Shown: positions 1 through 64,000 of the stretch, piece after piece | How positions within the stretch are numbered: position 1 is the stretch's first letter | Layout: every line of letters starts with the position of its first letter | Notes under the pieces: generated by a model | What the model was told of the DNA's origin: nothing | Seen by the model: the letters and a program-made list of their open reading frames with translations, nothing else | Database searches by the model: none | NCBI GenBank assembly: GCA_965369815.1 | Contig: CBDUQS010000001.1 | Span: 4,108 to 68,107, forward strand | DNA: 64,000 nt | Source: an uncultured bacterium | GTDB taxonomy: Bacteria > Patescibacteriota > Gracilibacteria > UM-FILTER-43-11 | Direction: 5' to 3' | Program-made: the position numbers and the translations under genes

Positions 1-1
1 G

Positions 2-1852
2 AAAGACATTATTTCGCTCAATAAAAACATCGCTTTTGCGGGTTACGACAATCTAAAAGAAGGGGCGACGTCGTTGGCAAATCAAGATTTTGAACGAGCC
101 AGCGTCTTTTTCGAGGGGGCAGAATCTTCATTTGAGGAGCTTCAAGAAAACACCTCTTTTTTAACCGCACGCGCCAATCAATACTTAAAATCCAGTTTAT
201 ACCTCGATACCGCTCAAAAATTGATTGAAAGTGGCGTGGGGGTATCAAAGATCAGTCAGGAATTAACACAGCTGCTTTCAGATGCGCGTGATATCCCAAA
301 AGTATTTGTTCAGCAGAACCTAAACGACGATCAATCGGTACAATTAACAACGCTTGTGAATGCACAAAAGAGTCGTCTCCAGAAAATCCTGATGGAAGCC
401 TCACTTTTAAAGAAAAACTTAACCACTCTGAATGTCGACACGTTGCCGAAAGATTTGAGAGAAAAACTTGAGGTCGCTCAGGGGTATATCAGTCAGTTCG
501 TAACAGCCTTGAGCGAAGTGGATCAGAACTTTGAAGCCGCTTTGACATTACTCGGAGACAAAACCCCTCATCGTTATTTAGTGCTCTTCCAAAACAATCA
601 CGAAATGCGCGCGACCGGCGGGTTTATTGGTAGTTATGCAATTGTAGACGTAAACGACGGCGCGATCACTAAAATGGAGGTGAAGGACGTCTATGAAACC
701 GACGGACAGCTATCTGAATTCGTTCCGCCCCCACCAGGTATCAATAAGGTGGCCGATCAGCTTTACTTGCGTGATGCCAATTACAGCCCCGATTTTCCAA
801 CCTCTGCTCAAAAAATCATGTGGTTTCTAGAGCATAGCCGTGGGCCAACCGTCGATACCGTCGTGGCGATTGACCAGACGATTGCTGAAAAATTATTAGT
901 GCTCACGGGTCCTGTCGTGGTCCCTAGCTTTCCATTTGCGCTTCGATCAGATAACTTCAACGACCTTCTCTCTTACAATATCGAAGCCAAGCTTTCAGAA
1001 ACCTACACTCCAAAACAGATCTTGATCGACTTAATGCCCGTATTTAAAGAAAAACTACTGTCTTTACAAGATTTCTCACCCCTCAACGATCTTGCTCACA
1101 ATTTAATCGGAAGTCGTCACATTCAGGTTTATTCCGATCACGCAGGCGTTCAAACATTGGTCGAAAAGCTAAAAGTAGACGGTCGCATGGTCGCCGCTGA
1201 ACCCGATATGGATTATTTATCAGTTATAACAACGGCGATTGGCGGGAACAAAAGCGATGCCTTCATAAAAACCAACCTTTCTCATCACACCGAGGTGGGA
1301 AACATGGGAATGATAACCGATCACCTAACTATCCAAAAAAACCACACCTGGAACGAAAGCGACTTCGCCTATTGGAAAAAGCTCATGGACCGATACGGAA
1401 TGGGTAAGCTCAACGAAGCCACCCTTCGCTTCATCCACGGAGGAGGGGATAACCTCGATTACATGCGCGTATACGTTCCTAACGGCAGTCTTTTGATCGG
1501 ATTAGAAGGAGTGGACATTGAAGACATGGATTCCTACGAAGAACTCGGATACACCGTATTTGCCTTCACCTTCGGCCCCGTTTCCGCAGGGGAAATGAAA
1601 GAAGTAAAGCTGAGCTACAAATTACCTTTCGAGCTCAAAACCGAAAATCCAATGGACGTCTACCGCTTCATCGCTCAAAAGCAGGCAGGCACCGAAAACA
1701 TCACACTAACAAAAAGCCTGCAAACCTCTGGCTATCTACAGGTTTTAGATAACTACCCGCCTGTTCAAAACAGTGCTTTTACGCTTTATCCACAGTACGA
1801 AACAGCATTGGATAGTAATAAGATTTTCCTCTCAGCAATTGGGGGGAGCTAA
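2..1852 (+). CDS. DUF4012 domain-containing envelope protein, 5' end outside window
   Basis: The frame is open from base 2, with no stop upstream of the TTG at 74. The motif HRYLVLFQNNHEMRATGGFIGSYAIVDVNDG is the core signature of the DUF4012 family. Confidence 0.8.
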   Translation, partial: KDIISLNKNIAFAGYDNLKEGATSLANQDFERASVFFEGAESSFEELQENTSFLTARANQYLKSSLYLDTAQKLIESGVGVSKISQELTQLLSDARDIPKVFVQQNLNDDQSVQLTTLVNAQKSRLQKILMEASLLKKNLTTLNVDTLPKDLREKLEVAQGYISQFVTALSEVDQNFEAALTLLGDKTPHRYLVLFQNNHEMRATGGFIGSYAIVDVNDGAITKMEVKDVYETDGQLSEFVPPPPGINKVADQLYLRDANYSPDFPTSAQKIMWFLEHSRGPTVDTVVAIDQTIAEKLLVLTGPVVVPSFPFALRSDNFNDLLSYNIEAKLSETYTPKQILIDLMPVFKEKLLSLQDFSPLNDLAHNLIGSRHIQVYSDHAGVQTLVEKLKVDGRMVAAEPDMDYLSVITTAIGGNKSDAFIKTNLSHHTEVGNMGMITDHLTIQKNHTWNESDFAYWKKLMDRYGMGKLNEATLRFIHGGGDNLDYMRVYVPNGSLLIGLEGVDIEDMDSYEELGYTVFAFTFGPVSAGEMKEVKLSYKLPFELKTENPMDVYRFIAQKQAGTENITLTKSLQTSGYLQVLDNYPPVQNSAFTLYPQYETALDSNKIFLSAIGGS

Positions 1853-1912
1853 AAATATTTTAAATTCAAGCATATAAGAATTTTGATATTTTTAAATATT
1901 CTATAGCTAGGG

Positions 1913-1940
1913 TTGACAAAATAAAAAAAATAGCTATAAT
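1913..1940 (+). promoter_or_regulatory. sigma70-type promoter (TTGACA-16-TATAAT)
   Basis: ttgaca at 1913-1918 and tataat at 1935-1940, with an A-tract spacer. It lies directly upstream of a GC-rich structured segment. Confidence 0.65.
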
Positions 1941-1946
1941 ACATGC

Positions 1947-2133
1947 AATAAATTAGAAAAATCCCTGAGTCCCGATACGTCGGGATTGGTTGTAAACTTC
2001 GTTCGCGGAGGAAGCCAGCCATCTGGTATGAAAGCCAGGTTCAGGAGAGCGTTATCCACGTTGGAGCGGACCTTCCAGCACCCATTGTTAATCAATCGAT
2101 TAATCGTAGGTGCTGTGAGATCGGCTTCTTTTT
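1947..2133 (+). ncRNA. candidate structured RNA (unknown family), or structured 5' leader of the 2291 gene
   Basis: About 50% GC between much more AT-rich flanks. Hairpins: tcccga-tacg-tcggga at 1970-1985; CAGCACC (2076-2082) with GGTGCTG (2109-2115), enclosing ttaatc/gattaa. Long-range pairing GAAGCC..ATCT with AGAT.GGCTTC, followed by a T-run at 2129-2133. No ORF. Confidence 0.5.
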
Positions 2134-2290
2134 GAATAGTGAGTCATCTCCATGTTCTTTAAAAACTACTTGCGAAAATCGGTTATAACTTTCAGATTCC
2201 AACTTTTAATAAGTTTGAGCTTGGAGGTTGTATCTGATTTTAAAACCAAGGCGATTCCCGAGAAGGGTAAGCCACATAGTAGAGATCGAA

Positions 2291-2932
2291 ATGCAGAAAA
2301 TTGAAGCAACCCTTTCAGCAATGCTAGTTGTTGGCTTCGTCGCAACAGTGCAAGCCGAAACCCCCACTCAGGTTCAGCGCGAGGAATTTAACCGATTTCT
2401 AGACGAAGGTGTCATCGATCGTGTTGAGCTGGAAGATTTTTTGGTGCATTACAGGGGAATGCCCATACCAGAGGGGTGCACGAGAGCTGAGGTTGATTAT
2501 GGTGTTCACTACGAGCAGTGGAAGGAGGAGGGTAGTCTCAGAATAGCTCCGTATATCCTACGTGGTGCAGGTTGGTCAGGTCCAGCTCCCCGCTATAGGA
2601 ACAAGAAAGTTGTTAAAGAGCTCTGCTGGTTTAGATTTAAATCTCCCCAAACCTTCAAGGAAGTACGGGAGAAAAACGAAGCTGGCAACTTTCTTCTGGC
2701 TGATCTATGGGAACTTAAGGCATTTGCTAAGGTGTTTCCTGAGGTATTTCTTGAGATTGAGATCCAGTGGAGGATGTTAGCAGTTGGCAGCTGGTGGGTG
2801 GACTCTGTTGACTACCTCAAGTTTCCATTTCTGCACAAGAATGGCGATGATCTCCATCTCTCTATAAATCGTAATGATGGGGAGAAACAAGGGTGGAAAT
2901 CCGACACTCGCTTTCTTGCCATCCGCAAGTAG
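2291..2932 (+). CDS. hypothetical secreted protein (signal peptide; weak DUF1566/C-type-lectin-like resemblance)
   Basis: The internal ATG at 2291 gives MQKIEATLSAMLVVGFVATVQA, a signal-peptide-like N-terminus. The protein is Trp-rich and ends ...RFLAIRK. GC is higher than in neighbouring genes. Confidence 0.65.
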   Translation: MQKIEATLSAMLVVGFVATVQAETPTQVQREEFNRFLDEGVIDRVELEDFLVHYRGMPIPEGCTRAEVDYGVHYEQWKEEGSLRIAPYILRGAGWSGPAPRYRNKKVVKELCWFRFKSPQTFKEVREKNEAGNFLLADLWELKAFAKVFPEVFLEIEIQWRMLAVGSWWVDSVDYLKFPFLHKNGDDLHLSINRNDGEKQGWKSDTRFLAIRK

Positions 2933-2940
2933 TTTTTCAA

Positions 2941-2992
2941 CTCCCAACCGTCCGTCATGGCATCGCGCTGTGGCGGACGGGAGGTATTTTTT
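2941..2992 (+). terminator. rho-independent terminator (GC-rich bulged hairpin + T-run)
   Basis: ctcc..cgtccg (2941-2954) pairs with cggacg.ggag (2974-2983), followed by tttttt at 2987-2992. Confidence 0.65.
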
Positions 2993-3057
2993 CATGCCTA
3001 AAAAAGTGCCAAAACTCACAACTCTTAATAAAATCATTTTATCAGCGATTTGGGGAG

Positions 3058-3996
3058 CTAATTCTCTTTCATTAGTGCCGTTTCAAGCTTAGCTCTGAAC
3101 TCATCTAAGTTATCTAGAGCCTTTTTATGGGAAAGGGAAAACATTCTCACCACCTCATTAAATGAAGATAGTGATTGTGCGACATCAATGCTGTGTTTCA
3201 AAAACATTCCACAAAAACAGATATCAACATTTTCAGGATTAAGTTTTTTGATCAAAGGCTGAATCGCCTTAAGTGTAGTTCCAGTCGAAGCATCATCTTC
3301 TATTACTAAAATATTATTAGCACCTGTTGGCTTTGTAGTATTTTTACCCACCTTCCTCCAGATTGGATCTTTTTTCCAATGCTTGCGCCACTCTAAAAAC
3401 CTTGTATTAAGCCCAGCTATTTCTACTAAATTCCCTAATGAAGCCCCTCCATTTAATATACAAAGTACCAAATCATAATCCATTTTACTGATTTCGATTG
3501 CAGCATTAACCTGAGTAAAGGATATATTTTTTTCAGGTAGATTGTGAATTTGAGAATACTGACTGAGCAAGTTACGGATTACTGCCATTTTTTCAGCCAG
3601 CATTCCCCTTTCTGCCACAAGTCTCTCAACCGTTTCTGGGTTACTGGTTGATGTGGCACATTCTTGAATTGCACGGTTGGCAGTGTCTTGGTCACAAAAT
3701 TTCAAGGCCACATCTAATAAGCACGGTTCAACGGAACCATCTTTATAGGTAATCCCGTTAGTTTTCACGAATTGAATAGCTGGCGAAAGATCACCCAATA
3801 ACTCTGACCATTTATATATCATATATAATTCTCTCCTTTCAATTGACAGACTAAGGAGCTCTCTAATTCGCTTTACAGCTCCAATCTTCTCTTCCTTTGG
3901 AAGTTTGTCTAAATCTCGATTCGATTCGACACCCTTTTCAAAGATAAGAAATTCGTTTAGTGCAATTGTTTTTTCGTTATATTCAGTATATTCCAT
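3058..3996 (-). CDS. phosphoribosyltransferase-domain protein with unknown helical N-terminal domain
   Basis: Type I PRTase PRPP-binding motif ILVIEDDASTGTTLKAI in the C-terminal half. The N-terminal ~170 aa have no motif I recognise. Confidence 0.7.
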   Translation of the reverse strand: MEYTEYNEKTIALNEFLIFEKGVESNRDLDKLPKEEKIGAVKRIRELLSLSIERRELYMIYKWSELLGDLSPAIQFVKTNGITYKDGSVEPCLLDVALKFCDQDTANRAIQECATSTSNPETVERLVAERGMLAEKMAVIRNLLSQYSQIHNLPEKNISFTQVNAAIEISKMDYDLVLCILNGGASLGNLVEIAGLNTRFLEWRKHWKKDPIWRKVGKNTTKPTGANNILVIEDDASTGTTLKAIQPLIKKLNPENVDICFCGMFLKHSIDVAQSLSSFNEVVRMFSLSHKKALDNLDEFRAKLETALMKEN

Positions 3997-4015
3997 GGAT
4001 ATTTTTTAGAAATTT

Positions 4016-4043
4016 ATTATACTGAATTTTTTTATTTTGTCAA
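4016..4043 (-). promoter_or_regulatory. sigma70-type promoter (TTGACA-16-TATAAT) for the PRTase gene
   Basis: The reverse complement reads ttgacaaaataaaaaaattcagtataat. The first 17 nt are identical to the promoter at 1913. Confidence 0.6.
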
Positions 4044-4127
4044 ACAAAAGAAGGCTTAATATAGCCCAATCCAAACAGGAAATAAATTTGCAGTACCTCA
4101 TGATCAGCTAGTTTTTCAGTATGAACT

Positions 4128-4955
4128 CTACCTCCGCCTCTTCAGCTCATCATAAAGTGCCTCTTCCATCACTTCCACAGGAGGCTCCTGATCGAAGAAA
4201 AGTCGGAACTGTTCAACGGCCTGATGCAAGAGCATTCGTTCACCCGAAATAGTTTGAGCTCCCGCTTTTTTAGCTTCTTTTAAAAGTTGAGTGTCCAGTG
4301 GGTTGGTAATAATATCCATCACCACCGCATGAGAGGGGATTTGTTCGGCGTGGAGGAGTGACTCTTGTGTATTGGGGGGCATTCCGACGGGTGTGGCGTT
4401 GATGATGATGTCGAAATCAGCTACAGCAATCTTTCCATGATCAATGGCTTCAATCTCAAATTCCTTCGCAAGTTCCTCCGCTTTTTCGATGGTACGATTG
4501 TAAATATAGATGTCAGATTGAAAGTCCTTTAGGCTATAGGCAATAGCCCGAGCCGCTCCGCCTGCACCCATTACCAGAACTTTTTTAGCAATCAAATTGG
4601 TCTTTTCTCGCAGTGCCTGTATCGCGCCCATTGCATCGGTGTTGTAGCCGATCAACTTGCTGTCTTCGTTAACCACGGTGTTCACCGAACCCACAACCTT
4701 AGCGAGTGGATCGTAATGATCCATATAGCCCATAATCTCCAGTTTATAGGGCATAGTAACACTAAATCCACCAATGTTATTCAAGTCGCTTTCATAGCAA
4801 AAATTAGCCAGCTCTTCAGAGTCTTTCGGGTCAATATCAATCAATCGATATTCCGCGTCTAACCCCAAATGTTTAATGGCCGCATTGTGCATAGCAGGGC
4901 TGAGCGATTGGCGAACCGGATGCCCAACGATTCCGAATGTTTTTTTCATATTCAA
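4128..4955 (-). CDS. aroE: shikimate dehydrogenase
   Basis: GHPVRQSLSPAMHNAA substrate motif and GAGGAARA NADP-binding motif. Length is typical. Confidence 0.92.
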   Translation of the reverse strand: MNMKKTFGIVGHPVRQSLSPAMHNAAIKHLGLDAEYRLIDIDPKDSEELANFCYESDLNNIGGFSVTMPYKLEIMGYMDHYDPLAKVVGSVNTVVNEDSKLIGYNTDAMGAIQALREKTNLIAKKVLVMGAGGAARAIAYSLKDFQSDIYIYNRTIEKAEELAKEFEIEAIDHGKIAVADFDIIINATPVGMPPNTQESLLHAEQIPSHAVVMDIITNPLDTQLLKEAKKAGAQTISGERMLLHQAVEQFRLFFDQEPPVEVMEEALYDELKRRR

Positions 4956-5000
4956 ATAGTTATCAAATGGCTGTCAGCTCTCCCGAATACTCGGGATCGC

Positions 5001-5023
5001 GCTTTCAGATTGCTTTCAAATAG
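5001..5023. repeat. left arm of the 23-bp inverted repeat flanking the four-helix-bundle gene
   Basis: gctttcagattgctttcaaatag. Its reverse complement matches 5465-5487 at 21/23 positions. Confidence 0.85.
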
Positions 5024-5024
5024 T

Positions 5025-5405
5025 CTACTTTTCCAAGTCATTAATTATTACTTTGATGAAGTTTAAGAGTTTAATTGAAAGATTTTTATATTGATTTAAG
5101 AAGTATTCATATTCCATTTTATCAATATATTTCTTTTTATAAAGCATAATAATATGACTCTGAGTTTCATCGCTTGATCCTAGTGATATATTCAAAAATC
5201 TTATTAACTCCTTTTGATAGATTCTTTTGGCATAGCCTTCAGCGATGTTTGCTGAAATAGAACTAGAGGATCTGATTATCTGGCTATACTCATTGATCCT
5301 CCAATAATTATTAATCTTTTTTGCTTGGCTTTCGATTTCTTCAGCTAATTTTATGGATATTTTATATATCTTTAGTTCACTAAAATGCATAATTTTATAA
5401 TTCAT
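5025..5405 (-). CDS. four-helix-bundle protein (23S rRNA intervening-sequence protein / Avd-like family)
   Basis: Family-typical core IIRSSSSISANIAEGYAKR...FLNISLGSSDETQSHI. 126 aa. Confidence 0.85.
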   Translation of the reverse strand: MNYKIMHFSELKIYKISIKLAEEIESQAKKINNYWRINEYSQIIRSSSSISANIAEGYAKRIYQKELIRFLNISLGSSDETQSHIIMLYKKKYIDKMEYEYFLNQYKNLSIKLLNFIKVIINDLEK

Positions 5406-5464
5406 TTAAATTCAAAATAGATTGTCAGATTAACTAAAATTAATGACTGAATCAAACAAAAAAG

Positions 5465-5487
5465 CTATTTGGTAGCAATCTGAAAGC
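5465..5487. repeat. right arm of the 23-bp inverted repeat flanking the four-helix-bundle gene
   Basis: ctatttggtagcaatctgaaagc, compared with the reverse complement of 5001-5023, ctatttgaaagcaatctgaaagc. Confidence 0.85.
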
Positions 5488-5496
5488 AATTTGAAT

Positions 5497-6807
5497 TTAC
5501 TCCTCCCAAAATGTTCGATTTTTCACTTTCTTCCCTCCAAGCTTCTCCACAACTATATTCACAATTTCATCAATTGAAACGATTTCCTGACTTCCCTTAT
5601 CCATATCCCGAAGAATAATGGTACCTTCTTGAACTTCAATCTGACCGAGGATTAGTGAATAGTGAGCTTGCAGACGATCGGCAACGCGCATTTGGGATTT
5701 AATCGAGGCTTTTCCAGCAGATCCAACAACATTTAGTCCATGTTCACGAAGCTCATTTAAAAGAGAAAGGGATCGCTTTTTAGCGATGTGTCCAAGTTGA
5801 GCAACAAATACCTGAATGCGGTCTTTATTAGGTGGGCGAATGCCCGATTCTTTCATATATTCAATGGTGCGCTCAACTCCAGCGGCATACCCCATGGCAG
5901 GAGTGGGTTGACCACCCATTAACTCAACCAATCCATCATAACGACCTCCGCCTCCAGTGGCGTTCTGAGCACCGTCTTTCTGGCTCCAGAATTCAAATAC
6001 GGTGTGCGTGTAATAATCTAAGCCACGAACGAGTTGTGGATTTTCTTCGTAAGGAACTTTGAGTTCATCTAAAAATTCTTTCACAAGTTTGTAATGTTCT
6101 TTGGTTTCTTCACTCATCACATTGTCAAATTTGGGTGCCATAGAGGCAAGGATCTGACAGTCTTCCTCTTTACAGTCCAAAAGCCGTAGGGGATTTTTAT
6201 GAAGTCGATTTTGACAATCCTCACATAAGCTTCGCTCTTTGCCAGTGTAAAAATTCACCAAATCTTCATGGAATTTTTTACGATCTTCAGGGCCACCAAT
6301 CGTATTGATCTGAAGCTTCAGTCGATCCGCAATGCCAAGATCTTGATTGATCTTGTGGGCGAGATAAATGATTTGTGCATCCACCGCTGGATCTTGCTCA
6401 CCAATTACCTCAAATCCCAATTGGTGAAATTGACGATAGCGACCTTTCTGAGGACGACTGTATCGGAAAAATGGTTCAAAATAGTAAAGCTCTACCGGTT
6501 GTGGCAGCTGATACATGCCGTGCTGTAAATAAGCTCGTACGGTGCCGGCGGTTCCTTCAGGACGCAAAGCCATTCGCTTCCCGCTTTTGCTCTCAAAAAT
6601 AAACATTTCCTTCTCCACAATGTCCGTCGCTTCCCCCAAGCTATGAGTAAAAACATCAACGTTCTCAAACATGGGCGTGCTGATACGACGAAAACCCGCT
6701 TCACGACAGCGATGTCGAACCACCTTTTTTATAAATGAAAAATAAAGGTGATCATCAGGAAGAATGTCGTGAGTGCCTTTCGAACTTTGATACTTGGGAG
6801 AGCTCAT
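5497..6807 (-). CDS. hisS: histidine--tRNA ligase
   Basis: GTHDILPDD, RPEGTAGTVRAY, RYSRPQKGRYRQFHQ and GGGRYDGL class II motifs. Confidence 0.95.
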   Translation of the reverse strand: MSSPKYQSSKGTHDILPDDHLYFSFIKKVVRHRCREAGFRRISTPMFENVDVFTHSLGEATDIVEKEMFIFESKSGKRMALRPEGTAGTVRAYLQHGMYQLPQPVELYYFEPFFRYSRPQKGRYRQFHQLGFEVIGEQDPAVDAQIIYLAHKINQDLGIADRLKLQINTIGGPEDRKKFHEDLVNFYTGKERSLCEDCQNRLHKNPLRLLDCKEEDCQILASMAPKFDNVMSEETKEHYKLVKEFLDELKVPYEENPQLVRGLDYYTHTVFEFWSQKDGAQNATGGGGRYDGLVELMGGQPTPAMGYAAGVERTIEYMKESGIRPPNKDRIQVFVAQLGHIAKKRSLSLLNELREHGLNVVGSAGKASIKSQMRVADRLQAHYSLILGQIEVQEGTIILRDMDKGSQEIVSIDEIVNIVVEKLGGKKVKNRTFWEE

Positions 6808-6914
6808 AGGTTGAAAAATTAAGGAAATTAATCACTAACTATTACCATATCATAAAATGTATATGTGTACAACATAATAGCTCAGAGCTCATATCCTAAA
6901 CCCGAGATCAGAGA

Positions 6915-8378
6915 TTATTTTACATCCCTCGCAAGAACGAGTCCGTCGAGACGAGGTTCCCATACAATTCCTTTCTTAAGGGCGTAAAGTCTTGATGACT
7001 CGAAGAGGGGAATTCCAATAAGATCCTTATCAACCAATTCCATAATCTGCTGCAGAGTTTGAAGGCGAATTTCGGGGTTGAGTTCCTGACGGCTTTTTTC
7101 AATCAATTTATTCACAAAGACATTCTTATATCGCCCATTATTAAATTCGCCCTCGCTATGAATAAAGTTATCTAAAAAGTCACCCGCATCCCCATTTTCC
7201 GCCTGCCAGCCAATCACGAAAAGCTGAGATTCATTGTTTTTAATGCGATCCAAAAGTTCTTCGGGGGGGATAACGTTGTCTTCCACCAAGAAGCCGGCAT
7301 CTAAAAGCTGTTTTTTTACGTAATCGGTAAGTGTTCGATAGGTGGCCAAAGAGTCGAGAGTGATTTTTTTACGTTGTTCACCAAATAAGTTCTTCGCTCG
7401 TTTTTCTTCCGAAAATTCAGGAGCGGATATAGTGGGGTTGTATCCAAAAACTCCAGGAGCAATGAATTGAGAAACCTGACGCACAAAGTCGTTACCAATT
7501 TCTTCAATACGATCGGGATTAAAAATGCTTTGAATGGCTTCACGAATCGAACGATCGGCAAGAAGAGAGTCATCTAGCTTAAACATCATAAAATTCACCT
7601 CCAGGCTATAGCTGGTTTTTACTTGATCTTGAGGAAGGCTAAGCGCTTGATCACGTGGAACGGCTACAAGAATATCAATTAAATCTTTTTCAAAATCAGT
7701 TTGTCGTTGGTTTTTATTCTTAACAACAGAGTAATTCACATTCTTATAAGTGGGCATTCGCCCCCAGTAATCCATGTAAGCTGAAAGGGAGAGGTTACTT
7801 CCTTTTTCCCAATTTTCTACACGATAGGGCCCAGTTCCCATTTGCTCCTTAGGAGAAATAAAGAATTTAGTTAATTTTGAAAGAATCAAAGGATCCGATT
7901 CCTTGGTAATAATTTGAATTGAAAAGGGATCGATAATTTTAATTTCATCAATGGTGCTCAGTAGGCTTTCCATCTGACTACCTCCGTTTTTAAGGGCATT
8001 ATCAAGACTACTGACAACACTATCAGCATTAAAAGGAGTTCCATCATGAAAGGTAACATCTTTACGAAGTTTGAATTCCCAAATCGTTGGATCTAGATTA
8101 CCCCAAGATACCGCCAAGGCAGGGACTATTCTTAGATTTCGGTCAAAACCAACTAACCCTTCGTAAACATTAGCGGTTCGAATCTGATTATTAAGATTTA
8201 GGCTGTGTTGAGAAAGGTTGGTGGCAGGGGTATTAAGAACAATCTCGAGAGTACCACTTTCAAATCGTTGAGGCCCAAGTATTTTATTAGGAAGAGTGGT
8301 AAAGAAAAAGCCTTTATTAAGAAAAACAATAAGGGCGGCAAGAATGAGGAATCCGATAAAATAATCTTTTTTTGTCAT
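6915..8378 (-). CDS. ABC transporter substrate-binding protein, family 5 (peptide/nickel type), membrane-anchored, orphan
   Basis: ANVYEGLVGFDRNLRIVPALAVSWGNLDPTIWEFKLRKDVTFHDGTPF is typical of SBP_bac_5. N-terminal TM segment. No permease or ATPase gene nearby. Confidence 0.85.
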   Translation of the reverse strand: MTKKDYFIGFLILAALIVFLNKGFFFTTLPNKILGPQRFESGTLEIVLNTPATNLSQHSLNLNNQIRTANVYEGLVGFDRNLRIVPALAVSWGNLDPTIWEFKLRKDVTFHDGTPFNADSVVSSLDNALKNGGSQMESLLSTIDEIKIIDPFSIQIITKESDPLILSKLTKFFISPKEQMGTGPYRVENWEKGSNLSLSAYMDYWGRMPTYKNVNYSVVKNKNQRQTDFEKDLIDILVAVPRDQALSLPQDQVKTSYSLEVNFMMFKLDDSLLADRSIREAIQSIFNPDRIEEIGNDFVRQVSQFIAPGVFGYNPTISAPEFSEEKRAKNLFGEQRKKITLDSLATYRTLTDYVKKQLLDAGFLVEDNVIPPEELLDRIKNNESQLFVIGWQAENGDAGDFLDNFIHSEGEFNNGRYKNVFVNKLIEKSRQELNPEIRLQTLQQIMELVDKDLIGIPLFESSRLYALKKGIVWEPRLDGLVLARDVK

Positions 8379-8400
8379 TTTGATTGCTAATGTTTTATTT

Positions 8401-8427
8401 AAAAACCCCGATAGGTTATCGGGGTTT
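8401..8427 (-). terminator. rho-independent terminator (bidirectional shape) after the STAS gene
   Basis: ccccgata-ggt-tatcgggg gives an 8-bp stem. It is flanked by aaaaa and ttt; on the minus strand the hairpin is followed by ttttt. Confidence 0.75.
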
Positions 8428-8458
8428 ATTATATCTAAGTAAGGAATGTCTGTCGACC

Positions 8459-9142
8459 TTAAGCAACAGGGGGAGTTTGAGGCGTTTCTGATGCAGGTGC
8501 AGGTTCAGCAGGAGCTTCCGCTACAGGTGCTTCAGGAGCAGGTGCAGGTTCAGCAGGAGCTTCCGCTATAGGTGCTTCAGGAGCAGGTGCAGGTGCAGGT
8601 TCAGCAGGAGCTTCCGCTACAGGTGCTTCAGGTGCAGGTGCAGGTTCAGCAGGAGCTTCCGCTACAGGAGCTTCCGCTACAGGTGCCACTTCAGCTACAG
8701 GCTCAGGACTCACAGCAGGCTCAGCAGGAGCAGGAGTAGGTGCCGCTTGTGTTGTTGGAGTTACTGGTGCCGCAGAAACACTATTGCCAAGGGCTAATTT
8801 TGCTTCCTCAAGGCTGTCATGAATATTAATAATTTGAGTAATTCCTACTACTTTTAAAATATCAAGAATATTGGCACGGGGACGAGCGATTACCACTTGC
8901 CCTCCTTTTCCTGCAACACGAGAATACCAATCGGTTACATATCCAATTGATTTTGAATTCATGTAGGCTAGTTCAGAAAAATCCAAAAGTAGATAAGGGG
9001 TTTCGCTCCCATCAATCACTTCATAGATTTTTTTAGCCTCTTCATCCACATTGGTTTCATCCAACTGGCCCACAAAACCGATCACCTTAATAGGTTTTCC
9101 GTTTGCATCTTCGTCCTGAATAGTAATTTGAACTTCTGCCAT
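8459..9142 (-). CDS. STAS-domain protein (anti-sigma-factor antagonist-like) with long Pro/Ala-rich repetitive C-terminal tail
   Basis: The N-terminal ~115 aa are STAS-like (LLLDFSELAYMNSKSIGYV). The C-terminus is (APVAEAPAEPAPAPE)n. Confidence 0.8.
   Translation of the reverse strand: MAEVQITIQDEDANGKPIKVIGFVGQLDETNVDEEAKKIYEVIDGSETPYLLLDFSELAYMNSKSIGYVTDWYSRVAGKGGQVVIARPRANILDILKVVGITQIINIHDSLEEAKLALGNSVSAAPVTPTTQAAPTPAPAEPAVSPEPVAEVAPVAEAPVAEAPAEPAPAPEAPVAEAPAEPAPAPAPEAPIAEAPAEPAPAPEAPVAEAPAEPAPASETPQTPPVA
8490..8690 (-). repeat. in-frame tandem repeat (about 48-54 bp units, ~4 copies) encoding the PAPAPE tail
   Basis: gcaggtgcaggttcagcaggagcttccgctacaggtgcttcagga is reiterated with small indels. 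Confidence 0.85.
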
Positions 9143-9199
9143 TTTTCTTTTGTTTTAAGTGTTATAAGTTGTAAATTGATTCAAAGATCTAAGATCTAA

Positions 9200-9223
9200 G
9201 ACCTGCCTGCCGGCAGGCAGGTC
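9200..9223. repeat. perfect 24-nt GC-rich palindrome between the kinase and STAS genes
   Basis: gacctgcctgccggcaggcaggtc equals its own reverse complement. It is preceded by the tandem agatctaagatctaaga. Confidence 0.9.
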
Positions 9224-9230
9224 AGAAATA

Positions 9231-9815
9231 TTAAAGTTGCTCTCCTTCCTCTAAATACTTTACCACATGAACTGTTAGACCACCTTGTTCATTGTCTTTG
9301 AATTCAAGTACATCTGTCCAGTTGGCCACAATTTGAGGAAGGCCACGACCACGAATAGAAGTCATTTGAGTGGGATCCATATTTTTCCTCTCCTCAATAA
9401 GGGCAGTCATTTCTTGGGCTGATTTTTTACTAGGTCCTGTTCCGGTATCTTCAGCAAAAATTTCAATACTTTTACCTTTTTGGCTTACAAAGGTGATCTT
9501 TACATCCTTCCCAGCAGCAGAGCCAAATTCAATCGCATTATTAACTAATTCATCAACCACTGATTGAAAACGGAAAGCCCATTGCTCAGAGAATCCTGTC
9601 ATATTTCGAACCACATTCATCGTAAAATCACGAAGCCCTGATATAAAGTAGGCATTCGTTGGAATAATGATAGCAATTTTTATAGGAACCTCTCCCTCGG
9701 AATTAGCCTTATTAATCACACTTTGTTCCTCCGGATGTGTTGGATCAGGAGTCGGTGCACTAACGGGAGCAGGAGCAGGAGGGGTTGCCTGTGGGGTAGT
9801 ATTATCTCCATCCAT
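9231..9815 (-). CDS. anti-sigma regulatory factor-type Ser/Thr kinase (HATPase_c, RsbW/SpoIIAB-like) with Pro-rich N-terminus
   Basis: N-box ELVNNAIEFG, G1 box EDTGTG and a GRGL motif. It is adjacent to the STAS gene. Confidence 0.75.
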   Translation of the reverse strand: MDGDNTTPQATPPAPAPVSAPTPDPTHPEEQSVINKANSEGEVPIKIAIIIPTNAYFISGLRDFTMNVVRNMTGFSEQWAFRFQSVVDELVNNAIEFGSAAGKDVKITFVSQKGKSIEIFAEDTGTGPSKKSAQEMTALIEERKNMDPTQMTSIRGRGLPQIVANWTDVLEFKDNEQGGLTVHVVKYLEEGEQL

Positions 9816-9909
9816 AATTAAATGTTTTTTTAACCTTTCTATTTATTTTATCATTTTTTCCCCAAAATATCAAGGGGTTTCACTGGTTTTTAGTGCTTTT
9901 AGCCAACGT

Positions 9910-10893
9910 TTATTCAGATTCCAAAACGCCTCCAGATATTAAACGTAAATCTTCGGGCGGCCAAAGAACAATTAAAACACGTCCACTAATGTTTTCCTCA
10001 CTAATGTAAGGAGTGTAGTTCTCGTCAATCGGTGAGAACCAATGTCGGGAGTCATTGCTGTGATTGCGGTTGTCTCCTAATGCAAAATAATACCCTTCAG
10101 GAATCTTGAACTCATCCTCTCCAGGAGTTTTTTTGAAATAAGTATGAAATTTATTTTCTTCATTTAAGTAATTCTCATCTAACTCCACAAATTCATCACC
10201 TTCAAGTGCTTTTAAATAAGTTCGTCCATTTTCTATTCGAATAATATCTCCAGGGATCCCAATAATTCTTTTAACAAAATATTCTGGCCCCGTTGAATTA
10301 TAGATTCGTATCGAATAGCTTTCGTTAGGGCGACCTTGAATCGCAATAGCCTCCTGATCAACCTCATCGTTACTAACTAATTTTTTAGTAGAATGATTCC
10401 AGCTTAAATCCGCAGAGCTTCCATTGTCTTTCTGACCGCTGGACTGAAAATAGATCAAATCATTCTCGCGAACCCTATCTTGGCAAAACCATAGGCGTCG
10501 TACGAGTTCATTTTGGCAGTAAAATACTTTTTTATTCGCTTTTAGATCGCTAATATCAAGCATTCCCAATCCTTGATCGTCGGTAATAACCGTTTCATCG
10601 AATTTATAGGAATATTTGTTGGTAATAGGGGGGAGAAAGACAATAGGGTCCCCACGGTTAGGCTCGCCAAGATGATAACTAAGTTTATCGATTAAAATAA
10701 ATTCATTATTATGAAGTGTGTCAGCCATAGAAGAGCCAATCACTCGAAACGGAGATATGAGGAAAGTGCGAATCAGAACAACTAAAACAATAATAACAAC
10801 CGCATTGTAAAGAATATCGGCCAAAAAAAGACCGAATTCCTTCAACGGGCGCTTGAAATAATTTTTATGATTTGGCTTTTTATGCAGTTTCAT
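9910..10893 (-). CDS. lepB: signal peptidase I
   Basis: GSSMADTL (catalytic Ser box) and GDNRNHSNDSRHW boxes. N-terminal TM segment. Confidence 0.92.
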   Translation of the reverse strand: MKLHKKPNHKNYFKRPLKEFGLFLADILYNAVVIIVLVVLIRTFLISPFRVIGSSMADTLHNNEFILIDKLSYHLGEPNRGDPIVFLPPITNKYSYKFDETVITDDQGLGMLDISDLKANKKVFYCQNELVRRLWFCQDRVRENDLIYFQSSGQKDNGSSADLSWNHSTKKLVSNDEVDQEAIAIQGRPNESYSIRIYNSTGPEYFVKRIIGIPGDIIRIENGRTYLKALEGDEFVELDENYLNEENKFHTYFKKTPGEDEFKIPEGYYFALGDNRNHSNDSRHWFSPIDENYTPYISEENISGRVLIVLWPPEDLRLISGGVLESE

Positions 10894-10983
10894 ACAGGGA
10901 AATTAACGCCCATAAAGATTAAAGGGATTTTAAGTTATTTACAAGGTTTTTCATTTTTGCAATAATGGTAGCGATAAAAATAA

Positions 10984-11041
10984 AAAAAATACCATTGGAT
11001 AATCTGTAAAATCTTTTAATCAGGTTAATCAGTGGTCGAAA
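10984..11041 (+). promoter_or_regulatory. copy 1 of a ~58-bp duplicated upstream element
   Basis: aaaaaataccattggataatctgtaaaatcttttaatcaggttaatcagtggtcgaaaa is ~85% identical to 11662-11721. It contains the direct repeat ttaatcag-g-ttaatcag. Confidence 0.7.
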
Positions 11042-11047
11042 ATAAAA

Positions 11048-11623
11048 ATGATCGTCGATAAAATTATATTTGCAAAACATCTTGAGAAAGGAGAAAAGAT
11101 CCTCTATTCAGTGCATAAGCATTGGATTGAAATGATGAAATCTGGAATAGAGGTGGGGTTTTTCGGACTTCTCCTTCCATGGACACTGTATTCAATTGGG
11201 TTTAATACTGAGTTATTCTTTTGGGTGGCGGTGTTTTGGTCTATCTTTGCTTACATTCGTTTTATATACATATTGATCGATTGGTATTCAGATACGTGGC
11301 TGATCACCACAATGAGTATTATTACTATTGAGTGGAAAGGGATTTTTAGTAACAATGCCGCTCGTCTTGGCTATGAAGATGTGGAGGGGGCAGCCTATGA
11401 GATTCAGGGGTTTTGGGGAACAATTTTGCGTTACGGGCACATGACACTTCGAGTAATGTCGGGATCTCATGCACAACTTAAAAACGTCGCCAATCCAAAA
11501 AAAGCAGAATTGGCGATCGCCCGCTTCCAAGATCAGTTCTTAAATGATCGAAACATGCAAGACACTGATAGTTTAAAGGCCCTTCTTTCTAGTTTAGTCG
11601 CTCATCATAACCGAAATAAATAA
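11048..11623 (+). CDS. membrane protein with bacterial PH (bPH_2/YdbT-like) domain
   Basis: Two predicted TM helices followed by a soluble domain resembling membrane-flanked PH domains. Assigned by eye. Confidence 0.6.
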   Translation: MIVDKIIFAKHLEKGEKILYSVHKHWIEMMKSGIEVGFFGLLLPWTLYSIGFNTELFFWVAVFWSIFAYIRFIYILIDWYSDTWLITTMSIITIEWKGIFSNNAARLGYEDVEGAAYEIQGFWGTILRYGHMTLRVMSGSHAQLKNVANPKKAELAIARFQDQFLNDRNMQDTDSLKALLSSLVAHHNRNK

Positions 11624-11661
11624 ATCGCCCAGTGGCAGCGATATCCAATGCCTCTAAAAAC

Positions 11662-11721
11662 AAAAAAATACCATTGAATAATCTGTGTAACCCTTGAAAT
11701 CAGCTTAATCAGTGGTCAAAA
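11662..11721 (+). promoter_or_regulatory. copy 2 of the duplicated upstream element
   Basis: aaaaaataccattgaataatctgtgtaacccttgaaatcagcttaatcagtggtcaaaaa. Confidence 0.7.
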
Positions 11722-11746
11722 ACAAAAACAAAAATACAATTCAAAT

Positions 11747-12151
11747 ATGAAAATTTTCCTAATTATTGTGACAGCATTTGTCGCAATTGATGTCCTGATT
11801 GTCTCTTATGTCATCTGGCGTCGATCACGAAAAAAAATCCCAGAAAAAGATCTCCAGCACGTTCAAAAGACATGGAAGGCGATCATTCGTCAAAAAGATA
11901 AAAAGCACGCTATTTTAGATGCAGATAAGTTGCTGGATCACGCCCTTTATTTGCATGGATACAGGGGGAACTTAGGGGGGAAATTAAAAAAAGCCGCCCC
12001 ACTTTTCAAAAATATTAATAAGGTGTGGGCCGCCCATAAAATACGGAACAATATTGCCCATCAAATCAATTACGATGTAGATGAAAAAACTTACCGAAAT
12101 GCAATGATAACTTTCAAGCAGGCTTTTCGTGATTTAAAAATGTTCAAATAG
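11747..12151 (+). CDS. small membrane-anchored protein with HEPN-like Rx4H motif
   Basis: N-terminal TM helix (IFLIIVTAFVAIDVLIVSYVIW) and C-terminal AAHKIRNNIAHQINYD (R-NNIA-H). Confidence 0.6.
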   Translation: MKIFLIIVTAFVAIDVLIVSYVIWRRSRKKIPEKDLQHVQKTWKAIIRQKDKKHAILDADKLLDHALYLHGYRGNLGGKLKKAAPLFKNINKVWAAHKIRNNIAHQINYDVDEKTYRNAMITFKQAFRDLKMFK

Positions 12152-12155
12152 ATTT

Positions 12156-12752
12156 ATGATTCTTGGTATTACTGGTATTAGCGGCTCAGGAAAACACACA
12201 GTAGCTCAAGTCCTCAAAAAAAGAGGGTGGGTCGTTTTGGATGCTGATAAAATGGCTCATAATTCTTATCGACCTTACACGAGCGTTTGGAAGGGGATTG
12301 TAAAAGAGTTTGGAGAGGAAATTTTAAACGAGAATGACACGATTAACCGTGTTAAGTTAGGTAAAATTGTATTCAATGCAGCAGATCCAGAAGGGGCAAA
12401 AATCGCTCTGGAAAAACTCAATAAAATCACCCATCCTTACGTAAAGCGAAAGATAAAAGACACCATTCATCGCCATTTCAGGCGAGGTTCTAATATCGCC
12501 GTGGTAGTTGCTCTTTGGAGAGAGTCAGGGATCGAGGCTTGTTGTGAGAAAATGCTGCTAATTAAGGCAAAATCAGAACTTAGAATGTATCGAACACAAA
12601 AGCGTGATGGAATTTCAGAGGAAACTTATCACATGCGAATTAAGAGTCAGACGGAGCCAAAAGATCCGAATTTTACCATTGAAAATAATAAGGGTATGAA
12701 AGAATTGACGCAGGCTGTTAACAAGCTTGCAGAAAAGTTAGAAGGAAAATAG
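12156..12752 (+). CDS. coaE: dephospho-CoA kinase
   Basis: ILGITGISGSGKHTVAQVL P-loop at the N-terminus. 198 aa, a typical size. Confidence 0.88.
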   Translation: MILGITGISGSGKHTVAQVLKKRGWVVLDADKMAHNSYRPYTSVWKGIVKEFGEEILNENDTINRVKLGKIVFNAADPEGAKIALEKLNKITHPYVKRKIKDTIHRHFRRGSNIAVVVALWRESGIEACCEKMLLIKAKSELRMYRTQKRDGISEETYHMRIKSQTEPKDPNFTIENNKGMKELTQAVNKLAEKLEGK

Positions 12753-12781
12753 TTGACAAAAAGCGTAAAAATCATTATGAT
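12753..12781 (+). promoter_or_regulatory. sigma70-type promoter (TTGACA-17-TATGAT)
   Basis: ttgaca at 12753-12758 and tatgat at 12776-12781, upstream of the 1348-aa gene. Confidence 0.55.
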
Positions 12782-12808
12782 AATCACCTTTTTGTTAACC
12801 CCCTCCGT

Positions 12809-15800
12809 ATGTCGAGCAAGAAAAGTCCAAATTCTTCACCCTCTTTTGGGAGAGCTGATGTACCTGAACCACAATTAGTTCAAAGAATTAAAAAGCCTTT
12901 GAAAGAAATGGATCAGAGGGAGTTGAATAAGCTTATTGCTGCGCTAGAGAACGTGCTTAAATTGCATAAGGGGTCTGGTCGTCATGTGATTCAAAATGAT
13001 TTAGATAAAGTTAAAAAGTATTATCAAGATCGATTTGGTGAGGAGGATGAAGACGGGACTCTAGTATCATCTGGAGATTCTTTAGACGATGCTTTCGCAA
13101 ATTTGGGCAATTTAAACCTTGAAGGGGGCTTAGACTCCATTTTTCAAGATACAGATCCAGACTTACCTGCTATGCCAGGTCAGGGCGGAGGTGAAGAAAT
13201 AAAGTTTGAGCTTGATGCCAGTGGAGATATTTTTGGAAATTCGATGGAAGTCAATCCACCCCCCATTCCAAAGGATGCTTTGGATTACGATGAAATTGTG
13301 AATTATGGGGGGAAAGATAAAAGAATAGGGGAGTTGGATGAAGACGTTATTTATGCCCTTGAGGATTTAGAAAAAAATCGAGCCTCAATAGATAAGGATG
13401 ATCCAGATTCATATGCCTTTTTTAGACATTTGATATTAAATGGGGGTACGCTTTCGGTACCTGAAGATAAAAGAGAGGAAGAAGAAAAAAAGAAAAAAAG
13501 TAAAATAGAGCTTGATATGGAGGCAGAGCAAGAGAAGGATGAAAAGAATAAAAAAGCTCTCTGTTTAAACTATTTTTTAAAGCCTGTAAAAATTACCCCC
13601 TCAGAAGATCCTAAAGAAGATGAAGAAAAGGGAAAAAGGAGTTTAAGGGCGAAAATTGTGGCCTTTCAGGATATTCTTCAGGAGGGGGAAGCGGAGTCGA
13701 TAGGGCCTTTTGATCTACTAAAAGAGGGTGAGAAGGTATGGATTGTACTAAAGGAAGGCAGGGGGATTGAGCTAAAAGAGGCTCATGTTCCTTTTTGGAT
13801 TAAATTAATAGAAAAAGTTACAAAAGAAGGTTCGCTTAGAACCGAGGAGGAAATTCACATGGCTGGCGGTAAGAATATACTGCCGGAAATCAAAAAATTG
13901 CCTAAATCAGATGGAGTGTTGGCAAAAGGTGGTGTTTCGGAGGTTTCTCGACGAATCACTCAGGAAATTGAAACCAGCGAAGCCTTGGTTCTGCAAAAAG
14001 AAATACAAGAAAAAGAGGCTTATGAAATGAGATTAAAAGAAACAAAAGAGGCAGTTGAGATGGGTGGATTTCAAATCCCTCACTTACAAGCTTTCATCGA
14101 TTTAGGGGGAAAAATAGGAGAAGAGGATCAATTTGGAATGAGATGGGTGGAATATAAGGGAAAGTTCAATTTTATCGATCGAAACAATATGTCAGTTCAT
14201 GCTTCGAACTTTGATGACTGGCTTGATGAGATTGGAGAATTCAAGCTTCAGGCATTGAATACAGGTTTAAATTTAAAAAGTGTTACTGCTCTCGTTAAGC
14301 ATCAGGGGGAATTTAAATTTTTAGAAAGCGATGGAACCTTATATGGATTAGATGAGCAAAAAATACTCATTGAGGACACTAGTGTGTTTGATGAGGTTGG
14401 CTTGGAGGATCAGTACGGATTAAGATGGGTAAAATGGAATGGCCTTTATAATTTTATCGATTCAAAAAATAGAATTTTAAGTTCGGAGAAATGGTTCAGT
14501 GAGGTGAATCCTTTTAGATCTGTTGTAATCCCAGGATTAGAGGAGTCAGAATCAAAAATGCCAATTTCTCTGGTTAAGATGGATGGTGAAATGCACTTCT
14601 TTATTCCGTCAGGAAGGCTTCATACTCCTTCATTCGACGAGCTTGAAGAATACTTTAAATCAGGAGGAGTTGAAGAAAATGCTTGGAGCGATATTGAAGT
14701 TAGCTTTCCTGACGTCGAGCCTCCTCAAATGGTTTACCTGGACAGCTTTAGCAGACGTCTAAAGGCACTTTCAAAACGATATCAAGGTGATTTAAAGCGA
14801 GCTGAGGCATTTGCTAAATTGGCTGATGATATCGGTAGTCTAGAGGGGCATCAGGATGCACGGCCGGATTGGGGAATCGCACTTTTGATTATTAAGGAAA
14901 AAATTCAAGATTCAACCCTTCCTGGTTACGATAAAAGACATTTCTTATTCGAACTCAATTCAGTGGCCATGGCTGCCAATGTTCAATCGGAAGAATTCAG
15001 TCCATCAGAAATCGATCGTTACAAATGGCAAGAGTGCGGAACATTCGATGGAGGAATGGTTGTTAATGTTGAAACTGAAGAGGGTATTCGATACACACTC
15101 ACTGATTTTGATGGTAAATTGCTTTATCCAGGAGGTAAGTTCTTTGAGTATATTGGACCTTTCACAGGAGATTTAGCAATCGTGAGAAAAAAAGGAAAAT
15201 ACAACTTTATAAAACGTCAGAATGGGGCATTGTTAGCAGAAGGAAGGTGGTTTGATGAAGCTCATGAGTTCCATGCAGGGTTATCACGTGTCCGCATAGG
15301 AGACCGTTGGAATTTTATGCATTCTGATGGGCATTTGATCAGTCAAAAGGGTTATGACAACGCAAAAGACTTCAATAATAAAACGGGGCAGGCAGAAGTA
15401 TACGTAAATGGAATGTGGATCAATATTGATCAGAATGGAACGAGCATGATGTCTGTAACAGCAAGAATGTTCTCCTTATTCAAAAAGAATAAGAGTTCAG
15501 GCAAGGGGCAATCAATGCTTAACTTAAGAGGTTCTGAAGACGAGGCTTTAGTGGAGAAAAAGGCATTATCATTAAATAAAAAAATCCATCAATCGTTCAA
15601 TGGGTCAGTTGAAGCGTTCCCAGATTGCACCTTTGAGATAATTCGTTTATTTACTTATTTTAGAGAAGAGTTAAATAAGGCTTCTCAAAAAGCAAAAGAC
15701 GAAGGATCGGTTAATATAATTGAGTTAAATCAATCTCTGACATCTTATTTAGATCGCACTAAATTGCCAGGGAAGCTCAAGAGCAAGTTGAGATATTTTA

Positions 15801-16855
15801 TTGCAAAGCTTGAAGGGGGAGATTTCTATGGGAGGAAAATAGAATCGTTTAAGGTGTCCTTTCTTTCGGTTTATAAAAAAGCTTTAAATGAAAATAGTGA
15901 AGAAGCTGGACTTCCAAGGTTGATTCGTCAAATGGAAGTTAAAATTGGAGATGCTTCTTACTCAAGTAAAGAAGAAATTTTTAAGATATTAATGGAGCTA
16001 CAAGGAATTATCCAAGGCTCTAATTTAAAAAAGAAGACAAAAGAAAGGGTGGAAAGTCTAATGTGGGTAATAATGAATAACGATGGGGTTCATTTCCAGA
16101 GAGGGGAGTCGATGATAAGCTATAAGCCAAAAATTAATAACCCAGAGGAGATTAGGAGAAAGGAAGAGCGACTAATTGGAAATCCGATAACTCGATTCAG
16201 AGAGGTCTGTGAGGCAGCGGAACAGGGAGACTGGCGCAAGGCTCGGACAATATATACTTCAATACCTTTAAATAATAAACTAGAGTATTTGAAGCTAGCT
16301 AATTTGCTGAATGAGTGCTTTAACCGCAGAGGAATGGAACTTGAGGCAAGTTCAAAAAATTCTAAGGGTCATTCATTCAAAACATACGACTTCTTCGAGT
16401 TGTATGAAATTCGTCTATTTATGCGAGCTGTTTATAAAGATGCTAGTGAGCTTGAACCTAGAAATGCTGATATTTACTTTAATTTAGGTTTGATCGAAGA
16501 AGATATTTCTAAGTTTGGGCTTGAATCAAGTCGTTTACAAAAGCTTTTTGCGACTCAGGATGGGCAAAAGCACGCAAAAAGATATTTAGAAAGAGCTGCT
16601 AAGCTAAACCCCTCTAGTTCAGAAATTAAGAGAGAAAAAAAGAGATTTACTCGCGTAATTTTTGGAAAACGCCTTAGGTTAGCTGCTTTAGTGGCACTAG
16701 GAGCTTCGGCAGCTGCTTTGGGTTCAACAGTTATTTACAATAATCGCGAAACCATTGCAGCAACTATATCTGAATTCAGAGATTCACTTAGCGATCCGAA
16801 CAAAAGTGAAGACCAGGCTCAAGATGGCTTACCCAAGACAGGGGATGAACAGTAA
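12809..16855 (+). CDS. giant WG-repeat / TPR protein with C-terminal TM segment
   Basis: Acidic disordered N-terminus. Several WG-containing beta repeats (WVEYKGKFNFIDRNN, WVKWNGLYNFIDSKN, GKYNFIKRQNG..GDRWNFMHSDG). TPR-like C-terminal region, then LRLAALVALGASAAALGSTVIY. Confidence 0.8.
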   Translation: MSSKKSPNSSPSFGRADVPEPQLVQRIKKPLKEMDQRELNKLIAALENVLKLHKGSGRHVIQNDLDKVKKYYQDRFGEEDEDGTLVSSGDSLDDAFANLGNLNLEGGLDSIFQDTDPDLPAMPGQGGGEEIKFELDASGDIFGNSMEVNPPPIPKDALDYDEIVNYGGKDKRIGELDEDVIYALEDLEKNRASIDKDDPDSYAFFRHLILNGGTLSVPEDKREEEEKKKKSKIELDMEAEQEKDEKNKKALCLNYFLKPVKITPSEDPKEDEEKGKRSLRAKIVAFQDILQEGEAESIGPFDLLKEGEKVWIVLKEGRGIELKEAHVPFWIKLIEKVTKEGSLRTEEEIHMAGGKNILPEIKKLPKSDGVLAKGGVSEVSRRITQEIETSEALVLQKEIQEKEAYEMRLKETKEAVEMGGFQIPHLQAFIDLGGKIGEEDQFGMRWVEYKGKFNFIDRNNMSVHASNFDDWLDEIGEFKLQALNTGLNLKSVTALVKHQGEFKFLESDGTLYGLDEQKILIEDTSVFDEVGLEDQYGLRWVKWNGLYNFIDSKNRILSSEKWFSEVNPFRSVVIPGLEESESKMPISLVKMDGEMHFFIPSGRLHTPSFDELEEYFKSGGVEENAWSDIEVSFPDVEPPQMVYLDSFSRRLKALSKRYQGDLKRAEAFAKLADDIGSLEGHQDARPDWGIALLIIKEKIQDSTLPGYDKRHFLFELNSVAMAANVQSEEFSPSEIDRYKWQECGTFDGGMVVNVETEEGIRYTLTDFDGKLLYPGGKFFEYIGPFTGDLAIVRKKGKYNFIKRQNGALLAEGRWFDEAHEFHAGLSRVRIGDRWNFMHSDGHLISQKGYDNAKDFNNKTGQAEVYVNGMWINIDQNGTSMMSVTARMFSLFKKNKSSGKGQSMLNLRGSEDEALVEKKALSLNKKIHQSFNGSVEAFPDCTFEIIRLFTYFREELNKASQKAKDEGSVNIIELNQSLTSYLDRTKLPGKLKSKLRYFIAKLEGGDFYGRKIESFKVSFLSVYKKALNENSEEAGLPRLIRQMEVKIGDASYSSKEEIFKILMELQGIIQGSNLKKKTKERVESLMWVIMNNDGVHFQRGESMISYKPKINNPEEIRRKEERLIGNPITRFREVCEAAEQGDWRKARTIYTSIPLNNKLEYLKLANLLNECFNRRGMELEASSKNSKGHSFKTYDFFELYEIRLFMRAVYKDASELEPRNADIYFNLGLIEEDISKFGLESSRLQKLFATQDGQKHAKRYLERAAKLNPSSSEIKREKKRFTRVIFGKRLRLAALVALGASAAALGSTVIYNNRETIAATISEFRDSLSDPNKSEDQAQDGLPKTGDEQ

Positions 16856-16874
16856 GATACCAACAATGTAAATT

Positions 16875-19286
16875 ATGAATAACCCTCCAGAAAAAACATC
16901 TCACGATCGAAATATTGTTGATCGTGAAAAATTAAATCATTTAGTTCGCTATATCAATACTCTCATTATTGAGGGGGATTATTCATCCGATGAACCAACA
17001 GGAATGTTGGATAAGATGTTGCACTTGATATACAGCTCAGGTGTTAGTGAAGATGTAGCTATTCGTATAGAAGATATTCTTAAAAGCAAATCGATTCAAA
17101 GTACATCAATTGATGATCAAGAGACAGAAGAGCTTATTAGTCTATGTAAAAACAATAAAGAGAAAGACTCATTAATTAGATTAATAGGGTATTTGCATGG
17201 TTTTGTTCAGAGGAGAGATTTCTTTAAAAAAGGGGGGAGCAAAAGGGAAAGACATCGTAATGACATTATGACTCTCGTGGAAACGGGCCCCTTCCATTGG
17301 AAGGTTGTTAATTTTTTTCGATATAAATTACGTCATTTTTTATACGAGCCTCTTAGTGTTGAATCGGTAATAGAGGAGTTTGATGATTATTGGAAGAATT
17401 GGGAAAAGAAATCGAAGCAAAGAAAAGAAACTCAACTTCAAGATACCCGCTTGCTCATTGAGCCCCAAGACGATGAAGAAAGCGAAGAGCTACCAATTCA
17501 TTCACCGCAGCCAGTAACAGATGAGCCAGATGTCGAACTCGATTTAGAAGATATCGAATTGGATCCAAATGATGACAGGCTTAGAGTTCTTTTTCAGACA
17601 ATGGGTCCAGGGGATAAATGGAAGCCTGAGGTTCAAATGCGTGAATGGAAAAAGATTGAGATGACTGAGGGGAAAATAGAAGAGTCACTAGAGGTATTTG
17701 GAGATTTAAAAATTCTTAAAAAAATAGAAGGAGGGAAATATGTTTTTAATTGTAAAAAATCTGATGGAAGTTTAATGTCTGAAGAATGGTTTAGCGGTAT
17801 TAGATTTAATGAGGAGGGGGCCGTTGTAACGTTTAAGGATGGAAAAGAAAATATCATTAGCCCGAAGGGAGAATTTTTACTCAAAGAGAATTGTGATTGG
17901 GCAGGTCTTTTTTACGAAAAACGCGCCAGAGTGTCAATTAATAAAAAATGGCATTTCATCCGTGAGGATGGAAGCTTCCTATTATCCGATATTGCTGAAA
18001 AAATTGAGGGGGCAAAAGTAGAGGCGATGAGCATGCGCTTAAAGCCGCTTCAGTTTGATAAGGCTGAGGATTTTAAAAATGGCTTTGCGGAAGTTGAATT
18101 AGATGGTGAGGAATTCAAAATCGATATGAATGGAAAACGTTATGAGATAAGAGAGGAAGCAGAAATGCTTCCGAAACCTCATTGGCTAAAAAGCCCAGAA
18201 GAGCAAGAAGCAATTCCATTATCAGGAACAGCGGATGAGCCTCCAGCAATTCCATTACCAGGAACAGACGACAATCTTCCACCACTTGTGGTCGATAAAA
18301 AAGACGGTGAGGGCGCGGAGAAGGAGGCTTCACCTTTTGAACAGCCGATTCCGGATGTATCAACTGAAAAAAATAGCCCTACTCCTGAAGTGGTAACTCC
18401 TTCTATTCCAGATTTTGGAAGAAATGAATTTATTAAGGCAGAAGAATGTAGAAAGAAAGAAAAATATGCAAAGGCTATTGAATATTATGAAAAGGCGATA
18501 AAAAGCAATTGTATTAATAGATTAGAAGCTTTAAATAGAATAGCCGTGTGTCATTACAAACTTGAGGCTTACGATAAGGCGATTGAGTATTTTTGCGAAG
18601 CGTTAAACGTGAGTGTGCAAATAAAAGAGATTAATAATATTTATAAGCTAATTTATAAGACATTAATGAAGATGAATCCAAGTGATCCATCTAGAGCGAT
18701 TGATAAGTTTGAGGGAATTTTGAGAAAATTTAATAAAGAAGAGAGTAATCTTGATGAGGAGTTACTAAAGGTATTGTCAAAAGATCGTATTAAGGCTCAG
18801 GAAAGCAGTATGCATGAAACACTTACTCTTGTAATAATGAGTGAGCCATCTGATGGTGAATTGAGAAAAAAAGCTGAAGAGGTGTGTGACGAATATCGTC
18901 AGTTGGTCAGTCAAAATCCGAATCATAAATTTTCTCATCGTGAAATGGCTCGAAAGCTTAGAATGTTATATGACGAGGGGAAAGTGGAAATTGGATTGGT
19001 ATTTGAGGTTCATGAAATGGATTTAGAAAACAATCCAGATCATTTTGCCTCAATTGCTTCAATCGCTGAAACACATTTTGCAATCGGTGGATATGAAAGC
19101 TTAGTTAAAGCAGCTGAGTATTTTATGCGAGTTTTAGCACTTGAATCGGACGATTCAGCTACGAATAGGCCCGATCTTTATCAGGTATTGAAAAAAGAAG
19201 CTCAAGAGCGTCTGTCTGAAATTCCTAAGAAGATGTCAGAATTGATTCAAAAGGGTCCCGTTCCCACAATAAGAGTCCAAGATTAA
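16875..19286 (+). CDS. WG-repeat / TPR protein (803 aa)
   Basis: WG-type repeats (GGKYVFNCKKSDGSLMSEEWF, KKWHFIREDGS), a Pro-rich duplicated segment, and C-terminal TPR-like helices (KYAKAIEYYEKAIK..AYDKAIEYFCEAL). Confidence 0.8.
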   Translation: MNNPPEKTSHDRNIVDREKLNHLVRYINTLIIEGDYSSDEPTGMLDKMLHLIYSSGVSEDVAIRIEDILKSKSIQSTSIDDQETEELISLCKNNKEKDSLIRLIGYLHGFVQRRDFFKKGGSKRERHRNDIMTLVETGPFHWKVVNFFRYKLRHFLYEPLSVESVIEEFDDYWKNWEKKSKQRKETQLQDTRLLIEPQDDEESEELPIHSPQPVTDEPDVELDLEDIELDPNDDRLRVLFQTMGPGDKWKPEVQMREWKKIEMTEGKIEESLEVFGDLKILKKIEGGKYVFNCKKSDGSLMSEEWFSGIRFNEEGAVVTFKDGKENIISPKGEFLLKENCDWAGLFYEKRARVSINKKWHFIREDGSFLLSDIAEKIEGAKVEAMSMRLKPLQFDKAEDFKNGFAEVELDGEEFKIDMNGKRYEIREEAEMLPKPHWLKSPEEQEAIPLSGTADEPPAIPLPGTDDNLPPLVVDKKDGEGAEKEASPFEQPIPDVSTEKNSPTPEVVTPSIPDFGRNEFIKAEECRKKEKYAKAIEYYEKAIKSNCINRLEALNRIAVCHYKLEAYDKAIEYFCEALNVSVQIKEINNIYKLIYKTLMKMNPSDPSRAIDKFEGILRKFNKEESNLDEELLKVLSKDRIKAQESSMHETLTLVIMSEPSDGELRKKAEEVCDEYRQLVSQNPNHKFSHREMARKLRMLYDEGKVEIGLVFEVHEMDLENNPDHFASIASIAETHFAIGGYESLVKAAEYFMRVLALESDDSATNRPDLYQVLKKEAQERLSEIPKKMSELIQKGPVPTIRVQD

Positions 19287-19296
19287 AAAACGAGTA

Positions 19297-19325
19297 AAAG
19301 CGCTCGCCTTGGCGAGCGCTTTTTT
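19297..19325 (+). terminator. rho-independent terminator
   Basis: agcgctcgc-cttg-gcgagcgct gives a 9-bp GC-rich stem, followed by ttttt. Confidence 0.85.
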
Positions 19326-19359
19326 GGTATATTGATTGCGTTTGATTAATCTAATAAAA

Positions 19360-20775
19360 ATGGAATACGAACCAGTCATCGGACTCGAAGTACACGCTCG
19401 CATCAATAGTAAAACAAAGTTGTTCTGCCGTTGCAGTAATAATATTTTTAATGAAAAGCCGAATAGTCACGTGTGTGGGATTTGCATGGGATTCCCAGGA
19501 ATGCTACCGGCAACTAACGAAGAAGCGGTTAAAAAAGGGGCGAAGGCTGGCTTGGCGCTAGGCTGTACAGTGAATGAGTTCTCTAAATTCGATCGGAAAA
19601 GCTACTTTTACCCCGATCTCCCCAGTGGATATCAGACTTCTCAATTTGATAAGCCAATTGCGGAGCACGGAAAAATAAACATCACATTATCCGATGGTTC
19701 TGTGAAGGTAATTGGGGTGACTCGCTTACATCTAGAGAATGATGCGGGGAAATTAACCCATACTTCTGGCGGAACACTCGTTGATTATAATCGATCAGGA
19801 ACTCCACTGATGGAAGTTGTGAGTGAGCCCGATATTCGCAGTGTAGAAGAAGCTTCACTTTATGCCCGTCAGCTTCAAAAAATCGTTCGTTATGTGAACG
19901 CATCTGATGCAAACATGGAAAAGGGGCAGATGCGTTTCGATATCAATGTTTCATTGCGTCCGAAGGGGCAGGAAAAGTTTGGAACTCGGTCCGAAACCAA
20001 GAACCTCAACTCATTCCGAAGCTTGGAGAAAGCGTTGGAATACGAAATCAAGCGCCAAACCGAATTACTCGAAAGCGGCGGAACAGTGGTGCAGGAAACG
20101 CGTGGATGGGATGACGATAAAGAGGTAACCGTTTCACAGAGAAGCAAAGAAGAAGCGGCGGATTATCGCTATTTTCCAGAGCCCGATATTCCACCCATCA
20201 TCGTTACCAAAGAAGAGATTGAGCAATTAAGGTCAGAATTACCCGAACTCCCTGGAGTAAAGGCAAAACGTTATCAGGAAGAGCTTGGCTTATCATCCGA
20301 CGATGCTCATCAGATTGCTAACTCTGCAGATGTAGCTGATTACTTTGAAAAGGCATTGGCGGTTTCTAAAAGCGCCAAAAAAACATCCAATTGGATCTTA
20401 TCCGAGCTATTAGCAGTTGAGAAGGATGTGAACGCGCTTAATTTATCCCCAGAGAATCTTGGAAAATTAGTAAAATTAATTGAAGAGGGGGCGATTAGTA
20501 ATAAAATCGCTAAAGATGTTTTCGAAGAGATATACCAGGGAAATCTTGATCCTGAAAAAGTAATAGAAGAAAAAGGATTAAAAGTAATGAATGACACAGG
20601 GGAGCTCGAAAAAATTTGCAAGCAGGTGATCGATCGAAATCCGGCAATCGTTGCCGATTTTAAAGGAGGAAAAGAAAAAGCGATTGGCGGTTTGGTGGGG
20701 CAGGTGATGGGCGCCACAAAGGGGTCGGCCAATCCAAAAATGGTAAATGAGATTCTGCGCAAATTACTGTCTTAA
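19360..20775 (+). CDS. gatB: Asp/Glu-tRNA(Asn/Gln) amidotransferase subunit B
   Basis: MEYEPVIGLEVHARINSKTKLFCRC... is the canonical GatB N-terminus. The ATG at 19360 is preferred over the TTG at 19336. Confidence 0.95.
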   Translation: MEYEPVIGLEVHARINSKTKLFCRCSNNIFNEKPNSHVCGICMGFPGMLPATNEEAVKKGAKAGLALGCTVNEFSKFDRKSYFYPDLPSGYQTSQFDKPIAEHGKINITLSDGSVKVIGVTRLHLENDAGKLTHTSGGTLVDYNRSGTPLMEVVSEPDIRSVEEASLYARQLQKIVRYVNASDANMEKGQMRFDINVSLRPKGQEKFGTRSETKNLNSFRSLEKALEYEIKRQTELLESGGTVVQETRGWDDDKEVTVSQRSKEEAADYRYFPEPDIPPIIVTKEEIEQLRSELPELPGVKAKRYQEELGLSSDDAHQIANSADVADYFEKALAVSKSAKKTSNWILSELLAVEKDVNALNLSPENLGKLVKLIEEGAISNKIAKDVFEEIYQGNLDPEKVIEEKGLKVMNDTGELEKICKQVIDRNPAIVADFKGGKEKAIGGLVGQVMGATKGSANPKMVNEILRKLLS

Positions 20776-20811
20776 GTCAACTCCAACCATTCGCTTTTAG
20801 GGGCGAAAACA

Positions 20812-20820
20812 TGGTATAAT
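20812..20820 (+). promoter_or_regulatory. extended -10 promoter element (TGGTATAAT) upstream of clpP
   Basis: Exact TGnTATAAT match, 33 nt upstream of the clpP ATG. Confidence 0.55.
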
Positions 20821-20852
20821 CTTTAAGAATTTAAAATTAAAAAATAAAAATT

Positions 20853-21440
20853 ATGCCAGTTATACCAACTGTTATCGACAAATCTCCTCAGGGAGGAGAA
20901 CGCGCTTATGATATTTACTCACGTTTATTAGAAGAGCGAATTATTTTTCTAGGAACTCAAATCAACGATGAGGTGGCCAATGTGGTAATTGCTCAACTTT
21001 TGTTTTTAGAGAAAATAGATCCAACAAAAGACATCACTGTTTACGTGAATTCCCCAGGAGGATCAGTATCAGCAACACTCGCGATGTACGACACTATGCA
21101 GCTGATTAAATGCGATGTTTCAACCGTTTGTATGGGGATCGCCGCTTCTGGTGGCTCTATTATTTTAATGGGAGGTACAAAAGGAAAGCGTTTCATTCTT
21201 CCTCATTCAGAGGTAATGATTCATCAGCCATTGGGTGGAGCAGAAGGTCAGGCAACCGATATCGCCATTCAGGCCGATCACATCATTCAAACCAAGGGAT
21301 TACTCAACGGTATGATTGCTAAAATGACAGGTCAGCCACTTGCAAAGGTAGAAGCAGATTGTGAAAGAGATTATTACATGCGTGCCAAAGAAGCATTAGA
21401 ATATGGTATTGTCGATAAAATTATTGAGGGGAAGAAATAA
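20853..21440 (+). CDS. clpP: ATP-dependent Clp protease proteolytic subunit
   Basis: [35 protein letters not shown] and MIHQPLGG motifs. Confidence 0.96.
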
Positions 21441-21455
21441 ATTTATAAAAAATAA

Positions 21456-21482
21456 AGAGCCTCGCTTCGGTGGGGCTTTTTT
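21456..21482 (+). terminator. rho-independent terminator with UUCG tetraloop
   Basis: agcctcgc-ttcg-gtggggct stem, followed by tttttt. Confidence 0.85.
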
Positions 21483-21497
21483 GATGTTTGAAAGTAA

Positions 21498-21525
21498 TTG
21501 ACAAATTACAATGATATGTTAAGAT
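21498..21525 (+). promoter_or_regulatory. sigma70-type promoter (TTGACA-16-TAAGAT)
   Basis: ttgaca at 21498-21503 and taagat at 21520-21525. Confidence 0.5.
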
Positions 21526-21544
21526 AGATTTCTTAATAGCCTCC

Positions 21545-23053
21545 ATGAACAAGGGAAAGCATAAACATACAGCCGATACTGAACTAAGTAGATTAAGAAA
21601 TAAGTTTAGTAACAAGCCGGATTCACTATCCGAATCTCAGCGCAATCGTCTTAAGGAATTGTTAGCTAGCAAAAAGGAAAAGAGGGGGCTTACTGCCAAT
21701 GAACAGGATATGATTAGGCGGCTTGGTATGAGCCGTCGGAATTTTTTAAGAATCGGATTAGGTGTTGGAAGTGCTACCTTAATAGGTAGTGTTTATGGCA
21801 TTGGTGGGTTGTTACAAGATGAAAGTACTGACAAATCGGCGCAGGGAAAGTTGGTAGAAAAGCCTAAAGAGATAAAAAAGTCAGAAGATTCATCCGAACA
21901 GTTCCCCTTGCCTGAATGGGCCAAGGAAATTGAGTTGCCTAAGGTTGAATTTAGTGATGAGCCTTTTGATTGGAGTGAAGAAAAAAAAGCTCAATTTTAT
22001 TTGCCAGATGGAATGAGTGCTGAAAAGAGTAAAGTGCTGACCAGAGAATTTGAGGGCAAATTTTTGAAAACTAGGCATTTATTGGAAAAAGCTAACGATT
22101 TAGAAAAACGTATACAAATATTAGACAATTTCCTTTTCAGTTTAATAGAAGGTTTCTTAAATTTAGACACTGAAAATAAAATTAAAGGAGAAGAAATAAA
22201 GTTGAATACACCACAGTTTTGGCAAGTATGGGAGAAGGTATCCAGAACCTTAGCTTTTAATGATATATTTGTTAGCCTTGGAAAATTTGCTGATTTTACT
22301 TTTCATAAAGTAAAAAGATTAGGAAGATGCAGAGTTCAAAATGCAGAAAACAATGTCGAAGTACCGATTATGGCAACCACTGAAGATTGGTGGCATTTTT
22401 CGGCCAAAAATAAACTTTCAATGAAAGATATAGGGACTTATTATGATTTAAATAATGCCATTGTAATGCATCAGCATAAGGGTGCTTCTGCTTTGGGAGA
22501 TTTAATACGCACCATATCGCCAGATGTTTATCGTAATTTTATGCCTAGCAATGTTCACTATGAAAGATTAAAAAAGGCTTACACAGATGCTCATGTGTTT
22601 CATGAGGGGGCCCATGCAGCACTATCCAGAATTTATAAATTTCCTATAAGGCAAGGTGATGTGGCTTTTGGCAGAGTCCCTAAAATTAATTTTGCGGATC
22701 TCCCGATCGAATTTCAAACTGCGACAGCAAGAGAAATTCACGAATTAGGATCTGTGGGTTTTGGATTAATGAATGCGGGAATATCAGCAAAATTATATGC
22801 CTTAAATGCTGCTACGATAACGAAAAGAAAGGCATATTGGTTATCTTCATTGATGTTGAGATCAGAAATCACGAATTTACCGAATGTGAGCGATGAGCTT
22901 AAAGATCAGATTCATAGCAACGCCTTAAAAGGGAAAAAAATGGGTAGAGTGATGGAGTTGGCTTTAGCCGGAGCCGATGATGATCAGCTTTTTTTCATTG
23001 GCGAGAAGATGGCCAAACTTTGTTTATATTTAATTCAGCAAGAAAAAAAGTAA
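21545..23053 (+). CDS. hypothetical exported/membrane-anchored protein with HExxH motif and RR-type hydrophobic segment
   Basis: MSRRNFLRIGLGVGSATLIGS (Tat-like or signal anchor) at residues ~62-82. VFHEGAHAAL contains HExxH. Confidence 0.65.
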   Translation: MNKGKHKHTADTELSRLRNKFSNKPDSLSESQRNRLKELLASKKEKRGLTANEQDMIRRLGMSRRNFLRIGLGVGSATLIGSVYGIGGLLQDESTDKSAQGKLVEKPKEIKKSEDSSEQFPLPEWAKEIELPKVEFSDEPFDWSEEKKAQFYLPDGMSAEKSKVLTREFEGKFLKTRHLLEKANDLEKRIQILDNFLFSLIEGFLNLDTENKIKGEEIKLNTPQFWQVWEKVSRTLAFNDIFVSLGKFADFTFHKVKRLGRCRVQNAENNVEVPIMATTEDWWHFSAKNKLSMKDIGTYYDLNNAIVMHQHKGASALGDLIRTISPDVYRNFMPSNVHYERLKKAYTDAHVFHEGAHAALSRIYKFPIRQGDVAFGRVPKINFADLPIEFQTATAREIHELGSVGFGLMNAGISAKLYALNAATITKRKAYWLSSLMLRSEITNLPNVSDELKDQIHSNALKGKKMGRVMELALAGADDDQLFFIGEKMAKLCLYLIQQEKK

Positions 23054-23129
23054 TAAATTTACTACATCGTTCTCATATTCATGCTTATTAATCAATCCGA
23101 CAGCACGAGCTTTTTTGATGGTGATCATT

Positions 23130-23158
23130 TTGACAAAAATAAAAACTAATATAGTATA
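23130..23158 (+). promoter_or_regulatory. sigma70-type promoter (TTGACA-16/17-TAGTAT)
   Basis: ttgaca at 23130-23135 and tagtat at 23152-23157. Confidence 0.45.
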
Positions 23159-23178
23159 AAACCCTTTTACATAACTGT

Positions 23179-23562
23179 ATGCATTCTCCCTCCCCCTTAA
23201 AATTAGTGCATTCTGCTCCCGAAAAGCAAAAAAAAGTGCAAAAAAAAGTGAGGGAGTCTGTTCGAAGAATCCTATGTGCAATCAATTTAATATTTGGCTT
23301 TCGTCAACTGGAGATGGGGGAAGAATCAAGAACTTTGAGATTGATGAATCGAAGAAGAATAGCACATCTAGCCAATCATCATGAGTACGGTCAATTGGAG
23401 GTTATAAAAGGAGGTGGGGACCCTGAAGAGAGTATAGAGGTTTTACTAGAGAAATTTAGAATAAAATGTCATATACGCTCTTATCATATCCTGAGATTGC
23501 TAAGGGGAAAAAAAGAAGAGGGGAATGTGAGATATAAATTATTCGAACGGCTCAATAAATAA
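23179..23562 (+). CDS. hypothetical small basic protein (uncertain; may be non-coding)
   Basis: The only long ORF in a 560-bp gap. Promoter-proximal, with no SD and no recognisable motif. Confidence 0.3.
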   Translation: MHSPSPLKLVHSAPEKQKKVQKKVRESVRRILCAINLIFGFRQLEMGEESRTLRLMNRRRIAHLANHHEYGQLEVIKGGGDPEESIEVLLEKFRIKCHIRSYHILRLLRGKKEEGNVRYKLFERLNK

Positions 23563-23569
23563 AGGGTAA

Positions 23570-25049
<1,480 letters not shown>

Positions 25050-25095
25050 AAAGGAGTTAGAAAACAAAAAGAAACTTGGTAGCCACTAAAAACCT

Positions 25096-25124
25096 TTGAC
25101 CGAGAAAAGGCGCTCTGCTAGAAT
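25096..25124 (+). promoter_or_regulatory. sigma70-type promoter (TTGACC-17-TAGAAT)
   Basis: ttgacc at 25096-25101 and tagaat at 25119-25124. Confidence 0.55.
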
Positions 25125-25172
25125 CCTGCCGACTTTTATGAGCCTCATAGGTTTCTGAAATAAAAAATTATT

Positions 25173-26270
25173 ATGATCACGGTTGTTTATCCATTTTACA
25201 ATATCGGTTGGTGTGAAAATCGAATGATTTACAATAGTAGACTTGGGCAATTAAGAGATCGGCCAGTATTGGAAAAGTCTGCCCTGAAAGAAAAGATAAG
25301 TACATCAACTCTTCAAATCGGAAATGATTCTCTGGATCAGTATCTGAAGGATCATCCTGATATTGGGATGAAGCTTTTTCCGCTTAAAGAGGGGAGGGTT
25401 GGTGAGCGCCTTAAATATATGGTAATCAAAACCATTGCGGAAAAGGTTGAGACATTCATGGTTCGGAATAAATACCAGTTGGAGCGGTTTCTTGAAAAAC
25501 CAGAATCGACAGAAGACGTAGAAGCGCTTATTAAAAATGTTGCTTATGAAATTGCCGAAGCAGTTTGCTATGCGATGGAGTTGGAGTCCAGAATCAATGT
25601 CGATGCGTTAACCGCTTTACCGAATCGTGGGGCTTTTGAGGAGCGCTTGCGGGAAGAGATTTCCAGGGCAGTTCGCAACGACAGTCCTCTTTGCTTACTA
25701 GTGGTGGATTTAGATAAATTCAAATGGATTAATGACAAATACGGACATCGCGCAGGAGATGAAGTGTTGAGGGAGATTTCAAGACGCCTTAGGAACAAAG
25801 AAGATGAAGAAAGGATTCTAAGAGATTCAGATTTTGTGTCGCGGTATGGGGGGGATGAATTAACCATCTTACTTCCAAATACAACCAAGGAAGAGGGCAA
25901 CATCGCTGCTTATCGCATTTCACAGGCGATCAGAGGAAAACAATGCACCGTTGGCAAAAATGGCTCAAGTAGATCAGTCGACTTGTCAGTAAGTATCGGC
26001 GTTAGTGGATTCACTGGAGGATATACGGATCCGAAGGGCGAGAAAATGTTCGAAGAAGCGGATGACAACCTTTACATCCTTAAGGGTGAAATGAGTGATC
26101 AGGAGGGGGTCCAGAAAGATCGCCGTGGGCAGATCGCCTGCGATGGAAGAGTTCTTGAAGAATCAGACCTTGTAAGAACGCTCGAGGAAAATAAGAACCT
26201 TCAAATGCCAGGTGATCACCGTTTTATTGCAGATGTAGAAAGAGAAAGAATTTTAGAACTGGTTCAATAG
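25173..26270 (+). CDS. GGDEF-domain diguanylate cyclase (GGDEL variant, RxxD I-site present)
   Basis: LTALPNRGAFEERL, VDLDKFKWINDKYGHRAGDEVL and RDSDFVSRYGGDELTILLP. Confidence 0.88.
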   Translation: MITVVYPFYNIGWCENRMIYNSRLGQLRDRPVLEKSALKEKISTSTLQIGNDSLDQYLKDHPDIGMKLFPLKEGRVGERLKYMVIKTIAEKVETFMVRNKYQLERFLEKPESTEDVEALIKNVAYEIAEAVCYAMELESRINVDALTALPNRGAFEERLREEISRAVRNDSPLCLLVVDLDKFKWINDKYGHRAGDEVLREISRRLRNKEDEERILRDSDFVSRYGGDELTILLPNTTKEEGNIAAYRISQAIRGKQCTVGKNGSSRSVDLSVSIGVSGFTGGYTDPKGEKMFEEADDNLYILKGEMSDQEGVQKDRRGQIACDGRVLEESDLVRTLEENKNLQMPGDHRFIADVERERILELVQ

Positions 26271-26276
26271 TGTGAG

Positions 26277-26651
26277 CTATTCACCGCCAGTAATTGCATT
26301 TTTTAGGTCACCCATCTTATCCGAAATTCCCCCTAGATTGTCGGAAGTGGATTTAAGTTGATTGAGTGATTCGTAGAATTCTTTGTACTGGCCACTGACC
26401 TGACTAAAATCAACATTGTCGTTTACAAATCGGAATAAGTAGAATCCACCAACGATAGGGAATATAATAAACACGAGGAAGAATATAAAACTGATAATCG
26501 CTCGCACGATTGCCAAGTGCCGAACGGTTTTTTGATATTTCAGAACCTTATCAACCTTCTCCTCAAGAATAGCCAGAGAGGTTTGATTGGATTTTGGTTC
26601 AGCTTTGGGGATTTCTTTTTTTGGGGTCTCTTGTAAATTGATGTCTTCCAT
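26277..26651 (-). CDS. small membrane protein, hypothetical
   Basis: Central TM hairpin (LAIVRAIISFIFFLVFIIFPIVGGFYLF). It starts 10 nt downstream of the aspS stop, on the same strand. Confidence 0.6.
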   Translation of the reverse strand: MEDINLQETPKKEIPKAEPKSNQTSLAILEEKVDKVLKYQKTVRHLAIVRAIISFIFFLVFIIFPIVGGFYLFRFVNDNVDFSQVSGQYKEFYESLNQLKSTSDNLGGISDKMGDLKNAITGGE

Positions 26652-26661
26652 GGTGGTGAGG

Positions 26662-28434
26662 TTAGTCTTTTATATTAATAGTTTTAACATTGGCTTCTGC
26701 CACTTGATTTTCTGGCATTTCAGAAGGAGCGCCAAGGGTGAGATCTTTCGCTTTCTGATCTTTTGGAAAGGCGATCACTTCGCGGATATTCGGTTCACCG
26801 GCAAACAACATCACCAATCGGTCCAATCCCCAGGCAATTCCGCCATGAGGAGGAGCGCCATAGCTGAAAGCTTCGAGCATATGTCCAAAGCGCATTTCAG
26901 CATCTTCGGGGGTGATTCTTAAGATTTCAAAGATCTGTTCTTGAAGTTTTTTCTCGTGGATACGAATACTTCCTCCGCCAATTTCATTGCCGTTTAAAAC
27001 CACGTCGTAGGCAATCGCACGAGCTTGAACAGGGTCGTTATCTAGCACTTCTCGGTCTTCATCCATCGGGCGAGTGAAAGGGTGATGCATGGCACCAATC
27101 TGCCCGGTTTCTTTCTCAAATTCAAACATGGGGAATTCATTCACCCAGCAGTAGGCAAAGACATTTTCATCCATCAGTTCAAGTTTCTTCCCGCAAGCCA
27201 ATCGAACCTGCCCCAGTGCCTCGCAAGCCGTGTTGAATTGGTCGGCACCGAAGAAGACAATGTCACCTGTTTTAGCCCCTGTTGCTTCAGTAATTTTTTC
27301 GACAATCTCATCGCTTAAAAACTTAAGAATAGGAGATTTAATCCCTTCTTCTTTGTAGACGAAGTAAGCAAGTCCTTTCGCACCGTAAATTTTAGCCACC
27401 TCTTCTAATTTATCAATTTCACTTCGTGTCCAGTCAGCCGCTCCTTCTACGCGTAATGCCTTTACAACACCACCCGATTCCACCACTCCAGAGAATACTT
27501 TGAAATCGCAATGAGCCACTAAATCCGAAACATCAATTATCTCCATTTCAAAGCGAACATCAGGCTTATCAGAACCAAATCGGCTCATAGCTTCATGCCA
27601 AGAGTAAATAGGGAAAGGAGTTTCTTGAATCTTCTTTTCAGGAACAAATTTTTTCGTCAATTGAATAAGTAGCCCCTCGTTGATTTTCATAATATCTTTC
27701 TCTTCCACGAACGACATTTCCACATCCAATTGAGTGAATTCAGGCTGTCGATCACCACGCTGATCCTCGTCGCGGAAGCAACGGGCGATTTGAAAGTACT
27801 TATCAAATCCTGCAATCATTAGCATTTGCTTTAACTGCTGAGGACTTTGTGGGAGCACAAAAAACTTTCCAGGATAAAGACGTGAAGGCACCATGTATTC
27901 ACGACTTCCCTCAGGGGTTCCTTTGATTAAAATTGGGGTTTCTATCTCAAGAAAATCATTTTCATCCATATAATCCCGAATCGTTTTAACCAACTTATGA
28001 CGAAGGATCATATTGTCTTTCATTCGATCATGACGCAGGTCGAGATATCGGTATTTTAAACGAAGCTCTTCGTTAACATTTTTTTCCTGATCGATTTCAA
28101 ACGGGGGAGTTTTAGATTCATTAAGAATCTCCATTTCATGGATATAAACCTCAACTTCACCTGTTTTTAAATTTTTATTAGCTTGTCCTTCCAGTCGTTT
28201 TCGCACTTCTCCAGTAACTTTAATAACATATTCAGAGCGCACTGAATTGGCAATTTTCCAAGCTGCTTCATTAACATTCGGATCAAAAACAATCTGGGTC
28301 AATCCGTAGCGATCTCGAAGATCGATAAAAATAATTCCTCCGTGGTCACGTCGGCGATGAACCCATCCGCTCAAAGTGCTAGTTTGACCTTCGTCAGAAA
28401 GTCGTAAGTCGTTACAAGTGTGTGTTCTGTACAT
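26662..28434 (-). CDS. aspS: aspartate--tRNA ligase (probably non-discriminating, given gatB)
   Basis: MYRTHTCNDLR...GWVHRRRDHGGIIFIDLRDRYG is the canonical N-terminus. 590 aa. Confidence 0.96.
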   Translation of the reverse strand: MYRTHTCNDLRLSDEGQTSTLSGWVHRRRDHGGIIFIDLRDRYGLTQIVFDPNVNEAAWKIANSVRSEYVIKVTGEVRKRLEGQANKNLKTGEVEVYIHEMEILNESKTPPFEIDQEKNVNEELRLKYRYLDLRHDRMKDNMILRHKLVKTIRDYMDENDFLEIETPILIKGTPEGSREYMVPSRLYPGKFFVLPQSPQQLKQMLMIAGFDKYFQIARCFRDEDQRGDRQPEFTQLDVEMSFVEEKDIMKINEGLLIQLTKKFVPEKKIQETPFPIYSWHEAMSRFGSDKPDVRFEMEIIDVSDLVAHCDFKVFSGVVESGGVVKALRVEGAADWTRSEIDKLEEVAKIYGAKGLAYFVYKEEGIKSPILKFLSDEIVEKITEATGAKTGDIVFFGADQFNTACEALGQVRLACGKKLELMDENVFAYCWVNEFPMFEFEKETGQIGAMHHPFTRPMDEDREVLDNDPVQARAIAYDVVLNGNEIGGGSIRIHEKKLQEQIFEILRITPEDAEMRFGHMLEAFSYGAPPHGGIAWGLDRLVMLFAGEPNIREVIAFPKDQKAKDLTLGAPSEMPENQVAEANVKTINIKD

Positions 28435-28514
28435 AATTTGTTAATTATTTCCGCTTTATTTTAGGGGAAAATTTTTGCATAAGCAATGTTGGAATAAACT
28501 AAAAACTAGATATT

Positions 28515-28546
28515 TTTTCGAATTTCGGATTTCGATATTCGATTTT
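28515..28546. repeat. ATTTCGR heptamer array (intergenic copy)
   Basis: ttttcgaatttcggatttcgatattcgatttt. Confidence 0.8.
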
Positions 28547-28559
28547 CCACGAAGTGGAT

Positions 28560-29222
28560 TTATTCCTTAACAGAAACCCCCAAAATAGCTTCAAGCTGAG
28601 AAGCCGTTAAAGGACCTTTTCTTAAAACATGAAGGTGATTTTTTTTAATCTCAAGTACTGTAGAAGCTTTGCCACTCCCTTCTAATCTCCCCTCAAAAAC
28701 CAAGTCAGGTTTAAATTCAGACTTTTTAAAATTCTTAATAACTTCATCGTGACTGAAGCACAAATCAGTTCCAGAACAATTAGCGCTAGTGGTAATAAGC
28801 GGTCCACCAAAAGAAAGTAAAATATCTTGAGTTTTGTCATGAAGTGGAACGCGGAGACCGACGGTATCCATATCAGGAAAGTAATGATGAGGGATCATTG
28901 GCCCCTTTGGCAAAATAAGAGTGACAGGACTTGGAAAAAGTTGCTTTGCCACAAAGCTACCAAAATCATCCAATTTTACGTACTGACGAATTTTCAATTG
29001 CTCGGGGACCGAAATCATAATGCTCATCGGTTTTTTATAATCCCTTCCTTTGATGAGCTGAATTTTTTCAACCACTTTTTCGTTCATTAAATCAGCTGCT
29101 AGTCCAAAACAGGTATCAGCAGGGTGCGCCACAACGCCACCTTTTTTCAGGATTTCAACAGCTTCTTTAAGTGTTTCCGAGTTGAATGGGAGGACTTTCA
29201 TAGGATTTGCAAAGAAATACAT
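28560..29222 (-). CDS. tsaC: L-threonylcarbamoyladenylate synthase (YrdC/TsaC type)
   Basis: ILKKGGVVAHPADTCFGLAAD and TSANCSG motifs. The true start may be the MKVLPF codon at 29201. Confidence 0.88.
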   Translation of the reverse strand: MYFFANPMKVLPFNSETLKEAVEILKKGGVVAHPADTCFGLAADLMNEKVVEKIQLIKGRDYKKPMSIMISVPEQLKIRQYVKLDDFGSFVAKQLFPSPVTLILPKGPMIPHHYFPDMDTVGLRVPLHDKTQDILLSFGGPLITTSANCSGTDLCFSHDEVIKNFKKSEFKPDLVFEGRLEGSGKASTVLEIKKNHLHVLRKGPLTASQLEAILGVSVKE

Positions 29223-29266
29223 AACCTTACGTTACGTTCTTTTTTTATTTTTTTCAAATTTTATCT

Positions 29267-29298
29267 TTAAAATACTAAGGTGAGCGATGGTGTTTGTC
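29267..29298. repeat. left arm of the ~30-bp inverted repeat
   Basis: ttaaaatactaaggtgagcgatggtgtttgtc, compared with the reverse complement of 29525-29554, ttaaaatactgaggtgagatggtgtttgtc. One mismatch and a 2-nt indel. Confidence 0.9.
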
Positions 29299-29366
29299 TG
29301 AAAAAGTACCTCGCCCGAAATTTCCTTTCTACTGGTCATAGTTGGATGAATATCAGAAAATACACA

Positions 29367-29501
29367 TCACAAGCTAGCTTTGGATTCATTCGGACATTCA
29401 ACCCCTTTGCGCCGAGCGATAATCGTCCGGACAACGAGCTGAATAATGCCGACCGCTACAAGAATAAATGGTAAAATGCTTACAAATGTTTCCCAAGTCA
29501 T
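29367..29501 (-). CDS. 44-aa hydrophobic peptide (type I toxin-like small membrane protein candidate)
   Basis: Hand translation gives MTWETFVSILPFILVAVGIIQLVVRTIIARRKGVECPNESKASL*. An SD-like aaagga lies 8-9 nt upstream. The ORF is below the length cutoff of the ORF track. Confidence 0.5.
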   Translation of the reverse strand: MTWETFVSILPFILVAVGIIQLVVRTIIARRKGVECPNESKASL

Positions 29502-29524
29502 TGGCAGATCCTTTCATTTGGATG

Positions 29525-29554
29525 GACAAACACCATCTCACCTCAGTATTTTAA
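29525..29554. repeat. right arm of the ~30-bp inverted repeat
   Basis: gacaaacaccatctcacctcagtattttaa. Confidence 0.9.
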
Positions 29555-29578
29555 TACGTTAAAGAGCAACGGATTCCT

Positions 29579-29607
29579 ATTTTATACAGACTACCTCTAC
29601 CTGTCTA
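29579..29607 (-). promoter_or_regulatory. candidate minus-strand promoter (TAGACA-17-TAAAAT) for the small-peptide transcript
   Basis: On the reverse complement, tagaca at 29602-29607 and taaaat at 29579-29584. It sits back to back with the carB promoter. Confidence 0.45.
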
Positions 29608-29636
29608 TTGAAAATTAAAAAAAAATCCACTAAACT
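29608..29636 (+). promoter_or_regulatory. sigma70-type promoter (TTGAAA-17-TAAACT) for carB
   Basis: ttgaaa at 29608-29613 and taaact at 29631-29636. Confidence 0.5.
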
Positions 29637-29734
29637 GTTTTGGAAAATGATCAAAAAAATCAATCCACATTTCGATTCAGCCTTAATCTGTGACGAGCAG
29701 GAGAGGGCTTATTTTTTATAATTCAAATTCATTC

Positions 29735-32700
29735 ATGGCTAAAAAAGCAGCATACAAAAAAATTCTTTTACTCGGCTCTGGCGCTCTGAAGATTGGTGAA
29801 GCCGGGGAGTTCGATTATTCTGGTTCTCAGGCCATTAAGGCATTTAAAGAAGAGGGGATTAAGGTGGTGCTGATCAATCCGAATATTGCGACGAATCAAA
29901 CCAGCAAGGGGCTGGCCGACAAGATCTATTTCTTACCTGTTACACCGTATTTTGTAGAGCAAGTGATTAAAAAAGAAAAGCCCGACGCGATCGCACTCAG
30001 CTTCGGAGGTCAGACGGCGCTTAACTGTGGAGTGGAATTGTTTGAAAAAGGGATTCTTAGAAAATATAAACTTCATGTACTCGGAACACCCGTTAAATCC
30101 ATTCAGCTCACAGAAGATCGTGAATTATTTAAGCGTGCATTGAATGAGATTGGAATTGTCTCACCGCGTAGTGTTTCTTGTACAACCGCTGATCAAGTTA
30201 AAAAAGCATCAAAAAAAATTGGTTTTCCTATCATGATTCGTGCTGCTTTTGCACTAGGTGGGCTGGGTTCCGGCGTGGCGAAAAATGAAAAAGATTTGGA
30301 TGTGTTGGTTAAAAAAGCCTTCGCCACTTCGCCACAAGTACTTATCGAGGAATATTTAAAGGGTTGGAAGGAAATTGAATACGAAGTGGTGCGAGATTGC
30401 AAAGATAACTGTATTACCGTTTGTAATATGGAGAACTTCGATCCGCTCGGCATTCACACGGGGGAATCCATCGTCATTGCACCAAGTCAAACACTCAGCA
30501 ATCACGAATACCAAAAGCTCCGCAATATCGCCATAAAAGTTATCCGGCATCTCGGAATAGTGGGGGAGTGTAATATTCAATACGCCCTCGATCCTAAATC
30601 CGATGAATATCGTGTGATCGAAGTGAACGCTCGCTTATCTCGTTCGTCCGCGCTCGCTTCAAAGGCAACAGGTTATCCGCTAGCGTACGTGGCGGCCAAG
30701 TTGGGGCTGGGATACGCACTCACTGATCTTCGAAACGCCGTCACTCAAAAAACATCGGCTTGTTTTGAACCAGCACTCGATTATGTCGCCCTTAAAATTC
30801 CTCGATGGGATCTCAATAAATTCCGAAAAGTCAGTGAAGAAATCACGACGGAAATGAAATCAGTCGGAGAAGTAATGGCGCTCGGTCGTAACTTTGAAGA
30901 AGTAATTCAGAAAGGGCTTCGCATGATCCAAATTGGCGCGTACGGATTGGAGCCAGATATGTTTGAATTTAAAAATCTTCAGGAGGCGGTTGAGATTCCA
31001 ACACCCAAGCGCATATTCGCAATCGCTCAAGCGGTTGATAAGGGATACAGCATTGAAAAGCTTCATAAGCTCACAGACATTGATCCATGGTTTTTAAATA
31101 AGATCAAAAACATCCGATCCATCGCTAAAAAAGTGAAAGCGAAAAAAGCGGTTACAAATATTTCCGAAGATTTGATGCGCGAAACCAAGAAAGCTGGCTT
31201 CTCCGATAAACAAATTGCTCGCTTATTTAAGGGGGACGAAATGAAGGTGCGTGATTATCGAAAAAAGCTCGGCGTCCTGCCGGTTGTTAAGCAAATCGAT
31301 ACGTTGGCTGCTGAATTCCCCGCTAAAACCAATTACCTGTATCTCACCTATCATGGCGATAAAAATGATATCTCCTTCGAAAAATCGAAAATCGAAACTC
31401 GAAAATCGAAAAATTCTAAGTTCGAAGTTCGAAGTTCGAAGTTAAAAAAAGCCATTGTTATTGGCTCAGGCCCCTATTGTATCGGTTCATCCGTGGAGTT
31501 TGATTGGTGCTGTGTAAACGCCGTTAAAACGCTTCACAAGGAAGGTTATGAATCAATCATGATCAACTACAATCCAGAAACAGTGAGCACCGACTTTGAT
31601 GAATGCGATAAATTGTATTTCGATGAGTTGAGCTTGGAGCGCGTACTGGATATTTACGACAACGAAAAACCCAATGGAACCGTGGTCTCAATGGGAGGGC
31701 AGATTCCGAATAATTTAGCACTAAAACTCGATGCGGAAGGAGTGAAGATTATGGGGACATCGGTTAAAAATATCGATCGGGCGGAAAGCCGTGACAAGTT
31801 CTCCGCACTGCTCGACGACCTCAAGGTTGATCAACCAGAATGGAAGGCATTTAGTAAAATCGAGGACGCTTACAAATTCGCCGATAAAGTCGGCTATCCC
31901 GTATTGGTTCGCCCCAGTTACGTTTTATCAGGCGCAGCGATGCGTGTGGCTCATAATCACGAGGATCTGGAAGACTTTCTTGGTAAAGCAGTTCGTGTGA
32001 ATATCGAAGCTCCTGTGGTGATTTCTAAATTCATAGTGGGCGCACGGGAAATCGAAATGGACGCCGTCGCTTCGAAGGGAAAGGTTCTCATCTACGCGAT
32101 TGGTGAGCACGTGGAAGACGCGGGAGTTCACAGCGGAGATGCCACCATTGTATTACCCCCTCAACGAACGTATTTAGAAACCCTACGTCGGGTAAAAAAG
32201 ATAGGAAAGCAAATCGCAAAATCGCTCAATATCACAGGACCATTCAACATCCAATTTTTAGCGAAAGACAACAATATTAAAGTGATTGAATGTAACTTGC
32301 GCGCCAGTCGGTCTTTCCCATTTGTTTCAAAAGTTACCAAGTATAATTTCATCGATATCGCCACGAAGGCAATGGTAGGGAAGGTGGATAAAAACGCTCG
32401 TTATCAAACCGTCGATCTCGATTATGTAGGTGTTAAATTCCCTCAATTCAGCTTCCCACGCCTCAAGGGTGCCGATCCGGTTCTTGGAGTAGAGATGGCC
32501 AGTACGGGTGAAGTAGCTTGTTTCGGAAACGACTTCGAATCCGCTTTCTTAAAATCTTATTTGGCAGTGGGTTATAAGATTCCTAAAAAGAACATTTTAC
32601 TGTCAGTTGGAAAATTAGAGGACAAGATCAGTATGCTTTCTGCTGTGAAAAAATTAGAAGCGATGAAATACAACCTATTCGCCACTGAAGGAACAGCCAA

Positions 32701-32992
32701 ATATTTAAAAGAAAATGGAATCAAGGTGACTCATTTACACAAAGTTTCCGCCAAAAAGAGTCCGAATATTTCCGAATACGTAAAGGCAGGGAAGATCGAT
32801 TTATCTATCGTTATCCCAACCAAATACGCTCACGACGAACTCACCGATGGTTACACCATCCGCCGAATGGCCGTGGATCAGAGTATTCCGCTCGTTGCCA
32901 ACATTCAGTTCGCCAAAGCCCTGATTAATTCTATCGAGAAGTATAAGATAGAGGACTTGGAGTCAAAGTCTTGGGATGAATATAAAAACTAA
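29735..32992 (+). CDS. carB: carbamoyl-phosphate synthase large subunit
   Basis: MAKKAAYKKILLLGSGALKIGEAGEFDYSGSQA, and the second half KKAIVIGSGPYCIGSSVEFDWCCVNA. Two ATP-grasp halves plus an MGS-like C-terminus. The ATG at 29735 is preferred. No carA is adjacent. Confidence 0.96.
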   Translation: MAKKAAYKKILLLGSGALKIGEAGEFDYSGSQAIKAFKEEGIKVVLINPNIATNQTSKGLADKIYFLPVTPYFVEQVIKKEKPDAIALSFGGQTALNCGVELFEKGILRKYKLHVLGTPVKSIQLTEDRELFKRALNEIGIVSPRSVSCTTADQVKKASKKIGFPIMIRAAFALGGLGSGVAKNEKDLDVLVKKAFATSPQVLIEEYLKGWKEIEYEVVRDCKDNCITVCNMENFDPLGIHTGESIVIAPSQTLSNHEYQKLRNIAIKVIRHLGIVGECNIQYALDPKSDEYRVIEVNARLSRSSALASKATGYPLAYVAAKLGLGYALTDLRNAVTQKTSACFEPALDYVALKIPRWDLNKFRKVSEEITTEMKSVGEVMALGRNFEEVIQKGLRMIQIGAYGLEPDMFEFKNLQEAVEIPTPKRIFAIAQAVDKGYSIEKLHKLTDIDPWFLNKIKNIRSIAKKVKAKKAVTNISEDLMRETKKAGFSDKQIARLFKGDEMKVRDYRKKLGVLPVVKQIDTLAAEFPAKTNYLYLTYHGDKNDISFEKSKIETRKSKNSKFEVRSSKLKKAIVIGSGPYCIGSSVEFDWCCVNAVKTLHKEGYESIMINYNPETVSTDFDECDKLYFDELSLERVLDIYDNEKPNGTVVSMGGQIPNNLALKLDAEGVKIMGTSVKNIDRAESRDKFSALLDDLKVDQPEWKAFSKIEDAYKFADKVGYPVLVRPSYVLSGAAMRVAHNHEDLEDFLGKAVRVNIEAPVVISKFIVGAREIEMDAVASKGKVLIYAIGEHVEDAGVHSGDATIVLPPQRTYLETLRRVKKIGKQIAKSLNITGPFNIQFLAKDNNIKVIECNLRASRSFPFVSKVTKYNFIDIATKAMVGKVDKNARYQTVDLDYVGVKFPQFSFPRLKGADPVLGVEMASTGEVACFGNDFESAFLKSYLAVGYKIPKKNILLSVGKLEDKISMLSAVKKLEAMKYNLFATEGTAKYLKENGIKVTHLHKVSAKKSPNISEYVKAGKIDLSIVIPTKYAHDELTDGYTIRRMAVDQSIPLVANIQFAKALINSIEKYKIEDLESKSWDEYKN
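31377..31443 (+). repeat. heptamer/octamer tandem arrays inside carB, (tcgaaaa)n then (ttcgaag)3
   Basis: ttcgaaaaatcgaaaatcgaaactcgaaaatcgaaaaattctaagttcgaagttcgaagttcgaagtt encodes FEKSKIETRKSKNSKFEVRSSKL in the inter-half linker. Confidence 0.9.
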
Positions 32993-33051
32993 TTAAGAGT
33001 TAAAAGTGAAGAGTTAAAAAGCTCTTAATTATTAATTCTTAACTTTTAACT

Positions 33052-33111
33052 TTACGAAAGTAGCTCCTTAACCACCTTATTTACCAATCCACCATTAGTT
33101 TGGCCTTTTTT
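33052..33111 (-). pseudogene. relic 3' fragment of a GatB/YqeY-domain gene (19 codons + stop)
   Basis: The reverse complement reads aaa aaa ggc caa act aat ggt gga ttg gta aat aag gtg gtt aag gag cta ctt tcg taa, which translates as KKGQTNGGLVNKVVKELLS*. The intact gene at 54838 ends LKGQADGGLVNKVVKELLS*. An in-frame stop lies immediately 5' of the relic. Confidence 0.75.
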
Positions 33112-33120
33112 GTGTTAACC

Positions 33121-33149
33121 TTGACAAATTTTAAAAAATAGCTCAGTAT
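33121..33149 (+). promoter_or_regulatory. candidate promoter (TTGACA-17-CAGTAT) at the head of the pilus/cell-wall block
   Basis: ttgacaaattttaaaaaatagctcagtat shares aaaaaatagct with the promoter at 1913. Confidence 0.45.
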
Positions 33150-33191
33150 AGCAACCTTGTCTTCCCGGACATATCTAATATTCCTTATTTA

Positions 33192-34133
33192 ATGAAGAAA
33201 TTGTCTCTTAATCTTCTGCAAGGTGTCCGAAAAGCCGATACATCGGAAAGCAAGTTGTTTAAAAAAATCATTAGCTTGGTATTAGGCTTTTTACTGGCCA
33301 GTCCCTTTTTGGCGAATTATCAGATTATAAAGAGCGACTCTTTTCATGAGGAAATTTTACCTCAAGAAGACATTAATCTGATTCATGAGAGAAGTGAAAC
33401 AATAATATATGCCGTTCAACCAGGGGATACACTTTCATCGGTTGCCAAAAGTTTTAATCTAAAAAAAGAAAGCCTGATGGTTGAGAATGATTTATGGAAT
33501 CCCAACCGATTACGAGCAGGGATGGAAATTAAAATTCTTCCAGTAGATGGCCTATCTCATATAGTTAAAAAGGGTGAGAATCTAGAGAAAATTGCCAAGA
33601 GATATGAAATAGATAAAGAGAAAATAATTGAGCAAAATAATCTGGAGGGTGAGAGTTTGGCTGTGGGGGTATCTTTGATTATTCCAGAGGCTAGATGGGA
33701 GATTCCAGTTTATACCACTATATCCGCACCCGTTGCGCCGATTGGAAAGTACACAGGTAGTGCAACAGGTCGCTTACTTCGGCCTGCTAAGGGTGAGATT
33801 ACACAGGGCTATCGTCGCGGACATGCAGCTATAGATATTGCTACTCGTGCCAAAGGCCCTATTTATTCTGCTGCAAGTGGTAAGGTGATCAAGGCTCAGA
33901 GCGGATGGAACGGAGGGTATGGAAATATGATCATTATTGATCATGGGAATGGTATGCAAACCCTTTATGGTCATAATGAAAAACTTTATGTCACAGTAGG
34001 TCAACAGGTGGAGCAGGGGCAAACGATTGCGTGGATGGGAAACAGTGGCCGTGTGTATGGTCCAACTGGTATTCACCTACACTTTGAGGTGCGCATTAGG
34101 GGGATAAAATATAACCCAATAAATTTCTTTTAA
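33192..34133 (+). CDS. LysM-domain M23 family metallopeptidase
   Basis: Two LysM repeats (YAVQPGDTLSSVAKSF, HIVKKGENLEKIAKRY). M23 motifs HAAIDIA, IIDHGNGMQTLYGH and GIHLHFEV. Confidence 0.9.
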   Translation: MKKLSLNLLQGVRKADTSESKLFKKIISLVLGFLLASPFLANYQIIKSDSFHEEILPQEDINLIHERSETIIYAVQPGDTLSSVAKSFNLKKESLMVENDLWNPNRLRAGMEIKILPVDGLSHIVKKGENLEKIAKRYEIDKEKIIEQNNLEGESLAVGVSLIIPEARWEIPVYTTISAPVAPIGKYTGSATGRLLRPAKGEITQGYRRGHAAIDIATRAKGPIYSAASGKVIKAQSGWNGGYGNMIIIDHGNGMQTLYGHNEKLYVTVGQQVEQGQTIAWMGNSGRVYGPTGIHLHFEVRIRGIKYNPINFF

Positions 34134-34149
34134 TTTCTTTTATTTCTAG

Positions 34150-36756
34150 ATGAACAAGTTCATTTTTAAAATGAAAAATCAGGGTGAATGGAAGATTATT
34201 TTAATGATTGTCTTTTTTTCATTACTTCTTTTTGGAAATCCAGTTCATGCAGAAACAGTTTATCAGGACGTGGATGTTAAAATGGGGATTGAAATTGGTG
34301 ATGATCTTCTGGATTTTGAAGATGCCAATAAGATAATTGAAAAAGGAAGATTCGTTAAATATCAGATAAGGATTAAAAATTCCGGCAGTCATTCTCATGG
34401 TGATTTGTTGCTTTTGGTTAGCAAACCGGACTATATGGAATATATAAAAGGCTCGACTGTATTGCAAAGCGAAGATTTCTCTTATTCCTCAAACATTCCT
34501 GATATTGGTGATGATAGCCCTCTGGAAGTGGGCTATGAAATTCAGACTCTGACAGCAGGAAAAGAGATTATTATTGAATTGCAATTTCAGGCTATTGTAC
34601 CCGAGGAAGTCAAAGATGAATCACTTTATACCTTTGTATTTGCGAGTCTTTTTGGGCAGTATTCCGCCATACCTGTATTGAGTCAGGCAATTGAAGCAAT
34701 TATTTCAGGTGAGGCAAAGCCAACGGTACAGGTTGATGTTGAAGTTTTGCCATCTCCGGAGAGCCAAATTAGTCCTGGTATGCAAATTACCTATAACTAT
34801 AATCTTCATAATGTTGGTGGAGCTGCAACATCTGATATGACAATCACGAGCTATTTGCCAAACAATACAACCTGTATATCAGGATGCGGAGCTTTCACGC
34901 TTGACCCCCTTGATCCAAATGAAGAGGGTCTGTTTCATGAAATGGTTGTCTTGGTTGATTCAGATTTATCTGGCGTAACAGAAATTGTGAATATTGGTTA
35001 CGATTTAAGCGGTGAGAATTTTGAAATAATTGAATACAGGGAGCCAATCACTAGCGCAACCACTGGTGGAGGCGGTGATGATGGACAAATATTAAACGAG
35101 TTCACATTAATTGTTAATCAGGTTCCAAATGTCATATTAAATTCTGCAGATGGGGTAACTCAAAGGCTGGACGGTGCTGATTTAACAGAAACACAATATT
35201 CATTATTGTATGGCGGAAGAAAACAGCAATATACATACCCTATACTTTCTACGACCGACAAAAGTAGAACACAAAGACCATGTGGGACTTATTCCCATTC
35301 AAATCAATTTGGAGCATATTTTTATGCATACAACAGTAATGGTTACGAAAATTCTGAATCTGTATCTGGCATAGGTTTGTTTAGTACTCCTATTGAATTT
35401 AATGTAAATACGGTTTTACCAGAGACTTCTCCAAAGTTGGAATTCACTGTTAATACTCCAATGTATAGCTTTGGAAGTACATCAGAAGTTAATAAGTATA
35501 TGAAAGAAGGGGTTCAAATTGATATTCCAAGTATATTCACAGAAAGTAGGGCGGTACAGAATGGGGCAATGGGAATAGTTAGCTCCGAGGTTATAGCAAG
35601 TGTTTCGGAGGATCTTTGGCAATATAATTATGCCGGAAGAGACGAATATTTATGTACAAAATGTTATAGCTGCGGAGAGGATTGCACCCGTTGTGTGGAT
35701 TACGATAGGCCTGTGTATGTCTGGCAAAAATCAAGCTTGCCCAATGTCGAATTAAAAGATGATGATACGACCCATATCAGTGTCTATACATCAACTGCAT
35801 GGTTAAAAACACAAGGAGGGCACATCGGTACAAATGGCAATTTTACAAACGAAATTGGTGAATTTAATTCAGTTGATCTGATGTCATATCAAGACATAAA
35901 TAATGAAGAGGATAGTTATGCACGGTCCAATGAATATATAAGAAGCAATCACCTTACCCCGTCTTCTAGCTATACACCGCCAGGAGAATTCAATGCCGAG
36001 TATATGGTTTTTGGAAATACAGGTGTGGGTGATATGAAAACAAGCTGTGGTCAGGCTGGTGAGTCTGATTGTGAAGCATGGTATGTGGAGGGGGTAGAAT
36101 TTCCATTCTTACAAAAGGGGGAGGTTTACGATCGCGAAAACAATCCTCGAAATTATAACAACTCCGAATCTCCAAATGACTTAATCGATAGAGAGAAATT
36201 TGGTGAAGTGAGAACCAATGAGCTTTCCACTAATCTTGTTGGAACCGTTGAATTAGGTGATGATATTGTGTGGAATAACACAGGCACTATTATAATTGGA
36301 GGAGATCAAGATGATGATGTGGTTATCTTTAGCGGGGGTCAGTCCCGTATTTATACAACAGGAGATGTTTACATAAAGGCTGATATTAAATATCAAACAT
36401 CTAGCTCAGCAAATTATAACGACATTACCTCCGTTCGTATTGATGCGAGAAATATATATGTAGATGGAGAAGTTGAAGATCTTGAGGTGATGATACTCGC
36501 ACGGGAAGGATTTTACAGTGGTGTTAGCAAAAAGCAGTTGCGCATACTTGGTGACGTAATTGCAAAAAATGCTTTCTGGCAGCGTGAGCCATTGCTTCAA
36601 TACGATGTGGAAGAGATCAATCAGCCATCAGAATATATTATTGAAGACATGAGAAAATACATTGTACCAGCTCCAGGGGATACAGAATTGCCGGATGATT
36701 ACACTATCTGGAGGCAGGTAAATCCTGCCACGGGCGAGGTTTTAGATTCATATTAA
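34150..36756 (+). CDS. large secreted protein with DUF11-like repeat domains and beta-helix-like C-terminal region (adhesin candidate)
   Basis: Signal peptide. Two segments resemble the conserved repeat domain DUF11 (FVKYQIRIKNSGSHS.., ITYNYNLHNVGGAATSDMTI). Confidence 0.7.
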   Translation: MNKFIFKMKNQGEWKIILMIVFFSLLLFGNPVHAETVYQDVDVKMGIEIGDDLLDFEDANKIIEKGRFVKYQIRIKNSGSHSHGDLLLLVSKPDYMEYIKGSTVLQSEDFSYSSNIPDIGDDSPLEVGYEIQTLTAGKEIIIELQFQAIVPEEVKDESLYTFVFASLFGQYSAIPVLSQAIEAIISGEAKPTVQVDVEVLPSPESQISPGMQITYNYNLHNVGGAATSDMTITSYLPNNTTCISGCGAFTLDPLDPNEEGLFHEMVVLVDSDLSGVTEIVNIGYDLSGENFEIIEYREPITSATTGGGGDDGQILNEFTLIVNQVPNVILNSADGVTQRLDGADLTETQYSLLYGGRKQQYTYPILSTTDKSRTQRPCGTYSHSNQFGAYFYAYNSNGYENSESVSGIGLFSTPIEFNVNTVLPETSPKLEFTVNTPMYSFGSTSEVNKYMKEGVQIDIPSIFTESRAVQNGAMGIVSSEVIASVSEDLWQYNYAGRDEYLCTKCYSCGEDCTRCVDYDRPVYVWQKSSLPNVELKDDDTTHISVYTSTAWLKTQGGHIGTNGNFTNEIGEFNSVDLMSYQDINNEEDSYARSNEYIRSNHLTPSSSYTPPGEFNAEYMVFGNTGVGDMKTSCGQAGESDCEAWYVEGVEFPFLQKGEVYDRENNPRNYNNSESPNDLIDREKFGEVRTNELSTNLVGTVELGDDIVWNNTGTIIIGGDQDDDVVIFSGGQSRIYTTGDVYIKADIKYQTSSSANYNDITSVRIDARNIYVDGEVEDLEVMILAREGFYSGVSKKQLRILGDVIAKNAFWQREPLLQYDVEEINQPSEYIIEDMRKYIVPAPGDTELPDDYTIWRQVNPATGEVLDSY

Positions 36757-36795
36757 TTAACGGTAAATTATTTAGACAAAATAATCACAATATTT

Positions 36796-38556
36796 ATGAC
36801 AAATACATTCAATTATTCAAATAATACTAATAAAAAAGTTTTAGATTATTTGTTAGCCAATGATTTTTTCTCAAAGAAAGATGCTTCTGATCTTCAGAGT
36901 AGGGCAAAGAAAAAAGGGGAATTAGCTTTAAAAGTTTTTTTACATGAAAATCCTGAGCTAATAGAAAAAACGACAAAATTAATATCTCACTTATCAAGTG
37001 TTCCCTATTTTGATCACACATCAGAGGTGTTGGTTAAGAAGCATGAAATTCTAAATCCAGAAAATGCAAAAAAATACGGTGCTTACTTAGTTAGTGATGG
37101 TGGATCAGAGAAGTTGCTTTGTATGGACCCGGAAAATAAAGAGTTCAAAGGTTTAAAAAAGACAAATTTTAAAAGAATCCAGATCGTAATAATGTCTCAA
37201 GTTACCTTTGATTATATTGAGAAAAATTATGAGGAATTGGCAAAAAAAACAGAGGAGAATAGTAAATTAGAGGGAAAGAGTAAGATCGAGATCATAGAGG
37301 CTGATGATGCAGATAGCGCTGATGCAAATAAATATGTATATAACATGCTGAAGGAGTGTGTAGAGAAAGAGGCATCAGATATTCATATTGATCTTGCATT
37401 GGGTGACAAGAGACAAAGAGGATTTAAGTTAAGATATCGTGTTGATGGCAAGTGTTTTGATGAAAGTTTTCATAATGACATTATGCTTTACAGGGGGATT
37501 GTGAATAAATTAAAACTCGATGCAGGATTAAAAATTGACGAGAGAAGATTGCCTCAGGATGGTCGTATATCTTTTGAGTTAAATGAAAAGGTATACAACT
37601 TCCGACTCTCCTTTATGCCAAGTACAATCCGCAATGCCCAGGAGGAAAAAATTGTTTTGAGACAAATGGCAGATCTGAATAAATGCAATCTTTACGATCT
37701 CGGTATTCATCCCTTTTGCTTAGAGTTGCTAAAAAAGGCAATAACTTATCCTCATGGTTTCATTTGTGTTACGGGTCCTACGGGGTCAGGTAAAACAACC
37801 ACTCTTTATGCGTTATTGCAGGAGATAGACAGGGCAAGCGCGAATGTAATGACACTTGAAGATCCAATCGAAGCCGAAATCCCATTGGTAAATCAGTCAC
37901 AAATGTTTCACAGGATTGGCTACGACTTTGCCTCAGGATTGCGTGTAATTTTACGTCAGGATCCGGATATTATTATGGTAGGTGAAATGCGTGATGAGGA
38001 AACCGCCCTAAAGGCTTTTGAGGCTGCAAATACAGGTCATTTGGTTTTTTCTACACTTCATACCAACACAGCCGCTTCATCAATTACCCGCTTGCTTCAA
38101 ATGCAAGTTCCTCATTATTTCATCAGCTCTTCATTAAAGTTTATAGTCGCCCAAAGGCTCGTGCGTAGGATATGTACCGAATGTTGCAAAAAACATCCCG
38201 ATGAAAAAAATGTATTAGCAGCAATCGGATCATCATTTAAAGACGCATCAAAAGAAGTTAAAGACATATACAATGAAGCAAGAAAGAATAATAAACTATT
38301 TGCACCGTATCCAAATGGGGGTAAGTGTGGACGCTGTGATGGCGCTGGATACAAGGGTAGAGTTGGAATAATGGAGATCATGCAAGTGGATGATGAAATC
38401 AGACACGTAGTAAATTTTGATAGCGGAAATGAAGACAAGATACAGGAAATAGCAGAAAAGAATGGAATGCTGACCATTCAGCAATATGGTTATTTACAAG
38501 TACTTGAAGGGAAGACTACTTTTGAGGAAGTTAATAATGCCGTCCTTTCGGTTTAG
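36796..38556 (+). CDS. pilB: type IV pilus assembly ATPase (GspE/PilB family)
   Basis: Walker A VTGPTGSGKTTTLYA, Walker B DPDIIMVGEMRDEETA, His box GHLVFSTLHTN and a C-terminal tetracysteine (CTECC...CGRCDGAG). Confidence 0.93.
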   Translation: MTNTFNYSNNTNKKVLDYLLANDFFSKKDASDLQSRAKKKGELALKVFLHENPELIEKTTKLISHLSSVPYFDHTSEVLVKKHEILNPENAKKYGAYLVSDGGSEKLLCMDPENKEFKGLKKTNFKRIQIVIMSQVTFDYIEKNYEELAKKTEENSKLEGKSKIEIIEADDADSADANKYVYNMLKECVEKEASDIHIDLALGDKRQRGFKLRYRVDGKCFDESFHNDIMLYRGIVNKLKLDAGLKIDERRLPQDGRISFELNEKVYNFRLSFMPSTIRNAQEEKIVLRQMADLNKCNLYDLGIHPFCLELLKKAITYPHGFICVTGPTGSGKTTTLYALLQEIDRASANVMTLEDPIEAEIPLVNQSQMFHRIGYDFASGLRVILRQDPDIIMVGEMRDEETALKAFEAANTGHLVFSTLHTNTAASSITRLLQMQVPHYFISSSLKFIVAQRLVRRICTECCKKHPDEKNVLAAIGSSFKDASKEVKDIYNEARKNNKLFAPYPNGGKCGRCDGAGYKGRVGIMEIMQVDDEIRHVVNFDSGNEDKIQEIAEKNGMLTIQQYGYLQVLEGKTTFEEVNNAVLSV

Positions 38557-38623
38557 CCTGAAATTTGTTAAAATAATAAACACTCAAATACAAACAAAAT
38601 TTGTAATCTGTTAAATCTTATAT

Positions 38624-41353
38624 ATGAGATTGATTAGAAAATTATTATTTGTATTTGTTGCTGTTTCGACTTTATTAATAAGTCAGAATTTTGCAAATGC
38701 TCAGGCAGGGCATATAGATGATGAAGAGATCGTTATCGATGGTCAGACCTACAAAAGAACGATTACAGAGTTCAAGAAAGTAGAGCCATCAAATGGAAAT
38801 GCTTATAGTAACTCAGGCGACACTTACAATAATGATTTAAATATAATACCTTTTGTAGATATACCAGGCTACGAGGATCTTTACGATTATATTAAAAACG
38901 GAACATTGCCCAGTTTAGATGGGCAAGCTATTACTCCAGGCATAGTGTGTGATGATCCCTCGGGATCAAATTGCTATAGCATGGAAACCTCTGGCACTGC
39001 CATTGGCGAGCTTGTTTATGGTGAATATTTCGATCGATCAGATCTATGGCAGAAGGTGGAATATGATGGGAAAGTACATTATGTACCGGTGGATGAATTG
39101 AGTAATTCAACTACGGCTATTGATAGTACAGCTGATAAGCCACCGGTAATTACAGATACAGGTGGCGAAATTGACAGACCAACAACCTTCCTTGAGAGTG
39201 GATTAAATACTATTAGTTTTCTTAATAATCTTCCAACAATTTCTGTGAATATGGGGATAGATTCATTAACTGATTTAAAGCGTTATGCAGATAAGAATAA
39301 CTGGAAAGAAAGGGTATATGAAAAATTATATGGTAATGATGAGAAAACCATCACATTTGCAGATGGAATGGCACCTTATGTGGATAGGGCTGAAGAATGG
39401 ATTTCTCCCAAAATAAAAGAAAATAAACAAGTTCTTACACCTTTGTACCCGGCATATTTTGTGTGGAAAGGTTTTGATTTTGTTGCGACAGTGACTGAAG
39501 GGTGGGTTTCTCATTTTACTAAGCCAACGGTAAAGAATTTTTATGAAAAGTATAATGAGATCAATGATTACGTTGAAAATAATGAAAATCTTTCCGATAC
39601 TCTCAAGAAAAACCATTTTCGACAAATGGGTATGGCTAAGTCATTTGTTAATACGGTAACTGGTTTTTATAGCCTAACAAGAAATCTAGATGAGACATTG
39701 GCAGGCTTGTATAGTGTAGCGAGGCATCCAGTTCAATTCGGACAGGGGATGAAAGAGGTTGTAGGTAATTATTATGACAATTTTTGTTCAGAGGACTCAA
39801 CCGATAGAGAGTGCTATACAGCACAGGGGGGAGTCTTAGGTGAAGCTGTACAATTTGCTCTAGGAGCCGGAGAGCTTAAGACTTTTGCTAGGGGAACTAA
39901 AATAGAAAAACATATATCAAATTTAGGCAATAAGGCTAAATATACAGATGATGCATTAAAAAACTCTGATGAGGCTATAGCTGCATTTAAAGGTCTGGAG
40001 GGTGATATGAAAAGAGGATATGAAATCCTTATTGAAAAAAAAGTAGTAACAGATAAAGAGTTAGCAGATTATATTTTTGGTTGGCCAGAAGATAAAGCTG
40101 AAAGATTATTAAATAGAGTAAACAGCTTTGGATCTAATATGGGGGAATTTGATGGAAGAGAGTTTAAATTCTTATCGCAAAATGGAAGATTTAAGAAATA
40201 CACAGAAGCTTTTGAGAAAGATGGACGGTATAACTTAATTACTTTTGATGTCGATGATCAGGGCAGAAAATTGATAGTCTCAAATGAAGGAAGGATGTCA
40301 GTTGCCAAAAACGATAAAGGGGGAATTTCAATTGACTATAAGGGCTATGAAGATCCTATGAGAGGAGAGTACGATTATATATTGAAAGATGGAAAAATAC
40401 ACATAGGGGATGGCCATCCTGAGTTAGCAAAAAAAGGATATACAGCAGAAGATGTGGATTTAACAGTTGATTACGCAGGCACCATAGAGATAACAGAAAA
40501 TGGGCACGTAAAATACTGGAGTGATTGGTCGGGACACTTTAAGCCTTCACCAAATGATATAAAAGGACAGGAGGCTGTAAGAAAGCAATTTAAAAAACAA
40601 TTTGATGTCGATTTACCATCTTTTGACAAGAGATTGAGCAATTCTGAAGTATTAAGCTTAAGCACTAATAAGGGTGGTTTATTAGGGGCGATAGAAGACA
40701 TGTTTAAAAGCAAAAAAGGGGGGTATTACGGAGGAGGTATTGGTGATGATATTGCAGAAAGTTTTACAAGGGCGGGTAATCCAAAGGAATATGAGATCGC
40801 CTTAAAAGAAGTTAATGCAGGAGGTTTTCAGGTGGGTAATACAAGGGTGATTAAGGAGTCTGATTTTTACGATGGTGTTCCAAGAGGCGCTAAGATTTAT
40901 GAAACGCAATTTCCAAAAGGAGGCCTTGCCATCACTGCAGTTGACGATGGGAAAAGGACTCTTTATGTGTTAGATATCAAGGCAGTTGAAGATGTTAATT
41001 TTAAGGCTACGTATGCATTATTGGATCAATATTATTTCCAAGGAGGTTCCAATGAGCGACTAATGAGAGTTGTATTAGATAATGTTGTTGAAAAAAATAC
41101 ATTAAAAACTTTGAATGAAGTCGGAGATTTCAGTAAGTATTATAATAATCCCAAGCTTTATAACAAAGAGATTAAAGAAGCATTTAAGGGCACTTTATTC
41201 GGAAGTGCGATGAAGAGGATTGAGGCAATAACGGGAAAAACGGTAAAATGGGATGACGTAGAAATAAAAAGAGTTCGTATTTCTGATGGCAGATTCGGTA
41301 ACCCAAAAGGGGAAATTACAAATCTTAATATCGAGGTTCCCTTTAGTGATTAA
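38624..41353 (+). CDS. 909-aa secreted protein, unknown function
   Basis: Signal peptide (LLFVFVAVSTLLISQNFANA). No motif I can name. Located between pilB and the minor pilins. Confidence 0.7.
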   Translation: MRLIRKLLFVFVAVSTLLISQNFANAQAGHIDDEEIVIDGQTYKRTITEFKKVEPSNGNAYSNSGDTYNNDLNIIPFVDIPGYEDLYDYIKNGTLPSLDGQAITPGIVCDDPSGSNCYSMETSGTAIGELVYGEYFDRSDLWQKVEYDGKVHYVPVDELSNSTTAIDSTADKPPVITDTGGEIDRPTTFLESGLNTISFLNNLPTISVNMGIDSLTDLKRYADKNNWKERVYEKLYGNDEKTITFADGMAPYVDRAEEWISPKIKENKQVLTPLYPAYFVWKGFDFVATVTEGWVSHFTKPTVKNFYEKYNEINDYVENNENLSDTLKKNHFRQMGMAKSFVNTVTGFYSLTRNLDETLAGLYSVARHPVQFGQGMKEVVGNYYDNFCSEDSTDRECYTAQGGVLGEAVQFALGAGELKTFARGTKIEKHISNLGNKAKYTDDALKNSDEAIAAFKGLEGDMKRGYEILIEKKVVTDKELADYIFGWPEDKAERLLNRVNSFGSNMGEFDGREFKFLSQNGRFKKYTEAFEKDGRYNLITFDVDDQGRKLIVSNEGRMSVAKNDKGGISIDYKGYEDPMRGEYDYILKDGKIHIGDGHPELAKKGYTAEDVDLTVDYAGTIEITENGHVKYWSDWSGHFKPSPNDIKGQEAVRKQFKKQFDVDLPSFDKRLSNSEVLSLSTNKGGLLGAIEDMFKSKKGGYYGGGIGDDIAESFTRAGNPKEYEIALKEVNAGGFQVGNTRVIKESDFYDGVPRGAKIYETQFPKGGLAITAVDDGKRTLYVLDIKAVEDVNFKATYALLDQYYFQGGSNERLMRVVLDNVVEKNTLKTLNEVGDFSKYYNNPKLYNKEIKEAFKGTLFGSAMKRIEAITGKTVKWDDVEIKRVRISDGRFGNPKGEITNLNIEVPFSD

Positions 41354-41412
41354 TAATTGAATACCCAGGGAGACTAAAGATAGTCCAATCGTGCTTTAGT
41401 CAGCATCGTACC

Positions 41413-41446
41413 AAAAAAACCTTATTTTTACGGAAATAGGGTTTTT
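41413..41446 (+). terminator. rho-independent terminator
   Basis: accttattt-ttacgg-aaatagggt gives a 9-bp stem, followed by ttttt. Confidence 0.7.
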
Positions 41447-41469
41447 GTAATTATTATAATGAAATATCC

Positions 41470-41498
41470 TTGACAAGTTGTAAATAAAGTACTAGTAT
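41470..41498 (+). promoter_or_regulatory. sigma70-type promoter (TTGACA-17-TAGTAT) for the minor pilin operon
   Basis: ttgaca at 41470-41475 and tagtat at 41493-41498. Confidence 0.55.
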
Positions 41499-41544
41499 AA
41501 ATACCTTATTTATGCGAACGCCCCCTCCCGCATAATAATCCGCT

Positions 41545-42027
41545 ATGGAAAAAATTGTTAATAATAAGTCAGGTTTCACTTTTATAGAAAGTTTAATTAC
41601 CTTCAGTATTGTAGGTATCTTTTTAGCTCTAACCTGGGCAACGGTAAACTTTCTACTTTTAAAAACAAGCCACCAAATTGTGCGTACGTACGCCCATTTT
41701 TTAGCAGTGGAAGGGGTAGAGGTGGTAAGGCAAATCAGACAGACATCAGTTAATGAGAATCGTGAAAAAGGTTTTGTTACCGCAATAGGCTCAAAGGTGG
41801 GTGATTACGTAATTGTTAAAAATGGTGAAAGGTTTGAGCTTGTAAGAGGGGAAGCTGAGGTAATTGAGATGCAAGAAGAGCCATATAAAACTTACTGTCG
41901 CACAATAAATCTGAATGGTGAAGGTGAAAAAGTGAAGCAAATAACAGTTAGTGTACGATGGGACGATTGTAATCCTGAGGATGAGGCCGTTTCCTACAGT
42001 ACTTATTTAGCAAAAATAACTCAATAA
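41545..42027 (+). CDS. prepilin-type N-terminal cleavage/methylation domain protein (minor pilin)
   Basis: MEKIVNNKSG|FTFIESLITFSIVGIFLAL. Confidence 0.85.
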   Translation: MEKIVNNKSGFTFIESLITFSIVGIFLALTWATVNFLLLKTSHQIVRTYAHFLAVEGVEVVRQIRQTSVNENREKGFVTAIGSKVGDYVIVKNGERFELVRGEAEVIEMQEEPYKTYCRTINLNGEGEKVKQITVSVRWDDCNPEDEAVSYSTYLAKITQ

Positions 42028-42713
42028 TGACCCAAAAAACAATCAATCATTGCTTGTGTATAAACAGGAAGGGGTTCACTTTGATTGAATTTATTATTGC
42101 GATCGGTTTTTTTGGCTTTATATCGGCGATATTAATGCAAAATTTGTTTTCAATTTATGATTTTAAAGAGGTAATACGATATAAAAAGGACATTAATTTT
42201 GAAGCCAGTACAGTGCTGAACAGTGGTATTCCGGGCTTAGTGCGTTCTGGCTTTGCAATTAATTATAAGGAAACCACTTTTAGCAATAGTACTCAGCCAA
42301 CCGAAGGCTTGCAGAATGAGGTGGATCAGATTTCTATTTTTACCGACAGGGCAGAAACTCAATATTTCACTATTTTTCGTGAGCCCTACAAAACAAGTGG
42401 CGAAAATAGCGATACCGCAAGATTGTTGATTCGATTCAGCAATGGAGATGAATTCCCAATTCATACATCAGAAACCGTTATTGAGGATTTTGACATTGAG
42501 GTGCCGACGGATCCAAGGATCAATGGAGATATAGATAATCAGCCTTATGTAACTTTCTATATTCGTGTGCGCCACAGATATCCATTTGGTGATGTGAGTA
42601 CGGATGAAGATGAGTTAATGGCGTATAAAAATGTTCGAGCTTCTTATAAAACAACTTATACCCTAAGAAATAACCTACCAAGTAGTTATAAGAATAGCCA
42701 TTTATCAATCTAA
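42027..42713 (+). CDS. prepilin-type minor pilin
   Basis: ...INRKG|FTLIEFIIAIGFFGFISAILM. Its start overlaps the preceding stop. Confidence 0.82.
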   Translation: MTQKTINHCLCINRKGFTLIEFIIAIGFFGFISAILMQNLFSIYDFKEVIRYKKDINFEASTVLNSGIPGLVRSGFAINYKETTFSNSTQPTEGLQNEVDQISIFTDRAETQYFTIFREPYKTSGENSDTARLLIRFSNGDEFPIHTSETVIEDFDIEVPTDPRINGDIDNQPYVTFYIRVRHRYPFGDVSTDEDELMAYKNVRASYKTTYTLRNNLPSSYKNSHLSI

Positions 42714-42723
42714 ATTATTAATA

Positions 42724-43944
42724 ATGACTGAAATAAAGCAATCAAAACTTCTTACAATTATTTTGGCTTCACTGATAGGAATTCTTATTTTATTCCTTTT
42801 TGTAGCCAGAGTTTTTGTATTAAGACCTTTAGATAATGAGTTTGACAAAGGGGATGCAGCAATAAATGAATTGTTGTCTGTACAGACCAATCAGCAGGAT
42901 TTGCTTGATCAAATTAATGAGTACCGTGATGGTCTTTATGCATTAGACTTAGTACTCGATGCGAGAAAAAATGTCATTAACGGTTATGATGAAGACAATC
43001 CCTATCTTGTATTCGACTTTACTCAGGTACTTGATGACCTCAGAAGACTCCTTCCAAAAGACGCAAAGGTAACTAAATTTCAAATCAACAATAAGGGATT
43101 GGTAACACTTCCCGTAGAATCAATCGATTATGCTTCTTTGGGTAGAGTGCTAAAAAGCTTTAAGGACAAGGGGAGTGATGAGGATTCAGTAGATGAAGAA
43201 TTCGTTATTCCAAAAATGTTTAAAGAGGTTAAAATACCTTCTGGAGCTCAGCGTACACCAAGGCAGATAACTTCTGGCTGGAAAAAGTGGTTCGAAAATG
43301 TTTACTCATTTGCGCTTCAGGTTGAGCTAGATCCTGAATTTTGGCAAAATCCAATGCCATATCCAGATGTAAACCCTTATTCATATTATTCTCAAGCGGT
43401 TCGTGATCTAACGATTGCTGGAACGATTGAGGGATATCCAGATGGTTATTTTAGACCAAATGGGGCCATTAATCGTGCAGAATTTTTTAAGGTTGTACTG
43501 TTTGAATTTTTATCAAACAATATTATTTCCATTGAAGATTATAAGAAATATATCGATCTTTCAGAAAAAGATTGGCATTACCAATACATCCAATTAGCTA
43601 GCCAAATGGGAATCGCAGAAGGGGATGAGATAGGTCAGTTCCACCCCGACCAGGAAATAAGTAGACTCGAGGCATTAAAAACCATTTTAATGATATTCGA
43701 TGTAGAGTTAGCAGGGGATGAACCCAAAGACGATGGAAAAAATAAGAAGCCATTAATTCTACCATTTACCGATATTTCTCCTAAAGATGACAGTTATCCA
43801 ATTATAAGTACCGTGATAAAAAATGGGTTCTTTAGCAAAGCATTTTTGAAAGAAAACTCATACCAGCTAAAGCCAGCTCAATCGGTAACACGTGCTGAAA
43901 TTGCTTATTGGGTATGGAAACTAAAATTTGACTTCCTCCAATAA
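42724..43944 (+). CDS. PilN-like bitopic pilus assembly protein fused to three SLH domains
   Basis: N-terminal TM segment plus coiled coil. C-terminal SLH-like repeats YYSQAVRDLTIAGTIEGYPDGYFRPNGAINRAEFFKVVL, WHYQYIQLASQMGIAEGDEIGQFHPDQEISRLEALKTIL and ...LKPAQSVTRAEIAYWVWK. Confidence 0.7.
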   Translation: MTEIKQSKLLTIILASLIGILILFLFVARVFVLRPLDNEFDKGDAAINELLSVQTNQQDLLDQINEYRDGLYALDLVLDARKNVINGYDEDNPYLVFDFTQVLDDLRRLLPKDAKVTKFQINNKGLVTLPVESIDYASLGRVLKSFKDKGSDEDSVDEEFVIPKMFKEVKIPSGAQRTPRQITSGWKKWFENVYSFALQVELDPEFWQNPMPYPDVNPYSYYSQAVRDLTIAGTIEGYPDGYFRPNGAINRAEFFKVVLFEFLSNNIISIEDYKKYIDLSEKDWHYQYIQLASQMGIAEGDEIGQFHPDQEISRLEALKTILMIFDVELAGDEPKDDGKNKKPLILPFTDISPKDDSYPIISTVIKNGFFSKAFLKENSYQLKPAQSVTRAEIAYWVWKLKFDFLQ

Positions 43945-43986
43945 TAACTAGTGGCTTTTAAATAACAATCAATTAATTTTAGAATT

Positions 43987-44778
43987 ATGATAGACGATAA
44001 AAATTTCCCCGATTTCGAACTTCCAAAAAGTGATCAAGACACCGCCTTTCAGGTAGATGTTGAAAAGAAAGGCTTAGATAAGATTCACGACAAGCTGCTT
44101 AAATTTTGTAAAAGGAAGTTTGGAGAGAATTCCCGTGTAACAAAATTTATTGCAAATATGGAAACAGGAGGTTCGGATGATGTTCTCGATACACTTTCTC
44201 AGATAAAAAGAAAGAAAACATCAACTGAAAGTATTGATTTAGGACTAACAATTACATTGATTATTATTCTTATTTTTTCATGGAAAGTAGGGGTTCCAAT
44301 GTTGCAAGAGATTGATCAGGTGAAGAATAATATCAAAGAACAGAAAGAGGTTATTAAGATAGAAGAACAAAACAACGCATTTTTAAAAGAATTGGCAGAA
44401 GATAGAAATGGATTAGTTGAAAATCTGTACAAAATCTATGCAGCAATACCGAATGCAGATGAGAAGGCAGAAGAAGTTATCTCCATGCTTGAGGATATGG
44501 CGGCAAAAAACCAAATGGTTCTGGATGCGATCGGCATTAGACTGGTTCCTGAATCACAGGTTTATTATGATGATTTATTGGGTGTTGTGGATATATATGA
44601 ATACACCTTTTCAGTAGAGAGTAATTTGCCAAATATTTTAAGTTTTATTGGAACTTTACACAGTTCATGGCGTTTAATGGATATAATGGCTATGGAAATT
44701 GAAGAGGGGAAGGGGGTATACAGGGCTAATTTTTCAGTTTTTACATATCATTTAGCAGATGATGAGACAGAAGTTTAA
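43987..44778 (+). CDS. PilO-like pilus assembly protein
   Basis: TM segment, coiled coil, and a C-terminal ferredoxin-like part (YEYTFSVESNLPNILSFIGTLHSSWRLMDIMAMEI) typical of PilO. Confidence 0.7.
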   Translation: MIDDKNFPDFELPKSDQDTAFQVDVEKKGLDKIHDKLLKFCKRKFGENSRVTKFIANMETGGSDDVLDTLSQIKRKKTSTESIDLGLTITLIIILIFSWKVGVPMLQEIDQVKNNIKEQKEVIKIEEQNNAFLKELAEDRNGLVENLYKIYAAIPNADEKAEEVISMLEDMAAKNQMVLDAIGIRLVPESQVYYDDLLGVVDIYEYTFSVESNLPNILSFIGTLHSSWRLMDIMAMEIEEGKGVYRANFSVFTYHLADDETEV

Positions 44779-44798
44779 TATTTATTATTTTTATTATA

Positions 44799-45056
44799 AT
44801 GATTAAGAATATTCAAAAAATTACAATATTGGTTGCAGTCATTCTTTTTGCCTACATGTGTTATCAGGCCTTTTCATACAATAAGCCAAGGCATTGGGTA
44901 AAATATAATGAGCCAAAAACAGCAGCTTATACAACTCTAGATCAAGATGAGCAAATCCTTGATGAGCTTGATAGACAGGCTCGCTTTAGCACCTATAAGC
45001 CGGTTATTAAAGATTATTATGTTAAGCCTAGTATATTTCAACGTATTGTAAGATAG
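44799..45056 (+). CDS. small membrane protein, hypothetical (pilus cluster)
   Basis: Single N-terminal TM segment (ITILVAVILFAYMCYQAF). Position is conserved-looking, between pilO and pilC. Confidence 0.5.
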   Translation: MIKNIQKITILVAVILFAYMCYQAFSYNKPRHWVKYNEPKTAAYTTLDQDEQILDELDRQARFSTYKPVIKDYYVKPSIFQRIVR

Positions 45057-45099
45057 CCTAGTAAGAAGCTACTCACTACTTACCTACTAACAGAAAGTC

Positions 45100-46359
45100 A
45101 TGTACCTATTTACACTCACAGCATCGGATGCCTTTGGAAATAAGAAGAGGGTTGAAGTAAAGGCAAGGACACCGGAAGAAGCTTTGATAAATTTAAAAAA
45201 GGAAGGGTTTCGTGCTGAGCTTTCTGATATTACAGATGCAAAAAAAGATTCAATTTTAGCAAAGCTACAAAAGATTGATTTTACTAGCAGGTTATCAAGA
45301 ATTCCAAAAAAAGATATTTTCAGATTAATAAAAATGATTGGGAATTCTTTATCTCGAGGTAGGACATTAAGGTCAACTTTGGAGTTTATTGGGGAAAATG
45401 AAGATAGTAAGGCGCTAAAAAAAGTTATAGATCAATTAGTTGAGCGAATGGAAAAGCCTTTCACTAGTCAGGTAGAGGTGTTCAGTATCTTTCCTCAGTA
45501 TTTTGAAGAAGAATTTTTAGGAATTATTGAGGCGGGTGAAACATCATCAAACCTAGGACCTTACCTTGCAGATTATGTAGAGGAAAAAAAGAAACAGCAT
45601 GAACTTTCTGCGAAATTTAAAAGTGTTTTAACAAAAAGATTATTCACTTTACTTTTGGTTTTTGGTGTAGCTATTGTCGTTGTCCTTTTTGTAATTCCTC
45701 AATTTAAATCATTGTTTGGCGAGGAGGTTGAAATTCCATGGGCTATGAATGTTTTACTTGTGATTTCTAATTTTTTTAAAAAATTTGGAATTTATATCAT
45801 TATTGTTTTAACGCTAATAATAGCCTCTTTTTATTACCTTACAATTAATAGTCAGAAAATAAGGTGGTGGTGGCATGATTTTTTACTAAGTGTGCCGATT
45901 TTTGGAAAAACATTAAGAACTTATTACACAGCTCAGTTTTCATATTTATTATCCACACTACTCACAAAGAGCGTAGATATTGTCAAATCAATGCGCATTA
46001 TTATTAGGCAAAGTAATAATGTTTGCATGGAAAGAACCTACAGAAATTTAGTTAAATCAATGCAAGGTGGAGACGACCTATTTGAAGCAATTATAAAAGA
46101 GAACAATAAGGGGAATAATTATTTAATTCCATCAATTGTTCAGGCAGCAAAGGTGGGGGGCGCAACAGCCAGTCTCGGTGATACATTGATGGATGTCCGA
46201 AATGATTTAGATGAACTTTTCATTGTAAGATTGGAAAGAGCGATTAAGGGGTTTAGCCTAATTTTTTATGCGATTATTATTGTATTTGGTGTATTTATTG
46301 CCTATGCAATTGGAAGCGCCATTATAACATTCTACAACAATGCTCAGAGCCTTGTTTAA
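45100..46359 (+). CDS. pilC: type IV pilus platform protein (GspF/PilC family)
   Basis: Two T2SSF-type repeats, IIEAGETSSNLGPYLADYVEEKKK, three TM segments, 419 aa. Confidence 0.88.
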   Translation: MYLFTLTASDAFGNKKRVEVKARTPEEALINLKKEGFRAELSDITDAKKDSILAKLQKIDFTSRLSRIPKKDIFRLIKMIGNSLSRGRTLRSTLEFIGENEDSKALKKVIDQLVERMEKPFTSQVEVFSIFPQYFEEEFLGIIEAGETSSNLGPYLADYVEEKKKQHELSAKFKSVLTKRLFTLLLVFGVAIVVVLFVIPQFKSLFGEEVEIPWAMNVLLVISNFFKKFGIYIIIVLTLIIASFYYLTINSQKIRWWWHDFLLSVPIFGKTLRTYYTAQFSYLLSTLLTKSVDIVKSMRIIIRQSNNVCMERTYRNLVKSMQGGDDLFEAIIKENNKGNNYLIPSIVQAAKVGGATASLGDTLMDVRNDLDELFIVRLERAIKGFSLIFYAIIIVFGVFIAYAIGSAIITFYNNAQSLV

Positions 46360-46389
46360 TTGCAAAAAGGTAGGGAAAAACGCTATAAT
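46360..46389 (+). promoter_or_regulatory. sigma70-type promoter (TTGCAA-18-TATAAT) for the pilin gene
   Basis: ttgcaa at 46360-46365 and tataat at 46384-46389. Confidence 0.6.
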
Positions 46390-46425
46390 ACTCATTAAGA
46401 AAATTATTCAATAACTTTTATCAAT

Positions 46426-47040
46426 ATGAAAAACCATTTTCAGACTTCCTTCAAGCAACTTAAAGATAATCATTCGGGTTTTACTTTTGTGGAGCTTTTA
46501 GTAGTTATTGTAATAATGGCTGTCCTTGTTGCCTCTTCGGCTAATTACCTATTTTCACAAGGGGGGTCAAAGGCACGCGACGTTGAAAGAAAAAACGACA
46601 TTAAACAAGTTGCTGCATTAGTGGAGCAATTCTCAGCTTCATATGGGGAGCCACCAAATGGAGAGTTAAAAAATAGAAAAGCTTTAAGATACGATAGCTG
46701 TAAAGCAGATGATTATCAGGCATTGATGAAGTGTTTTAAGGAATTAAAATATGCAGATGGAGAAGGAGTCATTAATTTGGCTGAAGATCCGAAGCAAAGT
46801 ATCGAGAATGATGGGGGTAGAGTTTATCAATACTTGTATGGCGCAAATAACAATGGATGGAAGCTATGTACATTACTAGAAAACCAAACCGATCCTGACT
46901 TAAACGATAGTTATGAGGGGAGTGGTTCGTTTGGGAGTGAGAATGAGAGGGTTTATTGTGTTGTCGCCTCTAATAGAAAACTTGATTATATAAAAAGTGT
47001 TAATGCGGGCTCATTTGATTTGGACGCATTGAGTAATTAA
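46426..47040 (+). CDS. type IV pilin (major pilin candidate)
   Basis: ...KDNHSG|FTFVELLVVIVIMAVLVASS. It has its own promoter and a strong terminator. Confidence 0.85.
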   Translation: MKNHFQTSFKQLKDNHSGFTFVELLVVIVIMAVLVASSANYLFSQGGSKARDVERKNDIKQVAALVEQFSASYGEPPNGELKNRKALRYDSCKADDYQALMKCFKELKYADGEGVINLAEDPKQSIENDGGRVYQYLYGANNNGWKLCTLLENQTDPDLNDSYEGSGSFGSENERVYCVVASNRKLDYIKSVNAGSFDLDALSN

Positions 47041-47054
47041 TTTTTAATTTCAAG

Positions 47055-47080
47055 CTGATCTGTAAGTTTTTACAGATCAG
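47055..47080 (+). terminator. strong hairpin after the pilin gene
   Basis: ctgatctgtaa-gttt-ttacagatcag gives an 11-bp perfect stem. No clean T-run follows, so it may be a stabiliser or partial terminator. Confidence 0.6.
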
Positions 47081-47228
47081 AAATGAGGTTGAAATAAAAA
47101 ACAAAAATAAACTCAAAATTTTTGAGCCGGTTTTTCCATGCAATGGCACAGGTTGCCAGATGTATAAAAATATAATTTAATTAAAATTTTTTATTAAAAG
47201 AACTAACTTAAACAGCAAAGGGTTTACA

Positions 47229-47867
47229 ATGATAGAGTTACTCGTGGTAATGACATTAATGGCGTTTGTTCTGGCAATGGCAGTACCCTTCGTAGAATCA
47301 ATTCGTTCTGACATTGCAATGCGAAAGACTATCAGACAGGTAAAAACAGATTTAGTGACTAACATTGGTTATTCTTTGGCCGGAAAATCGATAGCAGCAC
47401 TGGTACAAGGAGACTTAATGAACCCAAGCCTCATACCAAGCCATTACGCTCTTTATTTAAAAAAAGATGACGAATCCGGAAATCCAACACCGTACAGATA
47501 TGTAGAGTTGAGGTCTGAAATTGAAAGTGGCGGCTCCCAAAGGATTAAGGTGCTTTATCAGATAGAAAAAGAAATGCCTTCGCCAGCAGTTTACATAAGT
47601 GATATTAGATTAAGAAAATCCCAGTCTGATTCAGGTAGTTCAGTTGATTCAGCATATATGTTTTTTACCCCCCCTTTTGGCAAGATATCTTTTGTCAGCG
47701 GATATGATTCTTTGATTGAAAATAATACAGCATCTTTTGATCCCATCGTAGTCCTTGGGGGAGCAAGAGATATTCAGAAGATTGAAATTGATTTTAAATA
47801 TAAAGATGATGAAGATTCGATTACAACTCTTTCTTTTGGGGCGGATAAGATTATTAATATATATTAA
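47229..47867 (+). CDS. pilin-like protein whose prepilin leader lacks a canonical start codon
   Basis: The ATG ORF begins MIELLVVMTLMAF. The in-frame upstream codons read IKRTNLNSKG-FT before it, back to a taa at 47178. The only start-like codon there is ATT at 47193. Confidence 0.7.
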   Translation: MIELLVVMTLMAFVLAMAVPFVESIRSDIAMRKTIRQVKTDLVTNIGYSLAGKSIAALVQGDLMNPSLIPSHYALYLKKDDESGNPTPYRYVELRSEIESGGSQRIKVLYQIEKEMPSPAVYISDIRLRKSQSDSGSSVDSAYMFFTPPFGKISFVSGYDSLIENNTASFDPIVVLGGARDIQKIEIDFKYKDDEDSITTLSFGADKIINIY

Positions 47868-47869
47868 AT

Positions 47870-48841
47870 ATGTACGCAATTCTCATCTCCATAGCATTGG
47901 CAATCTACAGTTTGATTTTAATAGATTTCACCCTTCTTTTTCAGGAAATATCAGTGAATGCAGATGTAGTTACTTCAACGCAGGCACTTTACGCAGCAGA
48001 AGGAGCGCTGGAAAATACATTTAGCATTGTGGGAACATCAGACTTAGCCAATATAAATATTAAATTTATTAACGAAAAAGAGATCAGTGTAAATAATCAG
48101 AGTGATGAATATTTGCTTTATAACGAAGGTGCAAATTCATTCTATATAAACAGACAGCTAAGCCTCGATGAATCAGATATGAGCGTTGCAGACGGGTTTA
48201 ATCCGGATAATAGGGTGGTCACAAGTGGAGCTTATCTTTCGGACGGTCAGACGATGGATCAGAAATCTTATTACGGACTAGAGCCTCAAAAATCCAGATC
48301 CTTTGTGCTAAGAGAGGTGGATATGGAAGATTTATTTAGTGAAATAGGATTTGAATATAATCAGGGAACAGAAAATTCAGAGTTGCTTTTTGAAGTATTT
48401 ATTTCCCCAAGAGAGGGGTCTGATATTGTTTTTTCAGATTTTGAAACACTGAAAAATTCTCCGGAAGCTTCACAGATGAAACGCGTTGTTATCAACACAA
48501 AAGATATCTATTCAACGGGCTTGGGTGAGGATTTAACTGTGCATTCAAATGTGATTAGTGGAAATTACAAAAATGAAATTACCATATCGGGATTTAGGTC
48601 TTGGGATTTTAATTACATTTTACGTTTCCAAACTCTAAACAACGAGCCAATTCACTTTAAGTTGTATGCAAAAAATAACGGACAATATGTAATGCTTCCC
48701 AATATGATGCAGACCATTGATATTATCGGTGCTACATCAACCGGTTTATATCAGAGGATTAAGCTGCAAAGACAAGCAGAAGAGGGCTTGATGCCAGGAC
48801 TTAATTTTACACATTTTAGTGATGGGGATGTTCATAAATAG
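47870..48841 (+). CDS. PilX-like N-terminal domain protein (pilus-associated)
   Basis: N-terminal hydrophobic helix followed by TSTQALYAAEGALE, resembling the PilX_N motif. Confidence 0.65.
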   Translation: MYAILISIALAIYSLILIDFTLLFQEISVNADVVTSTQALYAAEGALENTFSIVGTSDLANINIKFINEKEISVNNQSDEYLLYNEGANSFYINRQLSLDESDMSVADGFNPDNRVVTSGAYLSDGQTMDQKSYYGLEPQKSRSFVLREVDMEDLFSEIGFEYNQGTENSELLFEVFISPREGSDIVFSDFETLKNSPEASQMKRVVINTKDIYSTGLGEDLTVHSNVISGNYKNEITISGFRSWDFNYILRFQTLNNEPIHFKLYAKNNGQYVMLPNMMQTIDIIGATSTGLYQRIKLQRQAEEGLMPGLNFTHFSDGDVHK

Positions 48842-48904
48842 CGGCTAGTTACTAGTAGCTAGTTTAGCAAAAAATTACCCATTGCCCATCACTCACTATC
48901 CACT

Positions 48905-50821
48905 ATGAAACCTATAAGTAAAAAAACTATCGGATTCGTAATACTATTCGCACTCACTGCGATAGTGGTTGCAAAAGCAAGTGTTCCTTACAGTATTTCA
49001 GTAAAATCAAAAAATACAGAAGAATATCCACGGGTGATATTAGAAATGAGCATAAGTGGAGAGCAGAACAATTACTACGCCAGAGATTTTAAGGTTATTG
49101 AAAATGAAGAGAGGAACATTGGCCCCATGGTTTTATTGAGCCCCTCTATCCTTAAAGATTCAGTTGAATTAAGGGTATTATTAGATAATAGCGGGAATAC
49201 AAAGAGATATGAAGAAATAATCAAATCCAATATAAAGGCTCTTGTTGAATATATAGATTCACAAGTTTCAAGCTTTAGGTTGATCATAAATACTATTGGA
49301 GGGGGGGAGACGTCAATTTCAATAAATAGTGTAGATACACTATATCAGGTAGATGGAATAAGCTTTTCAGATACTCCGACTATTTCGAAATACGATTTTT
49401 CTAAAATAGATAATTTAGTAGCAGGGTCCCCTGTGAGTTCAGAGAAAATAGCGCTAATAATAAACGGAGGAAGATTTCATGTCGATAATGAGCGAGCTAG
49501 CCTTAGAAGTGCTACCTCCGCTCTTGCAAGTAATGGTTATAAAACATTTGTGTACGGACATCCGACAAGTTCTCTGTATCCACTTAAGCCTGACAACATT
49601 CATGCCGAAGATATAAGTTTATTCCGCGACGTTCAGGGTGGGTTTATGGGCACATTTAATGCGGATTTATCGATTATATACGATCTCATTAAAAAAACTT
49701 ATTCTGGAAATTCCGTAATGCATTATTATACAAACAACCCCCCTGAGTCAGGCGGTATTTCTGAAATTTACATAGATGACTACAAAGTAGAGACAATATC
49801 ATTGCCTGCACCAGGATTGGAAAGGCCAACAATAACATCTGGATTATCTTCAGGTATTGATAGTCAGGGGCTATTATCTATTGATCTTCGCATCAAACCA
49901 GAATCAAAAATGATTAACGGTGTCATGATGAAATTTCATAACGGAGAAGGGCCAGCTTTACAGGGGCTTATTAGGGATAGAGGTAATGAGGGGGCGGACA
50001 ATCTGTATGCAGGGAAGATAAATATTCCAGAAAGCATTGTTAATTCTTTTTATGACGATGAATATACAGGTAAATATATCAGATATTTTATAACTGCCCA
50101 CACCCCGTATGCAAAAATCACTACAGAAGATTCTCCAGCTTCCATTCCAATACTTTTATATGACGAAGGGATCACTTTTTATTCTCAGAGTGTTAATAAT
50201 GGAAATCAGATTATTTGGAATTGGGATAAGATAGGGGCAAAGAAATTTGAAGTTTGGAAAGGAAATACAAAAATTCGTTCTGCTGATTCTGAAAAGAAAA
50301 TAATACTAGATACAGATGGGTGTAATAGATATCCGATAATCAAAGTAAGAGCATCTAATGTGTCGAATCCAGGCTCCTATGATTGGGGATATTTTTCAAA
50401 GCCTATGGAAATTTTTGTAGGTCAAGATAGCGTGATTACAGAGTGGGAAGCAATCGATATTATGATGAATTGTATAGATTTAGATAAAAGAGAGGTGTCA
50501 TCCCTAAATTCTCTAATTAATAATGATCCTGAATATTCTTCGGATTCTAATTTAACGACAGAGAGAATGTTGCATTATTTAACAGGCATTGTGCAAGGTG
50601 ATGTGCGTGATGAGATAGTAGGTCAAAAATACTCACTGCTTTATTATATTATGAATTTTATAAGCAATTCAGAATACGATCTTTATAAAGACGGAGAGGT
50701 GAAAAAATCAGTACTATATAAATTAATTACCAATATAAATCAAATAAACGACTTATCCGAAAGGTTTGACCTTGCGTTGCATGAGTTGTCGATAAGATTG
50801 CTTGGAAGTTCTGCTATTTAA
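48905..50821 (+). CDS. 638-aa secreted protein, possible vWA-like N-terminal domain (PilY1-analogue candidate)
   Basis: Signal peptide. VLLDNSGNTKRYEEIIKSNIKALVEYI resembles a degenerate MIDAS/vWA start. Confidence 0.6.
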   Translation: MKPISKKTIGFVILFALTAIVVAKASVPYSISVKSKNTEEYPRVILEMSISGEQNNYYARDFKVIENEERNIGPMVLLSPSILKDSVELRVLLDNSGNTKRYEEIIKSNIKALVEYIDSQVSSFRLIINTIGGGETSISINSVDTLYQVDGISFSDTPTISKYDFSKIDNLVAGSPVSSEKIALIINGGRFHVDNERASLRSATSALASNGYKTFVYGHPTSSLYPLKPDNIHAEDISLFRDVQGGFMGTFNADLSIIYDLIKKTYSGNSVMHYYTNNPPESGGISEIYIDDYKVETISLPAPGLERPTITSGLSSGIDSQGLLSIDLRIKPESKMINGVMMKFHNGEGPALQGLIRDRGNEGADNLYAGKINIPESIVNSFYDDEYTGKYIRYFITAHTPYAKITTEDSPASIPILLYDEGITFYSQSVNNGNQIIWNWDKIGAKKFEVWKGNTKIRSADSEKKIILDTDGCNRYPIIKVRASNVSNPGSYDWGYFSKPMEIFVGQDSVITEWEAIDIMMNCIDLDKREVSSLNSLINNDPEYSSDSNLTTERMLHYLTGIVQGDVRDEIVGQKYSLLYYIMNFISNSEYDLYKDGEVKKSVLYKLITNINQINDLSERFDLALHELSIRLLGSSAI

Positions 50822-50829
50822 TAAATACA

Positions 50830-53800
50830 GTGAATCGATTTTTAACCCAAATCCATAGGATCAGTAAACTTTTTCTAGCCATCCCAGCGTTTGCTCTTTT
50901 GGTATTCATTCTTTTTTCCTTTTCCACCTCTACCCAAGCCTCTTTTTACGATGTCCCCTCAGATTCCATCTTTGCCCCTCATATCAACGAACTATTCACA
51001 CACAATCTCATCACCGGATACACCGACCTTAATGGAAATCCTACAGGGAAATATGGCCCTAATAACACCATTAAACGATCAGAATTCGCAAAGATCTCCG
51101 CCATCATAAAACTTGCTGAACTCTACGGTAATGAAGAAGGTTGGCAGGATATGAGTGAGGATATGCTCATCAAAACCCTCGAAAGCAAAATGAAATACTA
51201 CCATCAGTGTAGTAACCCTATTTCAAGCTGTTCTACTACTTACGGAGCAGATCTAAGAGGTGTATGTAACGTATGCTCCATTACAGGAGGAGTTCCTTTC
51301 CCTGATGTTGGGGAGGATCAGATTGACTGTCAAAGTAAAGGGATCTGCAATTGGTATTTGAAATATGTTTACTATTTGGCCAGAAAAGGAACAGTAAAAG
51401 GTTACCAGAATTATAATCCTCCAAAATACATACCAACCAATGATATTCTCCGTATTCATGCTCTTAAGATGATCATCGTAGATAACGGCAACATCTCACC
51501 CGAATCCGATGCGAGATACTCTAGGCTGAGTAGCCTAGCTGATTCAAAAAAATCCAACACACCCAAATGTATATATGGAGCAGAAAGCTACATCAGAGAT
51601 AGGAATGGAGGAGATACAGAAGATTCCAACAAGCTCCTTAAATACGCAGTACTCGCAGACCGCTTAGATCTTTTTGGCAATGACTGTCAGGTGATCACCG
51701 ATGCGGGGTACGACAAAAGCAACCCTAAAGAAGTAGCTCATTTCCTTCAGCAGGAAGTACTCAGAAAAGAAATACCCCGTTATCTTTCTATCACCACTTC
51801 TTACACTCCCATAGAACCCGACCCAGTTACAGATACTACTATTAATACCAAAGAAGAAAATCTTTACACGGAAACTATCGCCGATGAACCTTATGAAATC
51901 CCCATCTTCATCGATCCTACACCAGATGGCAATGAGAACACTGGCATTGTATTCACAGAAACATCCACCACAGAGACTATTCTAAAAGACAACACCAGAA
52001 TCATCCTGAACAAAGAAACAGGGCAGTACACCGTACAGGACATCGCTACTGGCACCGTTCTTGAAACCGGAACCGCAGAAGAAGGAACCGTTGTTCAAGA
52101 AATTGCAGAAACCATTAATACCGTTGTATTGGAAGAGAAGGTGGAAGAACAGCGGGAGATGGAACAGGGTGATGTACAGGTGGAAAGAAAAATGCCCCGT
52201 ATTCCTGAGGCGCATAGGAAGCAAATTGAGGATAATCCACAAGAAGAGATAGAGGAGGTGGTTATCGCAGATACCTCAAAAGCATCCATAATAACGACAA
52301 AATCAATTCAGATCTGTACAGGCTCTGGTTGCGAAACAATCCCCGCAGGGAAAGTCTTAGATGCCTTAGCGGTAACAAAAAGCAGGAGTGGAAACTATTA
52401 TCAGAACGTCAATTACGATGGGGTTCTATATCAGGTTAATTGCGATGATGTACAAAATGTAGGTTGTGTTGATGCTGGATGGAGGCAGGATACGGCTACC
52501 GAAACAGTCGTCGTTGATACTGAGCCTGGTGATAATCCTTTATTCGATATAATTTCACCCTCATATTACGGAGAGGGGGTTGATAGTTTTGTAAATTGGG
52601 TCACCGAGCTAAACAATAGAATGACTCAAATTAAACAAGCTCTTGAGAGTCACTATGACAAAGGAAATACGGTAGAGAAAACCAAGAATTGGGGGCTTGT
52701 AGGTAAGGATAGGGATAATTGGGAGTATAATTATGTTGTGAGGTGGGCTGAGGCGAAAAAGGTGGAGGAAGCTTTGGAGGCCCTTAATGTGAAAAGATTA
52801 TTTAAGACTAGTATCGCAAAAGTAAATATTCGAATGGAAACAAAAGCAAAATCTCATTTGCTAAAGACAATATCTGCTGAAAAAACTGGAATAACAGTAA
52901 TCGGAAAGGCAGTACGTGGTGAATATGTAGATGCTTATAAAACTGATAGGTGGTATATGGTGAAATGTGATGAGTGTAAAGACAGAAGTGGAAAAGTTGT
53001 TGCTGAAGGTTATGTTTTAACCACACTGTTGCACGCGGTTCAATTGGGAGATAAAGATACTAACTACGTTAAGATTGATGATAAATTTTCTCATTCTGGT
53101 TTTAATAGAGGGAAAAGCAAGGTTACTGGCATTGTTCTTCATGCAACTTTAGGTAATGGTTCTGCGGCTAATGATAGAAATTCAATTAAGAAAAGTGGAA
53201 GGTTGAATGGTGTTGGAGCCCATTATTATGTTGATAGAGATGGCAATATTGCACAAGCTTTACCAGATTATAAAAAAATTCACCATGCTGGATATAATGG
53301 CCCTTGGCCAAATGTAAGAAAAAATGGAAGCAATTTTACTATCGGAATTGAAATCTCGAATTATGGACCAATAAAGATAGAGGCAAAGAATAATGAGACA
53401 ATTAAAAAGAATGCGTATAACAGAAATACAAATGTTGATACCCTTAATGTAAAGAGTGTCTATAGCAAAGTATGGAAAGTATGGAGCTATTTTCAGACTT
53501 CAAAAAGCAAGGGGATGAGTGGAAATGTTACCTGGGCAGGCTTCGGAACAAATGCGAATGAAAAGGTCGAAACTTGGCAAACGTATACAGAAAAGCAATT
53601 AAAAAGTGTAGTATTGCTATTGGATTATCTTGAAGAAAGATATGGTATACCCTCAAATAACTTCTTTGAATACAGCAATCCAAATACTTATGATGGGTTA
53701 AGCGATGCAGAGATTAAGAAAAATAGTCATTATTATTACCCGAGAAATGCAGAGGAAAGAAAGAAATATAATGATTTATTGTATGATTGGAACGGTATTT

Positions 53801-53895
53801 ATCAGCATCATAATGTAACTGGCAAATTTGATGCTGGACCTGGTTTAAATATCGATGAATTGACCAGGGTGAGAAAAGAATTATTTTCCGAATAG
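50830..53895 (+). CDS. SLH-domain / SH3-like / N-acetylmuramoyl-L-alanine amidase (amidase_2) cell-wall protein
   Basis: GTG start. N-terminal SLH (FYDVPSDSIFAPHINELFTHNLITGYTD..RSEFAKI). C-terminal VTGIVLHATLGNGSA...GAHYYVDRDGNIAQ...HHAGY...TIGIEISN. Confidence 0.82.
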   Translation: MNRFLTQIHRISKLFLAIPAFALLVFILFSFSTSTQASFYDVPSDSIFAPHINELFTHNLITGYTDLNGNPTGKYGPNNTIKRSEFAKISAIIKLAELYGNEEGWQDMSEDMLIKTLESKMKYYHQCSNPISSCSTTYGADLRGVCNVCSITGGVPFPDVGEDQIDCQSKGICNWYLKYVYYLARKGTVKGYQNYNPPKYIPTNDILRIHALKMIIVDNGNISPESDARYSRLSSLADSKKSNTPKCIYGAESYIRDRNGGDTEDSNKLLKYAVLADRLDLFGNDCQVITDAGYDKSNPKEVAHFLQQEVLRKEIPRYLSITTSYTPIEPDPVTDTTINTKEENLYTETIADEPYEIPIFIDPTPDGNENTGIVFTETSTTETILKDNTRIILNKETGQYTVQDIATGTVLETGTAEEGTVVQEIAETINTVVLEEKVEEQREMEQGDVQVERKMPRIPEAHRKQIEDNPQEEIEEVVIADTSKASIITTKSIQICTGSGCETIPAGKVLDALAVTKSRSGNYYQNVNYDGVLYQVNCDDVQNVGCVDAGWRQDTATETVVVDTEPGDNPLFDIISPSYYGEGVDSFVNWVTELNNRMTQIKQALESHYDKGNTVEKTKNWGLVGKDRDNWEYNYVVRWAEAKKVEEALEALNVKRLFKTSIAKVNIRMETKAKSHLLKTISAEKTGITVIGKAVRGEYVDAYKTDRWYMVKCDECKDRSGKVVAEGYVLTTLLHAVQLGDKDTNYVKIDDKFSHSGFNRGKSKVTGIVLHATLGNGSAANDRNSIKKSGRLNGVGAHYYVDRDGNIAQALPDYKKIHHAGYNGPWPNVRKNGSNFTIGIEISNYGPIKIEAKNNETIKKNAYNRNTNVDTLNVKSVYSKVWKVWSYFQTSKSKGMSGNVTWAGFGTNANEKVETWQTYTEKQLKSVVLLLDYLEERYGIPSNNFFEYSNPNTYDGLSDAEIKKNSHYYYPRNAEERKKYNDLLYDWNGIYQHHNVTGKFDAGPGLNIDELTRVRKELFSE

Positions 53896-53919
53896 TTTTA
53901 TAAAATCTATATAATCAAT

Positions 53920-54786
53920 ATGCGAACATTGTTAATTATTACATTGTTTTTAATCTCTTCATTTAATGTATCTGCAGATATAGTAAATAGTGAAAATTCA
54001 AATTTTAAGATAAAAGAAACTGACAGTTATGGCTTAGCCTTAGAATATGCAGGGGAAGATATTTTAATTCAGGAGTATACAGGGCTAGATAGGATTGAGG
54101 CAGTTTCCTATATGGATTATATTATTTATAACGGCGCCGCTGGCATTGGACTTTTTATTTATGATGTCGCCAGCAAACAGTCATATTTACTGAATAGACC
54201 AGGCAGTTATAATTCAGCAATTTTTTATAATAAATTTGATATAGTTAACGATAAGCTATTTATCGACGTTGGGATAGAGGCTGCATCTATGCCAAAGATA
54301 TGCATATACGACTTACAGAAAATGAGTAAAGTATTGGATGGTATAGATGATATAGCCAATTTGCTGCAGGAAGCTGAAGATTCGCAATACTCAAGCCTGA
54401 AGAAATTCACGGAAAATGAAGACATATCATATTGCACTATTGATGATGGCAAATATTATTATGAAGCAGAATTTACCAGTGACGAAAAGTTAAATTATAT
54501 TCTTTGTGAGGACAGTATCTGTGAAGAGGAGGATTTTGATGGGGGTAAGGTATATGAATCTGATTGGAATGGGGAGAATATCGAATTAATCGAGGTCTTC
54601 GATGAAAATAATGAGTATATTAAAAGTAATGAACAATTGGGCAATGATATTGTTAGGAAGAATGATGACAATAAGGCATCAAAAATATTTGACCCCCTAT
54701 ATATTTCTATCTTGCCAGTGATGTTTATATTTGGAGTAGTTGGTTTTACCTTAAGCAAGAAGACAAGGCGTAAAAATAAGAAGTGA
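53920..54786 (+). CDS. hypothetical protein with signal peptide and C-terminal TM anchor
   Basis: MRTLLIITLFLISSFNVSA..., and a C-terminus ISILPVMFIFGVVGFTLSKKTRRKNKK. Confidence 0.6.
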   Translation: MRTLLIITLFLISSFNVSADIVNSENSNFKIKETDSYGLALEYAGEDILIQEYTGLDRIEAVSYMDYIIYNGAAGIGLFIYDVASKQSYLLNRPGSYNSAIFYNKFDIVNDKLFIDVGIEAASMPKICIYDLQKMSKVLDGIDDIANLLQEAEDSQYSSLKKFTENEDISYCTIDDGKYYYEAEFTSDEKLNYILCEDSICEEEDFDGGKVYESDWNGENIELIEVFDENNEYIKSNEQLGNDIVRKNDDNKASKIFDPLYISILPVMFIFGVVGFTLSKKTRRKNKK

Positions 54787-54837
54787 GATTGCTAACAATA
54801 TGGAAGATTTAGAGACCAAGAGGTGGGGGTATAAGAA

Positions 54838-55284
54838 CTAGGAAAGCAACTCCTTCACCACCTTATTCACCAAACCTCCATCGGCTTGGCCTTTTAGTTT
54901 ATCCATCACAGCACCCATCACTTTCCCAAAGTCTTGTGGCCCTTGTGGATTCACTTGGTCAATCACTTCCTGAACAGCTTTTTTAACATCTTCCTCACTC
55001 ATCTGTTCTGGCATATAGACTTCTAGAAGTTTGATTTCATCCAGTTCTTTTTGAGCTGCTTCAGTATTACCACCTTTCGTAAAACCTTCGACAGAATCTT
55101 TGCGTTGTTTAATTCCTTTTTTGATCAAGTCGGTCACTATTTCATCGGTAGCCACCTTATCCCCACCGCTCACTTCAAACTTCATAATATCTGCCTTGAG
55201 CATTCGTAAAACACTTAATTTAAGCGCCTCTTGAGCTTTCATAGCAGCTGTCATATCGGCAATGATTTGTTCTTTTAATGTCAT
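54838..55284 (-). CDS. GatB/YqeY-domain protein
   Basis: 148 aa. LKEQIIADMTAAMKAQEALKLSVLRMLKA is typical of the YqeY family. Confidence 0.88.
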   Translation of the reverse strand: MTLKEQIIADMTAAMKAQEALKLSVLRMLKADIMKFEVSGGDKVATDEIVTDLIKKGIKQRKDSVEGFTKGGNTEAAQKELDEIKLLEVYMPEQMSEEDVKKAVQEVIDQVNPQGPQDFGKVMGAVMDKLKGQADGGLVNKVVKELLS

Positions 55285-55295
55285 GGCTATTTGAA

Positions 55296-56564
55296 TTATT
55301 TATTATTATAAACCTTACATCTCAAATGTGCTCCTGACCCTCTCAGTTTCAATGCTTTATCCAGTCGGTCAAAGGCAGAGATATAAGCGGCTTCGCGCAT
55401 GGCGCATTTATGTTCTTGTTGGAAATCCAAAATGCGAACTAGAGAGTCAATCATCACACGTTTCAGCTTAACTTGTATTTCTTCCTCAGGCCAGTAATAC
55501 GATTGCTGGTTTTGTAGCCATTCAAAATAAGAAACAGTTACACCACCCGCATTGGCCAGAATATCGGGAATCACCACAACGCCTTGCTTATTTAAATACT
55601 CATCCGCTTCAGCTAAAGTCGGCCCATTGGCCAGTTCAAGAATGATTTTAGCTTTAATGTTTTTCATATTTTCTTCTGTCACCTGATTCTCCATCGCGGC
55701 GAGCACAAGAACATCACATGGTTTTTCCAGAATCTCCTTAGGGTTTACAACAGTCCCTTCATCACAATCGGTAACAGAACCATTGTTCTTTTTCGATTTC
55801 ATAACACAGAAAGGGTCCATTCCCTTTTCGTTATAAAGTCCGCCTTTACTATCACTTACACCAACAATGGTAAAGCCCATGCCGTGAAGGATTTCAGCGG
55901 CGTAGCTACCTGCATTACCAAATCCTTGAACAATCACTTTAGTGCCTTCAGCTTTCATGTCGTTACGTTTCATATACTCTTCCAGTACATAAGCACCCCC
56001 TTGAGCGGTTGCAGTACCACGACCCAAAGATCCCCCAACTTCAATCGGTTTTCCGGTTACTACACCAGGACTATATTGGTTAACCAGCCTGCTGTATTCA
56101 TCCATAAACCAAGCCATCATCTGAGGAGTGGTGTACATGTCTGGGGCGGGAATATCATGGTTAGGACCAATCACCTGATAAACCGCCTGAACATATTTTC
56201 GAGTCAGACGCTCTAGTTCTCCGTCGCTCATCTCTTTAGCGTTACAGCAAACCCCCCCCTTTCCACCTCCGTAAGGAATTCCTACAACGGCACATTTAAA
56301 GGTCATCTCAGTCGCCAGCGCCTTTATTTCATCTACATCCACGCTAGGTAAATAACGAAAACCTCCTTTAAAGGGGCCTCGAAGCTCGGAATGCTGAACA
56401 CGATAACCATCAAAAATTTCCAGTCGTCCGTCATCCATTCTTACTGAAAGAGACACCGCTAAGGTTTTCTTGGGATGAGACATTTTTTTTAAGGTTTCAG
56501 GGTCAAGTCCCATTAACTTGGCCGCCTTATTCATATTAGTGAGGGTGTTTTGGAAAAAACTCAT
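55296..56564 (-). CDS. gdhA: Glu/Leu/Phe/Val dehydrogenase family, glutamate dehydrogenase
   Basis: FKGGFRYLPSVDVDEIKALATEMTFKCAVVGIPYGGGKGG and the GFGNAGS NAD(P)-binding motif. Confidence 0.92.
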   Translation of the reverse strand: MSFFQNTLTNMNKAAKLMGLDPETLKKMSHPKKTLAVSLSVRMDDGRLEIFDGYRVQHSELRGPFKGGFRYLPSVDVDEIKALATEMTFKCAVVGIPYGGGKGGVCCNAKEMSDGELERLTRKYVQAVYQVIGPNHDIPAPDMYTTPQMMAWFMDEYSRLVNQYSPGVVTGKPIEVGGSLGRGTATAQGGAYVLEEYMKRNDMKAEGTKVIVQGFGNAGSYAAEILHGMGFTIVGVSDSKGGLYNEKGMDPFCVMKSKKNNGSVTDCDEGTVVNPKEILEKPCDVLVLAAMENQVTEENMKNIKAKIILELANGPTLAEADEYLNKQGVVVIPDILANAGGVTVSYFEWLQNQQSYYWPEEEIQVKLKRVMIDSLVRILDFQQEHKCAMREAAYISAFDRLDKALKLRGSGAHLRCKVYNNK

Positions 56565-56656
56565 TTTATTGAAGGATTAAAAGGGTAAAGTGGCTTCAAA
56601 AAACCAAAGAATTATTACACGATTTCATTTGTTTTTAAAGGATGTTTGAGAAAATT

Positions 56657-57790
56657 TTATTGCACCAAACGGGGGATTCTTTCATTGATTCGAGTGGTGA
56701 CTTCATAATTAATCGTCTGGCTCAATTCACCCATTTCCTCCGCGGTGATTTTATTTTTTCCTTGTTTGCCAATTAATACTACCTCATCTTCCAGGGCAAT
56801 ATCAGTAATATGGGTTACATCTACCATAATCATATTCATACACACACGACCAATAACGGGGCATCGATGACCGCGAATTAAAACAAATCCTTTATTGCTG
56901 AGTAAGCGTACAAAACCATCGTAATAGCCAATGGGCAGAACTGCAATTTTGCCGTCTTGGGGCATTTCATAAGTACAGCCATATCCCACTAGGCTTCCTT
57001 TTTTCACACCTTTAATTTGCGCCACTTTCGTCTTCCAAGTCATGACAGGTTTGAGTTCCATATTAATATTGGCGCGTTCAGCGGCCTTTAATGTCTTTTC
57101 ACTGGGCCACAACCCATAATTACCAATGCCAGTGCGTACAAAATTAAAATGAGCCTCGGGGAGTAAAACGGTCGCAGCGGTATTGGCGCAATGCCGGTAA
57201 TGAGGAGCCAGCCCTTCACTTTCTAGTAAATGAATCGCTTTATTAAATTGCCTTAACTGATAAAGGGCGTACTGATGATTGATTCGGTCTTCTAAATTTG
57301 CAAAATGAGTAGAAACCCCTTTGAATTCAATATTAGAAGCAGATTTAATAAGACGAATGAATTCCGGAAGCTGATCTAATTCCACCCCTTGTCGATGATT
57401 CCCCGTTTCAATCTTCAAATGAATCCTAATCTTTCGGATTTCGGATTTAGAATTTCGGATTTTTCGGACGGTCTCCAGGTTATAAATAACCATCTCAATA
57501 TCTCGTAATTTAGAAACAGCATCTAAGTCCGACAGGGGAGTATAGCCGATGATCAGGATGGGAGTTTTAATTCCAGCCTTTCTGAGCTTCTCAGCTTCAA
57601 ATAAAGCATTCACACATAAATAGTCCGCACCGTGCTTTTCCATAATCTGAGCACACTCAATAAGCCCATGACCGTAAGCATTTGCTTTAACAGCAGGTGC
57701 CAAAATCACATCATCACCAACAAGACCTCGAAAGGTTTTAATATTGTGAACCAATGCCGATTTTGATATTTCAATCCAACTTAGATGCAT
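56657..57790 (-). CDS. alr: alanine racemase
   Basis: PAVKANAYGHG PLP-lysine motif. 377 aa. Confidence 0.93.
   Translation of the reverse strand: MHLSWIEISKSALVHNIKTFRGLVGDDVILAPAVKANAYGHGLIECAQIMEKHGADYLCVNALFEAEKLRKAGIKTPILIIGYTPLSDLDAVSKLRDIEMVIYNLETVRKIRNSKSEIRKIRIHLKIETGNHRQGVELDQLPEFIRLIKSASNIEFKGVSTHFANLEDRINHQYALYQLRQFNKAIHLLESEGLAPHYRHCANTAATVLLPEAHFNFVRTGIGNYGLWPSEKTLKAAERANINMELKPVMTWKTKVAQIKGVKKGSLVGYGCTYEMPQDGKIAVLPIGYYDGFVRLLSNKGFVLIRGHRCPVIGRVCMNMIMVDVTHITDIALEDEVVLIGKQGKNKITAEEMGELSQTINYEVTTRINERIPRLVQ
57432..57469. repeat. ATTTCGR heptamer array inside alr
   Basis: tttcggatttcggatttagaatttcggatttttcggac. On the coding strand it encodes RKIRNSKSEIRKI. Confidence 0.85.
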
Positions 57791-57896
57791 AAATTCGAAA
57801 TCTTAAGTACGAAATACTAAACAAATTCTAATGCTCAAATCTAAAAACTACAAACATAAAAAAACACCTAACGTATTTAAAATTTAGGCATTTAGA

Positions 57897-57927
57897 TTTT
57901 TTTCGAGTTTCGAGTTTCGAATTTCGT
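57897..57927. repeat. ATTTCGR heptamer array (intergenic, ftsL-alr spacer)
   Basis: ttttttcgagtttcgagtttcgaatttcgtg. Confidence 0.85.
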
Positions 57928-57929
57928 GC

Positions 57930-58319
57930 TTACTTAGACGCGATAGCAGTATCACCACGAATGAACATCGGAGTGTCGGTCTTCACCATTGATTTAACCT
58001 TTGGATCATTCTGAATACTAGCCAGCGCCTGAACACGAGCGATTTCCATGTCCCAAACCTCATTCTCGGTAAGCAGTTGAGTTCGTTTTAATTCCAGATT
58101 CTTTAAAGCATACCCCTTAGTGGCATTTTGATTAGCATTGGCTAGATAGGCGAGACTGATAAAGGTGACTAACGCAACAATAACGAATAGCAGGGCATTA
58201 GCACCCACCTCAACTTTATGAGACAGCGTATCCTTCCGCACGCGAGTTGTGGAATTATTTATATACAAAGCAGCAGACATTAGCTTATGTGTTTGTGTTG
58301 GGCTGTTGAGGTTGATCAT
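57930..58319 (-). CDS. ftsL: FtsL-like cell division protein
   Basis: Bitopic: a TM segment (ANALLFVIVALVTFISLAYLA) followed by a coiled coil. A 4-nt ATGA overlap places it immediately after rsmH. Confidence 0.7.
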   Translation of the reverse strand: MINLNSPTQTHKLMSAALYINNSTTRVRKDTLSHKVEVGANALLFVIVALVTFISLAYLANANQNATKGYALKNLELKRTQLLTENEVWDMEIARVQALASIQNDPKVKSMVKTDTPMFIRGDTAIASK

Positions 58320-59251
58320 AGCGCTTCGGCAACCCGCAGTTTGGCACTTCGTGCTCTGGGGTTTTTCTCGACCTCAATACCTGTTGGTATTATAGGCCGT
58401 TTAGTTAAGAGATAAAGTTTTTTCTGAAAATCGCATTGACAGAGTGGTAATTCCTTTGGGCAAATACAATTTTTTGTGTAGTATCGAAAAATATTTTTTA
58501 CGATCCGATCTTCGAGTGAGTGATAAGCAATAACAGCAATTCTTCCTTTGGGGGCGAGTGAGTTAATCGCCTGATGAAGGGTGTCTTCTAAAACTTCCAA
58601 TTCGCGATTAACAAATATTCGTAAGGCCTGAAAAGTTTGAGTCGCAGGATGATGTCCTACTTTTCCTTTCATAGTTGTTTTGATAATGTCGGCCAGTTGA
58701 ACGGTGTTAGTGATTGGCTCCTTTTTACGTGCCCACATAATCGCTCGGGCAATCACTCGTGAGCGCCGTTCTTCGCCGTATTCAAAAATAATATCGGCCA
58801 GCTTCTTTTCACTAAAGGTGTTGATCACCATTTGCGCCGTCATTTCCTGGTTCTGGTCATATCTCATATCTAAGGGGCCTTCTTTTTGAAAAGAGAAGCC
58901 ACGATCGGGGAAATCCACATGAGGAGAAGAAAGTCCCAAATCCATCAAAATCGCGTCGACTTTTCCAAATTTATGCTTTTCGATTTCGGTTTTAAGGTTT
59001 TCAAAGTTTGAATGAACAAAAATAACATTTTTCGAATTTCGAATTTCGGATTTTAGATTTAATTTAGCTTGGGCTAAATTTGTTTCGTCCTGATCGAACG
59101 CCATCAATTTCCCTTTGGGGATTTTTTTCAGAATTTCTTTTGAGTGGCCACCAAGTCCAAGGGTACAATCCACTACATTGCTGTCAGCTCGAAGATTTAA
59201 AAGATCAATCGTCTCATCAAGAAGTACCGGAATATGCAAAAAATCAGTCAT
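58316..59251 (-). CDS. rsmH: 16S rRNA (cytosine1402-N4)-methyltransferase
   Basis: HIPVLLDETIDLL, DCTLGLGGHS and DLGLSSPH motifs. Confidence 0.95.
   Translation of the reverse strand: MTDFLHIPVLLDETIDLLNLRADSNVVDCTLGLGGHSKEILKKIPKGKLMAFDQDETNLAQAKLNLKSEIRNSKNVIFVHSNFENLKTEIEKHKFGKVDAILMDLGLSSPHVDFPDRGFSFQKEGPLDMRYDQNQEMTAQMVINTFSEKKLADIIFEYGEERRSRVIARAIMWARKKEPITNTVQLADIIKTTMKGKVGHHPATQTFQALRIFVNRELEVLEDTLHQAINSLAPKGRIAVIAYHSLEDRIVKNIFRYYTKNCICPKELPLCQCDFQKKLYLLTKRPIIPTGIEVEKNPRARSAKLRVAEAL
59027..59066. repeat. ATTTCGR heptamer array inside rsmH
   Basis: tttttcgaatttcgaatttcggattttagatttaatttag. On the coding strand it encodes LNLKSEIRNSKNV. Confidence 0.85.
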
Positions 59252-59489
59252 GGCACTCGCAAATTAGGTAGATAGCAGTGCGCAAAGCTGAATTAATTTT
59301 TTTACAGATTTTCATTTTTGTTTTTTTGTTTTTGTCTCCTTACAACTTCAATTTAAGCTGAATACATTTTTTGGTCAATAACAAAATTTGTGTTCAACTT
59401 TTGACAGCCTGTCCATGTTGTATACAAAATTGGTACAACAATGCGAAAAAATGGATATTTAGGATGTCGAGAATGGAGGTTATTATAGA

Positions 59490-59518
59490 TTGACAAAATA
59501 GAAAGAATATAGTATTGT
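59490..59518 (+). promoter_or_regulatory. sigma70-type promoter (TTGACA-17-TATTGT)
   Basis: ttgaca at 59490-59495 and tattgt at 59513-59518. It implies a ~190-nt leader before 59715. Confidence 0.5.
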
Positions 59519-59714
59519 ATTGTGGATTTTTTATAGACATACAACTATAGTGCTTTAGCTATTTTTTGATCCTTAAAATTACAGGGTTTGTACTGAGGAC
59601 ATCCCTCTATCAGAATTCACAGAAAAAAAATAATTTTCAGAGTGAGATCGCTGGTGGGGAAATGGATTCCCCTCAGTACAAGTTTTCCAACTTTCACAGA
59701 AAGAGGAAAAGAAA

Positions 59715-61175
59715 ATGAAGAATGCACTAATGATCAGTTGCTTGCTTTTGACAGCCTGCGGAGACTCAAAAACCGCTGGCACAAACGGCAACGACGGGGC
59801 GTACTTGGTATGCTCAGAAAACGCCGATTGCAACTGCGAAAATGGCGACGGTACCTGTGGAGCAGACGGTATGTGCTACTGCCCTCAGGTCATCGAAGTT
59901 AACGCCGGTTGTGAACACGAAGCCGACTGCGTCGACATCTGCCCAGAAGCGGAAACGCTTTTTTGCTCGCCAGCGAGTGGCACGTGCAGATGTACGTATC
60001 ATCGCATCGAGCTAGTTGAAGTCACGACACCGTGCCAATATAACAGCGATTGCAGCTGTGAAACTGGCAACGCTGAATGCGGCGAAGACGGCATGTGTTA
60101 CTGCAACCCCGATTTCGGATTTTGTGGCGATACTGTCATAGCCGGATTGGAAGAGTGTGACACATATGGCGCTGCTTGCGCCGAACTCGGCTCCAATTGG
60201 ACCGGCACCGTGGCTACTTGTCGTGACGACTGCATCTACGACACCACCGACTGTATCTGTACGCCGAACTGTAATGGTGAGGTTTGCGGTGCAGATGATG
60301 GATGTGGAGGTATATGTATCGACACGCCGAACCAGATCACTGGTGAGGTACGCATTACGGTCATCGACGCGTTCGATAACCCCTTTACCTTGGCAAGCTA
60401 CGATGTCCTGTACGATGGGGAGATTGTACTTACTGACCAGGGAGGCAATGCAACTCTGACTAGCATGCCGACTGGCATGTATACAATTGACGCTCACACC
60501 GTTACTGTTGGCTCTGAGAATTACGAGCCGACGGTAGTGCTAACGAGTGCAATTGGTGATTTAGCTCAGGGTGGCATCGTCGAGTATCAGGTTGTCTATA
60601 CAAAAGCCTGCTACAATACGTTTAACGACGTACCTTGCTCCGCTTGGTACTTCGACTACGTCGAGCAGCTTGTAGACGAAGGCGTGTTTGATGTTTCAGA
60701 TAACTTCCGACCCGCCGACTTCCTGAATCGTGCCGAGATGGTCAAGTTGGTTATCACCGCCATCGATGGTTTGGCAGGCTATCAGACACCCCCAACACCG
60801 ACGTTTGACGATGTTCCAGCCAACGCGTGGTTTTACGACTACGTGGAGGCGGCGGTTCAGCTGGGGATCGTTTCTGGCTACACCGATCCCTCGGGCAATC
60901 TAACTGGCTTGTTTGGCCCTGGCGACAATGTGAATCGGGCAGCAGGAATCAAATGGGTAGTAAACTCATTTGCAGTGCCAACCACGCTTTCTCCTGCATC
61001 ACCGTTTTCGGATGTTACGCCTTCGAACTGGTTTCACGACTATGTTCTCACGGCCTACAACCAATCGGTGGTGGATGGATACAGCGACGGAAGGTTTGCT
61101 CCTGCTGATCTGGTAACACGGGCGAAGATCGCCAAATGGTTGGTCAACGCTCAAAGTCCTGTTCAGCGCCCCTAG
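59715..61175 (+). CDS. lipoprotein with Cys-rich repeats, carboxypeptidase-regulatory-like domain and three SLH domains (high-GC gene)
   Basis: Lipobox LLLTAC|G. CNCENGDGTCGADGMCYC and CSCETGNAECGEDGMCYC. CGDTVIAGLEECD resembles the Myxococcus cysteine-rich repeat. SLH repeats FNDVPCSAWYFDYV.., FDDVPANAWFYDYV.. and FSDVTPSNWFHDYV... Confidence 0.85.
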   Translation: MKNALMISCLLLTACGDSKTAGTNGNDGAYLVCSENADCNCENGDGTCGADGMCYCPQVIEVNAGCEHEADCVDICPEAETLFCSPASGTCRCTYHRIELVEVTTPCQYNSDCSCETGNAECGEDGMCYCNPDFGFCGDTVIAGLEECDTYGAACAELGSNWTGTVATCRDDCIYDTTDCICTPNCNGEVCGADDGCGGICIDTPNQITGEVRITVIDAFDNPFTLASYDVLYDGEIVLTDQGGNATLTSMPTGMYTIDAHTVTVGSENYEPTVVLTSAIGDLAQGGIVEYQVVYTKACYNTFNDVPCSAWYFDYVEQLVDEGVFDVSDNFRPADFLNRAEMVKLVITAIDGLAGYQTPPTPTFDDVPANAWFYDYVEAAVQLGIVSGYTDPSGNLTGLFGPGDNVNRAAGIKWVVNSFAVPTTLSPASPFSDVTPSNWFHDYVLTAYNQSVVDGYSDGRFAPADLVTRAKIAKWLVNAQSPVQRP

Positions 61176-61204
61176 TAAAAAGAGGGGAATCCGAAAAACC
61201 CAAA

Positions 61205-61253
61205 GACCGACGGAACAACTCTGCACACTCGTGCAGAGCCGTCGGTCCTCTTT
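61205..61253 (+). terminator. nested GC-rich hairpin after the lipoprotein gene
   Basis: gaccgacgg pairs with ccgtcggtc as the outer stem, and ctctgcac with gtgcagag as the inner stem. The following T-run is weak. Confidence 0.6.
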
Positions 61254-61275
61254 GATATACATTTTTTTAAATAGA

Positions 61276-61304
61276 TTGACAAAGCACATAAAATGTTGTA
61301 GAAT
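61276..61304 (+). promoter_or_regulatory. sigma70-type promoter (TTGACA-17-TAGAAT)
   Basis: ttgaca at 61276-61281 and tagaat at 61299-61304. Confidence 0.6.
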
Positions 61305-61418
61305 ATTTTAGCTTCATTTTGATCATTTTTACCATCGGTTTGGATCGGGCTATTTGGTGACAACCCTGCATTCCTGCAGCGGTTGCCCTTGGATTTCCCC
61401 GATCACAAAGGAGAAAAC

Positions 61419-61847
61419 ATGAATCGGGTACTTATTCTTTCAGTAATATTCTGCATCGCTTCCTGCGGTCAGGAAAATGAACCAACCCTTCACTGCGATG
61501 AGAACATTTGTGATTCGCTCACCTGCACAGGCACCATGGGTGTGAAAGTGAAGGACGAACGCGGTTACACCATCGTCGGTGCCGAGGTATACTTCGTCGG
61601 TGCCAAAGGTAATCTCTTCGACAGCTGTATTACGTTGGAGGGTGGAGAAAATCACCACGATGAGACAGGGTACCACTGGCACAACGGGTGCGACCTGAGA
61701 GGTCTCCCGCTCGATACCCCTTTTGTCCTGAACGTTGTGGTTAACGGTATTACAAGCATGGCGGAAGTGGACGATTTCATCATTTCCTCCGTTGATGACA
61801 CTCCTCATACCGCCGCGTTCATAAGCCTTGAGGAAGGTCAGTACTGA
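61419..61847 (+). CDS. small lipoprotein, hypothetical (high-GC gene)
   Basis: MNRVLILSVIFCIASC|G lipobox. Strong SD aaaggag 7 nt upstream of the ATG at 61419. Confidence 0.75.
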   Translation: MNRVLILSVIFCIASCGQENEPTLHCDENICDSLTCTGTMGVKVKDERGYTIVGAEVYFVGAKGNLFDSCITLEGGENHHDETGYHWHNGCDLRGLPLDTPFVLNVVVNGITSMAEVDDFIISSVDDTPHTAAFISLEEGQY

Positions 61848-61868
61848 TCGGAAATCCCACCTTTTACG

Positions 61869-61894
61869 GGCGCTGCACTTCTGCGGCGCCTTTT
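61869..61894 (+). terminator. rho-independent terminator
   Basis: ggcgctgca-cttc-tgcggcgcc gives a 9-bp stem, followed by tttt. Confidence 0.75.
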
Positions 61895-61968
61895 CCTTAT
61901 ATATAAAATTTCCACCTTGAATCATATAGGCTTTTTCGTTATGCTTTTTGCGCTGTAAAAAACAAACT

Positions 61969-63234
61969 ATGAATCAATCAACCACGCTTCCTAACGGATT
62001 AAAAGTTATTACTACTCCTATCGAAGGCACAAAATCAGTTACCGTGCTTTGCTTGGTCGGGGCGGGTTCACGTTACGAGCACAAAGCAATCAATGGAATC
62101 TCTCATTTTCTAGAACACTTGTTCTTTAAGGGGGCAGAACGTTATACAAATGCATCCGAAGTAGCATCAGCCATCGATTCGGTCGGAGGAGACTTCAACG
62201 CATTCACTGGTAAGGAATATGCGGGTTATTATGTAAAATTAGCTTCTGATCAAAAAGAAGTTGCTTTCGATGTGATTGGCGACATGATGCTTAATGCAAC
62301 ATTTATTCAGAAAGAAATCGATAAAGAACGAGGGGTTATTTTAGAGGAATTCAATATGTATCAGGACACTCCCATGTATCAAGTGGGTTGGGATTTTGAA
62401 AAATTGATGTTTGGTGATCAGGCGATGGGATGGGATCAGATTGGTGAAAAAGAAATCATCAAAAATCTCACGCGCGATCAGATTGTTGATTATAAAAACG
62501 CACTCTACACTCCAGACAACGCAATTATCAGTGTGGCAGGAAACATCACACAAGAAGAGGCAATAGAATTGGCCACTAAATATTTTTCTTTTGAAGATGG
62601 AAAGCGCTCTATCGAGCCAGCAGAATATCAGAAGATCGATACCGATGAGCGTGTGATTTTACAAAACAAGAAAACAGAACAGGCTCATATTATTGTAGGA
62701 GTTGAAGGAGTGGCTGCTCGGCACGATGACAATTACACCGAAAAGATAATGAGCGTGATTTTGGGTGGGAACATGAGTTCTCGAATGTTCTCAAACGTTC
62801 GTGAAGCAAAAGGCCTTTCTTATTACATTCGAACCACTACCGATGACTACACCGATACAGGAACGATCTCTACATCCGCTGGAGTCGATCTAACACGAAT
62901 CGATTTGGCGATTGAGGCGATTCTGGAAGAGTATCGAAAAATTACCGAAAGCCCAGTGGGTGATGATGAGCTTAAAAAAGCCAAAGCATTCATGAAAGGA
63001 AAAATCACACTTAGCCTAGAGGACAGTGAAGAATACGCTCATTTAATGGGGAAGCAGGCACTTCTATATCCATCGATCGATGACGTGGAGGATGTGATGA
63101 AAAAAATTGATGCGGTGACCGCCGACGATATATTCCGTTTGGCCAAAGAGTTATTTAAAGAAGAAAACCTTCGCCTTGCTCTAATCGGTCCTTATTCCGA
63201 TAAAGAGCATTTTACGAAATTACTACACTACTAA
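61969..63234 (+). CDS. M16 family (pitrilysin/insulinase-type) zinc peptidase
   Basis: GAGSRYEHKAINGISHFLEHLFFKG (HxxEH). The ATG at 61969 is preferred. Confidence 0.9.
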   Translation: MNQSTTLPNGLKVITTPIEGTKSVTVLCLVGAGSRYEHKAINGISHFLEHLFFKGAERYTNASEVASAIDSVGGDFNAFTGKEYAGYYVKLASDQKEVAFDVIGDMMLNATFIQKEIDKERGVILEEFNMYQDTPMYQVGWDFEKLMFGDQAMGWDQIGEKEIIKNLTRDQIVDYKNALYTPDNAIISVAGNITQEEAIELATKYFSFEDGKRSIEPAEYQKIDTDERVILQNKKTEQAHIIVGVEGVAARHDDNYTEKIMSVILGGNMSSRMFSNVREAKGLSYYIRTTTDDYTDTGTISTSAGVDLTRIDLAIEAILEEYRKITESPVGDDELKKAKAFMKGKITLSLEDSEEYAHLMGKQALLYPSIDDVEDVMKKIDAVTADDIFRLAKELFKEENLRLALIGPYSDKEHFTKLLHY

Positions 63235-63274
63235 GGCTTAATCCTTAGTCCTTAATCCTTAATCCTTAAAAAAC

Positions 63275-63739
63275 ATGGAACGAACACTTGTACTTATAAA
63301 GCCAGATGCTGTCCAACGTGGAATGGTTGGAGAAGTAATGCGTTATTTTGAAAAGAAAGGTCTTACTTTGGCTGGCAACAAAATGATTCAACTCGACGAC
63401 GCTATTTTGGCTGAGCACTACGCTCATTTGGTTGATAAACCATTTTTTGCAGGGATCGCTAATTTTATGAAAAGCACTCCTGTAATCGCTCAATGTTGGG
63501 AGGGGAAAGAGGTGGTTGAAGTGGTTCGAATCCTTTGTGGAATCACCAATGCTCGTGAAGCGAAACCAGGAACCATTCGTGGAGATTTAGCGATGAGTGT
63601 TCAGAGCAACCTAGTGCACGCTTCTGATAGCTTAGAAACCGCTAGCGTTGAAGTTCCTCGATTCTTTAAAGATGAAGAGCTCTTCAGTTACGACAAAAAG
63701 AACTACGACTACATTTACGCTCCGGACGAGAAAAATTAA
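63275..63739 (+). CDS. ndk: nucleoside-diphosphate kinase
   Basis: MERTLVLIKPDAVQRGMVGEVM... and NLVHASDS (active-site His). Confidence 0.95.
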   Translation: MERTLVLIKPDAVQRGMVGEVMRYFEKKGLTLAGNKMIQLDDAILAEHYAHLVDKPFFAGIANFMKSTPVIAQCWEGKEVVEVVRILCGITNAREAKPGTIRGDLAMSVQSNLVHASDSLETASVEVPRFFKDEELFSYDKKNYDYIYAPDEKN

Positions 63740-63782
63740 AACTATCGTCACGCAGGCTGGAAAGCCTTCGCTCCGATGTTAC

Positions 63783-63827
63783 AAAAAATGCAGAGAGGGT
63801 TTTCTAACCCGCGATGCATTTTTTTTA
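63783..63827. terminator. bidirectional terminator between ndk and a convergent gene
   Basis: aaaaatgca pairs with tgcattttt as the outer stem, with gggtt/aaccc inside. It is flanked by A- and T-runs. Confidence 0.7.
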
Positions 63828-64000
63828 TTCCGTATAAATCAGCGTCACCTTAATAATTCCTAAGCTATCTTGTTCAATCCCAATTCCTAGATTTTTCCAT
63901 TTAATGTCCTGAACTTGAACATTTCCACTAACTTGGTCTAGAAGGTCAGAAAAGCTGTTATTCCCCATGATATAAGTCCCAAGAGAGGCCGTCACACCAG
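63825..64000 (-). CDS. 3' end of an unidentified convergent gene (partial)
   Basis: Hand translation of the minus strand gives ...GVTASLGTYIMGNNSFSDLLDQVSGNVQVQDIKWKNLGIGIEQDSLGIIKVTLIYTE*. The frame is open to the window edge. Confidence 0.4.
   Translation of the reverse strand, partial: GVTASLGTYIMGNNSFSDLLDQVSGNVQVQDIKWKNLGIGIEQDSLGIIKVTLIYTE

Follow-up and report, generated by a model that had tools for sequence, protein, structure and literature searches.

What is the role of a small open reading frame (ORF) that lies, enclosed by two inverted repeats, between the divergent genes tsaC and carB? The window, i.e., the whole stretch of 64,000 nucleotides that was analysed, belongs to a 1.14-Mb MAG of Candidatus Peregrinibacteria, ultra-small bacteria of the CPR, which is 95.7% complete. 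Here a gene of the Sua5/YciO/YrdC type (tsaC-type) and carB are transcribed away from each other, with the ORF between them on the minus strand. We compared this source genome (G000) with a MAG of a sister species from the same genus (G001). The observed sequence anatomy, conservation pattern, coding signature and restriction to one genus are best read as an RNA-controlled peptide gene resembling hok/mok and other type I toxin genes, although we hold this reading tentatively, at somewhat less than an even chance. Taken jointly with RNA control, and just as tentatively, the locus would be a gene that encodes a small membrane peptide, is specific to one genus and present as a single copy, and was inserted in the short divergent promoter region of tsaC and carB. 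Its expression is probably governed by the structure of the mRNA, in the manner of the hok/mok type I toxin genes.

The ORF (29367–29501, minus strand) encodes a peptide of 44 aa, MTWETFVSILPFILVAVGIIQLVVRTIIARRKGVECPNESKASL, with a single membrane helix followed by a basic tail, in agreement with the preliminary description, which had reported one helix and a charged tail. The sister species has a syntenic ortholog of 51–57 aa on the same strand, which is 41% identical and likewise places a basic tail after a TM helix. The maximum 19-residue Kyte-Doolittle mean is 2.35 in the source genome and 2.88 in the sister species, and both orthologs are small hydrophobic peptides of less than 60 aa with a membrane helix. 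Identities between the two species at the three codon positions are 0.41, 0.64 and 0.32, respectively; conservation peaks at position 2, and identity at position 3 does not rise above chance. The same place and strand in the sister species, the TM helix, the Shine-Dalgarno (SD) sequence and the coding-type substitutions support the view that the ORF behaves like a real gene. A word-index search returned no homologues of the peptide, and an exhaustive profile search of 1.84 billion representative proteins returned only a spurious match to a repetitive protein of 856 aa. For the peptide, searches of Pfam, NCBIfam, PADLOC and PHROGs returned no significant match and identified no toxin family. 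For both orthologs, Pfam-A yielded only chance-level matches of a transmembrane type (E ≥ 0.02), none of them to Hok/Gef, and the NCBIfam scan yielded none.

The start of the peptide ORF is unusual for this organism. An SD-like AAAGGA (29509–29514, minus strand) lies 7 nt before the peptide ATG and is complementary to the sequence UCCUUU at the 3′ end of the genome's own 16S rRNA. The preliminary description had noted this motif, and had called it rare in the window; the rarity extends to the whole genome, where an SD core precedes only 3.3% of 792 long ORFs, compared to a background of 10%. The organism has an altered anti-SD, UCUCCUUU, which is matched by the SD of the peptide in both species. 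In the sister species, the sequence AAGGAGA lies 5 nt before the GTG of the peptide ORF.

Upstream of the peptide we found a leader ORF that was absent from the preliminary description. It reads MVFVHPNERICQ followed by a stop codon (29498–29536, minus strand), starts at an AUG inside the 5′ arm of the inverted repeat, passes through a small hairpin that holds the peptide SD, and ends with a TGA that overlaps the peptide ATG (ATGA). Its counterpart in the sister species, MVFVVYHYFPRRKACLLKKP followed by a stop codon, uses the same ATG in the arm and ends in an ATGA on an ATG of the peptide ORF. The leader ORF has a length of 12 or 20 codons, and its arrangement is kept in both species even though their spacers are of unequal length and share only 39% identity. 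Among 1767 random ORFs of 40–70 aa in the same genome, the background frequency of this arrangement is 4.5%. In the sister species, translation of the peptide could alternatively begin at a GTG further upstream, in which case the ATGA overlap there would be incidental.

A consensus scan confirmed the presence of the candidate minus-strand promoter that had been proposed for the peptide mRNA, TAGACA-17-TAAAAT (29579–29607). This candidate scores 10/12 and is kept in the sister species as TAGACA-17-TAGAAT, while the surrounding segment (29555–29607) is identical at 49 of 53 positions. Transcription is predicted to start at ~29572. The promoter stands back-to-back with the carB promoter, TTGAAA-17-TAAACT (29608–29636, plus strand, also from a consensus scan), which forms the right-hand border outside the element and is kept across genera of the family. 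No terminator-like site was found between the ORF and tsaC in the source genome, and hence the ORF may be just the first cistron of a tsaC-aspS transcript. In the sister species, the space between tsaC and the left arm contains a dispersed repeat with hairpins that resemble terminators, only 8 nt from the arm, which argues against obligatory co-transcription with tsaC.

The inverted repeat itself was found as reported, with arms of 32 and 30 nt that differ, base by base, by one mismatch and a 2-nt CG bulge. The left arm, GACAAACACCAUCGCUCACCUUAGUAUUUUAA (29267–29298, minus strand, 32 nt), would be the 3′ arm of the mRNA and is complementary to the SD and AUG of the leader ORF. The right arm, UUAAAAUACUGAGGUGAGAUGGUGUUUGUC (29525–29554, minus strand, 30 nt), would be the 5′ arm and holds the SD-like sequence GAGGUGAG as well as the AUG of the leader ORF. 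The pair was detected as two matching stretches, one of 18 nt (94%) and one of 13 nt (100%), where chance alone would give 0.16 matches in the window for an 18-mer with at most 3 mismatches. In minus-strand RNA of the source genome, the duplex consists of 29 Watson-Crick pairs and one G-U pair; the plus strand has a mismatch at the latter position. The repeat ends are sharp, with similarity stopping at the arm boundaries, and the ends of the element read TTAA.

Between the two species, 31/32 positions of the left arm and 29/30 positions of the right arm are identical, and the bulge is kept. The arms are thus 97% identical, compared to 73% at the neutral 4-fold sites of tsaC and carB, and therefore appear to be selected sequences rather than relics. 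This comparison points to strong purifying selection on the arms in both lineages. In contrast, the interior between the arms is only 49% identical, and both the interior and the tsaC-side flank have diverged past the neutral level. Alignment with the sister species further revealed a conserved extension inside the left arm, TGAAAAAGTACCTCGCCCGAAA..TCCTTTCT (29299–29335), which has no counterpart in the right arm. Its first 22 nt contain 2 differences, and the segment as a whole is identical at 25/34 positions. The extension would be either a 3′-UTR hairpin or part of a short plus-strand RNA. Two other ideas about the arms were discarded: a degenerate third arm in the left flank of the sister species seemed possible by eye but scored at chance level, and a 3′ arm that mimics the 16S anti-SD was ruled out, because the 16S rRNA of this genome ends in UAUCUCCUUU.

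In line with the fold-back that had been predicted, the arms pair with each other in the folded minus-strand transcript (MFE −99.5 kcal/mol, z = −4.3). The resulting end duplex of 30 bp appears in the MFE as well as the centroid structure of the predicted transcript, and it is conserved in the sister species. The plus strand folds nearly as well (z = −4.1), as expected of any inverted repeat; judging from the promoter alone, both arms would be carried on one minus-strand RNA. The 5′ region taken by itself is no more structured than shuffled sequences (z = +0.45 and +0.97), and the folds contained no local structure that would mask the start sites before synthesis of the 3′ arm. Hence, nothing would silence translation until the 3′ arm is made. 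Neither of the two loci had a credible match in an Rfam scan by E-value.

Two smaller structures accompany the long duplex. A 5′-terminal hairpin, CGUUG-CUCUU-UAACG (29557–29571, minus strand), appears in the MFE folds, is identical in the sister species and has a putative role only. A local 3′ hairpin, GGGCGAGGU-(16 nt)-ACC-A-UCGCUC (29282–29316, minus strand), appears in the folds of both species. It draws on the inner half of the 3′ arm as well as on the 2-nt ‘bulge’ and the conserved 22-nt extension, and it is mutually exclusive with the long 5′/3′ duplex. Like the leader ORF, this hairpin was absent from the preliminary description, and both features would suit a design of the hok type. 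The hairpin explains the conservation of both the bulge and the extension, although the plus strand can form a mirror hairpin, so that either strand may carry it. In the sister species, one pair of the hairpin has changed from A-U to G-U and one extra pair has been gained, a covariation that is anecdotal because the element occurs in only two genomes.

From these features we infer the following course of expression. Transcription would start from the conserved minus-strand promoter, near 29572, after which ribosomes would load on the 5′ arm and begin the short leader ORF at its AUG. Their passage through the leader would melt the small hairpin that holds the peptide SD, and they would stop on the peptide AUG, at the ATGA overlap, so that the peptide would be made by translational coupling. 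Once transcribed, the 3′ arm would pair with the 5′ arm into the 30-bp duplex and thereby bury the start of the leader ORF. This duplex could be a substrate for RNase III, which is encoded in the genome. The conserved local hairpin, with its ‘bulge’ nucleotides, would serve as an alternative partner of the 3′ arm, and such a competing hairpin would give the mRNA an open and a closed state.

The devices of this scheme are those of published type I toxin mRNAs, which feature 5′/3′ pairing, an occluded RBS, a leader ORF (mok, ldrX) and RNase III (PMC11228461, PMC5416894). Like our locus, the hok/sok (mok) system of plasmid R1 and its chromosomal homologues encodes a small single-helix membrane peptide (PMC11228461, PMC5416894). 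Hok synthesis needs translation of a leader frame, mok, and the peptide of our locus may depend in a similar way on its leader ORF; in both cases the SD of the peptide sits in a hairpin. In addition, the 3′ end of hok mRNA pairs with its 5′ end to yield an inert form, with an alternative structure available, as is predicted for our locus, and RNase III is present. Yet, there is no sequence similarity, and the Pfam scan gave no Hok/Gef match. The duplex of our element is near-perfect over 30 bp, whereas the hok helix is short and imperfect. Moreover, the leader abuts the peptide ORF instead of overlapping most of it, the element lacks a dedicated terminator, the comparison revealed no antisense gene resembling sok whose promoter is conserved, and SD sequences are hardly used in the CPR host.

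The aapA1/IsoA1 system of Helicobacter pylori offers a similar comparison. Long-distance pairing of the 5′ and 3′ ends of the full-length AapA1 mRNA hides the translation start, the mRNA must refold to become active, and the duplex is degraded by RNase III (PMC5416894). A full-length mRNA locked by 5′/3′ pairing over the translation start is also what our folds predict. However, the end helix of AapA1 is only 11 bp long (PMC5416894) and doubles as terminator, and there is no leader ORF, whereas our element combines a 30-bp helix with a leader ORF. H. pylori also has a well-defined antisense RNA, IsoA1, opposite the 5′ UTR, whereas none is defined for our locus, and no similarity between the peptides was detected.

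An antisense RNA had been proposed from an extended −10 sequence, TGgTAAAAT (29469–29477, plus strand). The motif is indeed present, but it is not conserved, since the aligned sequence of the sister species reads GGGACAAT; it is a candidate only. The sister species has a plus-strand candidate of its own, TAGACA-17-AATAAT, ~40 nt further on, at a position that is not homologous to the site in the source genome. Hence each species has one promoter-like plus-strand site upstream of the right arm, and comparison of the two species revealed no conserved antisense promoter. Possibly, an antisense RNA takes part in the control of the peptide, and the peptide may be toxic. Overall, the type I toxin-like fold-back put forward in the preliminary description is upheld in its ORF, the selection on its arms and its promoter, but not in a conserved antisense promoter, a terminator or an early masking of the start sites.

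The wider genome provides some context. It is rich in dispersed intergenic repeats, and long inverted repeats flank other small genes as well, among them several four-helix-bundle genes of the type found in rRNA intervening sequences. The long inverted repeat that surrounds prfA consists of two outward-facing copies of one promoter, which indicates that regulatory DNA modules do get duplicated in this genome. An exact-protein look-up of tsaC also retrieved a contig (L042) in which tsaC is joined to ybaB, not to the element, at a point within a dispersed GC-rich repeat. This repeat also follows ybaB in the source genome. This contig is likely a chimera or the product of recombination at the repeat, and hence was dismissed as an uninformative strain variant.

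Several other explanations might account for the locus. If the locus were a MITE-like or decayed mobile element, with terminal inverted repeats (TIRs) that enclose the ORF by chance, this would fit the observation that the element is an insertion relative to the other genera of the family, which lack it and have tsaC and carB 27–170 nt apart. With a ~290-bp insert, TIRs of ~30 bp, TA/TTAA ends and a position in an intergenic promoter region, it resembles bacterial MITEs such as the Correia elements of Neisseria. The ends are compatible with a TA or TTAA target duplication, although a TTAA duplication is indistinguishable from the repeat because TTAA is palindromic, and the empty site in the other genera is unalignable. 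The abundance of dispersed intergenic repeats, one of which adjoins the left arm in the sister species, is also in line with a mobile origin. The multi-copy dispersal of MITEs is absent here, however. We found the element only in the source genome and in one MAG of the same genus. Neither BLAST nor a fuzzy pattern search revealed a second arm copy in its own genome, and besides the sister species no copy was found by pattern search among 31 genomes of the family or by covariance-model search among 401 genomes of the class. GTDB-wide genome contigs held no further copy, JGI metagenomes gave just two matches, both by chance and inside unrelated coding sequence, and viral contigs, phages and plasmids gave none. 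A single-copy element is not a MITE family, and this alternative from the preliminary description is therefore refuted as far as a dispersed family is concerned. Furthermore, no parent IS or related transposase was found, the arms appear to be under purifying selection in both lineages, and the interior is a selected ORF with a coding signature. We consider a mobile element very improbable. The near-perfect duplex of 30 bp, far longer than the 11-bp end helix of AapA1, looks just as much like a repeat that acts on the DNA. The arms might be recombination or protein-binding sites, used for ON/OFF inversion, as a slot for interior exchange or as paired operators, with RNA pairing as a by-product. 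This agrees with their near-perfect match and sharp ends, and conserved arms around an interior and a tsaC-side flank diverged past neutral are the pattern of swapped interiors. In flipped orientation the ATG of the arm would read MVFV-stop, i.e., an OFF state, and the repeat around prfA is a case of outward-facing promoter copies in the same genome. The inversion suggested earlier is weakened, however, by the lack of any serine recombinase (resolvase/invertase-family) gene in the 95.7%-complete genome, where the only tyrosine recombinase is on another contig, and by the identical orientation of the element in both species (the source genome and all three sister-species assemblies, 4/4). A conserved bulge and a one-sided 22-nt extension are unexpected for recombination sites, whereas an RNA hairpin explains both. 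The arms contain no convincing inward promoter either; the idea that they are duplicated inward promoters was rejected for the source genome, which has no −35 at a workable spacing of 16–18 nt and no similarity past the arms. In our view, a DNA-level role is improbable.

Alternatively, the ORF might encode a benign small membrane protein in a cassette processed by RNase III, an explanation that we regard as possible but unlikely. The stem would be located in the leader of tsaC-aspS, and its cleavage would separate the small-ORF RNA from the tsaC mRNA, with neither a toxin nor an antitoxin RNA involved. rRNAs and rRNA intervening sequences are bracketed by stems that are cut by RNase III. Our element shares with the intervening sequences of 23S rRNA a repeat-bracketed insert in a transcription unit, a long RNase III-cleavable stem and room for a small ORF. 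It differs in that the host transcript would be an mRNA leader rather than rRNA, the ORF encodes a membrane peptide rather than a four-helix bundle, and the arm holds a translation start. RNase III processing would be consistent with the encoded enzyme, the substrate length of the duplex, the step from ORF to tsaC without terminator in the source genome, the lack of a conserved antisense promoter in the comparison of the two species, and the other repeat-bracketed small genes. Yet, it leaves unexplained why the leader starts exactly inside the arm, why a competing bulge hairpin is conserved and why the interior diverged past the neutral level, and it has to cope with the terminator-like repeat between the left arm and tsaC in the sister species. 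A last explanation dispenses with the peptide gene altogether: the ORF could be a chance open frame in a structured non-coding leader or small-RNA locus. Gene callers left the ORF uncalled in the public assemblies, the protein searches revealed no homologue, and many chance ORFs of 25–64 aa overlap the region on both strands. This explanation is nevertheless quite improbable, given that a TM ORF on the same strand is kept in both species despite 49% DNA identity, with the coding-type ranking of its codon positions and a matched SD in a genome that avoids SD sequences. The competing plus-strand ORF of 64 aa (29280–29474) was rejected, as it is not conserved beyond its arm-encoded residues.

Among these explanations, the RNA-controlled, type I toxin-like peptide gene remains our preferred reading. 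It could be extended to a more specific scenario, which we find distinctly unlikely, in which fixed arms frame a self-regulating RNA cassette while the interior is swapped or diversifies at a much higher rate than the genome. A 30-bp panhandle would hide the leader start, and would be reopened by the competitor hairpin or by a short plus-strand RNA from the left arm that mimics the 5′ leader of the mRNA. If true, a CPR bacterium with little remaining SD initiation would possess a type I TA-like system. Most known toxin modules under RNA control (type I) come from Proteobacteria and Firmicutes, and such modules are hard to find because their peptides are mutually dissimilar. The open-access papers and preprints that we searched contained no report of type I toxins in CPR or Patescibacteria. 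A hok/mok-style design would extend this regulatory logic to a very different translation system, with a mutated anti-SD and little use of SD sequences, and would do so in a 1.1-Mb genome of symbiotic type, wedged between two essential genes. The locus also offers a clean natural case in which the regulatory RNA ends retain 97% identity around a coding interior whose divergence exceeds saturation. Even if the peptide were non-toxic, the locus would still be a case of an mRNA whose distant ends form a conserved panhandle around a leader start.

The locus between the divergent tsaC and carB genes is a real, selected, genus-specific gene for a small membrane peptide, lying within a conserved predicted RNA panhandle and having hok/mok-like features. 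Its anatomy agrees with the preliminary description, which had read it as a type I toxin-like gene. The two arms (29267-29298 and 29525-29554) are complementary except at a single mismatch and a CG bulge of 2 nt; for the 18-nt outer half-arm, the chance expectation is 0.16 per window with three mismatches allowed. Between the arms, a minus-strand ORF (29367-29501) encodes 44 aa, a single strongly hydrophobic helix followed by RTIIARRKG, with AAAGGA 7 nt 5' of its ATG and a promoter-like TAGACA-17-TAAAAT at 29607-29579 on the same strand. The flanking genes are carB and a Sua5/YciO/YrdC (tsaC-type) gene. The peptide gave no family match, and judging from its sequence it belongs to no known toxin family. 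The genome that holds the window, on its contig C1 (G000; 1.14 Mb in 56 contigs, 95.7% complete) has an RNase III gene.

In a sister-species MAG of the same genus (G001), identity to G000 is 31/32 in the left arm, 20/22 in the 22 nt adjoining it on the inner side, 29/30 in the right arm, 49/53 at 29555-29607 and 124/127 in the carB promoter and leader. It is 42% in the tsaC-side flank, 49% in the 3' UTR and ORF interior, and 39% in the spacer from the right arm to the peptide ATG. The arms are thus conserved above the level of the 4-fold degenerate sites of tsaC and carB (73%), which argues for clear purifying selection on them. Genes elsewhere are 85–91% identical between the two genomes, and intra-operon spacers are alignable; the element interior has diverged beyond neutral DNA. 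Across the peptide ORF, the first, second and third codon positions have identities of 0.41, 0.64 and 0.32, so that conservation is highest at position 2, the one that sets hydrophobicity, and no better than chance at position 3. We read this as real coding constraint on an allele that would be very old or exchanged. Possibly, the interior was swapped between conserved arms, which would fit a saturated interior in a near-invariant frame.

The right arm also carries a start codon. On the minus strand it reads ...ACUGAGGUGAG-AUG-GUG-UUU-GUC, and in G000 a leader ORF of 12 codons, MVFVHPNERICQ*, begins at this AUG (29536-29534); its UGA overlaps the peptide AUG as AUGA. In G001, the same AUG opens a 20-codon ORF that likewise ends in AUGA on an ATG of the peptide ORF, and the intervening sequence is not conserved. 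Such an upstream partner is found for 4.5% of 1767 mostly random 40-70-aa ORFs of G000; its presence in both species is suggestive, short of proof. In G001, the peptide could also start further upstream, at a GTG that has an SD of its own. The 16S rRNA of G000 (contig C44) ends in ...GGAUUAUCUCCUUU, not ...GAUCACCUCCUU; the end is also given as ...GGATTATCTCCTTTAAAGG, which implies an anti-SD core of UCUCC, not CCUCC. The rarity of SD motifs noted earlier for the window extends genome-wide, SD cores being depleted 5' of long ORFs (3.3% vs 10% background), and the organism seems to have largely abandoned SD-led initiation. The peptide SD, AAAGGA in G000 and AAGGAGA in G001, is in both species a perfect complement of the altered 16S tail. 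In the predicted fold, the G000 SD lies within a small AUCC/GGAU hairpin through which the leader ORF passes.

When the minus-strand transcript is folded, the proposed 5'/3' duplex appears in both the MFE and the centroid structure (−99.5 kcal/mol, z = −4.3), while the 5' region alone has no more structure than shuffles. A local hairpin is also predicted that takes in the 2-nt bulge together with the extension conserved on one side only: in G000 it is GGGCGAGGU-(16 nt)-ACC-A-UCGCUC, in G001 GGGCGGGGUG...CACC-A-UCGCUC. It would account for the conservation of both bulge and extension. Because its pairing occupies the 3' arm's inner half, it excludes a simultaneous 30-bp 5'/3' duplex. A mirror hairpin is possible on the plus strand, and hence the hairpin may belong to either strand. 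The arm mismatch in G000 is G-U in the minus-strand RNA and A-C in the plus-strand RNA; over both species, the arm duplex has three G-U pairs and one mismatch on the minus strand, against one G-U pair and three mismatches on the plus strand. Pairing thus leans, weakly, to a function in minus-strand RNA.

The type I toxin-like reading is partly supported: it holds as regards a selected membrane-peptide gene in a conserved predicted panhandle, but not as regards the antisense promoter. TGgTAAAAT lacks conservation, since GGGACAAT stands in its place in the G001 alignment. G001 has another plus-strand promoter candidate closer to the right arm, and in G000 the arm itself contains a second, weak one. 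Since these candidates differ between the species, no antitoxin gene is established, and the element is at most a putative toxin-antitoxin system. The conserved left block would be explained just as well by a short plus-strand RNA starting from the left-arm TAAAAT, but G000 has no usable −35 for it, and no U-run comes directly after the hairpin. Alternatively, the peptide ORF may be the first cistron of a transcript that continues into tsaC-aspS and is processed by RNase III at the stem; this is in line with the lack of any terminator-like site between the ORF and tsaC in G000.

Outside G000, the element occurs only in G001. Other genera of the family likewise have aspS-tsaC and carB as divergent neighbours, only 27–170 nt apart without the element, and the carB promoter TTGAAA-17-TA(A/C)ACT is still discernible in them. 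Therefore, the ~340 nt from the left arm to the carB promoter are a genus-specific insertion. No second copy of the arms was found in G000, among 31 family genomes, in 401 class genomes (covariance model of the left block), in GTDB-wide contigs beyond the same-genus MAG, or in viral contigs, phages and plasmids; JGI metagenomes gave two matches, both by chance in unrelated coding DNA. This absence refutes the earlier alternative of a dispersed MITE family. The other alternative, an inverton, is weakened by the lack of a serine recombinase and the single tyrosine recombinase in G000, and by the identical orientation of the element in all available assemblies; the element is probably not an inverton.

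Long inverted repeats flanking genes are not rare in G000; most belong to dispersed families of palindromic TTGTCAT... units or heptamer arrays. Such repeats, of 21–32 nt, bracket genes at C3:30362-30811, C21:11851-12234, C18:11631-11996, C18:4646-4945, C19:7492-7887 and C14:20284-21728; these include small genes of four-helix-bundle (rRNA-intervening-sequence type), GIY-YIG and pilin-like kinds, and the pyrH-frr pair is likewise enclosed. At C32:340-1393, a 201-aa ORF of unknown function and a consensus promoter lie between the arms of a unique 25-nt inverted repeat, with GC-rich structured sequence on each outer side. The 36-nt inverted repeat on both sides of prfA (C2:21218-21253, 22671-22706), which is nearly unique, is a single consensus promoter, TTGATT-17-TATAAT, present twice and facing outward each time, spacer included. 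The element arms are a different case, being unique, inward-facing and endowed with a start codon. Still, the other repeats serve as a warning that in this lineage repeats are often duplicated as DNA.

A dispersed, GC-rich, hairpin-rich repeat of ~170 nt (G001 contig L038, about 2590-2760; in G000 C12:5583-5746, C22:13562-13740, C20:13780-13849, C28:11153-11190 and C23 about 9880-9970) lies 8 nt from the left arm in G001, which accounts for the longer tsaC-side flank there. In contig L042 (GCA_023143585.1), tsaC is joined to ybaB across this repeat, likely by chimerism or recombination. G000 and G001 also differ by gene-sized indels exactly at gene boundaries (window 1839-4129, 4962-5496 and 6898-6915 vs G001 C110): G000 has two additional genes as well as one encoding 127 aa, G001 a 209-nt insert, and the adjacent genes are still 85–91% identical. 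The carB leader (29637-29734, plus strand) has a 24-codon ORF, MIKKINPHFDSALICDEQERAYFL (ATG 29647 to TAA 29721), crossing a terminator-like hairpin (AGCCUU...AGGGCU plus U-run) immediately 5' of the carB ATG. Its segment is conserved above coding DNA, and other family genera have a short ORF, hairpin and T-run at the same place; it looks like an attenuator.

In the logic described for hok/mok and aapA1, 5'/3' pairing makes the full-length fold inert and the RBS is occluded; a leader ORF and RNase III are also part of it (PMC11228461, PMC5416894). By analogy, we tentatively consider, at somewhat less than even confidence, an RNA-controlled peptide gene of this kind. The minus-strand promoter, conserved in G001, would put both arms on one mRNA. 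Early on, or in the open state, ribosomes would bind where the leader ORF begins within the 5' arm, read through the SD hairpin and pass to the peptide start at AUGA. Pairing between the two arms would bury the leader start in a duplex long enough for RNase III, with the local 3' hairpin as alternative partner for the 3' arm. Beyond the observed anatomy, conservation and coding signature, we infer transcription, translational coupling, switching and toxicity of the peptide gene. In hok and aapA1, metastable hairpins stop translation before the 3' end is made (PMC5416894), whereas nothing here would block translation until the 3' arm has been made; moreover, 30 near-perfect bp are unusually long for a type I system. 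If this mechanism is true, the element would represent a new form of the type I design, found in a bacterium of the CPR.

Follow-up and report, generated by a model that had tools for sequence, protein, structure and literature searches.

In the window analysed (the whole stretch of 64,000 nt), the genes carB and yqeY are separated by a densely coding block of 21.8 kb. The block consists of 16 ORFs, all of which are on the plus strand; this common orientation had been described in the first-pass annotation. It is bracketed by two copies of the yqeY 3′ end: the terminus of the intact gene on the right and a short stub on the left (Table 1).

Table 1. Features of the carB-yqeY region, with positions as counted in the window.
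Feature	Position	Strand	Evidence	Remarks
carB, carbamoyl-phosphate synthase large subunit	29690..32992	+	Pfam CPSase_L_D2 and related domains	left flank, convergent with ancestral yqeY
AT-rich hairpin	32996..33053	.	inverted repeat and folding	spacer between carB stop and stub stop
yqeY 3′-end stub	33052..33111	-		codons 130-148 and stop
Left junction	33112..33117	-		CAC, then in-frame stop TAA, directly upstream of stub; end of yqeY similarity
Block leader	33112..33191	+		80 bp upstream of LysM-M23; TTGACA at 33121-33126
LysM and peptidase M23 cell-wall hydrolase	33192..34133	+	Pfam	first block gene
Type IV pilus core	34150..47040	+	Pfam T2SSE, T2SSF, N_methyl, SLH
868-aa (h868), 909-aa, 263-aa and 85-aa proteins	within 34150..47040	+
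PilB ATPase	36796-38556	+	T2SSE, E=4.6e-105
Prepilins	41545-42027, 42027-42713, 46426-47040	+	N_methyl
SLH protein	42724-43944	+	Pfam SLH
PilC	45100-46359	+	T2SSF, E=6e-22
Distal block part	47229..54786	+	Pfam, NCBIfam, PHROGs	212-, 323- and 638-aa proteins onward
SLH and Amidase_2 protein	50830-53895	+
288-aa protein	53920-54786	+		signal peptide and C-terminal anchor
Right junction spacer	54787..54837	.		51 bp, from stop of 288-aa gene to stop of live yqeY
Live yqeY 3′ end	54838..54897	-		right-hand copy of the 57-nt direct repeat
Intact yqeY	54838..55284	-	Pfam PF09424, positions 1-143 of 143, E=3.4e-44	148 aa
GDH, alanine racemase, 129-aa protein, MraW/RsmH	55296..59251	-	Pfam	conserved right flank; gene order common to about 18 relatives

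The N-terminal membrane anchor of the LysM-M23 protein aligns with its relatives and thus the first block gene has not been cut by the junction. Its homolog is found in the context FtsQ-S11-LysM_M23-DHH-MurC in most relatives; in the relative L085 it precedes a homolog of h868, the same arrangement as in the block. The block carries the hallmarks of a type IV pilus: a PilB-type ATPase, the platform protein PilC, and prepilins with the N-terminal methylation motif. Two of the three prepilins pass the Pfam gathering score, the 228-aa one reaching 19.2 bits (cutoff 21.2). No Pfam or NCBIfam match to PilD, PilM/N/O or the retraction ATPase PilT was obtained among the block proteins; these components may be encoded elsewhere in the genome or may be too diverged for detection. 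Homologs of the pilus core are collinear in L085, L086 and L088 with 44-88% amino acid identity, and PilB, the pilins and PilC are 84-88% identical to those of L086. By sequence comparison, the block genes are the usual pilus cluster of this Peregrinibacteria family. For the 288-aa protein at the distal end, pattern scanning of JGI metagenomes did not reveal a homolog.

Read on the minus strand from 33111 to 33052, the stub has the codons AAA AAA GGC CAA ACT AAT GGT GGA TTG GTA AAT AAG GTG GTT AAG GAG CTA CTT TCG TAA and translates into KKGQTNGGLVNKVVKELLS. The intact gene ends with LKGQADGGLVNKVVKELLS (...KLKGQADGGLVNKVVKELLS* for a longer C-terminal stretch). In agreement with the first-pass annotation, both copies have the same orientation and 16 of 18 residues are identical. 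At the nucleotide level, 45 of 57 positions agree by direct count and 47 of 57 (82%) in the register 33053-33109 versus 54839-54895, close to the earlier estimate of about 46. The longest run of exact matches is 11 nt. The two copies are 21,786 bp apart and represent the longest direct repeat in the region 32.8-55.4 kb. The match of the stub to yqeY is well above chance, both in a tblastn search within the window (E=4e-5) and against the YqeY profile HMM (E=2e-6). When the profile was applied to the six frames of 32900-33900, only HMM positions 129-146 were matched and no longer decayed yqeY paralog was found beyond the stub. The similarity breaks off abruptly upstream of codon 131, and the stub is preceded by an in-frame TAA (minus strand 33117-33115) followed by CAC, so that the earlier description of a relic cut off by a stop codon holds. 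It had also been considered that the relic might belong to a longer decayed paralog with an extent of its own; the extent of the stub coincides with the block boundary.

The differences between the stub and the live 3′ end are mainly synonymous, as had been noticed before. By the Nei-Gojobori method, 8 differences count as synonymous (over 12.7 sites) and 2 as nonsynonymous (over 38.3 sites), which gives a pS of 0.63 versus a pN of 0.05 (Fisher p=7e-5). In a simulation of neutral decay, the probability that 10 random substitutions cause at most two amino acid changes was about 3e-4, and an AT-biased mutation spectrum did not alter this outcome. Because of this synonymous bias, the stub and the live end represent distinct alleles which have been under selection, and the stub is a fragment of a different yqeY allele. 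This bears out the earlier claim of a once-functional homologous copy rather than a local duplicate. The two residue changes, T-N in place of the family-invariant A134-D135, would fit a short decay since the copy was displaced.

Alternatively, the resident 3′ end might have been duplicated locally, by a staggered break or in the manner of a target site, during a relocation of the organism's pilus cluster inside its own genome, and the resulting stub might have decayed neutrally thereafter. The nearest sequences to the stub are indeed the yqeY 3′ end of the window itself and that of the closest relative L003 (40-41 of 51 nt, compared to at most 37 of 51 in other relatives), and 10 differences in 54 nt are about the neutral expectation since the split from L003 (carB dS 0.57). 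We nevertheless consider this very unlikely, as the differences are strongly non-neutral under both mutation models and as a target duplication of 57 nt would far exceed the known footprints of transposition. The genomes of relatives do not contain a yqeY stub.

On the carB side, the stop codons of carB and of the stub are separated by a 59-bp spacer. It contains an inverted repeat (I7; 32998-33020 and 33029-33051, 87% complementary) for which folding predicts a strong hairpin with dG -19.2 kcal/mol (z = -4.1). An analogous hairpin (dG -30.2, z = -8.7) occurs at the empty site of L008, which is described below. The hairpin is likely to have served the two convergent genes of the ancestor as a bidirectional terminator, and the spacing of stub, hairpin and carB is as the ancestral yqeY terminus would show it. 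Folding did not reveal a hairpin downstream of the live yqeY stop codon (dG -2.1, z = 0.3). A consensus promoter scan of the 80-bp leader did not return a full sigma-70 promoter.

A comparison of synteny, which the first-pass annotation had proposed, showed that yqeY and carB are convergent direct neighbours in about 18 related Peregrinibacteria genomes, where the gene order MraW-Alr-GDH-YqeY> <carB-Sua5-AspRS is kept; carB is syntenic and 75-88% identical at the amino acid level in about 16 of the relatives. The stop-to-stop gap between the two genes ranges from overlapping stop codons up to 2.5 kb in the relatives, as compared to 21.8 kb here. Three sites are essentially empty: that of L015, where the stop codons overlap, and those of L008 (45 bp) and L096 (97 bp). 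In L003, which has flanks of about 90% nucleotide identity and carB and GDH ends of 97% amino acid identity, 864 unrelated bp are found at this position and the block is absent. Cargo in other relatives includes a ParE toxin, a CopG/Arc-like protein, an NYN domain protein, an aminotransferase, an IS200-like Y1_Tnp (weak matches), and an HTH_17 plus SDH-protease protein. The conserved gene order, the variable gap and the empty sites together indicate that the 16-gene block is an insertion relative to the conserved yqeY/carB neighbourhood, and that the space between these genes is, by this comparison, a hot spot whose accessory DNA differs between lineages. In the sampled relatives, the pilus block is never located at this site. 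Their pilus clusters occur in other contexts and are not accompanied by yqeY fragments, an outcome that the first-pass annotation had itself named as one that would refute its interpretation. Among about 14 relatives with other cargo at the site, neither a yqeY stub nor an integrase was encountered.

That interpretation was the integration of an element into the 3′ end of yqeY. In its strict form, a site-specific integrative island with an attP that mimics the last 57 nt of yqeY would have been inserted by a tyrosine or serine recombinase which has since been lost or acted in trans, the 57-nt copies being attL and attR. Insertion at the 3′ ends of protein-coding genes is well known, e.g. for SGI1 at trmE and for dusA islands (PMC8409611). 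The direct repeats bracket the entire insertion, yqeY has been kept intact, and relatives have empty sites. Also, the block is a little distinct in composition, as a check against the flanks showed: GC3 is about 0.31 versus about 0.38 in the flanks, and the tetranucleotide correlation is 0.98 inside the block, 0.82-0.905 for the block against its flanks, and 0.905-0.96 for the flanks against one another. This difference could reflect the gene class (surface proteins); large genes with WG/TPR repeats at 12.8-19.3 kb have a GC3 similar to that of the block.

However, Pfam searches of all block ORFs of at least 85 aa and of the rest of the window found no recombinase, transposase, excisionase or phage gene, and NCBIfam and PHROGs did not uncover a recombinase or the like among the unannotated block proteins, in line with the earlier failure to recognise an integrase. 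There is no non-coding room in the block for a decayed one. No identical core is seen in the repeat, although an old event could have blurred one. The cargo is the ordinary pilus cluster of the family, and relatives of PilB and h868 were not found in IMG/VR. None of the relatives with cargo at this site has the repeat or an integrase, and clusters located elsewhere lack yqeY fragments. For these reasons we consider a site-specific island unlikely. What stands of the earlier proposal is the insertion at the yqeY 3′ end with empty sites in relatives; what finds no support is a discrete integrative island with integrase and identical att core. The scar that recombination has left here is clear but of a fairly ordinary kind, and no mobile island can be recognised in it.

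The intact yqeY gene itself bears traces of recombination. Compared to L003, pS amounts to 0.34 over codons 1-50, rises to 0.76 over codons 51-115 and falls to 0.13 over codons 116-148. The latter two values are outside the range of 0.22-0.63 found for 33-codon windows of carB, which shows yqeY to be a mosaic produced by recombination when it is set against L003. At the 3′ end of the gene, about 95% of the nucleotides agree with L003. Homology to L003 breaks off exactly at the carB stop codon (32992) and, on the right side, runs about 8 nt past the yqeY stop codon. The final 40 nt of carB are about 80% identical to L003, as opposed to about 90% over the remaining gene.

Such boundaries at both stop codons would be expected for a cassette exchange between conserved arms and, together with the recombination tracts in yqeY and the divergent end of carB, they suit a scenario in which stub and block arrived ready-made. 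The arrangement would have been inherited, or imported by double homologous recombination in the carB and yqeY/GDH flanks, and the displacement would be older and would have happened in another lineage. This alternative is unlikely. The arrangement occurs in no sampled relative, and a stub with only two changed residues and an open frame cannot have decayed for long. Moreover, the original event is only moved elsewhere without explaining its origin. As the sequence is a MAG contig and several related pilus contigs break near the left end of the cluster, an assembly chimera also has to be considered, but it is extremely unlikely. The junctions contain no repeat that could mislead an assembler, with only 57 nt shared at 82% identity and with exact runs of at most 11 nt; the stub ends at a unique junction; and the structure is coherent, with an intact gene and a retained hairpin.

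The explanation which we favour, and to which we assign an even chance of being correct, is that DNA of a related lineage recombined here without the help of an integrase, with yqeY as its anchor, and displaced a 3′ end. Before the event, yqeY and carB would have been convergent neighbours with a short intergenic hot spot between them. After the split from L003, the closest sampled relative, the 21.8-kb segment from the LysM-M23 gene through the gene for the 288-aa surface protein would have entered between them without a self-encoded integrase. One joint would have been formed through homology in yqeY; at the other, a yqeY copy would have been broken abruptly at codon 130/131. The product would have an intact yqeY at the right end of the block and, at the left end, a 19-codon stub of the other allele, still joined to the ancestral terminus of stop codon, hairpin and carB. 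Formally, this would be a 3′-end (C-terminal) displacement. Two routes may be envisaged: a linear fragment could have undergone homology-facilitated illegitimate recombination, or a circular intermediate with a yqeY 3′ end could have entered through a Campbell-type single crossover. The insertion, the empty sites of relatives, the origin of the stub from a selected allele, the lack of recombinase genes and the mosaic structure of yqeY are direct results, whereas the enzymatic route, the donor and the identity of the resident 3′ end are what we infer here. Should the live 3′ end be the imported one, its similarity to L003, where the block is absent, would call for an L003-like donor. Should it be resident, the stub would have been carried in on the distal end of the donor DNA, and the donor would have been circular or already rearranged. 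A point against this displacement is that a stretch of about 57-100 nt with about 80% identity would be a poor substrate for homologous recombination. Another is that the relatives did not reveal a donor arrangement with a pilus block beside yqeY; in them, the contigs that carry such clusters do not extend to the limits of the block.

Type IV pili are thought to serve CPR bacteria in DNA uptake and host attachment. We mention with great reserve that the block could be a self-targeting, integrase-free cassette with its portable yqeY 3′ end as homology arm, to be inserted after uptake at the yqeY/carB junction of any relative by host recombination, possibly with exit via the 57-nt repeats. If this were true, a competence and attachment locus would spread by the very process that it enables.

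Displacement of 3′ ends is known from other systems. [quoted passage not shown] 2002 referenced therein). The corresponding layout of intact yqeY, cargo and an abruptly starting, co-oriented orphan yqeY 3′ fragment is present here. As in those systems, the conserved body of a gene, which is a mosaic, serves as the anchor, a new 3′ end comes in with cargo, the old one is pushed downstream as a co-oriented orphan without start codon, and a recombinase is lacking. Unlike there, the anchor is the housekeeping-type gene yqeY and not a polymorphic toxin, the peptides encoded by the two 3′ ends are almost alike so that no function is swapped, the cargo is a 21.8-kb pilus cluster rather than an effector-immunity module, and there is a single displacement instead of an array of orphans.

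The integrative islands mentioned above, SGI1 at trmE and those specific for dusA, restore the gene into which they insert (PMC8409611). In common with the block, they are inserted into a conserved gene within its final codons, have a look-alike 3′ end which keeps this gene intact, are bracketed by direct repeats and are matched by empty sites in relatives. The block differs from them in that it shows no integrase or excisionase, no identical core, and no mobilisation or replication genes; it carries a core-type gene cluster and does not recur at the site in relatives. For annotation this means that a duplicated gene 3′ end around a block is insufficient to call a mobile island. Type IV pilus clusters of CPR/Patescibacteria have been described for Peribacteria genomes (PMC4736985) and in surveys of CPR protein families (PMC6744442). 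The cluster in the block is of the same type, with PilB, PilC, several N-methyl prepilins, SLH and cell-wall enzymes, and is collinear with those of related Peregrinibacteria. Only its location sets it apart from the latter, which are not found at yqeY/carB.

The scar represents a clean and datable footprint of the move of a large functional cluster in an uncultivated CPR bacterium. It can be read since relatives retain the ancestral state, the displaced end is still legible, and the anchor gene bears traces of homologous recombination. CPR bacteria are assumed to rely on taking up DNA and on type IV pili, and yet, to our knowledge, direct evidence for recombination-driven gene flux in these organisms is sparse. 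Scars of this kind could be counted across MAGs and might provide a measure of it.

A further result is that accessory genes in this Peregrinibacteria family have a hot spot at the yqeY/carB junction. It resembles known chromosomal hot spots, the regions of genome plasticity between core genes, in that the small accessory genes which occupy the gap differ from relative to relative. While the cargo of the relatives is placed cleanly between the stop codons, the joint cuts a copy of yqeY and leaves a stub only here.

The minus-strand yqeY 3′ end beside carB, closed upstream by an in-frame stop, and its counterpart at the end of the intact yqeY gene were read accurately in the first-pass annotation. 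This stub and the intact (live) copy agree in 16 of 18 residues and in 45 of 57 nucleotides by count, or in 47 of 57 (82%) when the 57-nt repeats are set in register. Lying 21,786 bp apart, the two copies form the longest direct repeat of the region, and their resemblance is far beyond chance (tblastn inside the window, E=4e-5; YqeY profile HMM against the six frames of 32900-33900, E=2e-6). The similarity ends abruptly at codon 130/131. Since even at maximum sensitivity the HMM match in six frames is limited to profile positions 129-146, an 18-residue segment, the stub is not part of a more extended, decayed yqeY paralog reaching into the 5′ region of the LysM-M23 gene, a case that the annotation had itself raised against its reading. 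Two weak tblastn matches (E=46) have a spacing that is not collinear with yqeY. The gatB gene was also considered as the source of the stub and was rejected, as the GatB C-terminus is only 34% identical.

Coordinates of the features discussed; positions with an L prefix lie on loci or contigs of relatives, all others in the window.
Feature	Position	Strand	Remark
yqeY stub	33111-33052	minus	19 codons + stop; encodes KKGQTNGGLVNKVVKELLS
TAA upstream of stub	33117-33115	minus	in frame, then CAC
Intact yqeY	54838-55284	minus	full-length YqeY (PF09424, E=3.4e-44); C-terminus KLKGQADGGLVNKVVKELLS
57-nt repeat, stub copy	33053-33109		
57-nt repeat, live copy	54839-54895		
yqeY of L003	L003:245-691		
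Limits of homology to L003	32992; 54830		carB stop; ~8 nt past yqeY stop
Weak tblastn matches	33337-33369; 33425-33448		
GatB C-terminus	20602-20772		
LysM-M23 gene	33192-34133	plus	
909-aa protein gene	38624-41353	plus	after PilB
1164-aa protein gene	L086:4773-8267		in the 909-aa slot
Imm44 immunity-family gene	L088:12197-12628		within pilus cluster
Contig starts	L085:1-300; L086:1-260; L087:1-260		upstream of 868-aa homolog
Examples of gap cargo	L017:2636-4543; L001:10445-12147		
Large repeat proteins	12.8-19.3 kb		
SLH-domain protein gene	59715-61175		486 aa; GC 0.53, GC3 0.57
GGDEF diguanylate cyclase gene	25173-26270		
PF05635 gene	5025-5405		GC 0.26
PF05635 gene of L086	L086:12057-12422		

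The block between carB and the live yqeY consists, as had been noted before, of plus-strand genes only (16 of 16 ORFs). In order, these code for a LysM + M23 peptidase protein, an 868-aa protein, PilB (T2SSE), a 909-aa protein, two prepilins, an SLH protein, proteins of 263 and 85 aa, PilC (T2SSF), a third prepilin, proteins of 212, 323 and 638 aa, an SLH + Amidase_2 protein, and a 288-aa protein that carries both a signal peptide and an anchor at its C-terminus. With PilB, PilC and prepilins the cargo belongs to the type IV pilus class; the block yielded no match to PilD, PilM/N/O or PilT. It is flanked by TGT, an RF-1-domain protein, GGDEF, AspRS, Sua5 and carB on the left, and by yqeY, GDH, Alr, a 129-aa protein and MraW on the right. 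Tetranucleotide and codon usage, proposed earlier for comparison, set the block somewhat apart from its flanks: GC3 is ~0.31 in the block and ~0.38 in the flanks, and tetranucleotide correlations amount to 0.98 inside the block, to 0.905-0.96 for one flank against another, and to 0.82-0.905 for block against flank. Gene class may contribute to this, because the large repeat proteins on the left have a GC3 similar to that of the block.

Judged by its YqeY homologs, the organism belongs to Candidatus Peregrinibacteria, a part of the CPR. One genome per species was scanned with a YqeY alignment, which yielded 77 loci, and the window proteins were mapped onto these to read the gene order. The order NDK-M16-MraW-129aa-Alr-GDH-YqeY> <carB-Sua5-AspRS-...-TGT is kept in about 18 Peregrinibacteria loci, and the distance between the yqeY and carB stop codons varies widely among them. 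The stop codons overlap in L015; the gap is 45 bp (a perfect hairpin) in L008, 97 bp in L096, 268-558 bp in L013, L007, L004 and L006, 864 bp in the closest relative, L003, about 1-2.5 kb in eight other species (L018 to L014), and 21.8 kb in the window. Cargo-bearing gaps (L001, L003, L010, L014, L016-L021) contain a ParE toxin, a CopG/Arc-like protein, an NYN domain protein, an HTH_17 + SDH-type protease fusion, aminotransferases, orphan ORFs and weak IS200-like Y1_Tnp matches. These variable gaps with their miscellaneous accessory cargo show that the yqeY/carB junction is an accessory-gene hot spot in this family, and that the block, measured against the ancestral state, has been inserted. 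The insertion claimed in the first-pass annotation is thereby confirmed, the near-empty sites of L015, L008 and L096 being the arrangement that it had told us to look for.

L003, a 2.5-kb contig whose GDH and carB ends are 97% (amino acids) and ~90% (nucleotides) identical to the window, does not have the block. The homology between the two breaks off precisely at the carB stop and shortly past the yqeY stop, and the gap of L003 holds one unrelated 264-aa ORF. The 288-aa gene was considered as resident hot-spot cargo in common with this ORF and was dismissed, as there is no similarity between them. The cargo of the relatives always lies cleanly between the two stop codons, and a second yqeY 3′ fragment was found in none of 79 yqeY loci and in none of 9 LysM-M23/pilus loci.

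The stop of the stub is 59 bp away from that of carB, and folding predicts a long AT-rich hairpin in this spacer (dG -19.2 kcal/mol, z=-4.1). A comparable hairpin fills the empty site of L008 (dG -30.2, z=-8.7), and downstream of the live yqeY stop there is no structure (dG -2.1, z=0.3). The stub occupies the expected place of the ancestral yqeY terminus. Consensus promoter and terminator scans at both junctions gave nothing informative.

Had the stub arisen by a neutral local duplication of yqeY, its differences from the live copy should be neutral. Over the 17 codons compared (Gly132-Ser148), there are 8 synonymous changes in 12.7 sites and 2 nonsynonymous changes in 38.3 sites (pS 0.63, pN 0.05, Fisher p=7e-5). 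When 10 random substitutions were simulated in these codons, two or fewer amino-acid changes occurred with P ~3e-4, irrespective of uniform or AT-biased mutation. On this ground, neutral decay of a local duplicate can be rejected; such a duplication becomes very improbable, and the stub is, as had been claimed, the relic of a once-functional homologous copy. Its two residue changes, A134T and D135N, affect positions that are invariant among 21 family members, which is consistent with a brief phase of decay once this copy had fallen out of use. By rough dating, 2-3 nonsynonymous hits in 38 sites correspond to ~0.05-0.08 per site, while dS of carB between the window and L003 is 0.57. We infer that the displacement probably postdates the split from L003, in agreement with the missing block there. 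Among all relatives, L003 is nearest to the stub (41 of 51 nt), followed by the window's own copy (40 of 51) and the rest (at most 37 of 51), so that the stub derives from within or near the window/L003 clade.

The live yqeY is a recombination mosaic. When it is compared to L003, codons 1-50 have a synonymous divergence of 0.34, codons 51-115 one of 0.76 (dN 0.15), which is as great as the distance to any outgroup, and codons 116-148 one of 0.13. In carB, 276 sliding windows of 33 codons range from 0.22 to 0.63 (median 0.36). Both the central and the terminal segment are outside this background, and homologous recombination with diverged DNA must therefore have acted inside yqeY, the gene abutting the insertion. 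A source lineage for codons 51-115 was not found among the loci compared.

The 868-aa protein has few homologs (10 in 5.8 billion clusters), which always occur in collinear pilus clusters. In L085, the LysM-M23 C-terminus is 85%, the 868-aa homolog 79%, PilB 85% and the pilins 80-84% identical to the window proteins; in L086, the values are 60% for the 868-aa homolog, 84% for PilB, 84-86% for the pilins, 84% for the SLH protein, 78% and 88% for the 263-aa and 85-aa homologs, and 88% for PilC. The version in L088 is more distant and follows TatD and RadA. These identities resemble those of backbone genes in comparably related genomes. The block is the pilus cluster of the family and does not look like foreign cargo. 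On their left side, the clusters of the relatives have other neighbours and no yqeY fragment, an outcome that the first-pass annotation had listed as speaking against it; upstream of a 65%-identical 868-aa homolog there is a minus-strand gene (from gene calls, not DNA). Three independent metagenome contigs begin within ~300 bp upstream of such a homolog, which suggests strain-level variation or an assembly-breaking repeat at the left edge of the cluster. IMG/VR contained no relatives of PilB or of the 868-aa protein, a metagenome scan found none of the 288-aa protein, and a scan with PilC gave no more than five loci, none of which was long or close enough to extend to the ends of the block.

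Most LysM-M23 homologs are found in a division/cell-wall context, FtsQ(POTRA)-peptidase S11-LysM_M23-...-DHH-MurC-DivIC (e.g. L080, L082, L089, L090), unlike those of the window and L085, which head the pilus cluster. The window protein does not have the ~35-residue linker (TEDGFLLKPALNS...) that is conserved in 7 of 7 aligned homologs. A truncation of this gene by the junction was considered and rejected: its membrane anchor aligns with the relatives, and members of the family differ in the length of their N-terminus. The 909-aa protein occupies the slot that varies most in the cluster. In L086 this slot is filled by a protein of 1164 aa that has a pre-toxin PT-TG domain, with only the N- and C-terminal ends in common (45-49%), and L088 carries an Imm44 gene. 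This hints that these CPR pilus clusters may harbour a polymorphic toxin/immunity module.

An intact gene, cargo and an abruptly starting orphan 3′ end in the same orientation represent the pattern of 3′-end or C-terminal displacement. An assembly artefact is the least probable explanation, because neither junction has a repeat long enough to mislead an assembler. The first-pass annotation had favoured an integrative element, and is only partly supported: insertion and relic stand, but recombinase, recurrence and an identical core, which an old event could have blurred, are missing. Integrase-mediated island integration is unlikely. Just as no integrase had been recognized initially, neither the block nor the rest of the window has an ORF matching integrase, transposase, excisionase or phage structural families (Pfam, NCBIfam, PHROGs), and since the largest non-coding gaps in the block are ~190 bp, there is no space for a decayed recombinase. 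The window contains no tRNA genes.

Integrase-independent recombination, which we give about an even chance, could have followed two routes. Route (a) would be a homology-facilitated illegitimate recombination in which a linear fragment undergoes a homologous crossover in yqeY and forms an illegitimate joint at codon 131 of the resident copy, so that the resident 3′ end stays attached to its own hairpin and to carB. The stub position agrees with this, as do the missing recombinase and the tract boundary at about codon 116. The route would need a donor with the block adjoining yqeY and with an L003-like yqeY 3′ end; a donor arrangement was not found, the related pilus contigs stopping short of the block ends. 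Route (b) would be a Campbell-type single crossover of a circular intermediate bearing ~57 nt of the yqeY 3′ end, by host recombination or, under the island reading, by an integrase. Should the live 3′ end be the resident one, which would be the simplest reading of its 95% identity to L003, the stub would be the incoming copy and the crossover would lie at the extreme 3′ edge. That an older arrangement was inherited or imported is rather unlikely; in such an import, route (c), an already rearranged region would have entered by double crossover in carB and yqeY/GDH.

The closest analogues in mode of action are the displaced 3′ ends of Rhs loci and Vibrio T6SS effector-immunity arrays. In layout, they are SGI1 at trmE and the dusA islands, which insert at the 3′ terminus of a protein gene and reconstitute it (PMC8409611); from these the block differs in the three features named for islands. 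The arrangement is a further example of an already known type of recombination scar, distinguished by the CPR genome, the involvement of a pilus cluster and an unusually well-preserved before/after record.

Other variable loci were encountered. An SLH-domain protein gene beside the conserved M16-NDK genes (window average GC ~0.40) represents a second variable surface-protein locus, where relatives have an SLH protein matching only the C-terminal SLH part (~30%). The GGDEF gene between the RF-1-domain gene and AspRS, absent there in L001, L007, L008 and L015, is another lineage-specific insertion in otherwise conserved synteny. A small gene of very low GC for a '23S rRNA intervening sequence protein' (PF05635) is an isolated insert in the left part of the window; L086 has another such insert inside its pilus cluster, between the 85-aa homolog and PilC, where the window has none. 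Finally, the whole block could conceivably be deleted by way of the 57-nt repeats, which would restore the yqeY-hairpin-carB empty site.
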